A DNA stretch of 59,211 nucleotides from Thermoplasmata archaeon (GCA_046761005.1 JBHIFI010000003.1:1-59211); one strand, 5' to 3'; positions 1 to 59,211 are shown, counted from the stretch's first letter. Notes: generated by a model from the sequence alone, not told the origin. Program-made: numbers and translations.

Positions 1-23
1 AGTAGCCCGAAATCTATTCTGAG

Positions 24-227
24 ATGATACCGGAAAAACCGCAGGGAGAGATACCCCAACCGCCGGAAAGGAGGAGGCCGCCCATAGTAGGCGAACCGCC
101 CTCACCGCTCTGGGCGGACATGAAGGACGAGCTCGATTCCATGAAGAAGGCGATTGCAGACCTCAGAAAGAGAGTGGAAGGGCTCGAAGGAAGGGTTTCC
201 GTACTCGAGGATGCAGTAAGGGGATAG
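24..227 (+). CDS. Hypothetical small protein (67 aa), Pro-rich N-terminus plus coiled-coil-like C-terminus
   Basis: ORF bounded by an in-frame TAG at 3-5 and a stop at 225-227. Heptad-like KKAIADLRKRVEGLEGRVSVLED. No family recognised. Antisense ORF 14..232 looks like a shadow. Confidence 0.35.
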   Translation: MIPEKPQGEIPQPPERRRPPIVGEPPSPLWADMKDELDSMKKAIADLRKRVEGLEGRVSVLEDAVRG

Positions 228-228
228 A

Positions 229-1326
229 TCACCTCCGAACCACTATGGTTACCACGTCCTCGTCCTTGAGCACGTGATTGAGCCCGACCATCTGTCCGGG
301 GAACTTTGCACTCTCACCCCAGACGTTCGCATATCTGAACTTCTGTCGGAAGTCCCTGTGGATAGCATCACAAACCATGCCGACAGTGGAACCCTGCTTC
401 ACAACGAGCGGCTCAGAGTAATCCACCTCCCCACCCTGAGGTTTCATGAAAATTCGAATGAATTCCAGCTCACTGAAAATATTCTCCCTCAGCCCATCCA
501 GCCCATCGCCCCTGAGGGCCGAGATAGGGAGAACGTTCCACTCCTTCAGTTTCCTCATGATGCGATAGATTTTCCTCTTTCGCACGAGGTCGATTTTGTT
601 TAGCACGACGAAGGCGGGTATGTAGGCCTTGTTCCCCGCCAGAAAATCGACGAGCCTGGACTCGGTGACATCTTCTCTAATGATAACATCAGCGTTGACA
701 TATCCCCATTCGCGGATCATGCCTTCTATTACACCTTCTCCCACGTGTGTGAGCTTCTTTGTAGAGCTCACGGTGAGGCCACCCCTGTCTCTGCTCTTGA
801 TTATGATCTCTGGCTTCTTCTGATTGAGCCTTATCCCTCCCGCCTCCAACTCGTCGGTGAGTAGGCTTACGTCCCACTCGTTGACATCCACAACTAGGAG
901 GATGAGATCGGAGGACCTCGCAACGGAAAGGACCTCGCGGCCCCTTCCCCGTCCTCGAGCGGCCCCATCGATCAGACCGGGCATGTCGAACAGCTGGAAT
1001 TTGGCACCTCGATAGTGCATCACTCCAGGTATCACGTTGAGCGTGGTGAAGTCGTATTCTCCGACCTCGCTCTCGGCGTTGGTGAGTTGATTGAGGAGCG
1101 TGCTCTTCCCCACATTCGGAAGACCAACGATCCCCACCGTCGCATTTCCTGACTTTCGGATGCCAAAGCCCTTCGCCTCTCCCCTTCCAGGTCCCTTTTC
1201 CAGCTTCTCCTTGAGTTTGGCAAGCCTCGCCTTTAGCTTGCCTATGTGATGCTCCGTCGCCTTATTGACGGGAGTTCGATGAATCTCCTCCTCAATCTCT
1301 CTTATGTGATCCTCGATCTTACCCAT
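229..1326 (-). CDS. DRG/Obg-family GTP-binding protein with C-terminal TGS domain
   Basis: G1 GLPNVGKST, G3 DMPGL, G4 NKID, TGS-like tail VVKQGSTVGMVCDAIHRDF. The ORF-track start at 1353 is TTG. The ATG at 1326 gives MGKIEDHIREIEEEI, a typical DRG N-terminus, with AGGTGG upstream. Confidence 0.9.
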   Translation of the reverse strand: MGKIEDHIREIEEEIHRTPVNKATEHHIGKLKARLAKLKEKLEKGPGRGEAKGFGIRKSGNATVGIVGLPNVGKSTLLNQLTNAESEVGEYDFTTLNVIPGVMHYRGAKFQLFDMPGLIDGAARGRGRGREVLSVARSSDLILLVVDVNEWDVSLLTDELEAGGIRLNQKKPEIIIKSRDRGGLTVSSTKKLTHVGEGVIEGMIREWGYVNADVIIREDVTESRLVDFLAGNKAYIPAFVVLNKIDLVRKRKIYRIMRKLKEWNVLPISALRGDGLDGLRENIFSELEFIRIFMKPQGGEVDYSEPLVVKQGSTVGMVCDAIHRDFRQKFRYANVWGESAKFPGQMVGLNHVLKDEDVVTIVVRR

Positions 1327-1368
1327 CGAATAGAAAACCACCTGATCATTCAAAACGATTTCGTCCTC

Positions 1369-2322
1369 TCAGGGCTCCATCGTCGTCCCCGCGCGTCCCT
1401 CAAGAGCCTCTGGAAAACCATCCAGAGAGCAGACAATCGCTCTCTTTCCGCCGGCCTCCAGAAATTCGATGGCAGCTCTAATCTTGGGACCCATACTTCC
1501 GGGCGGGAACTGCTCCTCATCGAGATATCTCTTGGCATCCGCGAGCGTCATGGTATCCAAATCCACCTGGTCCTTACTTCCGAGGTTCAGAGAGACCTTC
1601 TCGACGTCCGTGATGAGGACGAGTGTCTCGGCCATGAGCTCCCTGGCCAGGAGGCTTGCTGTGCAATCCTTGTCTATTACGGCATCCACGCCCACGTAGT
1701 TGTTACCTTCCTTTACGACCGGGATTCCTCCGCCGCCGCCTACTATAATCACCTTTCCCCTGGGCTTCATTCTCAGGTACTCCCTAATCCCATCCATTAC
1801 GAGGACCTCGAGCGGCAGGGGTGAGGGAACCAATCTGCGGTACCCGCCGCGCACCTTGTCCTCCTTCATAATCCACCCCTTTTTCTTCATAAGATGCATT
1901 GCCCGCCTCTTTCTGTAGTACGGACCTACGGGCTTGGTGGGGTTGGCGAAAGCTTCATCCTTCATGTCAACGAGGACCTGGGAGACAAGGGCAAAGACTG
2001 GCCTCACCTCGTTCTGCCTTCTGAGCTCGCTGAGTATGTTCTGCTGTAGTACGTATCCTATTTGACCCTGGGATTCGGCCACGCAAACGTCCATGGGATT
2101 CGCGGGAACCTTCTCCCTTGCCTCTTCATTCTTGATAAGAATATTGCCCACTTGGGGTCCATTTCCGTGGGTCAGGATCACGTCATATCCTAGTTTGGCT
2201 AGATCGACTATATGAGGAGTGATCTTCTGCACGTTGTACTCCTGTTCCTCCACCGCATTGTTCCCTGAGGGAAGAATCGCGTTGCCTCCCACAGCTATTA
2301 CTATTCTGGGCAATGGCTTCAC
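1369..2322 (-). CDS. arcC: Carbamate kinase
   Basis: RIVIAVGGNAIL N-terminus, THGNGPQVG, C-terminal GSMGPKIRAAIEF; length 317 aa fits the family. Confidence 0.85.
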   Translation of the reverse strand: MKPLPRIVIAVGGNAILPSGNNAVEEQEYNVQKITPHIVDLAKLGYDVILTHGNGPQVGNILIKNEEAREKVPANPMDVCVAESQGQIGYVLQQNILSELRRQNEVRPVFALVSQVLVDMKDEAFANPTKPVGPYYRKRRAMHLMKKKGWIMKEDKVRGGYRRLVPSPLPLEVLVMDGIREYLRMKPRGKVIIVGGGGGIPVVKEGNNYVGVDAVIDKDCTASLLARELMAETLVLITDVEKVSLNLGSKDQVDLDTMTLADAKRYLDEEQFPPGSMGPKIRAAIEFLEAGGKRAIVCSLDGFPEALEGRAGTTMEP

Positions 2323-2402
2323 CAGAGAATTACAATCATCAACCCACTATCATATAAATCTTTCAGAAGCGTTTTATATGCAGAACAATCTTAGCATCCA
2401 CA

Positions 2403-3386
<984 letters not shown>

Positions 3387-3497
3387 ACGGGAGTGCTCAC
3401 GTTCTCCGCTCAAAATCCAGTGATGGCGAGTTCTGGACTAGCCCCGATTAGTGAAGCCTCTAAGTCAAGAAGCCAGTGGTGCTATGTATCCTCAGGC

Positions 3498-3887
3498 TCA
3501 CTTCCTTCCCAAATAGATTGCTCTCTTCTCTTCTCTGAAATCAGGATCTCCCGTGACGATCTTCGCATCAACATCTCTTGCGGTGGCGAGGATCAAGCTA
3601 TCGCCCAATCCCCGTCTCTTCTCGTGCCTTATCTTGGCCGCTTCCACAGCGATATCGGTTGAAACGTGAACTCCATGGCACCTCTCCCGGATGGTCAGAA
3701 TCGCTTCCTCCGCCGCCGCCTCATCGTAAAAGGCGAGAAACCATCTGTAAACCTCAGCAATATTGATTGTGGAAACGTAAGCCTCCTGCTGTCCTTCAAT
3801 GAACTTGGCGGCATCTTTACTCTTGGGACCTCTCCGCCAATACTCGATCCAAGCCCACGAATCGATTAGGATCTTAGAGCCTGTCAA
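3498..3887 (-). CDS. vapC: PIN-domain toxin (VapC-like)
   Basis: ILIDSWAWIEYW N-terminus, acidic residues spaced as in PIN domains (D..E..D), C-terminal IVTGDPDF. Overlaps the upstream small gene by 14 nt. Confidence 0.8.
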   Translation of the reverse strand: MTGSKILIDSWAWIEYWRRGPKSKDAAKFIEGQQEAYVSTINIAEVYRWFLAFYDEAAAEEAILTIRERCHGVHVSTDIAVEAAKIRHEKRRGLGDSLILATARDVDAKIVTGDPDFREEKRAIYLGRK

Positions 3888-4065
3888 TCTCTTCCCTCTT
3901 GAATGGTTTCAGCTTTGGATACCTCCCTCTTTGGGAGACCTTTAGGGTCTTGCTTGACCTTATGAGGCTTCTAATTAGCTCCTCGTAGGTCTCAACACCT
4001 TCCTCTTCCTTGAGTTTCCTCAATAGCTCAAGTGTTTTTTTGCCCACCTGAATAGTTGTTGACAT
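3874..4065 (-). CDS. Putative antitoxin partner of VapC (63 aa)
   Basis: Small basic/acidic ORF immediately upstream of the PIN gene and overlapping it. Typical TA operon geometry. Confidence 0.6.
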   Translation of the reverse strand: MSTTIQVGKKTLELLRKLKEEEGVETYEELIRSLIRSSKTLKVSQRGRYPKLKPFKREEIDRL

Positions 4066-4301
4066 GCTCTCACTATATTCCTATGGCACTATGGACTATA
4101 TAGCGATATCCCTGGTGACACATGCGAAAAAACCCGTAGAGGCACCGAAGCGGGAGGGATGACCACAGCACAGTGAAACCACCATTCAGGTCTTTGCTGC
4201 TGAAAAGATTTTTTTCCAGTCCAGTCATCAAAGCTTAAATATCTCGGTCACGATATAGATAACGATCCGATGGATGGGATGCATCCAGGGATGGTGATAG
4301 T

Positions 4302-6317
4302 TTGGCAGTCAAATCCGTAGCCGAAAGGTTAGCTCAGAAACAGAGGGAGATATCCGTATCCGAGTTCTTTGAGAGGAACAAGCACATTCTCGGTTTCGAC
4401 TCTCTTACAAGGGCGCTCATTACATCGGTGAAGGAGGGAGTGGAGAACAGTCTCGATGCTGCAGAAGAGGCGGGCATACTGCCCGAGATATATGTCGAAC
4501 TTGAGAGGCTCTCCAGGAACGAGTACAAGGTAGTGGTAGAGGACAACGGACCTGGAATCGTCAAGCGGGTTGTTCCCAAGATATTCGGGAAGCTGCTCTA
4601 CGGATCCAGATTCTACAGTCTGAGGCAGGCGAGAGGAGCTCAGGGTATCGGAATTTCCGCGGTCGTCATGTACGCACAGCTCACCACTGGAAGGCCGTCG
4701 AAGATAAGAACGAAGGTAAAGGAGAAGGATGTCGCCTACGAAATCGAGCTGATGCTTGACACGAAGAAGAATAGGCCTTTGAAAGTGAGGGATGACTTTG
4801 TTGTCTGGGACAAACCTCACGGGACGAGATTCGAAGCGACAGTACGTGGGAGATACGTTACTGGAAAGCAGTCCGTCTATGAGTATCTGCGAAGCACTGC
4901 GATAGTGAATCCTCACGCGAGAATCGTCTATAGATCGCCCAACGGTGAGGATATGGTTTTCGAGAGGGCGACGGAGGACCTCCCGGAGCTCACCAAGGAG
5001 ATCAAGCCCCATCCGCACGGAATTGAGCTGGGAATGCTAATGAAGATGGCCAAGTACACGAAGAGCATCAAGATGGTCTCTTTCCTCAAGACGGAGTTCG
5101 AGAGGATAAGCTATAGGGTCGCAAGAGAGATATGCCAGAAGGCGGAAATCCCAGAGGACCAGAAGCCGAAGAAGCTAACGCTCGAGCAAGGGAGGGCCAT
5201 TCTGAAGGCCATAAGAAAGGTCAAGATAATGTCCCCGCCAACGGATTGCCTTTCTCCAATAGGCGAGAGGCTTATAAGGAAGGGACTGAAGAATGTGCTT
5301 GGTGACCTCAAACCAGAATTCTACTGCCCGCCAGTGACGCGCGAGCCCTCAGTCTACTCGGGGAACCCATTCGTTGTGGAGGTGGGCATCGTTTACGGAG
5401 GCGATCTTCCAGCGGACCAGCCGGTTGAGGTCCTCAGATATGCGAATAGGGTCCCGCTTCTCTATCAGCAGGGTGGATGCGCCCTCACGGCTGGGTTGGA
5501 GCAAGTTGACTGGAGAAGATACGGGCTGGAACAGCGTGGGGGCAGGGGGCTTCCTTTTGGTCCGGCAATAATACTCGTTCATCTCGCCTCGACCAAGGTG
5601 CCCTTCACGTCAGAGGCAAAGGAGGCAGTTGCAAACATTCCTGTGATTACGGAAGAGATAAAGCGCGGTCTGATGGCATGCGGTAGAAGACTGAGGACGC
5701 ATCTTAACAAGAAGAAGAAAAGGGTGAAGACACAGGAGAAGTTCGAAATCGTTCAGAGGATTCTTCCTGAGATTGCGGTGAAGAGCGCAGGAATAGTACA
5801 CAAGTCCGTCCCAAATTTGGACCGGACAATCACAAAGATAATGGACGTCGTCTGGATAGACGAGAGGATAGATTACTCGAAGAAGAAGCACAAGGTGACG
5901 ATTGACGTATATAACTACACGCCCAAAGCAAAGAAATTCACTCTCCACGCTGTCCTACCAGATGGTAATCTCGACAGGAAATCCATAAACCCGAAGCCCA
6001 ACGAGATAAAGGACGGTGGGAAGATCACTTGGACTCTGAAGAGGATTCCCTCAACGAAGAAGGAGGAGGTTACCTTTGTTCTCTCCGGCTTGGACTCCGA
6101 TGATTACGACGAGACTGAGCTTTATGTTAGCGGGATAAACCCCCAGTATGTCATAGGCGCTGAGCCTCTGCCCGGTGACTGGGACATAGAAGTTAGAGAG
6201 TTCAAGAGGCTCGAGGCGGCTGAGGAAGCGCCCGAGGAGGAAATTGATTATGATGAGTTAGAGGAAGAACTTGAGGAGGATTCGTATGGAAAAGAACAGG
6301 AATCAGAAGCCTATTGA
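4302..6317 (+). CDS. top6B: DNA topoisomerase VI subunit B
   Basis: GHKL ATPase motifs ([20 protein letters not shown]), transducer region, acidic C-terminal tail. TTG start preceded by GGTGAT. TATA-like CTTAAATATC lies upstream. Confidence 0.95.
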
Positions 6318-7383
6318 CGAGCTTTATCACATTGCCGAGAGCATTTACAGCCAACTCCATTCTGGTGATGTCCCCAAGATGAGCATTCCACTAAGAACTA
6401 AGAGCAACATAAGCTTCATGCCCAGGAAGGGCGTCTGGAAATATGGTAGGGCGAAGGGAGCAAGAACCGCCAAGAAGATACGAGGGGCCTATATGCTCCT
6501 CCGCACGATGTACATGCTCGATTTCATAAAGGAGATGATGGAGCAGAATAAGTCGTCCACGCTCAGGGAGATGTACTACATATCCGAGGGATGGGGTCAA
6601 GCGAAGTTCGGATCGCAGAATGAATCTAACCACCTCGCAGAGGATATCGAGATTATCACGGGGTGCATGCGTGAGGACTTCAAGCTTAGGCCCGAGGAGG
6701 ATGGAGCCAGATTGATTGGAAACCTCACGATTGAAGAGACAAATAGGAGGGGGGAGAAGATGAAAATCAACTGCCGCGATGATGTGGGCGATTCAGGCTA
6801 CGGAATTCCGTACAATGTTGAGAAGGAGAAACTTCGCCTCCTCAATGTCGACGCGGATTTCGCCATAGCGATAGAAACTGGCGGTATGTTCGACAGGCTC
6901 GTTGAGAACGGTTTCGACGAATCCTCAAGGTGCATTCTAATTCATCTGAAGGGTCAGCCCGCCCGCTCGACACGAAGATTCATGAAGCGCTTGAATGAGG
7001 AGATGAACGTCCCATTGATCGTGTTTACGGATGGCGATCCCTGGTCTTTTAGAATATTCGCATCCGTGGCCTACGGGGCGATAAAGACAGCACACATCTC
7101 GGAGTACTTAGCGACACCCACGGCTGTTTTCTTGGGGATAACGTCCTCGGACATACTGAATTACGAGCTTCCCACGGACAAGCTGAGCGCGCAGGACATC
7201 AAAGCTCTTGAGTCCGAACTCACTGACCCGAGATTCAAGGACAGATTCTGGAAGGACGAGATAGAGCTGATGCTCAAGATGAAGAAGAAGGCAGAGCAGC
7301 AGGCGCTGGCGAAGTACGGGTTGGATTTCGCTACGGATACCTATCTGCCGGAAAAGCTGAGCCAACTAGGTCTGATGAAGTAG
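6286..7383 (+). CDS. top6A: DNA topoisomerase VI subunit A (Spo11-like)
   Basis: Winged-helix/Toprim architecture: TLREMYYIS with the catalytic Tyr region, [23 protein letters not shown] at 6286 preceded by GAGGAGGA. 32-nt overlap with top6B. Confidence 0.95.
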
Positions 7384-7435
7384 CGTCGCATTGGCGGGCA
7401 CAGCCTTATAAGAGAACTCTGTCTTATGACAGCCG

Positions 7436-8302
7436 ATGAAGATTCGGCCAGAGTGCTTTCCTTGCCTCCTCAGGCGCTCTCTTTATGAAACGAATCTCGT
7501 GAATCCTGAGCTTGGCTACGAGGCGATGAAGGTCGCTGCTGAGATCCTCCTGCGCGAGTTCGATCGGAATGCGAACTCGGCCGAGGTGGCAACCAAGGTC
7601 CATAGGGCAGTCTATGACTTGCTGGGCACAGAGGATCCGTACAGGGAGATGAAGAGAAGAAGTAATGAGATCGCACGGAAGCTCTTTCCCCGAGCGGAGG
7701 GCCTCATTCGGGAGTCCCAAGATCCATTCAAGGCAGCTGTGATATGTTCAATCGCGGGAAACGTTCTGGATTTTGGAATAAGATCGAAAATTAGCGGGCC
7801 AGAGGAGCTCGAGCCCGTTTTCGAGAAGATATATGCTGAGGGATTGGGACACGACGGTACTCCTCAAATCAAGGAGATACTAGCAGAATCGGAGGAGGTT
7901 CTTCTTTTCGGAGACAATGCCGGTGAGATAGTGTTCGACAGGCTTCTCATCGAGGAACTGAAGAAGTTTGGCGGGAAGGTCGCGTATGTTGTAAGGGGCA
8001 AGCCGATACTGACCGATGCAACCATTGAGGATGTTCGTGAGTTCCATCTAGATGAGATGGTAGATGAGATTCTGACGACCAATGCATTCGCGGTCGGTGT
8101 GGACTTCAACCGCTTGGATAGCACTCTGAAAGAAAAGTTGGAGAAAGCTGACTTGATAATCTGCAAGGGTATGGCGAACTGGGAGTCCTTTTCTGATCAG
8201 GATTACAGGCCAATCGCCTATCTGGTTCATGCGAAATGCAAACCTGTGGCGGAAAGCATGGGCGTCCCGCTCGACCGAAGCTCTGCGAAGCTTTTCGAAT
8301 GA
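7436..8302 (+). CDS. DUF89/ARMT1-like damage-control phosphatase family protein
   Basis: N-terminal CFPCLLRR, GDNAGEIVFD, KGMANWESF; all are typical of DUF89 proteins. Confidence 0.8.
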   Translation: MKIRPECFPCLLRRSLYETNLVNPELGYEAMKVAAEILLREFDRNANSAEVATKVHRAVYDLLGTEDPYREMKRRSNEIARKLFPRAEGLIRESQDPFKAAVICSIAGNVLDFGIRSKISGPEELEPVFEKIYAEGLGHDGTPQIKEILAESEEVLLFGDNAGEIVFDRLLIEELKKFGGKVAYVVRGKPILTDATIEDVREFHLDEMVDEILTTNAFAVGVDFNRLDSTLKEKLEKADLIICKGMANWESFSDQDYRPIAYLVHAKCKPVAESMGVPLDRSSAKLFE

Positions 8303-8303
8303 T

Positions 8304-8885
8304 TCATTCCTGCAAAGAGTTCTCTTTTTCTTTTGAGCGGGCGAAAAGGATCATCTGAATGGAGACCACGAGGACCCATATGATGGCTTCAAGCACGGCT
8401 ATGGTTTCCATAAGTGGCCCCGTTCCAAGCGGGATCACAAGGAAAAAAGAGAATATGATGATGATTGTGAGCGGTGCAGCTATGCGCCGGAAGACGGTAG
8501 AATGAATCATTGGCCGAGCCAAGATCACTAATGCGATGCCAAAGAACAGAAAGAAGGAGACACTGACGATGTGATGTATTGGCTTTACATCTTCGGGAAA
8601 GAGTCCTATGAGGAACAAAAAGACGCCTGCCAGAACAAGGACGATGCTGCCCAGCCTTCCCAGTATGTGCTCGCGTAGAGTCTGCCATATTCCCCAAGCA
8701 AATGGCATTCCAATGAGCGCTGTGGACATCAGTCCAAGATTGAAGGCTAGAGCTCCATCTCTTATGCCCAGATCGCTCAGATAGTTCCCGCCAAAACTGT
8801 ACCAGGGACTCAATGACCAGGCTATGCTGTATCCCACTAAGAAGCAGATCACAAGTATAAGCCCGCTAGAACCTCCTATCTTCAT
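8304..8885 (-). CDS. Polytopic membrane protein (DUF998-like)
   Basis: About 6 hydrophobic helices and a YLSDLG motif. Start moved to the ATG at 8885 (MKIGGSS), because the longer ORF runs toward the tRNA gene. Confidence 0.65.
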   Translation of the reverse strand: MKIGGSSGLILVICFLVGYSIAWSLSPWYSFGGNYLSDLGIRDGALAFNLGLMSTALIGMPFAWGIWQTLREHILGRLGSIVLVLAGVFLFLIGLFPEDVKPIHHIVSVSFFLFFGIALVILARPMIHSTVFRRIAAPLTIIIIFSFFLVIPLGTGPLMETIAVLEAIIWVLVVSIQMILFARSKEKENSLQE

Positions 8886-8997
8886 TGCGTTGTGTCGCAT
8901 ATTGAAGTCGCCGATGCACGCGGGAGGATGAATACTTTCGCTTCCGTGACGTTGCCAGGTGCACATACCAAAGATTGGACATTGGACAGAATGAAAG

Positions 8998-9071
8998 TGC
9001 CCGAGCCGGAATTCGAATCCGGGTCCGAAGCTCCGCAGGCTTCCAGGATATCCAAGCTACCCCACTCGGGC
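8998..9071 (-). tRNA. tRNA-Arg (anticodon GCG), 74 nt, no encoded CCA, no intron
   Basis: Reverse complement is GCCCGAGTGGGGTAGCTTGGATATCCTGGAAGCCTGCGGAGCTTCGGACCCGGATTCGAATTCCGGCTCGGGCA. It has a 7-bp acceptor stem GCCCGAG/CTCGGGC. The anticodon stem is GAAGC/GCTTC with loop CUGCGGA. The T arm is CCGGA-TTCGAAT-TCCGG. D-arm register is ambiguous by eye. Confidence 0.85.
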
Positions 9072-9095
9072 TCATTTCTGTCATATTCCGCAGCC

Positions 9096-9103
9096 TTTAA
9101 TTT
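9096..9103 (-). promoter_or_regulatory. TATA-like box (AAATTAAA) for tRNA-Arg
   Basis: Lies 25-32 nt upstream of the tRNA 5' end, matching the canonical archaeal TATA position. Confidence 0.4.
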
Positions 9104-9262
9104 GTTTCGCCCGCCTAACATCGTCCGATCTCGACTTGAAGGATGCGAAGAATCTTTGACGAAATCGGCTGTTGCGAGTCGGAGAAGCGCCAACCTCATG
9201 ACTTTTCACGCAACCTTTATTTTCAGACTTGGCATAGAGACTGCTCCCCGGAGGTGGGGATT

Positions 9263-10153
9263 GTGTACGAAGTCAGATTTCATGGAAGAGGAGGACAGGG
9301 AGCTGTCATGGCGGCTCAGGCATTGGCGGACGCTGCATTCGTGGAAGGCAACTACGCAGTCGCCTTCCCATGGTTCGGTGCAGAGAGAAGAGGCGCCCCT
9401 GTGCTTGCATTCGCGAGGGTCGATGAGAACAAGATAAACGTCAAGACGAGGGTGTACAACCCCGACTACATCGTTGTCCTTGATGACAAGCTCATAGATT
9501 TTGTGAATGTTGCCGAGGGTCTATCTCCCGACGGAATGGCCATACTGAATTCCTCACTCGATCCTGAGGAGGTCGATATAGGGATATCGGTGGAGACCGC
9601 AACGGTGGATGCCACATCTGTGGCCCTTGAGGTCCTTGGAGTTCCAATAACAAATAGCGCCATATTGGGCGCATTCGCTTGGGCAACCCGCCGTGTCTCT
9701 CTCGATTCGGTCAAGCGGGGGATCATGGATGTGTTCGGTCCCAGGATAGGAGAGGAAGCGGCGAAGAAGAACGCCGAAGCGGCTGCCGCTGCACACGATA
9801 GGGTCAAGATTGGAAAGTGCAGGGGTGAAAGGAAGTATCCCGAGGCCAAGAAGTGGCTTCCCAACTACAAGGAGCTTCCCCTGAGCCTTGCGACCAAGCC
9901 GATGAAGACAGATGCCGGACACGTGGGACCAGGCAGTTCTATGGACAACAGGACGGGCAGCTGGAGGACGTTCACCCCAGAATTTGATGATGAGGCGTGT
10001 ACGAACTGCTTGCTCTGCTGGTTTTACTGTCCCGATTCGGCGATCAAGCGGCTGGAGCCTCCCCAGAAAATCGGATTTGATATGGATTACTGCAAGGGTT
10101 GCGGGGTTTGCGCAGAGGTTTGCCCCACTGATGCGATAGAGATGGTGAGATAA
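9263..10153 (+). CDS. Pyruvate/2-oxoacid:ferredoxin oxidoreductase, fused gamma-delta subunit
   Basis: N-terminal gamma motif FHGRGGQGAV..FGAERRGAP. C-terminal delta with two 4Fe-4S motifs, CTNCLLCWFYCP and CKGCGVCAEVCP. GTG at 9263 is preceded by GGAGGTG (9250-9256) and TATA-like CTTTATTTT (9215-9223). The ORF-track start at 9143 is probably over-extended. Confidence 0.85.
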   Translation: MYEVRFHGRGGQGAVMAAQALADAAFVEGNYAVAFPWFGAERRGAPVLAFARVDENKINVKTRVYNPDYIVVLDDKLIDFVNVAEGLSPDGMAILNSSLDPEEVDIGISVETATVDATSVALEVLGVPITNSAILGAFAWATRRVSLDSVKRGIMDVFGPRIGEEAAKKNAEAAAAAHDRVKIGKCRGERKYPEAKKWLPNYKELPLSLATKPMKTDAGHVGPGSSMDNRTGSWRTFTPEFDDEACTNCLLCWFYCPDSAIKRLEPPQKIGFDMDYCKGCGVCAEVCPTDAIEMVR

Positions 10154-11340
10154 TGGTAGAGAAAAGAGTTATCACAGGGAATTACTCCGCCGCATATGGA
10201 GCGCTGCTTTCGCGGGCTGAGGTGATAGCCGCGTACCCCATAACACCACAGACGTTCATAGTGGAGCACATATCAGAATTCGTGAGCGATGGGCTTCTCG
10301 ATGCTGAGTACATGCCTGTCGAGAGCGAGCATAGTGCTATGAGCGCCTGCGTGGCTGCGGTTGCAACCGGCGTAAGGGCTTTCACGGCGACAGCATCGCA
10401 GGGTCTTGCGCTGATGCATGAAGTCCTCTATGTTGCGGCTGGCCTTCATCTTCCTATGGTGATGGCCGTTGTCAACAGGACGCTTGCTTCTCCGATTGGT
10501 ATATGGTGCGAGCACAACGATACCATGGCGGAGAGGGACAGCGGCTGGATGCAGTGCTACGTTGAGAACAACCAGGAAGTGCTAGACATGGTGATTCAGG
10601 CTTACAAGGTTGGAGAGGACGATAAGGTCCTTCTTCCCGCGATGGTGAATCTCGATGCGTTCATTCTCTCTCACACCGTCGAGCCGGTTGAGTTCCCTGA
10701 CCAGAAGGACGTGGATGAGTTCCTTCCTCGCTACGACCCGAAGCATGCATACCTCAGGTCGGACGACCCAATGGTCGTGGGATCCTTTTCCTCTCCCGAG
10801 TACATACAGGAGTTCAGATATCAGACTGAGGAGACCTTTCACAATGCCAAGGATGTGATTAAGCGGGTAAATGACGAGTACGCGAGGGAATTCGGAAGGG
10901 ATTACGGCGGAGCGGTTGAGGAATACAGAATGGATGACGCAGAGGCAGCACTGATGACGCTCGGGACGGTGACCTCAACGGCGCGGGATGTCGTTGATGA
11001 GTACAGGGAGAAGGGAAAGAGGGTCGGCTTGGTGAAGATGAGGTGGTTCCGTCCCTATCCAACCGAGATTGTAAGAGACATCGCGTCGAGGATCAAAGCG
11101 CTGGGCGTCTACGACAGGGCGATCTCCTTCGGTTCTGGCGGGCCCAGCTACATTGACACAAGGAACGCCCTCTACGGCCATTCAACGATTCCAGTCATAG
11201 GATTCCTGGCGGGCCTCGGAGGCAGGGACGTCATGGTGCAGGATATCCGACTGATGTTCGACAGGACCCTGGAAGCCGCCAATAAGGGAAGGGCCGACCG
11301 GGAGATTGTGTGGGTTGGAACCAGGGGGGTGGAAGCATGA
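10153..11340 (+). CDS. porA: Pyruvate:ferredoxin oxidoreductase alpha subunit
   Basis: GNYSAAYGA..AAYPITPQT N-terminus, ESEHSAMSA, 395 aa. The ATG overlaps the previous stop (TAATG). Confidence 0.9.
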   Translation: MVEKRVITGNYSAAYGALLSRAEVIAAYPITPQTFIVEHISEFVSDGLLDAEYMPVESEHSAMSACVAAVATGVRAFTATASQGLALMHEVLYVAAGLHLPMVMAVVNRTLASPIGIWCEHNDTMAERDSGWMQCYVENNQEVLDMVIQAYKVGEDDKVLLPAMVNLDAFILSHTVEPVEFPDQKDVDEFLPRYDPKHAYLRSDDPMVVGSFSSPEYIQEFRYQTEETFHNAKDVIKRVNDEYAREFGRDYGGAVEEYRMDDAEAALMTLGTVTSTARDVVDEYREKGKRVGLVKMRWFRPYPTEIVRDIASRIKALGVYDRAISFGSGGPSYIDTRNALYGHSTIPVIGFLAGLGGRDVMVQDIRLMFDRTLEAANKGRADREIVWVGTRGVEA

Positions 11341-12230
11341 AGATGAGGGACCTTCCAGAGGAGGACTGGTTCGTGAGCGGGCATACTGCATGCCCGGGCT
11401 GTGGTGCGGCGACGATCGCAAAGATAGCCATGAAAGTATTCGGTCCCAAGACGATAACATACTTTCCAGCAAACTGCATGCTTGTCTTCAGTGGCACATA
11501 CCCGCTGAACTCCTTCAAGGTCCCCTATTTTCATGTGCTATTCGAGACCTCCGCCATCTGCGCTGCTGGAGTAAGCAGGGCCCTCAAGAGACTCGGAAAG
11601 GATGATGTGAACGTCGTTGCCTTCGCGGGTGACGGCGGAACCGCCGACATAGGCATACAGGCACTCTCCGGAGCGGCGGAGAGGAACGAGGACATCATAT
11701 ACATCTGCTACGACAATGAAGCTTATATGAACACGGGCATCCAGAGAAGCGGGGCGACCCCCTTCGGTGCCTGGACGACGACAACACCGGTTGGGGACGT
11801 TGGGGCTGGCAAGGAGGAGTATAAGAAGGATATTCCTCGGATTATGATAGCCCACGATGCTCCTTACGTTGCAACCGCCACATTGGGATTCATTCCTGAC
11901 CTTCTCAAGAAGCTGGAGAAGGCGAAGAACAAGAAGGGCATGTTCAGATACCTCCAGATATACTCGCCCTGCCCGCCCGGGTGGAGGATGCACTCCAGCT
12001 TGGGGGCGAAGGTCTCCAAGATGGTCGTTGAAACCGGGCTCTGGACACTCTACGAGTTCGAGGACGGGAAGATGACCATCAACAAGAAACCGAAGATGAT
12101 TTCCGTCGAGGATTACATCAAGCTCCAAGGCAGATTCAGGCACATGACGAAGGAGCAGATGGAAACGCTTCAGAAGTATGCGGAGGAGAAGTGGAGAAAA
12201 GACCAGGCACTTGCAGAGGCTTACAGCTGA
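11337..12230 (+). CDS. porB: Pyruvate:ferredoxin oxidoreductase beta subunit (TPP-binding)
   Basis: GHTACPGCG and GDGGTADIG TPP/cluster motifs. ATGA overlap with the porA stop at 11337-11340; G-rich SD upstream. Confidence 0.9.
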   Translation: MKMRDLPEEDWFVSGHTACPGCGAATIAKIAMKVFGPKTITYFPANCMLVFSGTYPLNSFKVPYFHVLFETSAICAAGVSRALKRLGKDDVNVVAFAGDGGTADIGIQALSGAAERNEDIIYICYDNEAYMNTGIQRSGATPFGAWTTTTPVGDVGAGKEEYKKDIPRIMIAHDAPYVATATLGFIPDLLKKLEKAKNKKGMFRYLQIYSPCPPGWRMHSSLGAKVSKMVVETGLWTLYEFEDGKMTINKKPKMISVEDYIKLQGRFRHMTKEQMETLQKYAEEKWRKDQALAEAYS

Positions 12231-12620
12231 CTATTCTGCGAACTTGGCCCCGCATTTCGGGCACTCTTTGGTGTCTTGGTTCACGAGGGCGTTGCAGTTT
12301 CCGCACTGGAATAAAGCCTCTACTTCTTTGGCTGGTGCCGCAGCAGCTTTCTGCTCCTCTACTTTCTTCTCATATTCTTCCAGCCGCTTCTTGTACTCGC
12401 TCTTGACCATTTCGTTGCCCTCTTCCGTGATGTTGACGACGAATTTGTTCGGACCTGTCCATTCAACCGTGACGAAACCCTCGCTCTCGAGGGATTTTAC
12501 CGCTTCCTCCAGCTCTCTATACCTCACTCCCCTTATGTCGGCAAAGAGGTCCTCTCTGGAGGCCCCGAAGTAACCTCTTTTCGCCGCCGTGTTCAGGACC
12601 CGCCACTGAAAATCATCCAC
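12231..12620 (-). CDS. Hypothetical winged-helix-like protein with coiled coil and C-terminal zinc ribbon
   Basis: N-terminal wHTH-like segment (ELEEAVKSLESEGFVTVEW), charged helix, FQCGNCNALVNQDTKECPKCGAKF. Confidence 0.7.
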   Translation of the reverse strand: MDDFQWRVLNTAAKRGYFGASREDLFADIRGVRYRELEEAVKSLESEGFVTVEWTGPNKFVVNITEEGNEMVKSEYKKRLEEYEKKVEEQKAAAAPAKEVEALFQCGNCNALVNQDTKECPKCGAKFAE

Positions 12621-12656
12621 GGCAAACCACTGTTTTCATCAACGGTGAGACGATAT

Positions 12657-13295
12657 TTATACGTTATTGCCCACGGGCTCCAGCGCCTGTTTCGCCCGTT
12701 CCAGCGTTTCTTCCGGACTTCCGTTTCCATCGATAGAAATGAGAATTCCACTGTATCTCTCAATGAGATGTGCTGTCCTCTCTCTGTAGAGGTCCAATCT
12801 TTTTCTGACGACGGATTCGGTGTCATCCTCTCGGATAATCAGCTTCGAGCCGCAGACATCGCACTTCTCGACGTTCTTCGGCGGGTTGAACATCACGTGA
12901 TATATCGCCCCACAGTTCGTGCAGATCCTCCTTCCAATCGCCCTCCTGAGTATCTCCTCTTCCGTCACATCTATGTAGAGGACAACGTTCACGCCAAAGT
13001 CCTTGTCCAGAGCCTCCGCCTGCCTCACTGTCCTGGGATAACCATCAAGAATGAATCCTCGAACGCAATCTCCTTGAGAAAGCCTCTTCGCCATCATTCT
13101 GATTACTAGATCGTCTGGGACAAGTTTTCCGTCAGCCATGTAGGAGGAGGCGGCTTGGCCAAGCTCTGTCTTTTTGTCTACCTCGGTCCTGAGGATATCG
13201 CCAGTAGAAATATGGGGAATTCCGTAGTCTTTCGCGAGGGCTGAAGCCTGCGTTCCCTTTCCCGAACTTGGCGGGCCTAGAATTACCAACTTCAC
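12657..13295 (-). CDS. adk: Adenylate kinase (long, Zn-lid type)
   Basis: P-loop GPPSSGKGT, GDILR, and a lid with CTNCG...CDVCG (four Cys). Confidence 0.9.
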   Translation of the reverse strand: MKLVILGPPSSGKGTQASALAKDYGIPHISTGDILRTEVDKKTELGQAASSYMADGKLVPDDLVIRMMAKRLSQGDCVRGFILDGYPRTVRQAEALDKDFGVNVVLYIDVTEEEILRRAIGRRICTNCGAIYHVMFNPPKNVEKCDVCGSKLIIREDDTESVVRKRLDLYRERTAHLIERYSGILISIDGNGSPEETLERAKQALEPVGNNV

Positions 13296-13515
13296 GGCAG
13301 AGGAAAATGGTCTTCATACTATATTCTTACCGATTGTTACCGGGGGGTATTCAATCCAAGTACGTGTGGGATGGCTAGATCCCTTGTTGCTATCGTGCAG
13401 GACGAAGGGGTTGCAGACCAGTTAGCGTTCGAAAGATTAATATCGTTCCACGTTATTACAAAGTAACAATACGTGTCAAGGTGCTCCCCATCACCTAAAA
13501 CTGGGGTGGTGGAAA

Positions 13516-13538
13516 GAGGCCGAAGCAATGTCGGCCTC
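13516..13538. terminator. Perfect 8-bp GC-rich hairpin (GAGGCCGA-AGCAATG-TCGGCCTC) with flanking T-run
   Basis: Lies 13 nt downstream of the decarboxylase stop on the minus strand. On the plus strand it is followed by T5 at 13547-13551. The strand of action is unresolved. Confidence 0.35.
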
Positions 13539-13550
13539 CCGCTAGATTTT

Positions 13551-14510
13551 TCAGAAAAGATGGTCAGTGATCTCTTTTGCTGCTCCTCCAACATGACATT
13601 CTATAATCTCTACGCCCAAGTCTTCGATCTCCGCCTTAACTTCCTCCACCCTGTCAGGAAAAGTGTTGACATACACTGTCGCGCCAGTGTCGATGGAGAA
13701 GAAGGCGGGAATCTCCCTCTCTCGCATGTTCCTGACCTTCAGAATCACGCTCATCGTTTCGGGTCTCCAGAGAAGCATCTCCCTCGCCCCTGTCATGGTG
13801 ATTCCGTGAAGCATCAGGGTGTCCTTCTCGGCAAGCTCGCATATCCTTCCAACTTCCCTCTGCCTGATTGCCAGCTCCATTTCATCGAGCATTCTGGGCA
13901 TCTCCGCCAGCCTTGAGTCAAAGAATGGAGAGGATAGCACCTCTCTATGAACGTCCTCCGTTCTCTTGAAGGCGGGAACGAGAGCCACTGCCATGCCCAT
14001 CTGCAGATCCTCGGAGGCTATCTGATAGGAATATGTGTCCTCGTCTCCGACTCCTTTCCTCAGGCGAGAGAAAGCGCCAGTCACGGACCGGGCGGCGGAT
14101 GCAGCTCCCTTCCTTGCTATTCGCGACAAATCCTTGTCAGTGAGTTCAAGACCCAGCGCCTTGCAACTTGCCAGTGCGAGTGCTGCAAAGCCGGACGCGG
14201 ATGCGCCCAGGCCAATGTTCGAGGGGAAGTTATTGAGGGACTTCATCTTGAATTTCAGCTCTTGACCAGACAGTCGAAAGACCGCATCTATAACCTCGGA
14301 AATCCTCTCAAAATCCCTTCCTGTGACACTCTTGTCATCTATCACCGCGCTGTTCTTCTCCCAATCGCTAAATTCGATTGTCGTGTGGGTGGTGAGAGGA
14401 GCCGTGCACACGCTTATGGAATCATGAAAGGGAAGGCGGAGTCTTTCGTCCTCGAGACCGTGATATTTTATCAGCCCCTGAATAGGGTGAGCGATAGCCG
14501 AGGCCTTCAA
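13551..14510 (-). CDS. Mevalonate-phosphate/diphosphate decarboxylase family protein (GHMP fold), probably phosphomevalonate decarboxylase type
   Basis: AHPIQGLIKYHG N-terminus, GHMP motif GLGASASGFAALA, 319 aa. IPK and IDI-2 elsewhere in the window fit an alternative mevalonate route. Confidence 0.8.
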   Translation of the reverse strand: MKASAIAHPIQGLIKYHGLEDERLRLPFHDSISVCTAPLTTHTTIEFSDWEKNSAVIDDKSVTGRDFERISEVIDAVFRLSGQELKFKMKSLNNFPSNIGLGASASGFAALALASCKALGLELTDKDLSRIARKGAASAARSVTGAFSRLRKGVGDEDTYSYQIASEDLQMGMAVALVPAFKRTEDVHREVLSSPFFDSRLAEMPRMLDEMELAIRQREVGRICELAEKDTLMLHGITMTGAREMLLWRPETMSVILKVRNMREREIPAFFSIDTGATVYVNTFPDRVEEVKAEIEDLGVEIIECHVGGAAKEITDHLF

Positions 14511-15265
14511 TCCGCACCCTCCAGTTCTTCAACAACTCTCAACACTTCCTGGACCTTGGATACCACGAAGTCGGGGTGACCTCTGTCTGGATCCCTTCCC
14601 GGAAGCAAGACGAGAATAGTCCTCATTCCTGCTTTTCTGGCCCCAATGATATCATTATCGGAATCATCACCCACATGCATGGCCTCTTCAGGACTGATGT
14701 CCATTTTTTCCAGAGTTTTGAGAAAGATCTCTCTGTTTGGCTTCCTTATTCCAATTTCGTTCGAGAACATCATTACATCGAAATAGCGTGCCAGGTCATA
14801 CTTTCCTAATAGCCCTCTGAAGAAATCTCCGTGAGTCCGGCCCGTGTTGGAGATTATTCCCAGGCTCATTCCTCTATTCTTCAGACTTGTAAAGAGTTCA
14901 CCTGCTCCATCAAATGGAACAGGAGGGACGAGGGAAATGGCGTCGTTGTATGGTCTCAGCAAATCCTCGACAAGAGCCTCATCGACTTGATCTGCAGGGA
15001 TTCCTAGCTCGGAGAGCATGATACCGATCTGCGCCTTTTGGTCGATGTCCACTCCTCTATTCCATATCTGCCAGAGTCTTTCTGTTTGGACGTCGTAAGC
15101 TCTCTCAATACCCTCAAGATGCAAGGGGAGATTATGATTGTGGAAGACTTCCATCATCATTCTTGTCCTCTTCCTCCTGAGAAACCCACTGAAATCCTCC
15201 ACAGGCTCCCTGAGAACAGTATGCCAAAGGTCGAAGGTTATGCCTCTTATCATCCTCTCACTCAT
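14507..15265 (-). CDS. HAD-superfamily hydrolase
   Basis: Motif I ITFDLWHT (DxW/D variant), motif III/IV HVGDDSDNDIIGA. 4-nt overlaps with both neighbours. Confidence 0.8.
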   Translation of the reverse strand: MSERMIRGITFDLWHTVLREPVEDFSGFLRRKRTRMMMEVFHNHNLPLHLEGIERAYDVQTERLWQIWNRGVDIDQKAQIGIMLSELGIPADQVDEALVEDLLRPYNDAISLVPPVPFDGAGELFTSLKNRGMSLGIISNTGRTHGDFFRGLLGKYDLARYFDVMMFSNEIGIRKPNREIFLKTLEKMDISPEEAMHVGDDSDNDIIGARKAGMRTILVLLPGRDPDRGHPDFVVSKVQEVLRVVEELEGAD

Positions 15266-15690
15266 ATGTCCAGAAGTACGAGAGCGTACCCCTTCTCTTC
15301 GTCGATCTCAAGCATGTGGTAGGTCGCAGCCTTCACATCGGATTTCAGTGGATGCCTCTTTCTGTCCATCTTCTCGCCCTTCACCGAGGCCGTAAGCCTG
15401 TGGTTTTCTACGTCAACATGGAATTCGCTGAGAAAAACATCCTGCGTGTCAAAGAGGTAGAGCAACTCCGAGAGCCAGTCTACCATCAAGCTCTCCAGGT
15501 CCGCGGATTCGACCTCAATCCTATATTCTCCGATCCGTTTGACGCTTGAGGTGTCCGTCATGACATTGAACATACCTAGAGCTGCGTTCTCGAATATCTC
15601 GTTCAGATTCTTTCCGTAAGCCCTGACCGCCACATCGGCCGTATGCTCGACTAGCTCGAATGCCGCCTCCTTCTCGCTATCCTCCTTCAT
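15262..15690 (-). CDS. Archease (RtcB tRNA-ligase cofactor family)
   Basis: EHTADVAVRAYG N-terminal motif, KAATYHMLEI near the C-terminus, 142 aa. Confidence 0.85.
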   Translation of the reverse strand: MKEDSEKEAAFELVEHTADVAVRAYGKNLNEIFENAALGMFNVMTDTSSVKRIGEYRIEVESADLESLMVDWLSELLYLFDTQDVFLSEFHVDVENHRLTASVKGEKMDRKRHPLKSDVKAATYHMLEIDEEKGYALVLLDI

Positions 15691-15815
15691 GATTCCCGCT
15701 CACTTGGTGGAACAGAGTATCCGCTATGGGGTTCTTGAGGCTTTCCTTAGGCATCTCATGATAGGCAATCCGTTAGCTTTATTATTGCTGCAAATATGGT
15801 TCTGGCGGGATATTG

Positions 15816-16622
15816 ATGAAGGTCAACATAATTGGCTGCGGATCTATTGGGACGGAGCTCGCAAAAGCATTGGAAGAGACAGAAGGTATCGATGTCATCT
15901 ACATCTCCGACAAAAAGAAGGAGAAGGCCGAAGAACTCCTCAGATCATCAACAAGGATCCGATTTCAGAGAGAGCCAAAAGACGTGATGGAAAAGGTGGA
16001 TATGGTTATCGAGGCGGCCTCTCAGGATGCGGCCCGAACCTACGTCCCAATGGCACTTGAGAAGGGAAAGGACGTTCTTGTGATGAGCGTAGGCGCGCTC
16101 GTCGATGATGAGTTCAGAGCAAAGTGTAGGTTGATTGCAAAGAAGAACAAGTGCAGGGTTTACATCCCCTCGGGGGCTCTAGCAGGCATCGATGGCCTCA
16201 CCGCTGCCGCTTGCGGGAAGATTGAAGAAGTGCTGCTCATCAGCTACAAGCCTCCCCACGCCTTCAAAGGAGTGAAATTCCTGGAGGATAGGCAGGTCGA
16301 TCTCGATTCAATACAAAGGGCAACCATAATATTCGAGGGGCATGCCAGGGATGCGGTTCGATACTTCCCGAGAAACATAAACGTGGCCGCGACTGTGAGC
16401 CTCGCGGGTATTGGATTTGAGAAGACCAAAGTCAGGCTTGTTGCAGATCCGTCCGCGCGAAGGAATACTCACAGACTCATGGTGAAGGGGGACATTGGAG
16501 AGATAGAGGTGAGTTGCAGGAATCTTCCATCTCCCAAGAATCCAAAATCCAGTCTGCTTGCAGCACTCTCTGCGATATCGGCTGTCAAGAAGATAAAGGA
16601 GAACGTCTGGGTGGGGGCCTAG
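15816..16622 (+). CDS. nadX: L-aspartate dehydrogenase
   Basis: Rossmann N-terminus MKVNIIGCGSIG and C-terminal NPKSSLLAALSA. The ATG at 15816 follows the TTG used by the ORF track. Confidence 0.8.
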   Translation: MKVNIIGCGSIGTELAKALEETEGIDVIYISDKKKEKAEELLRSSTRIRFQREPKDVMEKVDMVIEAASQDAARTYVPMALEKGKDVLVMSVGALVDDEFRAKCRLIAKKNKCRVYIPSGALAGIDGLTAAACGKIEEVLLISYKPPHAFKGVKFLEDRQVDLDSIQRATIIFEGHARDAVRYFPRNINVAATVSLAGIGFEKTKVRLVADPSARRNTHRLMVKGDIGEIEVSCRNLPSPKNPKSSLLAALSAISAVKKIKENVWVGA

Positions 16623-17248
16623 ACGCCCTTTTTCTCACCCCATATCAACTTGTGAAGTTGGGGTAGGACCCTCACTCGGAGATCGTCTTGAAGGACTTTC
16701 TCCGCAAGCCATCTGAGATCTTTTCCCCCAACTGGTTGCATCACTATGCTGCACTGCGGTCCATATCTCTCGATTATTGATTTTGCATGCGCGTAGTCCT
16801 CTTCGTCCGCAATGACGAATTTTAGCTGGTCCGATAGTGAGAGAAGCTCGATGTTTGAGAGGTCCATCTTATCATGCATTCCCGAGGAGGGACACTTTAT
16901 GTCCAGACTTACCATGAGATTCTCTGAGCATGGAAGCTCTTCCAAGGAAATCGAACCTCCCGTCTCGATGGATATCATGTAGCCCGCCTCAAGCAGGCGG
17001 GAGATGAGCTTGATGGAATCGTCCTGAGCGAGAGGCTCGCCACCCGTGACGCAGACATAAGGGCATTTGTACCCAGCAACTTCCTCGAGGATTTCCTCGA
17101 TACCTATGGACTTGCCCGTCACCCAGGCGTCCTGCTGGTCGCACCATTTGCACCTGAGCGGACAGCCCGTCAGTCTTACGAAGACGGTCGGCACGCCTAT
17201 CTCTATGCCCTCACCTTGAAGGGATTTGAATATCTCATTGATTATCAT
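16619..17248 (-). CDS. queE: 7-carboxy-7-deazaguanine synthase (radical SAM)
   Basis: FKSLQGEG and the cluster motif CPLRCKWCD. Confidence 0.85.
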   Translation of the reverse strand: MIINEIFKSLQGEGIEIGVPTVFVRLTGCPLRCKWCDQQDAWVTGKSIGIEEILEEVAGYKCPYVCVTGGEPLAQDDSIKLISRLLEAGYMISIETGGSISLEELPCSENLMVSLDIKCPSSGMHDKMDLSNIELLSLSDQLKFVIADEEDYAHAKSIIERYGPQCSIVMQPVGGKDLRWLAEKVLQDDLRVRVLPQLHKLIWGEKKGV

Positions 17249-17287
17249 CTTCCAACGCCCAGGTTCGATATCTCACGATATCGCTGG

Positions 17288-17971
17288 CTATTTCTCATAA
17301 TCCAGCGGGTCCTCCAATCCAGCCTCAGCGAATCCCTTCAGCCTAATCCTGCAGGAGTCGCACTTCCCGCAAGCCTTCTCTCCTCCCTCATAGCAGCTCC
17401 ATGTAAACTCAAATGGAACTCCCAAATCTTTGGCCTTCCTGATTATGTCTGCCTTCCTCATATTTATGAGTGGATGACGAATCTTCACTCCTCTCTTCTC
17501 GATTCCCGCCCTTGTGCCCATATCGGCCGCCTTCTGAAAGGCCTTGTAGAAGCTCGGCCTGCAGTCAGGGTAGCCGCTGTAATCTCTGGCATTTGCGCCT
17601 ATGTAGATACTTCTCGCGCCAATCACCTCTGACCACGCGAGGGCATATCCAAGGAGGATGAGATTCCTTGCTGGAACGTATGTGGATGGTATCTCCCCCT
17701 TCATGGCATCATAATCTCTATACTCAGGTATGGGCTCAGATGGGTCCGTCAGTGAGGAACCGCCAATCTCATCGAGAGTTATCTCCATTATCTTGTGCTC
17801 TTTCACCCCTATATGGTCCGCAATTGTCTTGGCTCTCTCCACTTCCTTGCGATGCCTCTGACCATAGTCAAATGTGAGTGCGTAGACCTCATCGCTCTCC
17901 TGTTTAGCAATGGCGAGAGTGGTTGCCGAATCCAGACCCCCCGAAAGCAAAACTACGGATTTGTTCATCAC
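17288..17971 (-). CDS. queC: 7-cyano-7-deazaguanine (preQ0) synthase
   Basis: PP-loop LLSGGLDS and C-terminal Zn motif CGKCDSC. GTG at 17971 is immediately followed by an ATG at 17968. Confidence 0.9.
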   Translation of the reverse strand: MMNKSVVLLSGGLDSATTLAIAKQESDEVYALTFDYGQRHRKEVERAKTIADHIGVKEHKIMEITLDEIGGSSLTDPSEPIPEYRDYDAMKGEIPSTYVPARNLILLGYALAWSEVIGARSIYIGANARDYSGYPDCRPSFYKAFQKAADMGTRAGIEKRGVKIRHPLINMRKADIIRKAKDLGVPFEFTWSCYEGGEKACGKCDSCRIRLKGFAEAGLEDPLDYEK

Positions 17972-18224
17972 AACTGTAAATTCAATCGTTGACTATTAAT
18001 CTTTCTTCACCGACCTTTTGTCCAGCTGGATGATAAAAGGTCCTCCTCATTAAAGAAACGCGTGGAATCATTCAGTCGGTGAGGAATTCTGGTGTGCATC
18101 TTCCCGCCTGCACATTTGCTTGTCAAGAATCCACGAAGGAGTCATTCTGGATTCTCTCAAACTTCTGAACTCCTCCCGCCAGAGTAAGAGAGCTCCGTAT
18201 AGCCATTTCTATCAGCCACTTGCC

Positions 18225-18704
18225 TCAGGCAGATCTCTTAGTGACCGATGCCCAGGCGCCCTGCCCTGGGCCCTCATCCACTCCAACGCTAATGCTGCTG
18301 ACATTCTCAGGAATACCAATCTCGTCGGTCAGCTTTCTTAATACATAATCCGCAAGATTCTCCGCGCTGACCGCCCCTATGTCAAGGATTCTGACATCCT
18401 CTGAGGGAAAATGATAGCTCTTTTCCCCAACACTGATGCTGATTGTGCTCCCCTTCTTTATTTTCATCAGAGGACTCTTGCCCGGAAGAAGGACCCTGTG
18501 ATCCAGCTCCTCAACTATTTTCCTCATCGCTTTCTTGAGAAGTATGAAATCCATAATCATTCCAGAGGAATCCACCTCTCCCTCGAGTAGTAGATGAACA
18601 GCATAATCGTGCCCATGAAGCTTATCGCATTTCTCATGAGTGGGAACGAAATGGGATGCGGAGAATCTTATTCGGGATTTCCATCCATCAATCCTCAGTT
18701 CCAT
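18225..18704 (-). CDS. queD: 6-carboxytetrahydropterin synthase (PTPS family)
   Basis: FSASHF..HEKCDKLHGHDY motif with Zn-binding His residues. Confidence 0.85.
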   Translation of the reverse strand: MELRIDGWKSRIRFSASHFVPTHEKCDKLHGHDYAVHLLLEGEVDSSGMIMDFILLKKAMRKIVEELDHRVLLPGKSPLMKIKKGSTISISVGEKSYHFPSEDVRILDIGAVSAENLADYVLRKLTDEIGIPENVSSISVGVDEGPGQGAWASVTKRSA

Positions 18705-18718
18705 GGCTTCACTATCTC

Positions 18719-19717
18719 TCAGACACTATTAAAGCTATCAGTTTCAAGAATCTCGTCGAGACTGTAATCCTTCCATTCCTGCTCCTCGAGGAGGATCCTA
18801 AGCTCTATCGGTGTTAGGATGGGCTTGTCGAACCTGGCCTGATCGTCGATCGCTATCCTTGGGCAAGCGGTAGATACGAAGGCATCGACTGTGAGTCCTA
18901 TGAGATTCTCAGGAGTAACATAGTCAATCAATATTGTGACGGACTTCTTGCCCTTCTTGTCGAGGAGCTTCTCTATCGAGCTGGCAAGTTTGAACCTCTC
19001 CTGACCGATCTTTCTTGAGATGATTATCCCGAAGATGTCCGCCGATTTGGCTTTCTCCATGACCGCGAATCTCAATCGCTTCATCTCGTCGACTACATCC
19101 TCCACATCTCGCACTTCATTCTTCTCTGGATCGAGAACGACAATCCTCTTTCCAGTTGCGAGGGCAACACCGATCGGATGGAAGTCCCCGCCACCGATAT
19201 AGAGGAACATGTCCACATCGTCAGCTATCGACCTTGCGGAGGAGAAGTTGCATCCGAGAACCTGGCCAGGATAGGATATTCTCAAGTCGCCTTCCCCAAT
19301 CCTCCCCACTAGACCCTTCGAAGCAAGAAACTGCTTCACCAGTAGGAGCTCCGGGATATATTGCACGCTGGAAATGAGACCCACCTTTCCTTCCAAGAAT
19401 GGAACTGCCCTCTCGAGGAGATCTGTCTCGGGGAACTCTGACTGCAGCTCCATGTAAACAACATTCTTGGATTCGATGTGGGGAAGCGGCGCGTGACCGA
19501 GATGGAAAATTAGATCCACAGGAGCGTCGGCAACATCACATGCACCGTAGCAGGGATCGCCCCACAGATAGATTTCAACATTCGTCCTCTCCTGGAGCTC
19601 GAAAGCGATATCGACTATCTTCCTTCTCAGGCCGTCGGGAAACTGAATTGCAACGCTCTTAGCTTTTAGGCGGGAAATCTCATCCGCCATCTTCTGGATT
19701 TCCCAGTCTCCGATCAT
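18719..19717 (-). CDS. dph2: Diphthamide synthesis protein Dph2 (2-(3-amino-3-carboxypropyl)histidine synthase)
   Basis: VAIQFPDGL, GDPCYGACD and three-domain repeat organisation; 332 aa. Confidence 0.85.
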   Translation of the reverse strand: MIGDWEIQKMADEISRLKAKSVAIQFPDGLRRKIVDIAFELQERTNVEIYLWGDPCYGACDVADAPVDLIFHLGHAPLPHIESKNVVYMELQSEFPETDLLERAVPFLEGKVGLISSVQYIPELLLVKQFLASKGLVGRIGEGDLRISYPGQVLGCNFSSARSIADDVDMFLYIGGGDFHPIGVALATGKRIVVLDPEKNEVRDVEDVVDEMKRLRFAVMEKAKSADIFGIIISRKIGQERFKLASSIEKLLDKKGKKSVTILIDYVTPENLIGLTVDAFVSTACPRIAIDDQARFDKPILTPIELRILLEEQEWKDYSLDEILETDSFNSV

Positions 19718-20856
19718 ATCTCACCCACTTCTCTGCACTCGCTAGTCATGTCCTCGATGAAAAGGTCGAGCGCTTCATCAGTCACGTGCGGCATAATGAC
19801 CAGCCTCAGAGCCTCCGGATGTTTAGTCAGAGAGAGATGCCATCCCCTTCTCTCCAAGTGCTCCTTCACAGCCACAGGGTCCTTGAGCCTTACCGCCAAA
19901 ATGTTCGTAACAGGTTCCGTGACGAGACTCAAACCCATGTCCCCGATGGCTCTCGCGAGCATCCTCGTTCTCCTCGTGCACTCCTCGATGTTCTTTCTAT
20001 ATCCCTCCCTTCCCATGGAGAGAATCGTCGCGTACAGAGAGGCGACCCCTGCGCTTGCTCTCGTGCCCAGAACTGTCGTCTGGAATACGCTTGTGAGATA
20101 AGGAGATTCGAATGCTATACTTTGAAGATCCTCCTCCTTTCTGAAGAGGAATACGCTGGATGGAATGGTGGACATCCCCATTTTGTGACCGTCTGCATTC
20201 ATGGAGCTCAAACCATTGTTCCTGAAATCGAACACGGGGATGTTCTCATCATCCAGAAATGGAAGAATGAAACCGCCCCATGCTGCATCAACATGGAGCC
20301 AGGCCCTGTCTTCGCAGAGACGAGAAAGCTTGTCTATGGGGTCGACGAGGCCAAGCTCTGTCGTACCCGCAGTTGCGACGACCGCAGCCGTGTCCTCCCC
20401 GATATGTCTCTCTGCCGCATCGATGTCTATCAGGTAGTTCAAGTCCAGAGGAACTTCTCTTGGAATCATCCTCAGGATGTCGCACGCCTTCTTGATCGAG
20501 AAGTGAGCGCTACGTCCGAATACAACTTCCTTCTTTCCTGTGAGATTTCGCGCAATCCAAAGAGCCATGAGGTTCGCCTCCGTTCCACCCTCAAGAACGC
20601 GACCCGTTAAGCCCTTCCCATTTAGAAGGTCGGCCATCATCTCTATGGTCTTCTCTTCCAGCCTCTTCGTTCCAGGATAGAGACCGGGGTTTCCAAGATT
20701 GCTCTCAATGAACATGCCATGCGTATCAATCGCCACATCCATGGGCTGGGTGCACATGGATCCGAGTATCTTCCCATCCTCAAAATGGAAATCATCGGAG
20801 AGAGCCTTCTCCACTTCTGCTATCACATCATCGTACTCCATTCCCTTTTGCAGCAT
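19714..20856 (-). CDS. mfnA: PLP-dependent tyrosine/aspartate decarboxylase (MfnA type)
   Basis: GSMCTQP, NLGNPGLYPGT and the PLP-lysine motif DGHKMG. Start set to the ATG at 20856, 4 nt downstream of the upstream gene's stop at 20861. Confidence 0.85.
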   Translation of the reverse strand: MLQKGMEYDDVIAEVEKALSDDFHFEDGKILGSMCTQPMDVAIDTHGMFIESNLGNPGLYPGTKRLEEKTIEMMADLLNGKGLTGRVLEGGTEANLMALWIARNLTGKKEVVFGRSAHFSIKKACDILRMIPREVPLDLNYLIDIDAAERHIGEDTAAVVATAGTTELGLVDPIDKLSRLCEDRAWLHVDAAWGGFILPFLDDENIPVFDFRNNGLSSMNADGHKMGMSTIPSSVFLFRKEEDLQSIAFESPYLTSVFQTTVLGTRASAGVASLYATILSMGREGYRKNIEECTRRTRMLARAIGDMGLSLVTEPVTNILAVRLKDPVAVKEHLERRGWHLSLTKHPEALRLVIMPHVTDEALDLFIEDMTSECREVGEI

Positions 20857-20860
20857 ACAA

Positions 20861-22342
20861 TCATGTCTCCTTTGCCCGCCAGAGAGACAATACATCTTCA
20901 ATCAGTCGATCCTCGACGGCGAGTATGTCAATTCCCTTATCCACGCAGTACTCCGAGAGGTCCTTAAGCCACTCATGCGTTGATGTTCCTATCGCCAAGA
21001 CCAGACCTCGTTTGTGAACCTCTTCTATGATCCCAGCAATAGCTGAAAGAGCCAAATCGAACCCCTTGTCCTGAGGAGATTCCTCCATCCTACTCATGAT
21101 ATCTTCGAGGGGGATGAAGAGCCCATCAAAGGCCTCTGCCATCTCTCGGAGGAGAAGCAAGGTCGTTGGAGAACCTACCATCAGCCAAAATGGAAGCTCT
21201 TCAGATCTCTTGAGACCCCTATCCGTCGCGGGCTTCGTGATACCCTGAAACTCTGATGTGGTTGCAGCAAACATAGGCCAGATATTCCTTCCGCCCTCTT
21301 CCCGAGCGCGCGCTAATGACTCCATCCCTTTCTCGCCCGCGAGGATTATGAATGGTCTCGGCCTCAACCGCTCAGAGACCGTCAGGAGCTCGTCCGGAGA
21401 AGGTTGAGCATCTTCGAGTGGAAGAAGGAATAGTCCTTGGATCTCCGCTCTATCGATGTCTTCTGGAGAGGACGTGGAGAGAAGGAAGATACTCGTCTCT
21501 CTGGGAGGGATTTCCCTCTCCACTGACACGACTTCCTCCTTTGGCTTCGGTTTCTCCTCAGCGGGGCCGACATTCCACACGATGAAAACGCGATTCTTCA
21601 GGTACCAGAAGAAGGTGCCCATACCTATCTTCGAAGTCAATCTATCGCCAAGCGCGGAAAGCTTCTTTATGAGTTCGCCTGGAATCTTCAGTTCTCTCCT
21701 CGCTTCTTCCTCTACCTCGACCTCCTCTATTCCCGCCTCTCCAGCAATCCACTTCTTCTCCTGGGAGAGAATTCTTCTGTCGATTACGGATCCATCCATA
21801 TCAATCGTTATCCTGTCTGATGAGCTGAGATCGACGGGAAGTCCGAATAATGCTCTGATGTCATACTGCCCTTCATTCGCTCCTCTCTCGATCGAGCCAG
21901 ACCCAGAGTGGGGAGGAATCTCTTGAACTAGAAAAGCGAGCCGAAAGGCTTCCACCTCTTTCCCCTTCCTGAAGTCCTCCTCTTCCTCAGAGAGGAACTC
22001 CATCATCGTCTTCCTTATCTCTGTCACGATTGACGTCTTATCAGATAGGTATGATCCAGATATCTCTGAGGGATAGGAAGGGCTTGGGAGAATATGCACG
22101 ACGTCAGAACCGAGACGATCGAAGGCCTTCGCGATATCTAGCTCAACGGACCACGGAAGAAGCCTTTGGGAAAGCTCTCCCTTCTGAGACCGAAACTCCT
22201 CGAAGACGGACGAAGACAGAATGAACCCATTGGGAACGGTTGCAATCTTCCCTACTTTTGCGAGGGTGGATATCGTGATTCCAGACCGCTCCAACTCCTC
22301 CTCTGACAGATCATCAAAAAAGACGACCTTTCGAGACAGCAT
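20861..22342 (-). CDS. PEP synthase/PPDK-like protein lacking the phosphohistidine swivel domain
   Basis: N-terminal VPNGFILSSSVFEEF resembles the PPDK_N nucleotide-binding domain. C-terminal FDGLFIPLEDI and GIDILAVE resemble the PEP-utilising TIM barrel. No TSH-type phosphohistidine segment is present. The start is uncertain (22342 to 22393). Confidence 0.7.
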   Translation of the reverse strand: MLSRKVVFFDDLSEEELERSGITISTLAKVGKIATVPNGFILSSSVFEEFRSQKGELSQRLLPWSVELDIAKAFDRLGSDVVHILPSPSYPSEISGSYLSDKTSIVTEIRKTMMEFLSEEEEDFRKGKEVEAFRLAFLVQEIPPHSGSGSIERGANEGQYDIRALFGLPVDLSSSDRITIDMDGSVIDRRILSQEKKWIAGEAGIEEVEVEEEARRELKIPGELIKKLSALGDRLTSKIGMGTFFWYLKNRVFIVWNVGPAEEKPKPKEEVVSVEREIPPRETSIFLLSTSSPEDIDRAEIQGLFLLPLEDAQPSPDELLTVSERLRPRPFIILAGEKGMESLARAREEGGRNIWPMFAATTSEFQGITKPATDRGLKRSEELPFWLMVGSPTTLLLLREMAEAFDGLFIPLEDIMSRMEESPQDKGFDLALSAIAGIIEEVHKRGLVLAIGTSTHEWLKDLSEYCVDKGIDILAVEDRLIEDVLSLWRAKET

Positions 22343-22383
22343 AGGTTGAGGTAGGTGTTTTTCTGTAAAAAAGCTTGCTGGAA

Positions 22384-22899
22384 TCAGACCCAACTCTTCC
22401 CATTTTCCGTGATTCGAATTCTCACGGGCGTAGGAAGCTTTGCACCGGCCTTTCTGAGGGCTTCTTTCGCGGCCGCGACATGTGCGCGCTTAATCCTGAG
22501 TGTTATCAAAGGCTGCCCTCTCTTGATTCTGGCGGCTGTCCCGATAGCCTTTCCGAAGGCGTGCCTCATCCCCTCCGATATCCTATCGGCACCGGCACCT
22601 GTGGCGATCTTGTTCTCCCTGAGGACATTGTGCGGGTAGATTCTGATTTTGAGGTGATAGTCCCTTCCCGCGTGCTTCTGGATGTACCGATTCGCGGTTA
22701 CGCGGGCGGCTTCGAGCGCAGTGTGTCTTATCTGGCAGGTCTCCTTGGCTATGAGCGTCACCGATACCGGATAGTCCTTGTCCTTGCTGCCCACGTCGAA
22801 CTGGACAATCCTAATGGCTGGAACTCCGCCTATGTATTCCCTGCGGGTATATGATTGACCACGTATGTCCCTGTACATCCTTGCTGGCTTTCTGGCCAT
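22384..22899 (-). CDS. rpl10e: 50S ribosomal protein uL16 (L10e)
   Basis: [28 protein letters not shown]-terminus is diagnostic; 171 aa. Confidence 0.95.
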
Positions 22900-23101
22900 T
22901 ACTCCGTCAATACGTTCGAAAGATATTTAATGCCTTCGAGTCTCCGAGGGAAGTGTGTTATTCTCCCCCTGGCGCTCCTCTTATCCTGGTGGTGTTCTCG
23001 GGGCTTTGGTATTATGCGGAATCCATGGCGGTTGATATCTACTTCACTGGAGATGGGCTAGATAGGTAACCAAGTGCTCTAATCGGCTAGAGAACCTCTT
23101 C

Positions 23102-23497
23102 CTACCAAGTCTCGACCGACAGACCTTTGAGGCGCTCGAAATGCCTCACGTTGCGAGTGATGAGAATCTCCCCTGCCTCACTGGTCATCATGGCAATCAT
23201 CACATCGAAATCGCTCATCGGAGTGCCCGCCCGCTCCATTTCCGGTGAAATCTGACCTATTGCTGGCGCCAGATCCGTGGTGAGGCTGATATGGCCCATG
23301 TTCCTGAGTAGCCCCTCGATCCTCTTCTGTTCCTTCGACGGCTCCTCCGACAAGAACGCCCCTTTATAGAGTTCGCATGCGTTAATCACCGTGGTCTTGA
23401 CAGCGTCCCCTTTCTCCGCCAACTCCTGGAGCTTTTCCAATGCGTCTGGATCCTTACGAATCAGACCGATGAGTATATCGGTATCCAGAACACTCAT
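23102..23497 (-). CDS. vapC: PIN-domain toxin (VapC)
   Basis: VLDTDILI N-terminus, acidic residue spacing and ILITRNVRHF C-terminal motif. 4-nt overlap with the antitoxin gene. Confidence 0.85.
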   Translation of the reverse strand: MSVLDTDILIGLIRKDPDALEKLQELAEKGDAVKTTVINACELYKGAFLSEEPSKEQKRIEGLLRNMGHISLTTDLAPAIGQISPEMERAGTPMSDFDVMIAMMTSEAGEILITRNVRHFERLKGLSVETW

Positions 23498-23727
23498 TCA
23501 AGTACGACCTCTCTAAGATGCACCCTGCTCCGTTCCGAGTAAACGCGTTCGATGGACTCCGCGAGATCCGGGGCCGGTTCCTGGCTTTCGAAATACTCTA
23601 GGAGTTTCTGAGCGGTGTGACGATGTGCAACACGGAGAATTACGCGGGAGAAGGATTCCCCGTTGTGTTTCAAGCGTGCGAGTGCTTCGTAGGCCTCTTC
23701 TGATATGGTGATGGTCTTGTGAGCCAT
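23494..23727 (-). CDS. Putative antitoxin (VapB-like, 77 aa)
   Basis: KTITISEEAYEALARLK N-terminus is typical of archaeal antitoxins. Lies upstream of and overlapping vapC. Confidence 0.7.
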   Translation of the reverse strand: MAHKTITISEEAYEALARLKHNGESFSRVILRVAHRHTAQKLLEYFESQEPAPDLAESIERVYSERSRVHLREVVLE

Positions 23728-23747
23728 GTTTGTCTTATGGCTTTGTT

Positions 23748-23787
23748 TGTATTTGACTGTATTTAACTGTGTTTAACTGTATTCAAC
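23748..23787. repeat. Four tandem 10-bp repeats TGTATTTGAC/TGTATTTAAC/TGTGTTTAAC/TGTATTCAAC
   Basis: Read directly from the sequence. They lie 21-60 nt upstream of the antitoxin start codon. On the minus strand each unit reads GTTAAATACA-like, so each contains a TATA-like core. Confidence 0.85.
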
Positions 23788-24172
23788 CTCTACCCCAAAT
23801 CGACGATCTTTGCGCCGGACGATTGGGATCGATATCGTGAAACATATAGTGGCTGTTCGAGAAAGGAGGCACCTTTTCCTTTACGAGGAGTGCATTCGAA
23901 CTCCTCACTCGATGCCCAAAGATTCTTGATTTCAGAGAAGACTCAGTGAAGAATATCCGGGACTACAGAAGGTCCCAGATTCCGTGGAGCATCTCCTTTC
24001 CGGATTCGTGAGATGGTGCAACTGTGAGAGCTGTGAGAGATATCATATGGCAATCAATGGCATTCCCGCTGAGAGATGCTCTGCCAAGGTGAAAAATGTC
24101 GGTTGACAACGCAACTCCAAAGGGTTATTTATGGATGAGACATTTTCTTCGAAAGCAGGAGACCGATGGCGA

Positions 24173-24946
24173 ATGATGATAGTCAAGCTCGGCGGGAGCC
24201 TAATCACGGACAAATCACGACTGAGAACATTCAGAGGCGATAGGATGAAGGTTCTCGCCCAGGAGATACGGATGGCGGGTGCGGAGATGGTCCTCGTCCA
24301 TGGTGCCGGATCATTCGGACACATACTCGCGAAGGAGCACAAGCTGAAGGACGGATACCTCAATGAGAAGCAGATCGCGGGGATCTCTCAGGTGCAGAGG
24401 GACGTGAAGTCGTTGAATCTCATGGTCATCGATGCCCTCATCAAGGAGGGCCTGAAGCCTGTTTCTCTACCGCCAAGCTCAATTGTACGTTTGAGTGATG
24501 ATGCACTTGAGACCATAGATATCCAACCTTTCCGCAAGTATATTGATTTGGGCTTGATGCCAGTCACTTTCGGTGATGTGGTCCTTGATATGAAAAAGAG
24601 GTTCGCGATATGTTCAGGCGACGACCTGATGCTGTGGCTGTCTAGGGAATTCAAGCCTGAGAGGGCCGCATTCGCAACCGATACTGAGGGCGTATACCAG
24701 AACTACCCTCCCTCTGAAGGTGAGAACATTATGGGGAAGCTGGACTGGGACACTTTCAAGGCGATTGAGGAGAGCAGAACCGGCCGCGCTGACGTGACAG
24801 GAGGAATCATCAGGAAACTCGCACTGATGTTTGATATTGCGGACCTGGGTGTTGAGACTTGGGTTATCAACGGTGGTGTTGATGGAAGGCTTATGAAGTT
24901 TCTTATGGGACACAGCGTCCCTGGAACACAAATAATGAGGAGATAA
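24173..24946 (+). CDS. ipk: Isopentenyl phosphate kinase
   Basis: MMIVKLGGSLITDK and VLVHGAGSFGH (amino-acid kinase fold). TATA-like TTATTTAT at 24125-24132 overlaps the ORF-track start at 24131, favouring the ATG at 24173. Confidence 0.85.
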   Translation: MMIVKLGGSLITDKSRLRTFRGDRMKVLAQEIRMAGAEMVLVHGAGSFGHILAKEHKLKDGYLNEKQIAGISQVQRDVKSLNLMVIDALIKEGLKPVSLPPSSIVRLSDDALETIDIQPFRKYIDLGLMPVTFGDVVLDMKKRFAICSGDDLMLWLSREFKPERAAFATDTEGVYQNYPPSEGENIMGKLDWDTFKAIEESRTGRADVTGGIIRKLALMFDIADLGVETWVINGGVDGRLMKFLMGHSVPGTQIMRR

Positions 24947-24947
24947 C

Positions 24948-26009
24948 ATGACTCAAGAGAGGAAGAGGGAACACATAGAGATAGTTTCGGATGAGGATGT
25001 AGGCGCAAGCTACCGATACTGGGATGACATCGTTCTGATTCACAAAGCTCTGCCCGAGATTGATGCCGACGAAATTGACATGAGTGTCCAAATCTTTGGA
25101 AAAAAGCTGTCTGCACCACTGATAATTTCGGCCATGACAGGCGGCTTCGAGGAAGCTAGGCGGATAAATGAGAATCTCGCGAAAGCGGCCTCTTCTCTCG
25201 GCGTCGGCATGGGAGTGGGAAGCCAGAGGCAGGCGCTTCGGGATCCATCTCTAGAGAAAAGCTATTCGGTCGTGAAAGACCACAACGTCCCGCTTGTGAT
25301 TGGTAACATAGGCGCACCTCAGCTCATACCTCAGCCCAATGAGGAACCCTTGGTACTAGAGGATGCGGAGAAGGCGATGGCCATGATTGACGCGGATGTA
25401 TTGGCGATTCATTTGAACTTCCTCCAGGAGATCGTTCAGCCCGAGGGCGATCTAAAGGCGAGGGGCTGTCTAGAAGCCGTTTCAGAAATCGCGAGGAATC
25501 TCCCAGTCATCGGAAAAGAGACGGGCGCGGGAATATCTCGCGACGTCGCCCTAGCTTTGAAGAAGGCAGATGTTGTTGGCATCGATGTGGGTGGACTTGG
25601 CGGAACGAGCTTCTCTGCAGTCGAGTTCTACAGGGCCAAAAGAATCAATGACAGGAGGAAGCAGGAGATCGGAAAGCTCTACTGGGACTGGGGTATTCCG
25701 ACACCCGTGTCCGTTATTTGGGCGAACGTGGGGCTGCCAATCATCGCTACAGGAGGTGTTCAGAGCGGACTCGATGTCGCGAGGTTGATAGTTTTGGGAG
25801 CCTCCTGCGGGGGAATGGCTTCTCGTCTCCTCCCTGCAGCTAAAGAATCCCACCGGGCTGTTGAGGCTGAGCTCAAGGCGATTCTCAATGAATTACGAGC
25901 GGCTATGTTCCTGACAGGTTCGAAATCGGTGGAGGACCTAGCGGCCAATGAGTATGTGATCAGAGGACCAACGGCTCACTGGCTCAAGGAGATGGAGGTT
26001 GTGTATTGA
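24948..26009 (+). CDS. fni: Isopentenyl-diphosphate delta-isomerase, type 2 (FMN-dependent)
   Basis: RKREHIE N-terminus, ISAMTGG, ETGAGIS, GGLGGTSF, ATGGV motifs. Confidence 0.9.
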   Translation: MTQERKREHIEIVSDEDVGASYRYWDDIVLIHKALPEIDADEIDMSVQIFGKKLSAPLIISAMTGGFEEARRINENLAKAASSLGVGMGVGSQRQALRDPSLEKSYSVVKDHNVPLVIGNIGAPQLIPQPNEEPLVLEDAEKAMAMIDADVLAIHLNFLQEIVQPEGDLKARGCLEAVSEIARNLPVIGKETGAGISRDVALALKKADVVGIDVGGLGGTSFSAVEFYRAKRINDRRKQEIGKLYWDWGIPTPVSVIWANVGLPIIATGGVQSGLDVARLIVLGASCGGMASRLLPAAKESHRAVEAELKAILNELRAAMFLTGSKSVEDLAANEYVIRGPTAHWLKEMEVVY

Positions 26010-27046
26010 ACCTCTCTCAGGGAAGGATTCTTGATGACTTCCAAGCCTATTTGAGTGAGATGGTACCGCTCTTCGAGAGGGAACTTGCAAAGTTCATTGA
26101 GGCCGAAAGAGAGGTCCCAAACCTCCATGACGCATTGCGGTATGCGCTCGGCCTAGACGTGGAGGACAACAAGTACCGCGGAAAGAGGATAAGACCCGTC
26201 CTTGCTCTCTTGGCTTGTGAGAGTTTGGGTGGTACCGTGGAGCAGGCCATGCCATTTGCAGTTGCTGCCGAACTTCTCCATAACTTTCTCCTCACTCATG
26301 ATGATATCGAGGATGGCGATGAGATGAGGCACGACAGAGCCTCGGTGTGGAAGAAATACGGCTTCGCTCACGGAATCAATGTCGGAGACTATCTTTTCGC
26401 GAAGATGTATGAGTCGACGCTTGGAACTCTAAAGCTGGGTGTTGAGAAGGACCGTGTTCTTCGTCTCGTCGAACTACTGACTGGTACCGTAAACCGTACG
26501 GGGGAAGGCCAGGCAATGGATATTTCTGCCCGCCAGAGAAGAGACCTGACTGTCGACGATTATTTGGAAACGGTCATTGAGAAGACCGGATACTATCTGG
26601 CATGTCCCGTTCAGGGGGGTGCAGTCATAGGGGGAGCTTCGGAGGATGTTCTCCACACGCTAGAAAAATACGGCAAATACATCGGTCCAGTGTTTCAGAT
26701 CAGGGACGACATCATAGATATGACTATGGGAAAAGGCAGAGGTGAGAAGGGGTCTGATATAAGAGAGGGAAAGAGGAGCCTACTCGTCGTGATAGCGTCT
26801 GACCTCTGCACAGATGAGGAAAGGGAGGACCTCTTCACTATCCTCGATAAACCACGTTCCAGTACAGCTGAGACAGACGTGCAAAGGGTCTTTGAGATCT
26901 TCAGGAAATATCGTGCACCGGAGAAGGCGGAGGAGATAGCGCAAGATTTCTTGAGCAAGTGCAAGAAAGCGCTTGAGGAACTTCCGTCACCGCTGGGGGA
27001 GAATCTTCGGGTAGCCTCCGATTTCATGCTCTCAAGGAAGAAATGA
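26006..27046 (+). CDS. Polyprenyl (geranylgeranyl) diphosphate synthase
   Basis: First Asp-rich motif LTHDDIEDGDEMRHDR, second FQIRDDIID. TTG start in a TTGA overlap with the fni stop. Confidence 0.85.
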   Translation: MNLSQGRILDDFQAYLSEMVPLFERELAKFIEAEREVPNLHDALRYALGLDVEDNKYRGKRIRPVLALLACESLGGTVEQAMPFAVAAELLHNFLLTHDDIEDGDEMRHDRASVWKKYGFAHGINVGDYLFAKMYESTLGTLKLGVEKDRVLRLVELLTGTVNRTGEGQAMDISARQRRDLTVDDYLETVIEKTGYYLACPVQGGAVIGGASEDVLHTLEKYGKYIGPVFQIRDDIIDMTMGKGRGEKGSDIREGKRSLLVVIASDLCTDEEREDLFTILDKPRSSTAETDVQRVFEIFRKYRAPEKAEEIAQDFLSKCKKALEELPSPLGENLRVASDFMLSRKK

Positions 27047-27140
27047 CTGTCTTCCATATTATTATCAAGTCTGATAACGACGCGGAAATGAAGATATAAG
27101 TCAGTTGCCACAGCCTACCATCCAGGAGTGGTAGGTTCAT

Positions 27141-27953
27141 ATGCCTGAGTTGGTAACTTGCCTGCTGCTGCAAGAGAATGGCAATCTTCCCGAGGAGGTT
27201 ATTGAGATAATGAAGGATGATGAATGGGCGCCTCTTAGGGGGAAGTCCGCTTTCATTCTCAAGTGGCCGGAATCTATAGGAAGTAATCCAGTTGCCCTGG
27301 AAGATGTCACAGAGAAGCTTAGAACAATGAGGCTGACCTTGGAAAAGATGGGTATAAGACACAGCTTTTCAACGATCGGGGTAGGAAATCGGGACAAGGT
27401 CAAGATGAAGGTCTGTCTCGTTGGCGATAAGGGAGTCGGCAAGAGCAGTTTGATCAGGAGATACGTACTCGATCAATTTGAGGACACCTATCTGAGGACG
27501 ATGGGCTCGAAGGTCTCGAAAAAGACATTCACATTGGAGCATCCGAGGGATGGAAGGAGGATTCAGGCAGATATGACTATTTGGGACATAATGGGGAACA
27601 AGGGACTTGCGGACCTTCTGATGGGCTCCTATCTTCACGGAGCACAAGGCATTATCGCAGTCTGCGATGTGACAAGGAAGTCAACCCTCCATGGACTGGG
27701 AGACTGGATTGGTGAGTGTCTCAAGATCGCGGGGAATATTCCCGTTCATATCCTCGTGAACAAGGCGGATATGCACGATAACTTTGACTTCAATAGAAAG
27801 GACGTCGAGGAGGCCACCAGCCCAGTGAATGCCGGCATTATGTTCACGAGCGCGAGGACGGGCGATAACGTCGAGGAGGCTTTCCACGGTTTAGCGCTGA
27901 GCATTCTTTCCACTCAGCTAGAAAGGGACCTGCAGGAAAAGCTCGTTCCGTAG
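27141..27953 (+). CDS. Ras/Rab-like small GTPase with 88-aa N-terminal extension
   Basis: G1 GDKGVGKS, switch I YLRTMG, G3 WDIMGNK, G4 NKAD, G5 TSART. An alternative start at ATG 27405 would give a bare GTPase domain. Confidence 0.8.
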   Translation: MPELVTCLLLQENGNLPEEVIEIMKDDEWAPLRGKSAFILKWPESIGSNPVALEDVTEKLRTMRLTLEKMGIRHSFSTIGVGNRDKVKMKVCLVGDKGVGKSSLIRRYVLDQFEDTYLRTMGSKVSKKTFTLEHPRDGRRIQADMTIWDIMGNKGLADLLMGSYLHGAQGIIAVCDVTRKSTLHGLGDWIGECLKIAGNIPVHILVNKADMHDNFDFNRKDVEEATSPVNAGIMFTSARTGDNVEEAFHGLALSILSTQLERDLQEKLVP

Positions 27954-28046
27954 GTCTCGTATCATGAGTCAAGAATTCTTCTCCATATGTGGGGATAGCA
28001 CCCCTCAACCTTTTCTATCCGGCAATCATAAATGAGTTGACAGAAT

Positions 28047-28709
28047 CTAGCATTCAAGACCTTTGTCAGTGAGGATAAAATCCGCCGTTCGCCTCTCAGG
28101 AAGATGCCTGTGCTTCATCAGGACCGCCCGTCGCTTATGCTGTCCAGACCTCTCCAGACTGATATGCGTCTTCGCATTGTGAGAAAGCAGATGACCACCG
28201 AGGGGCTCATAGCTTCCCGTTTCTAGATCCGTGTAGACTTGGCTCGTAAGAACGACGGGGATATCGCGCGTGCGGGCCGCCTTCAGAAGTTTCGTGACCT
28301 GGTCTGCGAGGTTTTTCCTCTCGCGGAACTCATCCTGAAGCCGCGTCAACCTGTAGTGCGTCGTGACGGAATCCAGAATTATTGCACCGATGTCCTTGTT
28401 CTTCTCTGCCAGATTGACCGCCTTCTCAACGATCTTCTGCTGCTCCCTAAAGGAGTAGGGCTCGGAGAAGAGGATGTTCTTCAGGATCTTCTCATATTCC
28501 TCCCCGCAAATCTGCTTCAACCTCTCAATCGAAACTCCCTCGGTATCGATGAACAGAACCTTGTGTTCCCTTGCGATGTTTCTTGCGAGTTGCAGGACGA
28601 AATTCGTTTTGCCGCTGCCGCCCTCCCCATATACGAGGGTCAAACAACCGCCCTCTATCCCTCCGTCCAGCATCTCGTCGATGGTCTTGCAATCCAGAGG
28701 TGCTTTCAC
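28047..28709 (-). CDS. radB: DNA repair/recombination protein RadB
   Basis: LDGGIEGGCLTLVYGEGGSGKT (Walker A), FIDTEG, ILDSV (Walker B); 220 aa, shorter than RadA. Confidence 0.85.
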   Translation of the reverse strand: MKAPLDCKTIDEMLDGGIEGGCLTLVYGEGGSGKTNFVLQLARNIAREHKVLFIDTEGVSIERLKQICGEEYEKILKNILFSEPYSFREQQKIVEKAVNLAEKNKDIGAIILDSVTTHYRLTRLQDEFRERKNLADQVTKLLKAARTRDIPVVLTSQVYTDLETGSYEPLGGHLLSHNAKTHISLERSGQHKRRAVLMKHRHLPERRTADFILTDKGLEC

Positions 28710-28780
28710 AGATACGAGAAGGAGACGTGCCTATATAACTGAACCGCAAATCTATATGGCGTCCCTCCCTTCTGCTTGGC

Positions 28781-29941
28781 ATGGTGGACAGGAGGCTGCT
28801 CGTGGCTTACGCGGGAGGATTCATAGGTCCTCTTGCGGGCAACACGATTTTCGCTCTGGTAGGGCATCTGAAGGACGCCTTTAATGCCACCGTCGGCATG
28901 GTCTACCTGTCAATTACAGTGTATATGATTCCATTTGTCATTTTCCAGCTTTTCTCAGGAACAATATCTGATTATCTTGGGAGGAAGGTTGTCGCCACCT
29001 CTGGGTTTCTCGTCTATTCCGTTGGATCTGTCCTCTGTGGGTGGGCAACTGACCTCAACGTTTTCCTCGGAGGTAGATTGATTCAAGGTTTGGGATTCGC
29101 CTTCGTCACTCCTGTTCTCCACGCGATTGTCGGTGACTATGCCAGGGAGGATAAGCGGGGAATCTCAATGGGAATCTTTGGTGGTGTGACCGCAGCTTCT
29201 GTCTCAACAGGCCCGGTTCTTGCTGGAGCTCTTAGCTTCATCGACTGGCGACTGACTTTCTATTTGATTGCCGGTCTCGCCTTCGCGGTATTCTTGGCCA
29301 TTCAGATGGCTTTCAGGGGAGCACGGGCAGAGAAAATCCCTAAGCGACGCAGAGAGGAAGTCTCCGTGTTCGAAATAGCCACAGATCGCCGCGTCATTGC
29401 GCTATGCCTCGCAGGCTTCCTGGCATTCTTTTCTTTCATAGGTGTCGTATCCTACACATCCGATACCCTGGAGGAGAGCCCATATCACTATGATGGGCTT
29501 ACAATCGGGCTTGTCCTTTTTTCAGGAGGGGCAGGCGGGGTCTTCATCTCGCCCTTGGCGGGCTATCTCGTCGACAGGATTGGAAGGCTCAGGACGGGGA
29601 TAATTGGCTTCTTCGGAACATCAGTGGGAATGCCAATATTCATCTTCTCCACGGACCTTTGGCACTTCATTCTCGCAATGGTTGTTGTTGGATGTGCAGC
29701 AGCAGCGATATGGGCGTCTCTACTCACCCTTACCGTCGAATTAGTCCCAGAGAGAAAAGGGGCGGTCGCCTCTCTTTTCAATAGCTCTAGATTCTCAGGC
29801 TATGCACTTTCCCCGGTGCTCTTCGCGGGTATCTATTTCTCCATGGGCGTTCGTCCCATATACGTGGCCGGAATTCTCCTAGCTTTCGTTGGAGTAGCAA
29901 TCATGCTGGTAATGAAGAGGCTACTTGCCAGAAGGATCTAG
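28781..29941 (+). CDS. MFS transporter
   Basis: About 12 hydrophobic helices and the MFS signature GTISDYLGRK between TM2 and TM3. Confidence 0.8.
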   Translation: MVDRRLLVAYAGGFIGPLAGNTIFALVGHLKDAFNATVGMVYLSITVYMIPFVIFQLFSGTISDYLGRKVVATSGFLVYSVGSVLCGWATDLNVFLGGRLIQGLGFAFVTPVLHAIVGDYAREDKRGISMGIFGGVTAASVSTGPVLAGALSFIDWRLTFYLIAGLAFAVFLAIQMAFRGARAEKIPKRRREEVSVFEIATDRRVIALCLAGFLAFFSFIGVVSYTSDTLEESPYHYDGLTIGLVLFSGGAGGVFISPLAGYLVDRIGRLRTGIIGFFGTSVGMPIFIFSTDLWHFILAMVVVGCAAAAIWASLLTLTVELVPERKGAVASLFNSSRFSGYALSPVLFAGIYFSMGVRPIYVAGILLAFVGVAIMLVMKRLLARRI

Positions 29942-30537
29942 ATGCCCAGTTGCTCCTTCACCTTTGGGATGTTCTCATTGACCCGCTCACCAATGTCCGC
30001 AAATAAGCTGTTGCCCTCCGCGTCGATTCCAACCGTGAGCGGTCCGAAGTTCTTGACCTTGAGAACCCAAATTGCCTCGGGCATTCCAAGCTCCAGCCAA
30101 TAGACGTCCAGCACTTCCTCGACGCCCTTTGCGATGAGAACCGCCGCCCCACCAGTTATCGTGTAGTAGACGCAGCCGAACTTCTCCATTGCCTCAACCG
30201 TTGGGGCGGACATCCCTCCTTTGCCAATGACGCCCCTTATCCCGAACTTCTCTATGAAATCTGGCTCAAGAGAGTTCATCCTCGAGCTCGTCGTGGGTCC
30301 CGCCGCGACGGTGATCCATCTGTCCCCCTCCTTCTTCATTATCGGACCGCAGTGAAAGATGACCGAATCCTTGAAGTCTACGGGGATTTCCTTCCCCTCC
30401 TTCAGGTAATCGAGCGCATGGATGTGGACTTCGTCCCTTCCTGTATAGATGACGCCGTCGAGGTAGACGATGTCCCCCGCGTCCAGGCTCCTCACATCCT
30501 CCTCGCTCATTGGGACGGTGAACCTCTTCTTGCTCAC
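29938..30537 (-). CDS. Class I fumarate hydratase (or tartrate dehydratase) beta subunit
   Basis: LDAGDIVYLDGVIYTGRD and GPTTSSRM motifs. GTG at 30537 is in a GTGA overlap with the alpha stop and is preceded by GGAGGTGG. The ORF-track start at 30612 is over-extended. Confidence 0.85.
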   Translation of the reverse strand: MSKKRFTVPMSEEDVRSLDAGDIVYLDGVIYTGRDEVHIHALDYLKEGKEIPVDFKDSVIFHCGPIMKKEGDRWITVAAGPTTSSRMNSLEPDFIEKFGIRGVIGKGGMSAPTVEAMEKFGCVYYTITGGAAVLIAKGVEEVLDVYWLELGMPEAIWVLKVKNFGPLTVGIDAEGNSLFADIGERVNENIPKVKEQLGI

Positions 30538-31412
30538 TTGACCACCTCCAGCGGATAGACGACATCCCCGTTCAGGTACATCCTCACAAGCGACCTGCGG
30601 GCCGCCCAGCATTGGATGTTTATCGCGACGGGTAGGCTAGCGGTGTGGCAGTAGGCATATTCTGCGTTCACGCCAAGGAGGGTAGTCTTCCCGCCCATCC
30701 CCATCGGGCCGATGCCAAGCTCGTTGATTGCTTGGAGGATTTCCCGCTCGAGATTCGCAATCTCCTCCTCAGGGTGCCTTTCAGCGATCGGCCGGAGCAA
30801 CGCCTCCTTCCCCAGTTTCATCGCGATGTCGGCGGACCCGCCAATTCCGAGGCCAAGTATCACTGGCGGACAAGGCTTCCCGCCCGCTCGTAGCATCGTT
30901 TCCAGCGCGAACTCTTTCATTCCTTTGAGCCCTTTGGCGGGCGTCAGCATGGCGAGCCTGCTCATGTTCTCCGACCCTGCGCCCTTGGGCATGACGCCGA
31001 TTTCCAGGTAATCGTTATCGGAGAAGCGGTAATTGATATAGGGCATCCTCTCGCCCACGTTCGTCCCAGGGTTCTTCCTCGTAAGCGGATGAACCACGTT
31101 CGGCCTCAGGGGAACGGACTCTGTTGCCTCGGCGACCGCCTCCCTTATGACATTGTTCAGGCCATTGATACCGACCTTACCTATGTTGACGAAGAATATG
31201 GGCACGCCAGTGTCCTGGCACATGGGGGTTCCTGTTTTGACAGCAAGGTCCACGTTGTCAAGAATCGCCTTGAGCTGCATCCTGGGAACATCGTCCGTCT
31301 CCCTCTCATAACCTCTTTTCAGCGCGTTCACGGTGTCCATGGGCAATTCAGTGACAGAGCGCCTCAAAATTTCAGCACAAGCCTCCTTTATCTTCTCCGC
31401 AGGGATCATCAT
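30534..31412 (-). CDS. Class I fumarate hydratase (or tartrate dehydratase) alpha subunit
   Basis: PMCQDTGVPIFF motif (Fe-S hydro-lyase), 292 aa. Confidence 0.85.
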   Translation of the reverse strand: MMIPAEKIKEACAEILRRSVTELPMDTVNALKRGYERETDDVPRMQLKAILDNVDLAVKTGTPMCQDTGVPIFFVNIGKVGINGLNNVIREAVAEATESVPLRPNVVHPLTRKNPGTNVGERMPYINYRFSDNDYLEIGVMPKGAGSENMSRLAMLTPAKGLKGMKEFALETMLRAGGKPCPPVILGLGIGGSADIAMKLGKEALLRPIAERHPEEEIANLEREILQAINELGIGPMGMGGKTTLLGVNAEYAYCHTASLPVAINIQCWAARRSLVRMYLNGDVVYPLEVVK

Positions 31413-31439
31413 CCTCCCCCGCTCGGTGATAACTCAAGA

Positions 31440-32462
31440 CTAATTAATGCTTTGCAGATAGGATGGATAGATGCCCTCTGGGGACTTGACTATCTTCATC
31501 TCCTCTGCGTCCTCCTCGATCCCTGGCGGCCTGAGCAGAGTAATCGTCTTCATAGTCTCTGGATCTATCACCTGGACTTCCTTCTCGCTCCTTGATACGA
31601 TGATGGCGCTCAGTATCTCGGCATCTGCCTTCCGCGCCGACTTGAGGTCCGAGGCGGGAACACTTCTCTCCTCCAATGATATGAGGTCCGCGATGACGAA
31701 TGGGGGCCCTACGCTGATGACCTGGAAAAGCTTGTCCGCAATCTTGAGAACCAATCCTTTGCTGTATGGAGGAAATCTGAAGAGATAGGTTATCCTGTAA
31801 AAGTCCCTCCCGTCCCTGCGACCTTGAAGCGTTGCCGAGGAAGTCACGTTCCCGCCAAACGTGGATTGGAGTAGCTTGGCTATCGCCTTCCCTGCCGCCT
31901 TGCTGCTCAGGTAGAAGTCCAGGCCGCCATGGACGCTCTCCTCCTTGCTTATGAATACCTCAGGGCCCATCCGCTCAACTTCTAGGTGAATTGTTTCCGA
32001 CGCCCTCTCGATAAGGTCATCCTCGACCTCTCCTTCTGGCGGCCTCACCTGCAGAATGGCCTCGAAGTACTCCCCCTTCTGCCTGGAACATACGTCGCAG
32101 ACGCCCCTCTTCAGTCTTATTCTCGTCCTACGTTGCCTTTCGAACACAGCGTCCTCGACTCGGAGTTCGAAAGAAAGCTCGGTGGAGAGATTCCTCTCGT
32201 CCTCCTCCCGCAGGCTGATATCGATATCCTCAAGCCGCGCGAGCTTGTCCACCTCAACCACCTGCTCAATGGCGAATCGGATGGCATCGTCTCTTTCTTC
32301 GTGAACCCAGCTCGCTCCCCTTTGATGAGCACCGCAGTGGGCGCACAGAGTGATGTCTATGTTCTCAGGAACCTCCACGAGCTTGTGCTTCTTGTCAAAG
32401 CATTCCAAGCAAAGATTGTCGTAGGTCTTCCCTTCCTTCCCGCACTCCACGCAATAAGTCAC
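31440..32462 (-). CDS. NMD3-family protein (ribosome biogenesis/export factor homolog)
   Basis: Tandem Cys clusters YCVECG...CLEC...CAHCG. GTG at 32462 is in a GTGA overlap with the upstream stop and gives MTYCVECG, a typical archaeal NMD3 N-terminus. Confidence 0.85.
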   Translation of the reverse strand: MTYCVECGKEGKTYDNLCLECFDKKHKLVEVPENIDITLCAHCGAHQRGASWVHEERDDAIRFAIEQVVEVDKLARLEDIDISLREEDERNLSTELSFELRVEDAVFERQRRTRIRLKRGVCDVCSRQKGEYFEAILQVRPPEGEVEDDLIERASETIHLEVERMGPEVFISKEESVHGGLDFYLSSKAAGKAIAKLLQSTFGGNVTSSATLQGRRDGRDFYRITYLFRFPPYSKGLVLKIADKLFQVISVGPPFVIADLISLEERSVPASDLKSARKADAEILSAIIVSRSEKEVQVIDPETMKTITLLRPPGIEEDAEEMKIVKSPEGIYPSYLQSIN

Positions 32463-32740
32463 ATCACCACCATCTGGGCGTGAGGAACATCGCCAATCCA
32501 GATGACGCATGCCTCATCGACGAATCCCCTATCAATGGCCGCTTGAACGGTTGACTTGCCCACGAGATTGGCGATGGTAGCTTCTCTCAACCTCTCCGTA
32601 AACTCCTCAACGGAGACCTTCTCACCGTCGTAGAAGCTGCTGACCTCTATCTTCAGGTCGCCTTCCCTGAAGGTCTTTCCCAAGATGTCGCTGTCGCAAG
32701 CCGCAAGGAGGACCTCGATACCTTTCCGGTACATTCTCAT
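32459..32740 (-). CDS. DUF424-family protein
   Basis: MRMYRKGIEVLLAACD ... IGDVPHAQMV is typical of DUF424. Start set at the ATG 32740, downstream of the MCM stop at 32751. Confidence 0.7.
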   Translation of the reverse strand: MRMYRKGIEVLLAACDSDILGKTFREGDLKIEVSSFYDGEKVSVEEFTERLREATIANLVGKSTVQAAIDRGFVDEACVIWIGDVPHAQMVVM

Positions 32741-32750
32741 GCATATCAGT

Positions 32751-34844
32751 CTATCGCCGTCCAACAAGTTTGTACTTGTTCTTGGACGGAGAATAGACTT
32801 CTCCTTCTTGACTCCATCGCTTCAAAAGGGACTCCACTCTGCTGGAGTGTATGCCCCTCTCCTCCGCAAAGGAGATTATATCCGAGATATCTGCGCTGCC
32901 ATCTTCGCCTGCCAGTTCCTGAATTATGTCTCGAAGGGCGATCATCTGCTCCCTCTGGGAGGTACTCGTGCCCGTCACTATTATGTCGATATCGAATCTT
33001 CCCGCTTCGCCCGCGACCTTTCTCAACCAGTATTCAACGATTCGCACGGCCCGCCGAGCATCATCTTCTGTGACGGACTCGCTCAGTCTAGCCCTCGCAC
33101 TTGCTTCCGAAAGCCTCACGAAGGCCTCAAGCTGTCTAGGAGTGATGGGGACCGCGGCACCCTCCATCTCGCCCTGCTTTCTTATTTCGAGATACTTCTC
33201 TTTTATGACCACCATCGCTTCTGGTGTGAGAACTGGATTGATCTGCTTTGCATAGGACACATACTTCCTCAAGAATTCGGGCTTGAAGTAGGGCTCGAAG
33301 ACCTCTATGTCCGGGGCACCTGTGAGACCGCGACCCTCCTTACTCCTCAACTCACCAACGAGATGACTTTTCAGCATATGGTCGGCCATATCCATGTCTC
33401 TGCTCGACTCTGGGATATCCAGTATAGAAAAAATGACATCAAATCTCGAGAGTAGGGTAGGAGAGAGCTCGATCTGCTCCGATATGAACTTGTGCTCGTC
33501 GAACCTGCCGAATCGCGGGTTTGCTGCCGCCAAGACAGCGCATCTCGAGGGAAGAGTCGCCGTTATCCCCGCTTTTGAGACGGATATGAACTGCTGCTCC
33601 ATTCCCAGGTGAATGGCGTCCCTGTCCTGAGGATTCATCTTTTCGATTTCATCGATGCACACAAGCCCGCCATCACCAAGCACCATTGCACCCGCTTCAA
33701 GAGTCCAGCGCCCTTCTCCAAATTCGTCTCTAACCGCCGCTGCAGTGAGTCCTGCCGCAGATGAGGCCTTTCCAGCCGTATAGACGGACCGCGGAGAGAG
33801 TTGGCTCATATACGTTAGCAGCTGGCTTTTCCCAGTTCCTGGATCGCCGACGAGGAGGATGTGTATATCCCCTCTAATCCTCGTTCCATCAGGCATCTCC
33901 TTCGGCACACCGCCAAAGAGCTGGAGCACGAGGGCCTCCTTCTCAGTCGTCAATCCATAGATCACGGGAGAAATCGAGGAAACTATCTTTCTAAATATCC
34001 CCTCATCCGCTGCGACCTCACTGATTTTCTGCATATCCTCGTCGGTAACCTCAATTTCCTCGAACACTATTTGCTCGGATTCGACACTGTTCACATCGAT
34101 GAAGATATTGAAGACAGTGGATTTTGCCCGATATCTCGTTCTCTGGATGCTCTTGAGCTCACCGTTCAAGACTATTCTATCGCCTGGTGAGACGACACCA
34201 GCTATATCATCTATGCAGTACGCAATCAGTCTTTCCGGCTGAGCTCCTCCCCTGAGAATCTCGGGCTTCTCCTGGATCTCTATCTTCTGCGTATCAATGA
34301 ATTTGGATTCCTCAAGAACGAGTTTGAATCGTGTGGAACTGGAGCTCTTTCCGCAACCGCCTGAGTCTTGAGGGCACTCCAGAGGTTCCCGAAATGCCAT
34401 CCCCTCTTGCTTTGTGGAGAACTTGTGGCCACACCTCACGCACTGGAAGGTTGCCTCGATAATCATGGGCCTAACTTCGGTCGCCTTTCTAACGAGGCCT
34501 TCAACGGCGATGAACCTCCCAACATGTTTGCTTCTGAGGTCTCGAATCGCAATCCTCTGATCACGTGGTAGACCCTTGACTCGCAGATGAATGGAGACAT
34601 CTTCTTCAGTAGGGGGAATTGCTTTTACGATGGCCTCCTCTCCCACCAGGATAGCCTTCGCGGGCTTTCTGAGGAAATGCATGCCGAAATCGGAATCGTA
34701 TCTGTCTATGTCTTCGAATGGGACCTCCAGACTCTTCTTCTGAGGGAAAACATCAGTTATAGCTGTTATCCTAGATTCGTATCCATACTCATCGAAGAAC
34801 TCTTCCCATTTGCTCGTAAGCTCTTCGTCCGTGTATCTTATCAC
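32751..34844 (-). CDS. mcm: MCM replicative helicase
   Basis: Zn motif CVRCGH...CPQDSGGCG, Walker A GDPGTGKSQ, Walker B CIDEIEKM, arginine finger SRFD. No intein (697 aa). GTG start preceded by GGGGGAGGT. Confidence 0.95.
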   Translation of the reverse strand: MIRYTDEELTSKWEEFFDEYGYESRITAITDVFPQKKSLEVPFEDIDRYDSDFGMHFLRKPAKAILVGEEAIVKAIPPTEEDVSIHLRVKGLPRDQRIAIRDLRSKHVGRFIAVEGLVRKATEVRPMIIEATFQCVRCGHKFSTKQEGMAFREPLECPQDSGGCGKSSSSTRFKLVLEESKFIDTQKIEIQEKPEILRGGAQPERLIAYCIDDIAGVVSPGDRIVLNGELKSIQRTRYRAKSTVFNIFIDVNSVESEQIVFEEIEVTDEDMQKISEVAADEGIFRKIVSSISPVIYGLTTEKEALVLQLFGGVPKEMPDGTRIRGDIHILLVGDPGTGKSQLLTYMSQLSPRSVYTAGKASSAAGLTAAAVRDEFGEGRWTLEAGAMVLGDGGLVCIDEIEKMNPQDRDAIHLGMEQQFISVSKAGITATLPSRCAVLAAANPRFGRFDEHKFISEQIELSPTLLSRFDVIFSILDIPESSRDMDMADHMLKSHLVGELRSKEGRGLTGAPDIEVFEPYFKPEFLRKYVSYAKQINPVLTPEAMVVIKEKYLEIRKQGEMEGAAVPITPRQLEAFVRLSEASARARLSESVTEDDARRAVRIVEYWLRKVAGEAGRFDIDIIVTGTSTSQREQMIALRDIIQELAGEDGSADISDIISFAEERGIHSSRVESLLKRWSQEGEVYSPSKNKYKLVGRR

Positions 34845-34896
34845 AACGACCTCCCCCTTATCGGTAGGGTATTGAGACCTCCCTATTTATCCTTAC

Positions 34897-35037
34897 TCAA
34901 CCGCATCTAGAGAAGCCGCAACTTGGGCAAAATCCGCAGTTTCCTGAGAACTCGAGCGGGGAAGAGCAATCGGGACAAACCTCTCTCTCCTGGCACGAGG
35001 GATTGGATGTCGTGCTTTGACTGTTGAGAATCTCCAT
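34897..35037 (-). CDS. Unannotated 46-aa Cys-rich zinc-ribbon protein (below ORF-track cutoff)
   Basis: My translation is MEILNSQSTTSNPSCQEREVCPDCSSPLEFSGNCGFCPSCGFSRCG. It has 7 Cys, including CPDC and CGFCPSC. AGGTGAT lies 3 nt upstream of the ATG. The gene sits 52 nt upstream of mcm on the same strand. Confidence 0.5.
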   Translation of the reverse strand: MEILNSQSTTSNPSCQEREVCPDCSSPLEFSGNCGFCPSCGFSRCG

Positions 35038-35362
35038 TCTATCACCTTTCCTTATTATGTAACTTCATGGTTTTAATGATTCAAGGGGGAGGTGGATGAA
35101 ACTAATCTTCAATTCATTTCAGCTGCCTCTGGATATTGCTTCGCATGATCCAAGAGCCATATTGTGAGTTGGTGAGTAGATGAGGATTATTCAGATACGT
35201 CTCACCGGACTGAATGATAATCCTATGAAGGTGAATCGACTTGCCCTCTGAGACATTGTTGCGGGGGATATCGGGAGGGGAAGACAAGAAGAAGTAGGGT
35301 CTCATGTATTGCGGGAAAAGCAAATAACGCAGAGTTCGCATGTCCATCCAAGTCGGGATAAG

Positions 35363-37549
35363 ATGAAAAGTATGATCACGACAGCAACAATAGTGTTCCT
35401 ATTGATCTCGGGCTTATGGTCGGCCTTGACTGTGCAGGCAGACGATGAAGCTGTTTTGCCCAGAAATTTCCGCCAAGAAACACCAAAGGCATCCCGCGGT
35501 GATGTTGTCTCTTCAAATGGTACGTATATGGGCCATAACTGGTACATCGATGAGAATCACATGATTTGGTGGGATGACAAACCTCACATCAGGTATGGAT
35601 TTACTGGCTCACCAAGAATAGATGATATTGACGAATTTATTGGTATGGGATTCAACCAATTTTCCATTGGTCCCGGTGAAGGTGAGTATGTTTTCAGCGA
35701 CAATACTGAAGATCACATAAGGAGCCGTGATGGCATTGACAATTATACCACCATACTTACAGGTAAGGGATGCACCTATTTCGCAGGTTTGAACCTTCTA
35801 CTGCCGTGGAAAAACTCTGGGAAGATCGCTGACGAAGACAGAGTCATCTTCCTCTACAGAAAACTATTCGATGTAACCGAATACAGTGACCAGTCAGCAC
35901 AGATAGAACTGTTGATGCAATTTGAGGAATCATATGAGGGTTACACACTCAAGAACGAGAGTACAGCGTATCTGTTTGATTTCTCAGCGGGACAAATGAC
36001 AGATATATCTGAAAAGATAGATAATATAACATGGGAGGAGAGAGCCGGAGGGGAGACGGACGATGAGGCGAGGAGATTCGATTTGGTAGTATCGTTCTCA
36101 ACTATCGATTTCCCGGACTCATTCCATCTGGTCATTGTTGTTTCCGTCCCAATTCAGCACGAAACCGTTTTTGCTTGGGATTTTCCAGCACTCTGGAAAG
36201 ATAATATTCGCGATTATTATAATAATTCGCTTAATTTTTTCAAGGATGCATATCGGAAGGATGGTTTGAGAGGTATGTTGTTCGGAGATGAGATCGGCAT
36301 TTCCAACAAGACATTGTTCATGTGGATGTACGAAGATTTCAACGACGATACTACGGCAATGAACTATTTTCATCAATGGCTTGAGGGTCAGTTTGAGAGT
36401 GTCGAGAACCTGAATCAATATCTGGGCACAAGCTACGGTGCAATCGAAGATGTAAGTTGGAATATCACTCCGCTTCCTTACGAGTCGGTTGCGCATCTAG
36501 AAGAAGTTGAGGAACCCACACTCTTCGGTCTGTACGATTCAGTGGAACAAGTTGGAAGGCTGAATTCCCTGCAAAATGACTTCATATTCTGGTTCTACGG
36601 GCACTGGTATGCTGAGTATGCCAAAACTGCAAAAGAGACCATCGGAGATGTACCTGTCTTTACGACAGTCTGGGCGAGCCAAAATGTTAACCCACTTCGG
36701 ATTCACTATGAGGCAATGCTTGAGGGCGTAGACGGTCTGATTAGGAATAGCTACGGTCAAGTCGTATCTGATGCTGAGGGGAGAAAGGGCATTGGCTTCC
36801 AGTCTGAAGAAGACACACAATTACAAGACCTTGAGGCTATTGAAAATATGATCGATAGCGCAGAGAGGGAAGGCGGATACACAAAAGCCTATCTTGCGAA
36901 CGAGTTCTATTGGGTTCAGGCTATAGGTGATGAGCCCATCGAAGGAGGCGTGCATTTTAAGTTCCCTACAAATTCGGATCTAAAGGAATTTCTTAAGGTG
37001 ATGATTGACCACGGTTATCGTGGATTTCACATGTTCATCATGGATCCAAGCGATGTCTACCGTTCTGAAGACAGTTTGCAGAGGGAAGATATGCTTTGGC
37101 TTTCTGAGCTTAAACCTGAAATCTTGGGCTATATGCTTGGTAAAGGCACAATTGAAGGAGAGGTCAAGACCACGTCAGGTAGCGGCATCTCAAACGCTAC
37201 GATTTTAATCACTTACTCAAGCAATGGCACAGTGTTGACTGAAGCAAAAACAGACACTGACGGTTTATTCTCAACACCATACGATTCTATCGGTAGCTAC
37301 AATGTCCCCGAGGGAACGTATGATATCACCGCAAGTAAGACAGGATACGAAACCTCCGAAAGAAACAATCAAACGGTAATCAGAGGTGAGATAACCCACA
37401 TATCGCTTGTGGTCCAACCCAAGAAAGTTGAAAGGGAAAACCTCTTTGGAGAGCTTTGGTTTTGGGTCCTCATAATTGCAATCTCTTTAGCCATCGCTTC
37501 CCTGATCATATTCATCAGGAAGAGGGTGAAACACGATGGCGATAAATGA
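35363..37549 (+). CDS. Secreted, C-terminally membrane-anchored protein with TIM-barrel-glycosidase-like region and CarboxypepD_reg-like beta-sandwich
   Basis: Signal-like N-terminus MKSMITTATIVFLLISGLWSALTVQA. IGMGFNQFSIGPGEGEYVF resembles GH42/GH35-type barrels. GTIEGEVKT...DTDGLF...GTYDITASKTGYE matches the regulatory-domain fold. A C-terminal TM helix is followed by RKRVKH. Function call is weak. Confidence 0.75.
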   Translation: MKSMITTATIVFLLISGLWSALTVQADDEAVLPRNFRQETPKASRGDVVSSNGTYMGHNWYIDENHMIWWDDKPHIRYGFTGSPRIDDIDEFIGMGFNQFSIGPGEGEYVFSDNTEDHIRSRDGIDNYTTILTGKGCTYFAGLNLLLPWKNSGKIADEDRVIFLYRKLFDVTEYSDQSAQIELLMQFEESYEGYTLKNESTAYLFDFSAGQMTDISEKIDNITWEERAGGETDDEARRFDLVVSFSTIDFPDSFHLVIVVSVPIQHETVFAWDFPALWKDNIRDYYNNSLNFFKDAYRKDGLRGMLFGDEIGISNKTLFMWMYEDFNDDTTAMNYFHQWLEGQFESVENLNQYLGTSYGAIEDVSWNITPLPYESVAHLEEVEEPTLFGLYDSVEQVGRLNSLQNDFIFWFYGHWYAEYAKTAKETIGDVPVFTTVWASQNVNPLRIHYEAMLEGVDGLIRNSYGQVVSDAEGRKGIGFQSEEDTQLQDLEAIENMIDSAEREGGYTKAYLANEFYWVQAIGDEPIEGGVHFKFPTNSDLKEFLKVMIDHGYRGFHMFIMDPSDVYRSEDSLQREDMLWLSELKPEILGYMLGKGTIEGEVKTTSGSGISNATILITYSSNGTVLTEAKTDTDGLFSTPYDSIGSYNVPEGTYDITASKTGYETSERNNQTVIRGEITHISLVVQPKKVERENLFGELWFWVLIIAISLAIASLIIFIRKRVKHDGDK

Positions 37550-37611
37550 GTATGCGTTTCCCGGAATTTAGGTGGATATGTAGCCGCCTAGGGGACGTGC
37601 TTCCGGCTCAG

Positions 37612-38133
37612 CTACCTTTCCCAGAGAATGAGGCTAAGGACAGCGTCACCAGATTTTCCAAAGCAGACCATAGGATACCTCCACCTTATCTGGAAATAGT
37701 CGTCAGGCGCAGCAATATCGGGGTCTGCGAAGAACACTCTCGTGGTAACATTGGAGCTTTCGTTCTCGTAGACTGATGTCATGTAGAAATCGTATCTCTT
37801 AGGTATCAGGTCCCTTGCAAAATCGTATAGAAGCATATCGCAGAAAACGAGCGGCTCGATGTCACCTCCATCATCCGCAACGCTTGTTCTGAGAAGCATA
37901 TACTTATCGACCGCTGATTTGGAATAATTGATTCCGCATTCCTCGAGGTTAAGGGTACTACGCATGAGAACGATGAACGTATCCTCCGCATAATCCTTCA
38001 CATCCGAGATGGACTCGATTTCAGCAAATCCTAGATGACTCGGAAAGCTCATCAGTGAGAGAGCCGCACTCGTACTCACCAACAAGAGAAATATGACCGC
38101 ATCCGTAATCGCGAGCTGAGCTTTCTTGTTCAT
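37612..38133 (-). CDS. Pilin-like protein with class III signal-peptide-like N-terminus (173 aa)
   Basis: MNKKAQLAITDAVIFLLLVSTSAALSLMSF has a short basic leader, a small residue, then about 20 hydrophobic residues. No other TM segment; no family recognised. Confidence 0.65.
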   Translation of the reverse strand: MNKKAQLAITDAVIFLLLVSTSAALSLMSFPSHLGFAEIESISDVKDYAEDTFIVLMRSTLNLEECGINYSKSAVDKYMLLRTSVADDGGDIEPLVFCDMLLYDFARDLIPKRYDFYMTSVYENESSNVTTRVFFADPDIAAPDDYFQIRWRYPMVCFGKSGDAVLSLILWER

Positions 38134-38134
38134 T

Positions 38135-38584
38135 TCATCGTCTCCATATGATTATCGTCATTCGGGCGGCATGCGTTTCATTGGGGCTGACCCATACATT
38201 GCAGCTCGTCGTTGCTCCAATCACATCACCAACTGGCTCGGAAGTCTGGAAGATATGGTCAGTAGAGTTCGATACATCGTGTATGACCAGCCGAAACTCA
38301 TATGAGGTCTGCAGGAACTCTCTGAACCGCTCAAGGGACGTGCTCCTCAGAAAAGCCCCATTCAATAGGAGATATTCTCCGTCCTTAGTGAGGCGAGGAT
38401 GGGAGACAATCCTCTTGAGAAGTTTCCTAGCCTCTTCTTTCATCTCAAGCGTTTTCTGAATATCTACCTCGCTGGCTACCATACTCGATAGGCTTGTCAG
38501 AAGTAGGCACAGAGCTACGGAGACGACCGCCAACGCTATCAATTCTTCCAGAATGTTCGAAATTGCTCTCTCGTCCCTCCACAT
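38135..38584 (-). CDS. Pilin-like protein with class III signal-peptide-like N-terminus (149 aa)
   Basis: MWRDERAISNILEELIALAVVSVALCLLLTSL resembles the archaeal RA|xS-type prepilin leader plus a hydrophobic helix. 1-nt gap to the next pilin-like gene. Confidence 0.65.
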   Translation of the reverse strand: MWRDERAISNILEELIALAVVSVALCLLLTSLSSMVASEVDIQKTLEMKEEARKLLKRIVSHPRLTKDGEYLLLNGAFLRSTSLERFREFLQTSYEFRLVIHDVSNSTDHIFQTSEPVGDVIGATTSCNVWVSPNETHAARMTIIIWRR

Positions 38585-38699
38585 ATTGTGACTAACGAGG
38601 CACTGGGTAAATATCTTTCCAAGAAGGTTTTTAAATGTCTCCGATGTTGCATATTTTGCGTGGAGGGATTCAGGTCTGGGATCCTGTGAGTCCAGATAT

Positions 38700-39218
38700 A
38701 TGAAGGATAGGGAGTTGCTCCAGATTGATTGTACTGGTTGCGACGTTCAGCCCGATTTGAGGAGGCATGAGTGCTTCGTAGGTGTTCTTCTCTCATTCGA
38801 TAGCAAGCTGAACATAGAAAGGATTATTCTTTCGGGAACGGTGGTCAAGCAATACTCAAAGAAGAGCATAAACCTCTTTTCCAAAATGAGGAGTATTTTG
38901 GATACCCTTTCGACGCTCAAGGGAGAGCTGAATCAGCGTTTTCAAGCGGAGAAGTCGAGAAAGGAATTGAAACACTGCTCTCGATGTCAGAGGGATCCAA
39001 GGAAGCTTTTTGGCGGGATTGAAATCGCCTTTCTGAGGGATCTTGCTGAGTTCTTCTCGTCCCTAAGAAGTGTGCTTGATGTTTCCATGGAGGATGCCCC
39101 GCCTAGATGCGAGCTTTGCCTTCTTCAATTGAAGAGAGACGCTCTCATCCTTCTCGATGAGGCACTATCTCTGAGAAAATATGCACTCAAAGAAGGCCTC
39201 GGAATCGTGGAGGGATAA
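38700..39218 (+). CDS. Hypothetical Cys-rich protein (172 aa) preceding the pilus ATPase
   Basis: CxxC pairs at aa 11/14, 93/96 and 137/140, plus H23/C25. No TM segment and no signal peptide. Divergent from the pilin-like pair across a 115-nt AT-rich spacer. Confidence 0.65.
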   Translation: MKDRELLQIDCTGCDVQPDLRRHECFVGVLLSFDSKLNIERIILSGTVVKQYSKKSINLFSKMRSILDTLSTLKGELNQRFQAEKSRKELKHCSRCQRDPRKLFGGIEIAFLRDLAEFFSSLRSVLDVSMEDAPPRCELCLLQLKRDALILLDEALSLRKYALKEGLGIVEG

Positions 39219-39331
39219 TCTCGATCACGAACATCTCGAGAGGATCAGCTAGAATACGCGACCCCTATGGGCGCGCAGCTCTCAAGATTAGGAGAATAGA
39301 CACCAGCGCCATTCAGCGCTCCATCGGAAGA

Positions 39332-40987
39332 TTGCTCGCAAAGGACCAGATGTGGAAGCCCTTTTTTAGCTCCTTTTGGATTCTGGGCGATCCTCCTGAA
39401 CATCTCGAGGAAACTGCCAGTTACTCGGTCGGAGAATCCCATGTCCATATATATCGCATGGAAAACTCTTCCGACTTCCTGTATTGGCTTTCCCCTCCTT
39501 CATTCGAGATAAGGGAGGAGGAACTCTCGCTGTTATGGAGGGTAATTGATGAGATATGGTCCGTTCCACCCAGAACCCTTGACCTGGGGAACTTCGTGCA
39601 GGTTAGACGCTACGTTAGGAATCGGGCAAACGACTTGATAGCGCTTCGTCTGCCGAGGACTATGAGGAAGGCCGAGCGGTTGCTCAGGTCACGCTTCCTG
39701 GCCGGAATCCTTGAGAGAAATGCCGTCGGGCTAGGTGCATTAGAAATCCTGCTCTCTGATTTCAATGTTCAGGACATCTTCCTAGATGCACCGTGCGAGA
39801 GTATTCCCATTCATCTTACTGTTGCCGATGCTGGGGGAGATAGATTTCACCAAAGATGTGTTTCGAATATTCTCATGGACGAAGGATCACTACGGAACAT
39901 CATATCCAAACTTCTTCTCATGAGCAAGAGATCGTTCTCGGAGAGGAATCCAGTTTTAGAGATGGATCTGGGTGAGATGAATGCTAGGTTGACGGCAGTG
40001 CGTCCCCCGCTCAGCCCGGATGGAATTGCCCTTGCTCTTCGTAGGCACTCAACGGATCCATGGACCCTCACCAAGCTAATCTACCACAGAAGTTTGACGC
40101 CTCTTGCTGCGGGTCTCATATCGTTCCTTATAGACGGCAATGCAACAATGCTCGTTACGGGCAGTCGCGGAGCGGGGAAATCCTCTCTTCTAGGGGCGAT
40201 GATGTTTGAATTCCCGATCAGCCAGAGAATACTCACCATAGAGGATACTCTCGAGCTTCCCTGCCCAGAGCTTCGCCAGCTCGGGTATAAAGTTCAGAGT
40301 CTTTACGTAGGGTCCGAGTCCTCGTCTGAAGGTGATATGACAGCCGAGGAAGCTCTCAGAGTTTCACTTCGCTTGGGCGAGTCGGCCATAATCCTCGGAG
40401 AGGTGAGGGGCAAGGAGGCAAGAACGCTGTATGAGGCAATGCGAGTCGGAACTGCAGGCTCGGCCGTTCTGGGAACGATACACGGAAGCTCTTCTAGGAG
40501 CGTATATGAGCGCGTTGTCCACGATCTTGGCATTCCTCCGCAATCCTTCTCCGCCACGGATGTTGTCGTCGTCGCGGGCCTTTTGAGACCGCGAGGCACT
40601 CAGAGCCCTAGGCGAAGAATAATCGAGATATCCGAGCTCTGCAAGGAATCCTATGATGGTAGGTTTCTCCAACTGATGAGATACAGTATCTCACAGGACA
40701 CGCTCGTTGAGACCGAGGCCTTTCTTTCCGATTCCAGAAAGATTCGAGAGATAGCGAATTCCTGGGGAATGAGTTACGAGGAAGCAATCGCCAACATAAA
40801 CATGAGGGCTGAGTGCAAGCGTCACATAGCCGATCTCGCAAGGGAATTTGGAAGAAAGCTGCTCTCGGCAAGGTTCCTATCATTGGCCAATTCTGCCTTC
40901 TCGTCCCTGATTGAGAAGGGCTACTCTGAAGAAGAACTCTTGAGACGATGGAAGAACTGGATAGATGTGAGGGCGGGGTATGCCTAG
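39332..40987 (+). CDS. Type II/IV secretion-family ATPase (ArlI/PilB/VirB11-like)
   Basis: Walker A GSRGAGKSS, Asp box ILTIEDTLEL, Walker B AIILGEVRGKEA, His box GTIHG. The start is either TTG 39332 or ATG 39350. Confidence 0.9.
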   Translation: MLAKDQMWKPFFSSFWILGDPPEHLEETASYSVGESHVHIYRMENSSDFLYWLSPPSFEIREEELSLLWRVIDEIWSVPPRTLDLGNFVQVRRYVRNRANDLIALRLPRTMRKAERLLRSRFLAGILERNAVGLGALEILLSDFNVQDIFLDAPCESIPIHLTVADAGGDRFHQRCVSNILMDEGSLRNIISKLLLMSKRSFSERNPVLEMDLGEMNARLTAVRPPLSPDGIALALRRHSTDPWTLTKLIYHRSLTPLAAGLISFLIDGNATMLVTGSRGAGKSSLLGAMMFEFPISQRILTIEDTLELPCPELRQLGYKVQSLYVGSESSSEGDMTAEEALRVSLRLGESAIILGEVRGKEARTLYEAMRVGTAGSAVLGTIHGSSSRSVYERVVHDLGIPPQSFSATDVVVVAGLLRPRGTQSPRRRIIEISELCKESYDGRFLQLMRYSISQDTLVETEAFLSDSRKIREIANSWGMSYEEAIANINMRAECKRHIADLAREFGRKLLSARFLSLANSAFSSLIEKGYSEEELLRRWKNWIDVRAGYA

Positions 40988-42836
40988 GAATGGGATTGCC
41001 TTCACGAGATTCTGTAGACTCGCTCATTCCATACTCGGACCTCTACGGTGCAAGACGAAGTCAAGAAGAAGAGAGATTGCAGACATGGGAACGGGGTCAA
41101 GTGCGAAAACACGCTTCGCTTCCATTCTCGGAAGATCTCAAAACACGTTGGGTGTGGATAGGAAATCGCTTGAAGATAATATCTCATTTGCGGGACTCGG
41201 GTTGAAACCCGAAGAGGTGATTTCAGGAGGACGCCTTGCTCTGTTGCTCTCCCTCCCCTCTATTCTTGTCATCCCATTCGCTCATTCTCATCCCATCTCT
41301 CTTATTTTCGCGGTCATCATCCCTCCAATTGCTCAGAGGACAGTTGTTTCCTATCCAGCGGCCCTTGCTTCGAGGGTGGAGAAGTCATCTTTCAGGGAGG
41401 CCCCAGAAGTGACGAGTTATCTGATTGGAGGGGCGGGGGAGGCACTGTCCCATGAGAACGCAGTTCTCACTGCTGCAAAGAACTCTAGAGGAATGCTCAG
41501 GCCAGGTTTTCAGCGGATGGTATGGCTCGTCTACACTAAGGGAAGAAGCCTCCCAGAAGAATTTAGGAAATATGCTCATAAATGGAGGAGCAGAAATGAG
41601 GGGTTTGGAGAGACGCTGATGCGATTATCTGGAGCAGTAGAAGAGAAGGGTGGGGAAGATTTAGCCTCCTTGCTCATGCCCCTTCACATCTATACGAAAA
41701 GTAAGTTGAAGGGATTTCTCTCCTCTCTCAGGGCTCCTATCAATGTCGTTTTTGCACTAGGGATAATCCTTCCCGTCATGATTGCATCCATCTTGCCGAT
41801 GTCCTCGCTGGCGGTTGCAAGTCCCACGGATTTCTCCAACAAGAATATCACACAAATCCAGGGTAACACCCCCCATCCTGCTCTGATTGCTGTCATCCTC
41901 GATATCATATTCCCGGTCGCCATGTTCCTTTACTGCAGAGAGGTGCTTTCCAGGCGACCATTCTCTTTTCTGCACACCCGCCCACTCAGGCTCACAGATT
42001 TCTCGATCCCTATCATCGCTCTCCTGCTCTCGATTATCATCTTCTCTGTTGGGATAGTCTTTTGGCTTCAGCACAAAGTCCCTCAGATTTCCCTCATGAT
42101 ACTCGCTTTCACATCAATGACGATGGCTTTTTCCTTATTCTTTGTGGGAAGATCGAGGTCCGATATCAAATCGCGAAAGCTTTCAGAGGAGTTCCCGGAC
42201 GTGCTGGAGCGTCTAGGCAACTTCCTCTCGGCGGGTGAGTCCCTAGAAATCGCCGTACTCAAGACTGCGAAAAAGATGGAGGGAACAGAGACAGCAAGGA
42301 GATTTTCCAATGCCCTCTTTCTGCTATCGAGGGGAGAATTCGATATTGGAGACATCTTGACTCGCGATACCGCGATGAAACAGGAATCGAGTGTGGTGGC
42401 GAATCTGAGGATGATTGTCGACATTGCTGAGAAGGATATAGCATTAGCTGGAAACATAGCGAAGCGCATAGCTTCCAATATGAAGGAAGTTTCGAGGATT
42501 GAAAGGGACGCGAAGGATGATATCAAGCCCATCGTTCAGACAGTGAGTAACACAATCACTTTTTTCTCCCCCCTCGTACTCGGCGTTACCGCCTCCATAT
42601 TCCTGCTCATGGAAACCTACTTCTCTGAGTCCAGTGGAATTACATCTTTTTGTTTCATCCTCATTTTGGGTGTACTTCTGTACTGCAACTTGGCGGTGGC
42701 AAGCTATTTCACAGAAGGCCTTCAGACCGGGGATTCTCACGAATTGCTCAAGGTGATCGGAAAAGGAATCCTTCTATCGACGCTCATCTTCTCGCTCTCC
42801 TTCCTGGCATCTTCTTTTCTCTTTGGCGTCCTTTGA
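40980..42836 (+). CDS. Polytopic membrane platform protein (ArlJ/TadC/PilC-like, T2SS-F type)
   Basis: 618 aa with alternating cytoplasmic helical domains and TM clusters, in two repeats. 8-nt overlap with the ATPase gene; canonical ATPase-platform pairing. Confidence 0.8.
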   Translation: MPRNGIAFTRFCRLAHSILGPLRCKTKSRRREIADMGTGSSAKTRFASILGRSQNTLGVDRKSLEDNISFAGLGLKPEEVISGGRLALLLSLPSILVIPFAHSHPISLIFAVIIPPIAQRTVVSYPAALASRVEKSSFREAPEVTSYLIGGAGEALSHENAVLTAAKNSRGMLRPGFQRMVWLVYTKGRSLPEEFRKYAHKWRSRNEGFGETLMRLSGAVEEKGGEDLASLLMPLHIYTKSKLKGFLSSLRAPINVVFALGIILPVMIASILPMSSLAVASPTDFSNKNITQIQGNTPHPALIAVILDIIFPVAMFLYCREVLSRRPFSFLHTRPLRLTDFSIPIIALLLSIIIFSVGIVFWLQHKVPQISLMILAFTSMTMAFSLFFVGRSRSDIKSRKLSEEFPDVLERLGNFLSAGESLEIAVLKTAKKMEGTETARRFSNALFLLSRGEFDIGDILTRDTAMKQESSVVANLRMIVDIAEKDIALAGNIAKRIASNMKEVSRIERDAKDDIKPIVQTVSNTITFFSPLVLGVTASIFLLMETYFSESSGITSFCFILILGVLLYCNLAVASYFTEGLQTGDSHELLKVIGKGILLSTLIFSLSFLASSFLFGVL

Positions 42837-42936
42837 TTTCTGAAATCACGAATACATTCAAAGGACCACGATCGTAGACCCTCCGATTTGTATTCGATCT
42901 TCAAGTAGCAGTTTAGAGGATGTCCTTGGCGCGTGC

Positions 42937-45900
42937 TCACAAGATCCAGAAAGTATGAGCGGGCACCTTTATCCAATAGCCTTCTCCGGGAGCCATGTAC
43001 GTTGTTCCAGAGAGACTATACAAGAAGTAAGGAGGCGCGGCGACGTTGAAGGCCTCCACCCGCTCGGCACCTGTCTGCGCACTGAGATCGTTGACCGTAT
43101 AATCATAATACATGTGAGGGAATCCGACCAGGTTCCATCCTTCCTTGAGGTGGATGCTCATGCCTCTCGGGACAACTCCCGCGTGCGTCACAGGCTCTGG
43201 GGATGTCACATTCACCCATATAGCCATTGTCTGGTTGATAGTGGGAAGGTCATTCCAGTTCTTCCATCTGTGATACTCCTTCCAGTGGTCGGAATCATCC
43301 CATGCATCGTAGTATCTCATCACGTCCCAGCTTACTGTTTTCAATGCATACTCTATGCTCTCATTCACCATCTTGAGTGGGAAGGAAAGGAGCACAGGGC
43401 CCGCTGGAGTCCATCTCGTGAACTTCGCGACCTGGTCCTCGGCCCTCGCAGGCAGGCCAGCACTGTAGTTCGCCTGAATGACGTAGTAGATGTTCATCGG
43501 GTTGCCGTGGCCAGCCAAATAGTGGTCGAAGAAGTTCAGGCCGCTTGGAACGGTTGCCAAGAGCTGGTATCCGGTGCCATCGGGGTCATATGCCAGCGTG
43601 CTGTAGTAAATGGCATAGTGATCAACCAGGCCTGGATCATCGACCGATAGCTCCCACTCAATGTGAACATGGTCGTAGTCAGGTCCAAACAACCAGGCTC
43701 TCGGGTTCGTTGGCGGTTCGGGAGACAGCTTGAGAGTTTGGAACTGCCAGTGCAAACCACCATTGGAGTCCTTGGTAGTGTGACCATAAGGATCCGAGGA
43801 TTCAACATCGAATTTGTAGATGGTCTCAGGCTTGAGGTTTGTCAGCAGGACATCATGCTCCAAACGGTACCCGCTCACATACTCCTCCAGATCAAGCGGA
43901 TCACTCTCATTGTAGTACACCTTGGAATCCGTGGCCTCGTTGGTTCTCCATATCACGTTTGCCGAGGTGGAAGTTATGTTCATAACGAAGATGTTGAAGA
44001 TTAGCGGGTATGTCGCATCGATCGTCGCAGTGTCCGTGGACGTGTGAGGCGGGTCGTCGTCAATATACTGAACAGTCACCAGGTCTCCATGGGAGACTTG
44101 AAGCTCCCCATCCGTAGTCGGTGGTCCCTGAGATGTATTAATGTAACCGACCCATCTTCCCGAGCCTGGCGAGGTTTCATTCAAGCTAATGAGTTCGGGG
44201 GTGGGTTCCGTCGTGCTCCACATAGTGACATCAACAGTGGATGGTCCAGTGTCCCTCACACTTATCCCTATAGTGTCGTTTTCCCCATAGACGCTCTGAT
44301 CGAGAAAAACCTGACCCCATCCCGTGCCGAGGTCCCCGAGGGTCACAAGAGCATACGGTTGGGGCCCGTTAGGAGCATTGGCAGCCGTCACTCTCACGCT
44401 CCACGCTCCCACCATTGGGCTCTCTATGTGGGCTCCCTCGAGCACGTTGAGCCTATCGTAACTGCCTGTGTTGGGAAGAGACTCTCCCTGAGCCATCGTT
44501 CCAAAGACATTTCCTTTGTAGGTGTTTCCCAGCGGGTCGGTCACGAGTAAATCCAAATCATTTGCGATGTTCGGAGAGGTCCAAGCTACTCCTGGATAGT
44601 CCGTCCATGCGAGAATTATTCTCAGCGGTTCGGAGGAGTCGAGTACGTAGTATGACTCCATGTTGAACTCACCCGTGTTCAGGCCTATTCTATCATCGAA
44701 CAACTCAAGGCGTCTCGTGTCTCCCGCGAAATAAAGGGCATCATCCAGGAGAACTCTTCCCCAACCCTGTGAGTTGTTCGGCCAAGTGTCCTCATTCTTG
44801 CTATCGGAGTTCTGGCCTTGCATTTGCCTCGCACTCGCAGTGAGCATCGCTTTGACAAGAGCGGCTGAAGGCTCGAATCCATCCAAGGGGACCTTTGTCC
44901 CCGAGGGCCACCAACCCTCCATGAAATACTGGCGGGTCATAGCTGCAAGGGAGGCGTGATCAGGGGCAGAATAACTCGTGCCTCCCCATGAACCCTCCCA
45001 AGCTGTGTTGATATTGTCTCTTGGATTTCCAGACGACATGGAGGATATGCCCTCCCCGACTGCTATCACAGTCGGTTTCCTCCTTCCATCAGATGTGGGT
45101 CCTGTGCTACTGTAACCAGCCACGCTATCCTGAATCGGAGAGGTTCTTCCCGATCCTGAGGAAAGGACATTCTTGGCAGTAGCGGGGCTTGCCATGTTGG
45201 TACGTCCCCCGTTTCCGTTTGAGAAGATTATGAGCATATCTGGATGGTTCCACATGAACTCGTCAACCATCTGAGCTCCCATGGTGTAGACAGTAGTGTA
45301 GGATCCCCACGAGTTAGAGTGTATCCTAGCTCCCGCGTCGTACGCGGGCCCGAAAAGATCGTCATAGTCCGCGGGTATGTACTTCAGGCTGTCTATCCTC
45401 ACTCCCGACAGCCATCGTATCCCTCCTATGTCCTGGAAGAATATCTTTGCGCCTTTGGCCCCCCCGTCATTACTGCTAGTGGCAATCGGGTCATCATTTC
45501 CTCCGAAGGTTCCTGTAACCATTGTCCCGTGACCAGATGTCCACCATCCGCTATCGGGGTCCTGACGGTTTGGAGTGTCCTTCCATGACCACTCATCACT
45601 AGGGTCACCATGGACATAATAGCGCACCAGTTTCCTTCGTGTCATATCAGTTGCGTTATAGATATCTCCATTCTGGATGGTGATAGCATCCTCTCGGAAG
45701 AGGTTATGATCGAAGTCTATTCCCGTGTCAGAGAATCCAACGAGCTGCCTTTCTCCCCGAATTCCCATATCCCATATGCGTCTGTTCTCATTGATATTCG
45801 TCTGCATTATCCATTGCATTCTGCTGTTATGGATATAGAAAACCTCGCGCGGTTGAATGAAGTTGACATCGACGAGATTCGCAACCCTAACGAGCTGATC

Positions 45901-46608
45901 ATGATCTATGCGGGCATCCACTCTGCCGAAGTCCTTACCCTTGTAGGAGAAGAGTATGGACTCTTCTGGAAGTATGTCGAGAACGGTGTCGACTCCCTCT
46001 GGATAAAAAGTGATTACCTCCGCCTCGAATGTCCCCGTTTCCGAGACGAGTTCAGGGCTGACCTTATACGCGGGGTGAAAGACTCCGACCCACTGCACCG
46101 CCTGCACTCTCCCGAGGGCCGCTCTCATCCCAGGATCGATTCTGACAAGGAAAGCATTGAAAGGCACGTAGTTCACGATTTCAGCGCCCGCCTGAGAGAG
46201 GGACTCCTTCCACTCCCTTCTCACAGGCCCTCGAAACTGAACTATATAGTAGCCAACAGCACCTTCTGAATAGTCTGATATTCTGAGCTCATCAGGAATT
46301 GAAGGCTCTCCTTTTCTAGTATCGAACGAAAAACCGCGAATGCCTATGAGGTAAAGCTCCTCCGTTTGTATGTCAAAACCCTGAGCGGTGAGTTCAGCTA
46401 TCTCGTCCTCCGTAAGGCTTGCCAAGACGAAGCCTTCGTACTCCTCAGTAATGCGGTAGGAAGAAAGTGTTTCGGCCTGCTGCGGTGAGGATATGGAGAT
46501 TCTGACATCCAGTACATCTCCTCTCGTCGAACTATTCTCAATCGGAATGATGGTAATAAGAAAGACAAGGGGGAGCAAGACTGCCAGGATTCTGCCTTTT
46601 CTTGTCAT
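42937..46608 (-). CDS. Secreted multidomain S8 subtilisin-like serine protease (1223 aa)
   Basis: Signal-like N-terminus and an I9-like propeptide (YIVQFRGPV..NAFLV). Triad context FSDTGIDFDH / SGHGTMVTG / GGTSYSAP, with oxyanion HSNSWG. An Fn3/PAP-N-like domain (ANVIWRTNEATDSKVYY). No TM anchor. Confidence 0.9.
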   Translation of the reverse strand: MTRKGRILAVLLPLVFLITIIPIENSSTRGDVLDVRISISSPQQAETLSSYRITEEYEGFVLASLTEDEIAELTAQGFDIQTEELYLIGIRGFSFDTRKGEPSIPDELRISDYSEGAVGYYIVQFRGPVRREWKESLSQAGAEIVNYVPFNAFLVRIDPGMRAALGRVQAVQWVGVFHPAYKVSPELVSETGTFEAEVITFYPEGVDTVLDILPEESILFSYKGKDFGRVDARIDHDQLVRVANLVDVNFIQPREVFYIHNSRMQWIMQTNINENRRIWDMGIRGERQLVGFSDTGIDFDHNLFREDAITIQNGDIYNATDMTRRKLVRYYVHGDPSDEWSWKDTPNRQDPDSGWWTSGHGTMVTGTFGGNDDPIATSSNDGGAKGAKIFFQDIGGIRWLSGVRIDSLKYIPADYDDLFGPAYDAGARIHSNSWGSYTTVYTMGAQMVDEFMWNHPDMLIIFSNGNGGRTNMASPATAKNVLSSGSGRTSPIQDSVAGYSSTGPTSDGRRKPTVIAVGEGISSMSSGNPRDNINTAWEGSWGGTSYSAPDHASLAAMTRQYFMEGWWPSGTKVPLDGFEPSAALVKAMLTASARQMQGQNSDSKNEDTWPNNSQGWGRVLLDDALYFAGDTRRLELFDDRIGLNTGEFNMESYYVLDSSEPLRIILAWTDYPGVAWTSPNIANDLDLLVTDPLGNTYKGNVFGTMAQGESLPNTGSYDRLNVLEGAHIESPMVGAWSVRVTAANAPNGPQPYALVTLGDLGTGWGQVFLDQSVYGENDTIGISVRDTGPSTVDVTMWSTTEPTPELISLNETSPGSGRWVGYINTSQGPPTTDGELQVSHGDLVTVQYIDDDPPHTSTDTATIDATYPLIFNIFVMNITSTSANVIWRTNEATDSKVYYNESDPLDLEEYVSGYRLEHDVLLTNLKPETIYKFDVESSDPYGHTTKDSNGGLHWQFQTLKLSPEPPTNPRAWLFGPDYDHVHIEWELSVDDPGLVDHYAIYYSTLAYDPDGTGYQLLATVPSGLNFFDHYLAGHGNPMNIYYVIQANYSAGLPARAEDQVAKFTRWTPAGPVLLSFPLKMVNESIEYALKTVSWDVMRYYDAWDDSDHWKEYHRWKNWNDLPTINQTMAIWVNVTSPEPVTHAGVVPRGMSIHLKEGWNLVGFPHMYYDYTVNDLSAQTGAERVEAFNVAAPPYFLYSLSGTTYMAPGEGYWIKVPAHTFWIL

Positions 46609-46652
46609 GGGTCTCCACTTAGTGTTCAGCTAAGCTTCCTATGAAAGGTTGC

Positions 46653-49600
46653 CTAGGTATAGACGGTCCAGAGATAATTGGCATTTCCGATCCAGTAGGC
46701 TTCCCCCGCAGTTAGTACAAACGAATCCGGTAGTTCCTGGAGGAAGTAGGGTGCTAATGCAGAATACCCCTCGACCTTAGCTGCTCCTGAACTCGCCTTC
46801 AGCTCTCCGACAGTCATTGACCCAGTCAGCGAAGGATAGCCCACGAGTGTCCAAGGTTTTGAGAGAGTAATGTCCACCTGAGACTGCACCCAGCCAGCAA
46901 CAACGAAATCGCCTGCTTGGACCACATCTACCCAGTAGCCCCTGTCCAAAGAGATTGTAGTAAGGACTCCCTTGTATGGCTTGAAATCCATATAGCTCTG
47001 CCACTTACCAGAATCTGAGTCGTATGTCCACACTTTGTCGAATTGCAGCGTTTGGAATACAGATGCCACAGTTCCGTTGGATGGAGTAATCGGGATGGAG
47101 ATGAGTTGTACGCCTGCAGAAAGGGACCTCACGAATTTCCCAGCCTGTTGCGAGGCCCTACTCGCATCTCCACCAGTACTGTTGGAGTAGATCGCATAAT
47201 AGATGGAACCTCCAAGCCCGGCTCCAGAGTCAACATAGATTTCTGTCTGATTGGGCACGGTCGTGAGGAAGGCGTAACTCGCTGCGGTTGGGTCGTAGCT
47301 ACTTCCGTAGTATATGGAGTAATGATCCACATCGAGCGGGTCATCTGGTGAGAGGGTCCAAGTCAGCGTTATGTCTTCGTAACTCGGTCCTGTCAGGGCC
47401 GCCATGAAGTCCGAGGGAGGCTGGACTATCTTGCCAAGAACCTCAAAGCATCTCGATGAATAGAGTCCCCAATTGTTCGCTGAGTCCTGTCCATGAACAA
47501 AGACACACCGCGTTCCAGGGGACCAGTCTGCGGAACCAGTCCATGTGACCTCCTCAGTGGGCGTATCAAAGACATCAACTGGGTTCATCGGAGTTCCTGT
47601 TCCGTTTTGTCCAGGAGCATCGATGAAGAACTCTGCCGCCTGAATCGTAGAGTTCCCAAAGTTCGTATCATCCACGATGGCTGTGAAAGTAACAGTCAGA
47701 GATCTTTCAACCGGATTTGGTGTCGAACCCACGCTTCCAGGAATAGTGATGGGACCCTCACTATCTCCTCCCGGTCTCAGAATGGTGAATGGGTCATCCG
47801 AGATATCCGAACCATTGAGCATGGGATAGGGAATTCCATCATCCTGAACCACAACTTTCACGCGGTAGTTTATTCCATTCTGCAGAGTGCTGATGTCCCA
47901 GTTGTAGGTCGTATCTCCTACTGCCGGGTCAGGGAAGATTCTAATCCACGATTGTCCATCATCTGGGCTATAGAAGAGGGCTTGACCGTTGATACCTGTC
48001 GAATATACCTGGCGACTCCACTGTATCTGAATGGTATCTCCAGTGTAGATCTCTCCGCCATTCGGTGAGATGACCTGAACATCTGGGTGGTCGTGTCCTA
48101 TCAGCCAGACTATCGTCTTGTTTATGACGGAACCCCTCGCAGCACTATCAACTATCCCCGTGACCTCGAAGAAGTAGGCCACCAACTTTGAGGGCATGCC
48201 TCCCCAGACCTTTCCAGGTCCTGCTGTTCCATTTGCAGCAGAGGAAATCCATTTGACTGCGATTGGAGCTTCATTTGCATCGCCATCGTAGTCCCTCCAG
48301 ACATAGGAGGGCGTTCCCCCGTAGCTTTGCGCGATAACCTCATCTCCACGGTCACCACCACCCCATGGCCTGTGCCCTTGGTAGTCCAACCGGCTAGTAC
48401 CGAAATATTCGTTGCTTATGGGGTCTCCTATAATCCCTTCCACGGAGTCGAAGAACCGAGGATCTGCATCCCAGTCCGACTTCAATGTCGAGTTCACCCA
48501 TTGGCCTGTCTGAACGGTCGCATAGTCCGAGCCTGAATCCTTTGCAAAAGCCCACGCAACATCATGCGAGGAGATGAAGAATCTTCCTCCTTCGTCGATA
48601 TAATTCGTGATCAGGGTCATATCCTCAGGTTCAAAGGGCGGATATTCCTCTAAACCAGTCTGCCACATAACCACCTTGTACCCCTGCAAGAACGAGAGGC
48701 CCGGAATTCCGCTTCTTTCAACAAACCATTCATTGTTTGACCATCCAAACATCTCGAAGGCATTCTTGTATCTGTCCAACCTCTCATATGTGAAGGTCTC
48801 GTGACCAATAACGAGGAGAATCTCTCCCTTCTCTGTGGTGTGGAAGCTGTAATGTTGCCCACCATTATCGTCACGTGTCGTATGACCAAACCTGTCTGTC
48901 GATTCAACATCGAAATAATACTTTGTTCCCGTCGTAAGATTGGTAAGGTCTACTGAGTGTGAGACGAAATATCCGCCCGGTTTCTTGGTCTCGCTGTTAC
49001 TGAGGGAAATCGGGTTGGTATCATAGTATACCTTTGATGTAGCCGATTCATCCGTATTCCAGATTACTGTTGCCGCTGCATTCGTTATTCTTGTCGCTCT
49101 CACATCCGTTATCATCGGAGGCGCACCGTCTATTACTGCCGTCTTCTGGATTGCTCTCTGCGGAGGTGTGACATCAACGTATTCAACTGTGACGGTATCA
49201 TCATCACTCACCTGAAGAATACCATCCGTGACGGGGATTCCATATGAGGTGTCGATCGAGCCCTCATAGACCCCTGCTCCAGTTCCAGTCAAGGTGACGG
49301 TTTCAGGGGTGATCTCTGTATCGCTTGTCACTTCAACCGTCAGCGAAGGACCAGCATCCGTGTCTTCCACCCTTATTCTTATGGTATCAGAATCTCCATA
49401 TATCGTCTTGTCCAGGAAAAGCTGACCGTAGCCTGGATCGATCGCACCGAGTATTGACAGCGCGAAAGGTTGAGGACCTGAGGGAATGTTTGTTCCTGTC
49501 ACCCTCACCCTCCAGAAGCCGATGTCAGGAGCCAATACCAAGACCCCTTCCACAGGATTGTCAGTATCATAGGAACCAGCCCCCCATTTCGATTCTACTA

Positions 49601-51788
49601 GCTCAGTTCGAACATCCTTTCCTGTCCAGAATACGTTTCCCTTGTAGACGTTTCCTCCAGGAGAAGTGACAGTCAAATCGAGATTGTTGACAAGCGCCTT
49701 TGTTGTGGGAACGGCTCCAGGATAGTCGCTGTATGCCATTATGACTTTGAAAGGAACGGTATCGTCTGTGACGTAGTATTGATATTCCACGGTTTCCCCC
49801 GTCAAGAGGCCTGCCTTGTGATCTACGACCCGAAGTCTGTTCGTGTCGCCGGAGAAGTATAGCGAGTTGTTCATTATCACTCTTCCCCAACCTTGAGAGT
49901 GGTTTGGCCAACTGCCCTCCAACCTCCTATCCACGTAGTTTCCCTGCATCTGTTTTCCAGCTGCTACTATCGTTGATTTGAGCAGGGCGGCACTGGGAGT
50001 AAATCCATTCAAGACAACGGGATTGCCAGTTGGATACCAGCCTTCCATGAAATATTGGCGGGTTATTGCCGCGAGACCTGCAACCACAGGGCCTGAATAG
50101 CTCGTTCCTTGAAACCATCCTTCGAGGGCAGTGTTGATGTTGTCCCAGTTGTTTCCGGTGGAGCGAGAAGACATGCCTTCTCCAACCGCCATGACAGTGG
50201 GCTTCCGTCTTCCATCATCTGTAGGACCGACGGAGCTCGAGGAATCTACGTTATCCTGACTCATAGGAGAATCGCTCCAACCTACCGATATGCAACTCTT
50301 TGCGGTTGCGGGACTACCCGGTCCTTCCATTGCCCTATTTCCCGCTGAAAAAACGACGAGCATATCCGGATATTCCCACATGAACTTGTCGACCATCATG
50401 GCCTCGAGGTCATAGTCGATGTTCCTGGCGCCCCAGCTGTTGCTGTGAATTCTCGCGCCATCCTCATATGGGTCCCAGAACAAGTCATGGTAGTCGTCTG
50501 GTATGTATCGAAGTGCGTCGTCCCACCAATCCATAAATTCTGGGTTCTGGTATAGGGTGCCTACATCCTGCAGGAATATCTTCGCACCCTTAGCGATACC
50601 ATCGTTCGCGCTCCCGCTAATGGGATCGTCGTTTCCCAGGAGCGTGCCTGAGGTCATCGTTCCGTGGCCTGATGTTATGTTGCCTGGCTCCCACTTCCAT
50701 GCGCTATCCTTCCACGCCCATGGGTCTGTCGCCGGATCGATACCAACCCACTGACTCATCACCATATACCTTACCACTTTTCTTCTCGAGAGATCCGTGA
50801 CATTATAGATGTCCCCGGTCTGAATCACACCAGGACTCTCCCTGAAGAAGTTGTGGTCGAAATCAAGTCCCGTATCCGCGATGGCAATGACTTGGTTCTC
50901 ACCATGAAGCCCCATGTCCCATATCCTTCTGTTACCGAATTCATCTGTCTGCACAACCCACTGCATGTTCGCGTTCGTAGGCCTCATCTCATAGATGGGC
51001 TCCACGTACTGCACGCTATTGAGTCCAGCGAGACGGGGTATATCGTTGCTGTCAACCTTCGCCTTAACGACGCCGAAATCTTCGTTCTGGAAACGCGAGA
51101 GTATCTGATCTCTGTGCAAAGAACTTACTACCTGGCCGAGGCCCTCTCCTTTGAATGTGATAATCTTCACGGAAACCTCTCCGTTCGCGTCCAGTAGGAC
51201 TGGTCTTATCTTATACGCTGGATGGTAGATGCCCAACCACTGGACTTCCTTCAGATTTTTGACTTCTTTCAGGAGACTGTCATCGAGTTGAACGATGAAC
51301 GCATTGTTGGGAATGTAGTTGAGCACTCTGCCTCCGATCCTCTCGATTTCTTCCTTCCATTCTTCCTTTATGGGTCCGTAGAATTGCACAAGATAATGGC
51401 CGTCGATATCACTTCCATAGGATTCCAGCTTGAGACTGGGAACAATCTCCGGCTCCCCTGCCTGGGTGTCGATAATCATTCCATTGATGTAGATATTGTT
51501 CAGGCCGTATTCCTTTTCCACGATCATTCCTTTGGACTGAAAAAGATCATTCTGAGCATTTGTTGTCTTTGCGAGCGCAAACGAGTCATATATCTGCAAT
51601 ATCTCAGTGCCCGATTCTCTCAGAGTATCCAGGTCGTCCTCGGTATCGAAATACACCAATACGGTGTTCACAGCAACGGACTTCTGAGGAACGCCAAGAC
51701 CCACGAATTGTGTGGCGGGAATTACCATCAAAAGTCCTGTTGCGATTGCCAAAATCCTAGCGAATGATTTCTCCTTTGACAACTTCAT
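46653..51788 (-). CDS. Secreted multidomain S8 subtilisin-like serine protease, larger paralog (1711 aa)
   Basis: Same architecture as its neighbour: IADTGLDFDH / SGHGTMTSG / QGTSYSGPVVAG. GGGAGGAGG SD upstream. 44-nt gap to the downstream paralog. It carries a 470-aa insertion relative to the paralog. Confidence 0.9.
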   Translation of the reverse strand: MKLSKEKSFARILAIATGLLMVIPATQFVGLGVPQKSVAVNTVLVYFDTEDDLDTLRESGTEILQIYDSFALAKTTNAQNDLFQSKGMIVEKEYGLNNIYINGMIIDTQAGEPEIVPSLKLESYGSDIDGHYLVQFYGPIKEEWKEEIERIGGRVLNYIPNNAFIVQLDDSLLKEVKNLKEVQWLGIYHPAYKIRPVLLDANGEVSVKIITFKGEGLGQVVSSLHRDQILSRFQNEDFGVVKAKVDSNDIPRLAGLNSVQYVEPIYEMRPTNANMQWVVQTDEFGNRRIWDMGLHGENQVIAIADTGLDFDHNFFRESPGVIQTGDIYNVTDLSRRKVVRYMVMSQWVGIDPATDPWAWKDSAWKWEPGNITSGHGTMTSGTLLGNDDPISGSANDGIAKGAKIFLQDVGTLYQNPEFMDWWDDALRYIPDDYHDLFWDPYEDGARIHSNSWGARNIDYDLEAMMVDKFMWEYPDMLVVFSAGNRAMEGPGSPATAKSCISVGWSDSPMSQDNVDSSSSVGPTDDGRRKPTVMAVGEGMSSRSTGNNWDNINTALEGWFQGTSYSGPVVAGLAAITRQYFMEGWYPTGNPVVLNGFTPSAALLKSTIVAAGKQMQGNYVDRRLEGSWPNHSQGWGRVIMNNSLYFSGDTNRLRVVDHKAGLLTGETVEYQYYVTDDTVPFKVIMAYSDYPGAVPTTKALVNNLDLTVTSPGGNVYKGNVFWTGKDVRTELVESKWGAGSYDTDNPVEGVLVLAPDIGFWRVRVTGTNIPSGPQPFALSILGAIDPGYGQLFLDKTIYGDSDTIRIRVEDTDAGPSLTVEVTSDTEITPETVTLTGTGAGVYEGSIDTSYGIPVTDGILQVSDDDTVTVEYVDVTPPQRAIQKTAVIDGAPPMITDVRATRITNAAATVIWNTDESATSKVYYDTNPISLSNSETKKPGGYFVSHSVDLTNLTTGTKYYFDVESTDRFGHTTRDDNGGQHYSFHTTEKGEILLVIGHETFTYERLDRYKNAFEMFGWSNNEWFVERSGIPGLSFLQGYKVVMWQTGLEEYPPFEPEDMTLITNYIDEGGRFFISSHDVAWAFAKDSGSDYATVQTGQWVNSTLKSDWDADPRFFDSVEGIIGDPISNEYFGTSRLDYQGHRPWGGGDRGDEVIAQSYGGTPSYVWRDYDGDANEAPIAVKWISSAANGTAGPGKVWGGMPSKLVAYFFEVTGIVDSAARGSVINKTIVWLIGHDHPDVQVISPNGGEIYTGDTIQIQWSRQVYSTGINGQALFYSPDDGQSWIRIFPDPAVGDTTYNWDISTLQNGINYRVKVVVQDDGIPYPMLNGSDISDDPFTILRPGGDSEGPITIPGSVGSTPNPVERSLTVTFTAIVDDTNFGNSTIQAAEFFIDAPGQNGTGTPMNPVDVFDTPTEEVTWTGSADWSPGTRCVFVHGQDSANNWGLYSSRCFEVLGKIVQPPSDFMAALTGPSYEDITLTWTLSPDDPLDVDHYSIYYGSSYDPTAASYAFLTTVPNQTEIYVDSGAGLGGSIYYAIYSNSTGGDASRASQQAGKFVRSLSAGVQLISIPITPSNGTVASVFQTLQFDKVWTYDSDSGKWQSYMDFKPYKGVLTTISLDRGYWVDVVQAGDFVVAGWVQSQVDITLSKPWTLVGYPSLTGSMTVGELKASSGAAKVEGYSALAPYFLQELPDSFVLTAGEAYWIGNANYLWTVYT

Positions 51789-52063
51789 TTTGAAGCCTCC
51801 TCCCTAAGAGGTTAAAGCATGTATAACAGTGTTGCCCACGTCCACCACGCTTGGTGAAGTCATTAACCGAGGGCTATAAAAACCTTCCGAAGCTGGCTTA
51901 GAAGGGGCCATCTCGCTGTTTTGGTCCTGTATGTTGGCCTCTGCAACCGACCTGGAGAAGTGTTTGTTGCTTCCTGCCGCACAACTTCTCTTGAATCACT
52001 CACAGAACCTTGTCCAAATAGGCTGAAATCAGGACATATGAAAGACACGCAATGTGGACTCTC

Positions 52064-52777
52064 TTAGTCGCTGATGACTCTTGTAGCCTGGAATACCCCA
52101 CCCTCGAACAGAAGTGTATAGTAGTTGGGACTATGGCTCGTGCCCCTCATCTTCACGCATCTTATTCTTCTTTGTACGGTCACATCGTCGACATTCTCCA
52201 TCTTGACATGGATGATGCCATCCGCTATGAAGTCTTCTCCGTACCTGCCGAATGCCTTCTCACCTATGATCATCTCACTTATTATCAGGCTTGTAACTCC
52301 CAAGTCCCTAAGCCACTCGAAAAGCTGGAAGAGCTCCTCCCTTGGATATTCGAACCTTGCGAGGGTTTCAAGAATGGAAAGCGAGTCAACTGCAAAGAGC
52401 ACAAAGTCAGTGTTTTTCTTCAAATTGGAAGCATACATCTTGAAGATCTCGACCCAGGTTTGATTTTTCAGTGCCTCCAAGTTCTTTCTGATAAGACTGA
52501 GATCAACTATGCTCAGTTTGTCCTCAATATTCTGTGGATCCATCCCCATCCCCTTCATCTGCTTCAGCAGGCTTTTTCTCCCCTGCTCAAGGGATAGGAA
52601 GGCACCCACCTTGTCCTCTTTTAGAGCATTATTGTATAGTATGCTGAATGCCAGACTCGACTTCATCGTGCCGGGTTCGCCACATATAAGAACGATGTGC
52701 CCATTCGGTATCCCTCCATCTAACTTCTCGTCGAAGCCAGCAACATAACTCTTGATCCTACCGTCCTCTTCAATCAA
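52064..52777 (-). CDS. KaiC/RecA-superfamily single-domain ATPase (ArlH/KaiC-like)
   Basis: GFDEKLDGGIPNGHIVLICGEPGTMKSS (Walker A), FAVDSL (Walker B), RCVKMRGTSH. TTG start; 237 aa. Confidence 0.85.
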   Translation of the reverse strand: MIEEDGRIKSYVAGFDEKLDGGIPNGHIVLICGEPGTMKSSLAFSILYNNALKEDKVGAFLSLEQGRKSLLKQMKGMGMDPQNIEDKLSIVDLSLIRKNLEALKNQTWVEIFKMYASNLKKNTDFVLFAVDSLSILETLARFEYPREELFQLFEWLRDLGVTSLIISEMIIGEKAFGRYGEDFIADGIIHVKMENVDDVTVQRRIRCVKMRGTSHSPNYYTLLFEGGVFQATRVISD

Positions 52778-52944
52778 CGGTTGTCCAGAGCCACTCGATT
52801 CGATATTAAGGTTTTCTTCTGAATATCAGTAATCGAAATATAAAAAATAAAAGGGGGAGTAATCGTTATGTGCAAAGTCACAAGGGAAATCCGGCCTATC
52901 CGGGAGAGAGTAAATGTGATTAATAGAGATTTTTGAACTGGTTT

Positions 52945-52995
52945 TGTTACCAATAGGGGGAAGCAAAAGGCTTATCTGTTACCAGGTATGTTACC
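52945..52995 (+). promoter_or_regulatory. Three TGTTACC direct repeats upstream of the wHTH gene
   Basis: Copies at 52945-52951, 52977-52983 and 52989-52995. The middle region also forms the palindrome TACCAGGTA. They lie 15-65 nt upstream of the ATG at 53010. Confidence 0.3.
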
Positions 52996-53009
52996 GGGTC
53001 GGTGAGCAG

Positions 53010-53594
53010 ATGTTTTTTCCCGAGAAAACCTTGAAGAACCTAATCATTTCATATGTCAAAAAGGAAGAGAAATCCATAAGTGGACTGGCCAGGCAACTCA
53101 ACGATGATGGATTTCCGATTCATCGTCTCTTCCTGACTGGTTATCTGCGGGCAATGGCAGACATGGGAGTGGTCAAAGAAAAGCAAATACCTCCCTCAAA
53201 AGTGTATATGACCTCCGCTCGTCGAGAAAAGAACATCTACGAGATGATTGGAGAGAAATGCACATCAGCTGAAGTCTCTGACAAAGATAAGCCAGCCCTG
53301 GCAATCTCGGTTCTGGAAGTGCTTTTCAGGAGACCTGTATTCCTTCAGGAGCTGAGGGAGTGTGGTTTTGATGATGTGGGGGCTGAAAGCGTTAAAGGCG
53401 AAGAGAGGACGGAGGCTAGGAAGCTATTGTTGAAGAACGGCATCGAGATTCCTGGAAATGATCCCGCATACAGAGCAGGCCAGGGTTTTGAGGAACCTGC
53501 ATCTCAGATCCTCAGAGATATCCTTCTTGATAGATTCGATGTCCATCATCTTAAGGTTGATACAAAACAGACGAAGTTGCCGGATATGAGATAA
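53010..53594 (+). CDS. Hypothetical protein with N-terminal winged-helix-like domain
   Basis: KSISGLARQLNDDGFPIHRLFLTGYLRAMADMGVV resembles a wHTH. ATG at 53010 is preceded by GGTGAG. The ORF-track TTG start at 52944 lies inside the repeat region. Confidence 0.65.
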   Translation: MFFPEKTLKNLIISYVKKEEKSISGLARQLNDDGFPIHRLFLTGYLRAMADMGVVKEKQIPPSKVYMTSARREKNIYEMIGEKCTSAEVSDKDKPALAISVLEVLFRRPVFLQELRECGFDDVGAESVKGEERTEARKLLLKNGIEIPGNDPAYRAGQGFEEPASQILRDILLDRFDVHHLKVDTKQTKLPDMR

Positions 53595-53902
53595 GCTAGG
53601 CCACCGAGGTGGACGCTCAGGCTCGATGCTGGTTGTCCAAAGGCCCTCTCGGTCCCGCAACCCCACGAGCGCCGGTAGTTCGTGGTAAGGCTGCTCACTT
53701 CCGTGCCTGACCCGTTACCCACGATTAGGGTGATAGTTTCGGTCCTACGACCGACTTTTCACCGCCTCCTGCCCCGCAGGACAGGACCTCATCGCTGGCC
53801 AGAGGGCCAACACCAAGCTGAATACGCCGCCCTCAGCTGTCACCCCCGCTAACGGCGGTTTCGGTGTACAAGAGGACGCCGAGCCCTCCGGTCAAGCCTA
53901 GC
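53595..53902 (-). ncRNA. Signal recognition particle (7S) RNA, about 308 nt
   Basis: On the minus strand, the 5' GCTAGGC pairs with the 3' GCCTAGC. A helix-8-like motif GGGTCAGGCACGGAAGTGAGCAGCC matches the conserved GGUCAGG..GGAAG..AGCAGCC. GTACACCGAAACCGCC resembles the helix 3/4 region. The region is GC-rich and structured, and the only ORFs across it (53424..53666, 53833..54051, 53864..54145) look spurious. The ends are approximate. Confidence 0.85.
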
Positions 53903-53925
53903 GTATCGTTCAAAGTTCTCGTAAG

Positions 53926-53934
53926 TATATATAA
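53926..53934 (-). promoter_or_regulatory. TATA box (TTATATATA) for SRP RNA
   Basis: Lies 24-32 nt upstream of the inferred SRP RNA 5' end. Confidence 0.5.
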
Positions 53935-54047
53935 TTTGAGAGTGAGACGCCAAAATCCGTCAACGCAAGCATCCTCTAGACGAAAAGTATGGCAATGTCG
54001 GATGGGTCTCATTGTCGTATCTGATAGGCCAGACGTCGATAACCCAA

Positions 54048-54437
54048 TCACAGTCTTTCTATCAGCTCTATCAGTACCTCATTGGGATCCTCGAGGAATG
54101 CAATCCTTGGCCCGCCTGGACTCAGATGAAAAGGCTCATCCGTGACAGTGCCTCCTGCTTCTCTGACCCTCTGGAGGATGCCATCTATATCGTTCGCTTC
54201 AAAAGCAATGTGATCAAACACCCTGTCTTCATATTCCGCCTGGACATAGCTTTTTTGTTGCCTGTAATGAGTGAGCTCTATTCTCGAATCGCCCTCGGGG
54301 CTTTCCAAGAAAGCTATCTCGGCATCGTTCTGTGGGATTTCCGCTCTCCTCACCAACTTCAACCCAAGAACCTTCTCATAGAATTCTATGGTCTCATCCA
54401 TATTTTTAGCGCGAATCGATGTATGTGTCAACTTCAC
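54048..54437 (-). CDS. VOC-family protein (glyoxalase I-like)
   Basis: HTSIRAKNMDETIEFYEKVLGLK and IELTHY resemble lactoylglutathione lyase-type VOC modules; 129 aa. Confidence 0.8.
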   Translation of the reverse strand: MKLTHTSIRAKNMDETIEFYEKVLGLKLVRRAEIPQNDAEIAFLESPEGDSRIELTHYRQQKSYVQAEYEDRVFDHIAFEANDIDGILQRVREAGGTVTDEPFHLSPGGPRIAFLEDPNEVLIELIERL

Positions 54438-54468
54438 AGTAACTCCTTCTCCTGCAATTCAATGGAAG

Positions 54469-54828
54469 CTAGGCCCTCTCCCCAAGGAGCTTGAGGATGG
54501 CCTCTGCAGGTTCACCCTCACATTCGATCAGGGCCTTCCGAGCCTCCTCGGCCGTCACATTTGCCTTCTCCGCGACCAGCCTTACATCCTCCCCAGGAAT
54601 TCTCGGACCCTCCTCAGATTTCTCGAACTCCTCTGCTTCTCCCACGACTTGATAAGTCGTCTGGCCTTGAACTTCCATCTTGGTGACAGCTGCGTTTGGG
54701 ATGACATACTCCTTTGCTGAAGTCTTGATTATAACCTCCTCCACATCTTCTAACTCTTCTGCCTTTATTCCCAGGCGCTTCATCGCCGCTTTTATCTGCT
54801 TGGGACTCATTCTTCCTCCTGGTATCAT
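54469..54828 (-). CDS. nac: Nascent polypeptide-associated complex protein (NAC domain plus UBA)
   Basis: MSPKQIKAAMKRLGI, a NAC beta-barrel segment, and a C-terminal UBA-like VTAEEARKALIECEGEPAEAI. Start set at the ATG 54828. Confidence 0.9.
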   Translation of the reverse strand: MIPGGRMSPKQIKAAMKRLGIKAEELEDVEEVIIKTSAKEYVIPNAAVTKMEVQGQTTYQVVGEAEEFEKSEEGPRIPGEDVRLVAEKANVTAEEARKALIECEGEPAEAILKLLGERA

Positions 54829-54904
54829 CGGGACCCACAAGGTCATTGAACCTTAAAACCTGTTGCATCGCCCTTATATATTGGCCAAACTTTCCAATCA
54901 GAGG

Positions 54905-56671
54905 ATGCGAATTGCAGTTCTTCTTCGCGACAGATGTCAATCAAAGAGATGCAATCTGGAATGCATCAAATACTGTCCTCCAGTGAGAACGGGTACGGAA
55001 ACTGTGGTGATGGGGGAAGAGGGAAGGCCCATGATCTCTGAGGAACTCTGTGTAGGCTGTGGTATCTGCGTGCACAAATGTCCATTCGATTCGATTCGCA
55101 TCGTCGGTCTTCCCAAAGAACTCGAGGGAGAAGTCGTTCATCAGTATGGAATGAATGGCTTCAGGCTTTACAGGCTTCCGACCCCCCATCACGGAGAGGT
55201 AATGGGAATACTTGGCCCGAACGGAATCGGAAAGACCACTGTCATTAGCGTTCTTTCTGGAGAAACGATTCCAAATCTGGGAGATTTGGAGCGCGAGCCT
55301 TCGTGGGACCCAGTTCTTGAGAAATATGCAGGAACGGAATTGCAGAATTATCTGAGGAAGATAGCGGATGGGAGTCTGCTCACCTCATTCAAGCCACAGT
55401 ACGTCGACAAGTTGCCCAAGGCTCATAAGGGAAAGGTTGGAGAGCTGTTGGAAAGGGTTGACGAATCCGGAAGACTGGATGATGTCTCGGAGGAATTTAT
55501 TATCGGACATGCTTTTGACCGCGACCTCGCAAAGCTGTCCGGCGGTGAACTCCAGAGGGTTGCACTGGCAGCGACTTTCCTCAAAGATGCTGACATATAC
55601 TTCTTCGATGAGCCCTCTTCCTATTTGGATATATATCAGAGGCTCAAGGTCGCTGAGTCCATACAGAGCCTATCCCAGACAAAGCAGGTTGTCGTGATTG
55701 AACACGACCTCGCCGTATTGGACTTCTTGGCTGACAGTGTCCATCTAATGTTTGGTGAGAGGGGAGCATATGGTGTGACCTCTCAGCCGAGGGGCGTTCG
55801 CGTTGCCATAAACACTTATCTCAAGGGCTTTCTGAAGGAGGAGAACGTCAGATTCAGGGAGAGGGAGATAAGATTCGAGGCTCATGCGCCGAGGAAGGAG
55901 TGGAGCGGGAAACCGATGATACAGTTTCAGCCCCTCTACAAGAGGTTCAAGGGATTCTCTCTCAAGACAAGCGAAGGGATCATCCGGGAAGGAGAGGTCG
56001 TGGGAGTCGTCGGTCCAAATGCGACAGGGAAGACGACATTCGTGAAGATGCTCGCAGGTGTTTTGAGGCCTACTCGGGGCGAGGTTGAGGGGAATCTCAA
56101 GGTGAGCTACAAGCCCCAGTATATCGAACCGAAGTTCAAGGGAACCGTGCGAGAGGCCTTTCTCTCTGAGGCTGGGGAGGATTTCGAGACGAGCTATTTC
56201 AAAACGGAGATAGAGGCACCTTTGAATTTGCAATCACTCATGGACAGGCCCATTCCCACTCTTTCCGGCGGCGAGCTTCAGTGCGTTGCGATCGGTCTTT
56301 GTCTTGCAAGGGAGGCAGACATTTATCTGATTGACGAACCCTCAGCCTACCTTGATTCAAACCAAAGAATGGAAGCCGCTAGAGCCATAAGAAGAGCCAT
56401 GGAGAACAGGGGAATGAGCGGAATGATTGTTGACCACGACGTGTATTTCATCGATCTCGTCTCCGATTCATTGATGGTCTTCCACGGCGAGCCTTCCAGG
56501 AAGGGGGTCGGAGAGGGGCCGTTCGAGATGCGTGAGGGCATGAATAAGTTCCTCAAGGAGGTGGCCATCACCTTCAGGCGGGACAATGAGACAAACAGAC
56601 CAAGAATCAACAAGCCGGAATCCCGATTGGACCGAGAGCAAAAGGCGGCTGGTGAGTACTACTACGCGTGA
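54905..56671 (+). CDS. ABCE1/Rli1 ribosome-recycling ATPase
   Basis: N-terminal Fe-S domain (CIKYCP...CVGCGICVHKCP). Two ABC cassettes (GPNGIGKT, LSGGELQR; GPNATGKT, LSGGELQC). ATG at 54905 gives MRIAVL. Confidence 0.95.
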   Translation: MRIAVLLRDRCQSKRCNLECIKYCPPVRTGTETVVMGEEGRPMISEELCVGCGICVHKCPFDSIRIVGLPKELEGEVVHQYGMNGFRLYRLPTPHHGEVMGILGPNGIGKTTVISVLSGETIPNLGDLEREPSWDPVLEKYAGTELQNYLRKIADGSLLTSFKPQYVDKLPKAHKGKVGELLERVDESGRLDDVSEEFIIGHAFDRDLAKLSGGELQRVALAATFLKDADIYFFDEPSSYLDIYQRLKVAESIQSLSQTKQVVVIEHDLAVLDFLADSVHLMFGERGAYGVTSQPRGVRVAINTYLKGFLKEENVRFREREIRFEAHAPRKEWSGKPMIQFQPLYKRFKGFSLKTSEGIIREGEVVGVVGPNATGKTTFVKMLAGVLRPTRGEVEGNLKVSYKPQYIEPKFKGTVREAFLSEAGEDFETSYFKTEIEAPLNLQSLMDRPIPTLSGGELQCVAIGLCLAREADIYLIDEPSAYLDSNQRMEAARAIRRAMENRGMSGMIVDHDVYFIDLVSDSLMVFHGEPSRKGVGEGPFEMREGMNKFLKEVAITFRRDNETNRPRINKPESRLDREQKAAGEYYYA

Positions 56672-57279
56672 GCGCGTTGCTTCCTTCTCCAGTATATGTA
56701 GATGATTATGATCGCCAAAGCCAGAATGAATGCAAAGAGGTCGAGGTACTCGAAGAATCCCTCGATAGCCTCTATCCTGCTGCTGAGGAAATAGCCCGTG
56801 ACAGTGAGGACAGTGTTCCAAATCATGGCGCCGAAGAAGGTTGAGACAACAAAATTCCTCAAATCCATCTTTGCGATTCCGGCGGGAAAGGATATGAAGG
56901 ATCTCGTGCCAGGAAGGGCGTGCCCTATGAGGATGGAGGCTCTCCCATATTTCTGAAACCACACCTCGGCCCGCTCGAGATGCTCCTCTCCCAATCTGAA
57001 ATATCTTCCAAACCTATGAACAAAGCCTCGTCCGAAGTAGGCTCCAATATAGTATGCAACCGTGGAGCCCAATGTGGCACCCAAAGTTGCTACAACTATC
57101 ACGGCCCAGACCTCGAATTCTCCCTCATAGGCTAGGGAACCCGCCAAGGGAAGAATCGCTTCGCTTGGGATGGGCGTTATTATCCCCTCGACAAACATTG
57201 CCAGGAATATCCCTGGGTAACCCAGAACAAGAACTAGGTCCCTTACGAAAGCTACAATCTCCGCGACAATGGAGGACAT
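56662..57279 (-). CDS. DedA/VTT-family membrane protein
   Basis: GYPGIFLAMFVEGIITPIPSE motif and the re-entrant helix pattern of DedA. Convergent 10-nt overlap with the ABCE1 end. Confidence 0.85.
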   Translation of the reverse strand: MSSIVAEIVAFVRDLVLVLGYPGIFLAMFVEGIITPIPSEAILPLAGSLAYEGEFEVWAVIVVATLGATLGSTVAYYIGAYFGRGFVHRFGRYFRLGEEHLERAEVWFQKYGRASILIGHALPGTRSFISFPAGIAKMDLRNFVVSTFFGAMIWNTVLTVTGYFLSSRIEAIEGFFEYLDLFAFILALAIIIIYIYWRRKQRAHA

Positions 57280-57309
57280 CAGGCCGCGCTTTACAGGCGG
57301 GAACCTTAG

Positions 57310-58563
57310 TTAATGTTTTGGTCCAAGAAATGCGCCTGATGGGTTTACTATGACCTCTCCCTCCTCTACAATGCGTTCACCGTGTAAGAAAGTTGCAGAG
57401 GGGAAAACACCTTTCATGCCTTCAAAGGGTGTCCAGCCGCATTTGGAATGCAAATCATCCTGTCTGATTTTTCGTGGCTTCCGAAGGTCGACTACCATAA
57501 TGTCAGCGTCGTATCCTATGTCGATTTTCCCTTTGTTCAGAGAAAGCAAGTCGGCGGGCTTCTCGCACACTGCGTCAACAAACCTATCGAGCGAGAGGCT
57601 TTTCAGTCTGACCCTTTCAAGAAGGAGAGGAATCATGGTTTCGACACCTGGCACTCCGGCGGGTGCAGAATAGAAATCTTGTTCCTTCTCATCCAGTGTG
57701 TGGGGTGCGTGGTCAGATGCCACCAAATCGATTCCTCCATTAGCAAAGGCGGACCATAGGGCATTCTGGTCGTGCTTGTACCTCAAGGGAGGGTTAACCT
57801 TCGCTAGGGTCCCCATGTTGCAATTTACGTTGAGAAAAAGATGATGGGGTGTCACCTCGCTGGTGAAGTCTGTACCAGAAAGAGATTCCAACCCTTTCTC
57901 CGATGAAAGGTGGGCTATGTGGATTCTTTGGATTCCCGTGAGCCGCCTCGCCTTTTCTATTCCGCTAACCTCAGCGCTTACAGGTCTGGATGCCAGATGA
58001 TCTTCGAGCGTCTTTTCCTCAATGTTGCTAATTTGCGCAGGATCCTCACAATGAACCGATATGAATTTCTTTGCCCTGGAAAGGTCCTTTTTCAATTCAA
58101 GAAAGCCATTGAAGTTCTCTATCGCCAAGCCTCCTGTCGACGGAGCGAAGTATATCTTGAATGCCGTGGCAACCTCAGCGAGACCTTCAATATCACTATC
58201 TTCTGTCAGTCCCGCATATAGCCCGAAGTCCACCATCGCCTTTTTTCCGATAGATTCAACTTTCTCCCTTATCCTCGTTGGAGTAGTTGCTGGAGGAATT
58301 GTATTGGGCATGTCGAGGACACAAGTTATCCCGCCACACGCAGCTGCCGTGGTTCCTGAGAGGAAATCCTCTTTCTCCGTCATTCCAGGTTCGCGGAAAT
58401 GGACATGGAGGTCGATTCCAGTGGGAAGGATGATACCGCCAAAGCGGAACTTCTCGTCTCCTTTGAGAATCCGCTTAATCTCGCTTATCTTTCCATTTTC
58501 TATGCCTATGCAGCAATCCTGCAGACTTCCACTAACGTAGGCGCGACCCTCAATGACCCTCAT
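57310..58563 (-). CDS. pyrC: Dihydroorotase (amidohydrolase superfamily)
   Basis: DLHVHFREPG metal-binding motif, VASDHAPH and a carboxylated-Lys context; 417 aa. Confidence 0.85.
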   Translation of the reverse strand: MRVIEGRAYVSGSLQDCCIGIENGKISEIKRILKGDEKFRFGGIILPTGIDLHVHFREPGMTEKEDFLSGTTAAACGGITCVLDMPNTIPPATTPTRIREKVESIGKKAMVDFGLYAGLTEDSDIEGLAEVATAFKIYFAPSTGGLAIENFNGFLELKKDLSRAKKFISVHCEDPAQISNIEEKTLEDHLASRPVSAEVSGIEKARRLTGIQRIHIAHLSSEKGLESLSGTDFTSEVTPHHLFLNVNCNMGTLAKVNPPLRYKHDQNALWSAFANGGIDLVASDHAPHTLDEKEQDFYSAPAGVPGVETMIPLLLERVRLKSLSLDRFVDAVCEKPADLLSLNKGKIDIGYDADIMVVDLRKPRKIRQDDLHSKCGWTPFEGMKGVFPSATFLHGERIVEEGEVIVNPSGAFLGPKH

Positions 58564-59164
58564 CCTTTCCTCCCAGGACGCGTCTCTCTATCTCCCCTCT
58601 CGGTGTTTTTTCTCCGAATATCTCGGCAGAGAACTTGTAGATTCTAGTATCCCTATTGAGCCAGTCATCGGCCCTCAAGCCCGCCTTCATGCAGGTGTTT
58701 GATAGAAACTCCTCGACATTCCATTCCCAGTCAATGGCAACTTGAGGCAATAGAAGGCCTCTGAATACGCCTTTTCTTGCAATAAGGCCATCTCTCCCTA
58801 TCACGATGCTCTTCAAGTATTCCTTGGGTTTCTTGACGATAACCTCTTCAGGAGGAGTAAGCAGACTTACCTCGATAACGATATTGTCCAGCTCATTTTC
58901 CCTCAAGGGCGGGAACCTCGGGTCCCTGGTGGCTTCTTGTGCAGCCTTTACGATCGCCTCTCTGAGCGGAAAGAACGGCTCGGGATATCCTATGCACCCT
59001 CGCAATTCTATCTCGGGGAACGTGTCTATAGTGACAAAGACGCCCGACTTCTCTTCAAAGCTCTTGGGAAAATCAACATCGTATTTGTCCTCTCCACGCA
59101 CATAGTTCTCAATAGTGTTCCTTGCCGCTAGAACAGCACATTCTCCCTCTTCCTTGGAATACAT
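58550..59164 (-). CDS. AMMECR1-domain protein
   Basis: RGCIGYPEP and RDPRFPPL motifs diagnostic of AMMECR1. 14-nt overlap with the pyrC start. Confidence 0.85.
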   Translation of the reverse strand: MYSKEEGECAVLAARNTIENYVRGEDKYDVDFPKSFEEKSGVFVTIDTFPEIELRGCIGYPEPFFPLREAIVKAAQEATRDPRFPPLRENELDNIVIEVSLLTPPEEVIVKKPKEYLKSIVIGRDGLIARKGVFRGLLLPQVAIDWEWNVEEFLSNTCMKAGLRADDWLNRDTRIYKFSAEIFGEKTPRGEIERRVLGGKDEGH

Positions 59165-59211
59165 CTAGGCACCTAATCGAGATGCCCCACTTAAATTCTT
59201 GTATATTCACA

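What the first reader, a model, noticed from the sequence alone, without database searches (positions are those of the whole stretch)
35363..51788. Minimal type IV pilus-like machine wedged between giant secreted hydrolases: candidate secretion or adhesion-degradation module
Seen in sequence, in order:
- A signal-peptide surface protein with a glycosidase-like barrel (35363-37549).
- Two co-oriented proteins with class III signal-peptide-like N-termini (37612-38584).
- Divergently, a Cys-rich unknown (38700-39218), an ArlI/PilB-type ATPase (39332-40987) and an ArlJ/TadC-type platform (40980-42836).
- Convergent with these, two tandem S8 subtilases of 1223 and 1711 aa (42937-51788).

Established knowledge: archaeal type IV filament systems need exactly an ATPase, a platform and prepilin-like proteins. 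In bacteria the homologous T2SS pseudopilus exports hydrolases. No T2SS-like export role is established in archaea.

Inference: this could be a filament or pseudopilus functionally coupled to extracellular proteolysis, either by export or surface display of very large proteases, or by attachment to particulate substrate. No archaellins, prepilin peptidase or obvious separate major pilin occur in the window, and the module is not arranged like an arl operon.
Basis: partly seen in the sequence, partly recalled or inferred. Interest (0 to 1): 0.78.

Follow-up and report, generated by a model that had tools for sequence, protein, structure and literature searches.

The report
Archaeal pilus genes beside secreted proteases
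This is a genuine but fairly ordinary type IV pilus assembly gene cluster of an uncultured Thermoplasmata archaeon, and comparison with related genomes gives no support for the idea that it exports or displays the two giant proteases next to it.

Summary
The genes are real. Window 37612-42836 encodes a compact Tad-like archaeal type IV pilus (T4P) module:
- two pilin-like proteins with class-III-type N-termini;
- a conserved Cys-rich partner protein;
- a T2SSE-family ATPase;
- a very diverged TadC/T2SSF platform that Pfam misses, shown through family members and a structure model.

The same core is found in most of 75 further Thermoplasmata loci, and about 64 of them have no subtilase within 10 kb.

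The two S8 subtilases (42937-51788) have intact catalytic motifs and Sec-type N-termini, not class III. They sit in a separate, convergent transcription unit.

The pilus-S8 adjacency is inherited. It lies inside a backbone of housekeeping genes (fumarase-NMD3-MCM ... KaiC-like-216aa-ABCE1). The two parts vary independently:
- five sister genomes keep KaiC-S8-MCM with no pilus cluster;
- another clade keeps the pilus cluster but has beta-helix proteins where the S8 would be.

The C-terminal domain shared by both S8s is a general exoprotein module, with 541 copies in representative genomes. Only 2 of 77 such loci lie near this ATPase.

The "glycosidase-like barrel" of 35363-37549 could not be verified, and that gene is absent from all related loci.

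Verdict: a new member of a known kind. Functional coupling to proteolysis is unsupported but not excluded.

The parts
37612..38133 (-). Pilin-like protein A (173 aa). Class-III-type N-terminus MNKKA|QLAITDAVIFLLLVS. Probably a minor or core pilin.
   Evidence: One N-terminal hydrophobic helix. The motif [KR/G][GA]|Q-x-A-[ILV]-x-D-A is conserved in orthologues at 45-63% identity and in sister clades. One of only two hits in the window-wide FlaFind-like scan. No Pfam family.
38135..38584 (-). Pilin-like protein B (149 aa). N-terminus MWRDERA|ISNILEELIALAVVS. Lies 1 nt upstream of protein A, so probably in one operon with it.
   Evidence: Weak N-terminal matches to DUF7266 (E 0.15) and ComGE minor pilin (E 0.007). 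Orthologues are 54-69% identical.
38585..38699 (.). Divergent intergenic region with a BRE/TATA-like element, GAAGGTTTTTAAA, at 38623-38635.
   Evidence: The element is conserved in L001, L002, L003, L005, L010 and L035. It fits the generic promoter pattern of other genes in the window.
38700..39218 (+). Cys-rich cytoplasmic partner of the ATPase (172 aa). Cys at 11, 14, 25, 93, 96, 137 and 140. Predicted to bind metal.
   Evidence: No TM helix. Homologues lie directly upstream of the ATPase in at least 39 of 75 family loci. The Cys residues are invariant. It is fused in frame to the ATPase in L041, L057, L061, L063, L065 and L102. No Pfam or PDB family.
39332..40987 (+). Secretion/pilus-assembly ATPase of the VirB11/TadA/CpaF-like T2SSE family (551 aa).
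   Evidence: PF00437, 72.8 bits. TadA model 125 bits, FlaI model 89 bits against a cut-off of 550, BasE model 74.5 bits against a cut-off of 1000. PDB: 2OAP 94 bits, CpaF 89, FlaI 71. The Walker A motif GSRGAGKS and other catalytic columns are invariant in alignment A3. 4727 relatives at E<=1e-10.
40980..42836 (+). Polytopic membrane platform, a strongly diverged TadC/T2SSF (618 aa). Overlaps the end of the ATPase gene by 8 nt.
   Evidence: No direct Pfam hit. Family profile finds 998 representatives. 35 of 51 members hit PF00482. AF2 model with pLDDT 86 matches EpsF/OutF cytoplasmic domains with probability 1.0. About 9 TM segments in two repeats.
42937..46608 (-). Neighbour, not shown to belong to the machine: S8 subtilase (1223 aa) with a Sec-type N-terminus and a C-terminal fn3/beta-sandwich module (about the last 262 aa).
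   Evidence: PF00082. Triad motifs D294, H360, S545. N-terminus MTRKGRILAVLLPLVFLITIIPI. It is a paralogue of the next gene, at 44-49% identity, and is absent as a second copy outside the window clade.
46653..51788 (-). Neighbour: S8 subtilase (1711 aa) with a Sec-type N-terminus, the same C-terminal module, and its own BRE/TATA-like element at 51875-51887.
   Evidence: PF00082. Triad motifs D305, H375, S563. Orthologues lie next to the KaiC-like gene across the order, with or without a pilus cluster. Promoter-like element.
52064..52777 (-). Neighbour: single-domain KaiC-like ATPase (237 aa) upstream of the S8 pair. Part of the conserved backbone. Not ArlH.
   Evidence: PF06745, 148 bits. The ArlH model gives 51 bits against a cut-off of 215. 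It is 86-89% identical within the clade and 55-62% in sister lineages, and is always beside the giant S8 and the 216-aa gene.
35363..37549 (+). Variable neighbour, not part of the module: membrane-anchored surface protein (728 aa) with a signal peptide, an undetermined N-terminal domain, CarboxypepD_reg and a C-terminal TM helix.
   Evidence: No homologue in 186 related loci. The same slot holds Band_7, small membrane paralogues or nothing in relatives. Low GC of 0.45-0.47.

Best explanation
Window 37612-42836 is a self-contained Tad-like archaeal type IV pilus assembly locus. It belongs to a type that is widespread in uncultured Thermoplasmata.

Proposed mechanism (inferred by analogy with studied archaeal T4P and bacterial Tad pili):
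- The two small proteins enter the membrane through their N-terminal helix.
- A prepilin peptidase encoded elsewhere in the genome cuts them after the G/A of the class-III-type signal.
- The hexameric ATPase acts through the diverged TadC platform to lift them out of the membrane into a filament. The ATPase is assisted or regulated by the Cys-rich metal-binding partner, which some relatives carry as an N-terminal fusion.
- The two proteins probably serve as priming or minor subunits.
- The major pilin may be encoded at a remote locus, as in Haloferax and Cuniculiplasma.
- The most likely product is an adhesive surface pilus.

The two giant subtilases next door are an independent, Sec-exported, separately transcribed unit. 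Their position beside the pilus cluster is inherited chromosomal synteny, not a functional operon.

Shown here: gene identities, family membership, motif conservation, gene-order history.
Inferred: processing, filament assembly, adhesive role, independence of expression.
For: Component identities.

Class-III-type N-termini are conserved and unique within the window.

The same core (pilin-like genes, Cys-rich gene, ATPase, platform) occurs in 70-75 further Thermoplasmata loci in many different genomic contexts.

The Cys-rich gene is fused to the ATPase in six loci.

Overlapping or abutting genes suggest two small divergent operons.

Evidence that the S8 genes are a separate unit:
- convergent orientation and their own promoter-like element;
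- Sec-type N-termini in all orthologues;
- KaiC-S8-MCM without any pilus cluster in L020, L022, L023, L024 and L026;
- the pilus cluster at the same MCM-side position with beta-helix proteins instead of S8 in L061, L063 and L070;
- a C-terminal module shared with at least 541 genes, of which only 2 of 77 sampled loci lie within 10 kb of this ATPase. Its fold is generic tandem fn3-like beta-sandwiches.

Literature:
- ATPase/TadC modules often use pilins encoded in trans (PMC4858521, section 11).
- In Cuniculiplasma the pilin genes lie about 500 kb from the machinery operon (PMC12448462).
Against: - No major pilin, prepilin peptidase or filament has been seen for this lineage. Function is inferred from homology only.
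- The pilus-S8 adjacency has survived rearrangements of the pilin-side flank in L006 and L010.
- The adjacency is present in three ATPase clades.
- The slot next to the platform is repeatedly filled by large exoproteins that carry the same C-terminal module: one S8, two S8s, or NosD-like proteins.
- The ATPase-operon and S8 promoter-like elements share an identical 11-base core (GAAGGTTTTTA) within a 13-mer pattern found nowhere else in the window.
- These points are compatible with some co-regulation or functional link.
- The platform and pilin-like proteins of this clade are unusually diverged from the rest of the family, at 25-30% identity.
Confidence: 0.7

Rival explanations
1. Adhesion-degradation regulon. 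The pilus attaches the cell to particulate protein, and the neighbouring subtilases digest it. The units are transcribed separately but co-regulated, so keeping them adjacent is selectively favoured.
For: - Adjacency is kept across the window clade and sister clades L036/L037 and L048.
- It persists although the other flank was rearranged in L006 and L010.
- BRE/TATA-like elements sharing the same 11-base core lie upstream of both units and are conserved in orthologues.
- Both units have unusually long leaders compared with other genes in the window.
Against: - The whole region is syntenic, including housekeeping genes with no plausible link.
- S8 persists without the pilus cluster in five sister genomes.
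- The pilus cluster persists without S8 in about 64 of 75 loci.
- The shared motif fits the generic BRE/TATA pattern of this genome, and the S8 copies vary at the 'GG' positions in relatives.
- The motif was defined after seeing the two sites, so its statistic is biased.
- There are no expression data.
Confidence: 0.15
2. Pseudopilus or bindosome-like export and display system. The ATPase, platform and pilin-like proteins form a short piston or scaffold that releases or positions the giant subtilases, and perhaps all exoproteins carrying the shared C-terminal module. This would be an archaeal analogue of the bacterial T2SS.
For: - The locus encodes only two small pilin-like proteins and no obvious major pilin.
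- The genes next to the platform repeatedly encode large exoproteins with one shared C-terminal module, either S8 or NosD-like.
- Like T9SS cargo, proteins with this module are scattered over the genome and could in principle be served in trans.
Against: - The S8 proteins have Sec-type signals, not class III signals. Bindosome substrates have class III signals; that statement rests on my own knowledge.
- Archaea with a single membrane need no outer-membrane transit step.
- The C-terminal module is a generic tandem fn3-like fold.
- The module shows no enrichment near this ATPase: 2 of 77 loci.
- The ATPase scores far below the BasE model cut-off, 74.5 against 1000 bits.
- The S8 occurs without the cluster in sister genomes.
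- A missing major pilin in the locus is normal for archaeal T4P (PMC4858521; PMC12448462).
Confidence: 0.05
3. The locus builds a type IV filament with a role other than adhesion, for example cell-cell contact, DNA exchange or surface motility. It is still unrelated to the proteases.
For: - Archaeal T4P have diverse roles (PMC4858521).
- Several MAGs carry two paralogous loci of this family, for example L064/L075, L046/L069 and L082/L107. This suggests functional diversification.
- One relative, L012, lies next to an integrase/MCM-like element.
Against: The locus has no DNA-handling genes and no second (retraction) ATPase. Nothing in the sequence separates this reading from simple adhesion.
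Confidence: 0.1

Closest known systems
Euryarchaeal 'clade 2' type IV pili (Haloferax volcanii PilB3-PilC3 with PilA pilins, and the PilB4-type locus), as catalogued by Makarova, Koonin and Albers 2016 (PMC4858521)
   Same: - A VirB11/TadA-type ATPase and a TadC platform in one operon.
- Small pilin-like genes with class III signals nearby.
- The major pilin is often encoded elsewhere.
- Uncharacterised Cys-rich cytoplasmic proteins and KaiC-family ATPases are described as frequent associates of archaeal T4P loci.
   Different: - Placement in clade 2 is inferred, not tested with reference sequences. The best solved relative is the Archaeoglobus GspE-like ATPase.
- The platform of this clade is too diverged for the Pfam T2SSF model.
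- The Cys-rich partner matches no described family.
- The lineage (MAG-only Thermoplasmata) was not in the 2016 census.
CdiP pilus machinery of Cuniculiplasma divulgatum, Thermoplasmatales (PMC12448462)
   Same: - A Thermoplasmata host.
- T4P machinery of ATPase plus platform.
- Pilin genes can lie far from the machinery operon.
   Different: - CdiP has two ATPases and a split platform. This locus has one of each, plus a Cys-rich partner and two adjacent pilin-like genes.
- Sequence relatedness to CdiP was not tested.
Bacterial Tad/Flp pilus (CpaF/TadA ATPase, TadB/TadC platform)
   Same: - The ATPase scores best against the TadA-family model, at 125 bits, and matches CpaF structures at 89 bits.
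- The platform belongs to the T2SSF/TadC superfamily.
   Different: - No secretin, TadZ, TadD/G or Flp-type pilin.
- Scores are below the equivalog cut-off of 373 bits.
- Archaeal single-membrane context.
Sulfolobus bindosome assembly system (BasEF plus BasABC)
   Same: A minimal set of ATPase, platform and a few small pilin-like proteins, with no obvious long-filament pilin. It is the only archaeal T4P-like system linked to positioning other exported proteins (own knowledge; the bindosome is mentioned in PMC4858521).
   Different: - The BasE model score is 74.5 bits against a cut-off of 1000.
- Bindosome clients carry class III signals, whereas the S8 proteins here carry Sec-type signals.
Bacterial type II secretion system
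   Same: A homologous ATPase and platform, with pseudopilin-like small proteins. T2SS substrates are often hydrolases.
   Different: - No secretin and no GspC/L/M.
- No outer membrane to cross.
- GspE models score only 28-38 bits.
- No genomic co-variation with the hydrolases.

Membership tests
Archaeal type IV pilus (Tad-like) assembly system | VirB11/TadA-family secretion ATPase with intact P-loop | tested here: met
   PF00437, 72.8 bits against a cut-off of 24.9. PDB relatives 2OAP, CpaF and FlaI. Walker A and catalytic columns are invariant in alignment A3.
Archaeal type IV pilus (Tad-like) assembly system | Cognate polytopic TadC/T2SSF platform encoded next to the ATPase | tested here: met
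   No direct Pfam hit. However, 35 of 51 family members hit PF00482, the model matches EpsF/OutF domains with probability 1.0, and the gene overlaps the ATPase gene by 8 nt.
Archaeal type IV pilus (Tad-like) assembly system | Pilin(s) with a class III signal peptide: a short charged leader, G/A at -1, then a hydrophobic helix | tested here: met
   Motif-level test only. Both small proteins match and nothing else in the window does. The motifs are conserved in orthologues. The regular expression was written from memory of FlaFind, not the published program. No pilin Pfam family hit.
Archaeal type IV pilus (Tad-like) assembly system | Prepilin peptidase (PibD/ArlK/EppA, Peptidase_A24) | not testable with these tools
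   None found in the 59-kb window. The only multi-TM ORFs are MFS, DUF998, VTT, a Zn-ribbon membrane protein and the platform. The rest of the genome is not available.
Archaeal type IV pilus (Tad-like) assembly system | An assembled extracellular filament | not testable with these tools
   Needs microscopy of an organism known only from metagenomes.
Archaellum (arl/fla operon) | ArlI-type ATPase with archaellins and ArlF/G/H/J/C/D/E or X | tested here: not met
   FlaI/ArlI equivalog model gives 89 bits against a cut-off of 550. The KaiC-like neighbour gives 51 bits against 215 for ArlH. No archaellin or other arl gene was seen among the window ORFs that were scanned; not every ORF was scanned.
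Bindosome assembly system (Bas) | BasE-type ATPase, and clients bearing class III signal peptides | tested here: not met
   BasE model gives 74.5 bits against a cut-off of 1000. The neighbouring exoproteins have Sec-type N-termini.
Type II secretion system | GspE ATPase, GspF, pseudopilins plus secretin and GspC/L/M, and substrates that depend on the system | tested here: not met
   GspE models give 28-38 bits against cut-offs above 600. There is no secretin or GspC/L/M gene in the locus. Substrate dependence is not testable, and gene co-variation is absent.
Subtilase (peptidase S8), for the two neighbours | Asp-His-Ser catalytic triad in a Peptidase_S8 domain | tested here: met
   PF00082 at 107 bits for each. 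DTG, HGT and GTS motifs are present in both.

The most novel reading that the evidence does not exclude
The diverged ATPase, platform and two-pilin module may be a pseudopilus-type device. It would serve, in trans, the large set of Thermoplasmata exoproteins that end in the shared fn3/beta-sandwich C-terminal module, including the two adjacent giant subtilases. Its role would be to release them from, or position them on, the S-layer-less cell surface. That would be the first T2SS-like or T9SS-like cargo system in archaea.
Probability: 0.05. Interest if true: 0.85.

Novelty: new member of a known kind. Interest (0 to 1): 0.3.

Why it matters
That would bear on how uncultured sediment Thermoplasmata degrade detrital protein. 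The comparative evidence does not support it: the pilus cluster and the proteases are gained, lost and replaced independently.

What remains is modest but useful:
- A very large Thermoplasmata-wide T4P family is now delineated. In this clade its TadC platform escapes standard annotation.
- The family has a conserved Cys-rich partner with seven to eight conserved cysteines, sometimes fused to the ATPase.
- An abundant, unannotated C-terminal module marks dozens of exoproteins per genome in this order.

These give handles for annotating surface structures and secretomes of uncultured Thermoplasmata.

Tried and rejected
1. Direct Pfam and NCBIfam annotation of the platform, the pilin-like proteins and the Cys-rich protein gave nothing. 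A PDB sequence search with the narrow platform profile gave nothing. The wider profile gave only a marginal GspF hit, E 0.046. The question was settled through family members and a structure model.

2. The word-indexed protein search found only 14 platform relatives and 10 relatives of the C-terminal module. This badly understates both families; compare.

3. I first concluded that the pilus cluster was a single recent insertion between S8 and MCM. I revised this after the ATPase-centred scan showed the same position occupied in sister clades. The present reading is an old shared position with independent losses and replacements.

4. I considered the KaiC-like ATPase as an ArlH-like part of the machine. 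I rejected this because it scores far below the ArlH cut-off and stays with the S8 and the 216-aa gene in genomes that lack the pilus cluster.

5. I considered class III signals on the S8 proteins, because of 'KG|RILAV' in the window copy. I rejected this because the G/A and the charged residue are not conserved in orthologues.

6. I considered the shared 13-mer GAAGGTTTTTAWA as a specific co-regulation site. I downgraded it because it fits the generic BRE/TATA pattern of other promoters and was defined post hoc.

7. I tested the C-terminal module as a possible pilus-related domain. Its fold is generic tandem fn3-like, and it shows no enrichment near the ATPase.

8. For the 'glycosidase-like barrel' of 35363-37549, the PDB sequence search and the plasmid protein search found nothing.

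9. The Cys-rich protein gave no meaningful PDB or Pfam match. The hits were only a ferritin helix at E 0.01 and scattered Zn-finger noise.

10. The sigma-70 promoter and terminator scanner was not used, because the host is an archaeon.
Full report
**What is in the sequence**

The host is an uncultured Thermoplasmata lineage. The ATPase has 79-84% identical orthologues in five Thermoplasmata MAGs. The window otherwise carries chromosomal housekeeping genes: topoisomerase VI, diphthamide synthase, fumarase, NMD3, MCM and ABCE1.

**The pilus module (37612-42836)**

- ATPase (39332-40987). It is a T2SSE-family protein (PF00437, 72.8 bits). It is closest to TadA/CpaF-type and Archaeoglobus GspE-like ATPases, and clearly below the archaellum ArlI and bindosome BasE model cut-offs.
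- Platform (40980-42836). The 618-aa protein overlaps the ATPase stop codon and has no Pfam hit.
  - An exhaustive profile search finds 998 representatives of its family.
  - 35 of 51 aligned members match T2SSF.
  - A confident model (pLDDT 86) matches the cytoplasmic domains of EpsF/OutF with probability 1.0.
  - It is therefore a TadC-type platform, strongly diverged in this clade.
- Pilin-like proteins (37612-38133 and 38135-38584, minus strand). Each has one N-terminal hydrophobic helix preceded by a short charged leader ending in A or G: KKA|QLAITDA and ERA|ISNILEE.
  - These motifs are conserved in orthologues and in sister clades.
  - In a FlaFind-like scan of all ORF starts in the window, only these two match.
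- Cys-rich protein (38700-39218). It is a genuine family component.
  - Homologues sit directly upstream of the ATPase in at least 39 of 75 related loci.
  - Seven cysteines are invariant, and most relatives have an eighth.
  - In six loci it is fused in frame to the ATPase. It therefore most likely works as a metal-binding accessory domain of the motor.
  - It matches no described family.
  - Makarova et al. 2016 note other, unrelated Cys-rich cytoplasmic proteins in archaeal T4P loci (PMC4858521, section 17).
- No prepilin peptidase, archaellin or further pilin-like gene was found among the window ORFs that were checked.

**The neighbours**

- Both subtilases have full S8 domains and intact triad motifs.
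- Their N-termini, and those of all orthologues, have a basic n-region followed by an h-region. There is no conserved [KR][GA] cleavage site ahead of the helix, so they are Sec-type.
- They are convergent to the ATPase operon. The upstream one has its own BRE/TATA-like element.
- Their last 262 residues or so form a shared module: fn3 plus further beta-sandwiches (pLDDT 94.6; tandem-fn3 matches).
- The 35363-37549 protein has a signal peptide, a CarboxypepD_reg domain and a C-terminal anchor. No glycosidase signal is detectable. It has no counterpart in any related locus.

**Gene-order history**

1. Within the window's family-level clade (KaiC-like 82-89% identical, ATPase 68-84%), one block is kept in L001-L006, L010 and L035: pilins | Cys-ATPase-platform | S8-S8-KaiC | 216-aa gene. 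The pilin-side flank varies.

2. Loci centred on the KaiC-like gene show a much wider conserved backbone: amidohydrolase-VTT-ABCE1-216aa-KaiC-giant S8-...-MCM-NMD3-fumarase.

3. In five sister genomes (L020, L022, L023, L024, L026) a single S8 is separated from MCM only by a small FmdE-like gene. There is no pilus cluster.

4. Eighty loci centred on the ATPase family show the following.
 - The pilus cluster sits at the same MCM-side position, next to a single S8, in L048. It sits next to FmdE-S8-KaiC in L036/L037.
 - It is at the MCM position in L038 and L045.
 - In L061, L063 and L070 the place of the S8 is taken by two NosD/beta-helix proteins and a third protein. All three carry the same C-terminal module.
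 - All other loci, about 64 of 75, have no S8 within 10 kb.
 - A rough neighbour-joining tree groups the loci that share this context.

So the adjacency is old, but it lies in a region where unrelated housekeeping genes are equally syntenic. The pilus cluster and the S8 have each been lost or replaced without the other.

**Is the shared C-terminal module a link to the pilus?**

- A scan with its most conserved motif found 541 coding stretches in representative genomes. Ten or more come from single MAGs, including close relatives of the window.
- Of the 77 best loci, only two have this ATPase within 10 kb. Both are the L070 and L065 regions already known.
- The module occurs on S8, NosD/beta-helix and Big_4 proteins.
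- It is a general exoprotein module of this order and is not enriched at pilus loci.

**A possible regulatory link**

- The 13-mer GAAGGTTTTTAWA occurs only twice in the window, upstream of the ATPase operon and upstream of the large S8.
- Both copies are conserved in orthologues.
- The S8 copies vary at the GG positions.
- The pattern matches the general GAAGG/GAAAG-TTWAWA promoter form of other genes in the window.
- The pattern was defined from these two sites. I treat it as weak evidence at most.

**Conclusion**

The locus is a Tad-like archaeal type IV pilus assembly module of a large, uncharacterised Thermoplasmata family. It probably builds an adhesive filament, with the major pilin and the peptidase encoded elsewhere. 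That arrangement is documented for Haloferax and for Cuniculiplasma (PMC4858521; PMC12448462).

The giant subtilases are Sec-exported neighbours by descent. A T2SS-like or bindosome-like role is not excluded, but it has no positive support beyond proximity.

Limits of this work:
- no expression data;
- no complete genome for the window's organism;
- the class III test was a home-made pattern;
- the ATPase tree was neighbour-joining without reference sequences;
- the fold of the 35363-37549 protein was not tested.

Noticed in passing
window 42937-43725 and 46653-47441 (minus strand); also L070 13877-21629 and L110-L186: An unannotated C-terminal module of about 262 aa ends both S8 proteins and many other exoproteins (NosD/beta-helix, Big_4) of this Thermoplasmata order. 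It consists of fn3 plus further beta-sandwiches and has the motifs GWNLVGFPS and GxGYW. There are 541 coding stretches in representative genomes, and 10-15 or more in single MAGs. It may be a surface-anchoring or stalk module in S-layer-less cells.
   Followed up: partly
window 38700-39218; L041, L057, L061, L063, L065, L102: The Cys-rich partner of the ATPase has 7 invariant cysteines, and most relatives have an 8th. In six loci it is fused in frame to the N-terminus of the ATPase. It matches no Pfam family and no solved structure.
   Followed up: partly
window 38623-38635 (+) and 51875-51887 (-): The 13-mer GAAGGTTTTTAWA occurs only at these two places in 59 kb, upstream of the ATPase operon and of the 1711-aa S8. 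Both copies are conserved in orthologous loci. It looks like a near-consensus BRE/TATA element, and both units have long leaders (about 70-95 nt from TATA to start codon).
   Followed up: partly
window 52064-52777 (-) and 52944-53594 (+): A single-domain KaiC-like ATPase and a divergently transcribed 216-aa protein of no known family form a pair conserved across the order (KaiC 55-89% identical, partner 44-83%). The pair is always beside the giant S8 and ABCE1. The overlapping ORF 52052-52597 (+) is only the antisense shadow of the KaiC-like gene.
   Followed up: partly
L022, L026, L038, L045, L048 (MCM genes) versus window 32751-34844: The MCM orthologue carries an insertion of about 1.5-2 kb, the size of an intein, after residue 390 or so in several sister lineages (ORFs of 1261-1358 aa). 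The window's MCM (697 aa) has none.
   Followed up: no
L012 1-10000: In one relative, the pilin side of the pilus cluster is occupied by a tyrosine integrase, a short MCM-like helicase, a DNA ligase fragment and an AAA/TPR protein. This suggests an integrated element inserted next to the Cys-ATPase-platform operon.
   Followed up: no
window 34900-38600; L002 3100-5600, L035 6900-8250, L006 359-3290: The slot between MCM and the pilin genes is variable and low in GC (0.45-0.47 in the window). The window has a unique 728-aa surface protein. Relatives have a Band_7 protein, two or three small proline-rich membrane paralogues, a 428-aa protein, or nothing.
   Followed up: partly
L020, L023, L024, L026 (between S8 and MCM); L036/L037 13598-13993; L012 13813-14007: A small FmdE-like gene (N-terminus MDLPEELAALQRFHGHLG...) lies between the giant S8 and MCM, or between S8 and the platform, in sister lineages. 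It is missing from the window clade.
   Followed up: no
L008 7529-9688, L009: The most distant word-search hit to the platform is P0014 (719 aa, 22% identity). It lies in a different context, with four small membrane proteins, an SLT-domain protein and no T2SSE ATPase call within 10 kb. Its nature was not resolved.
   Followed up: no
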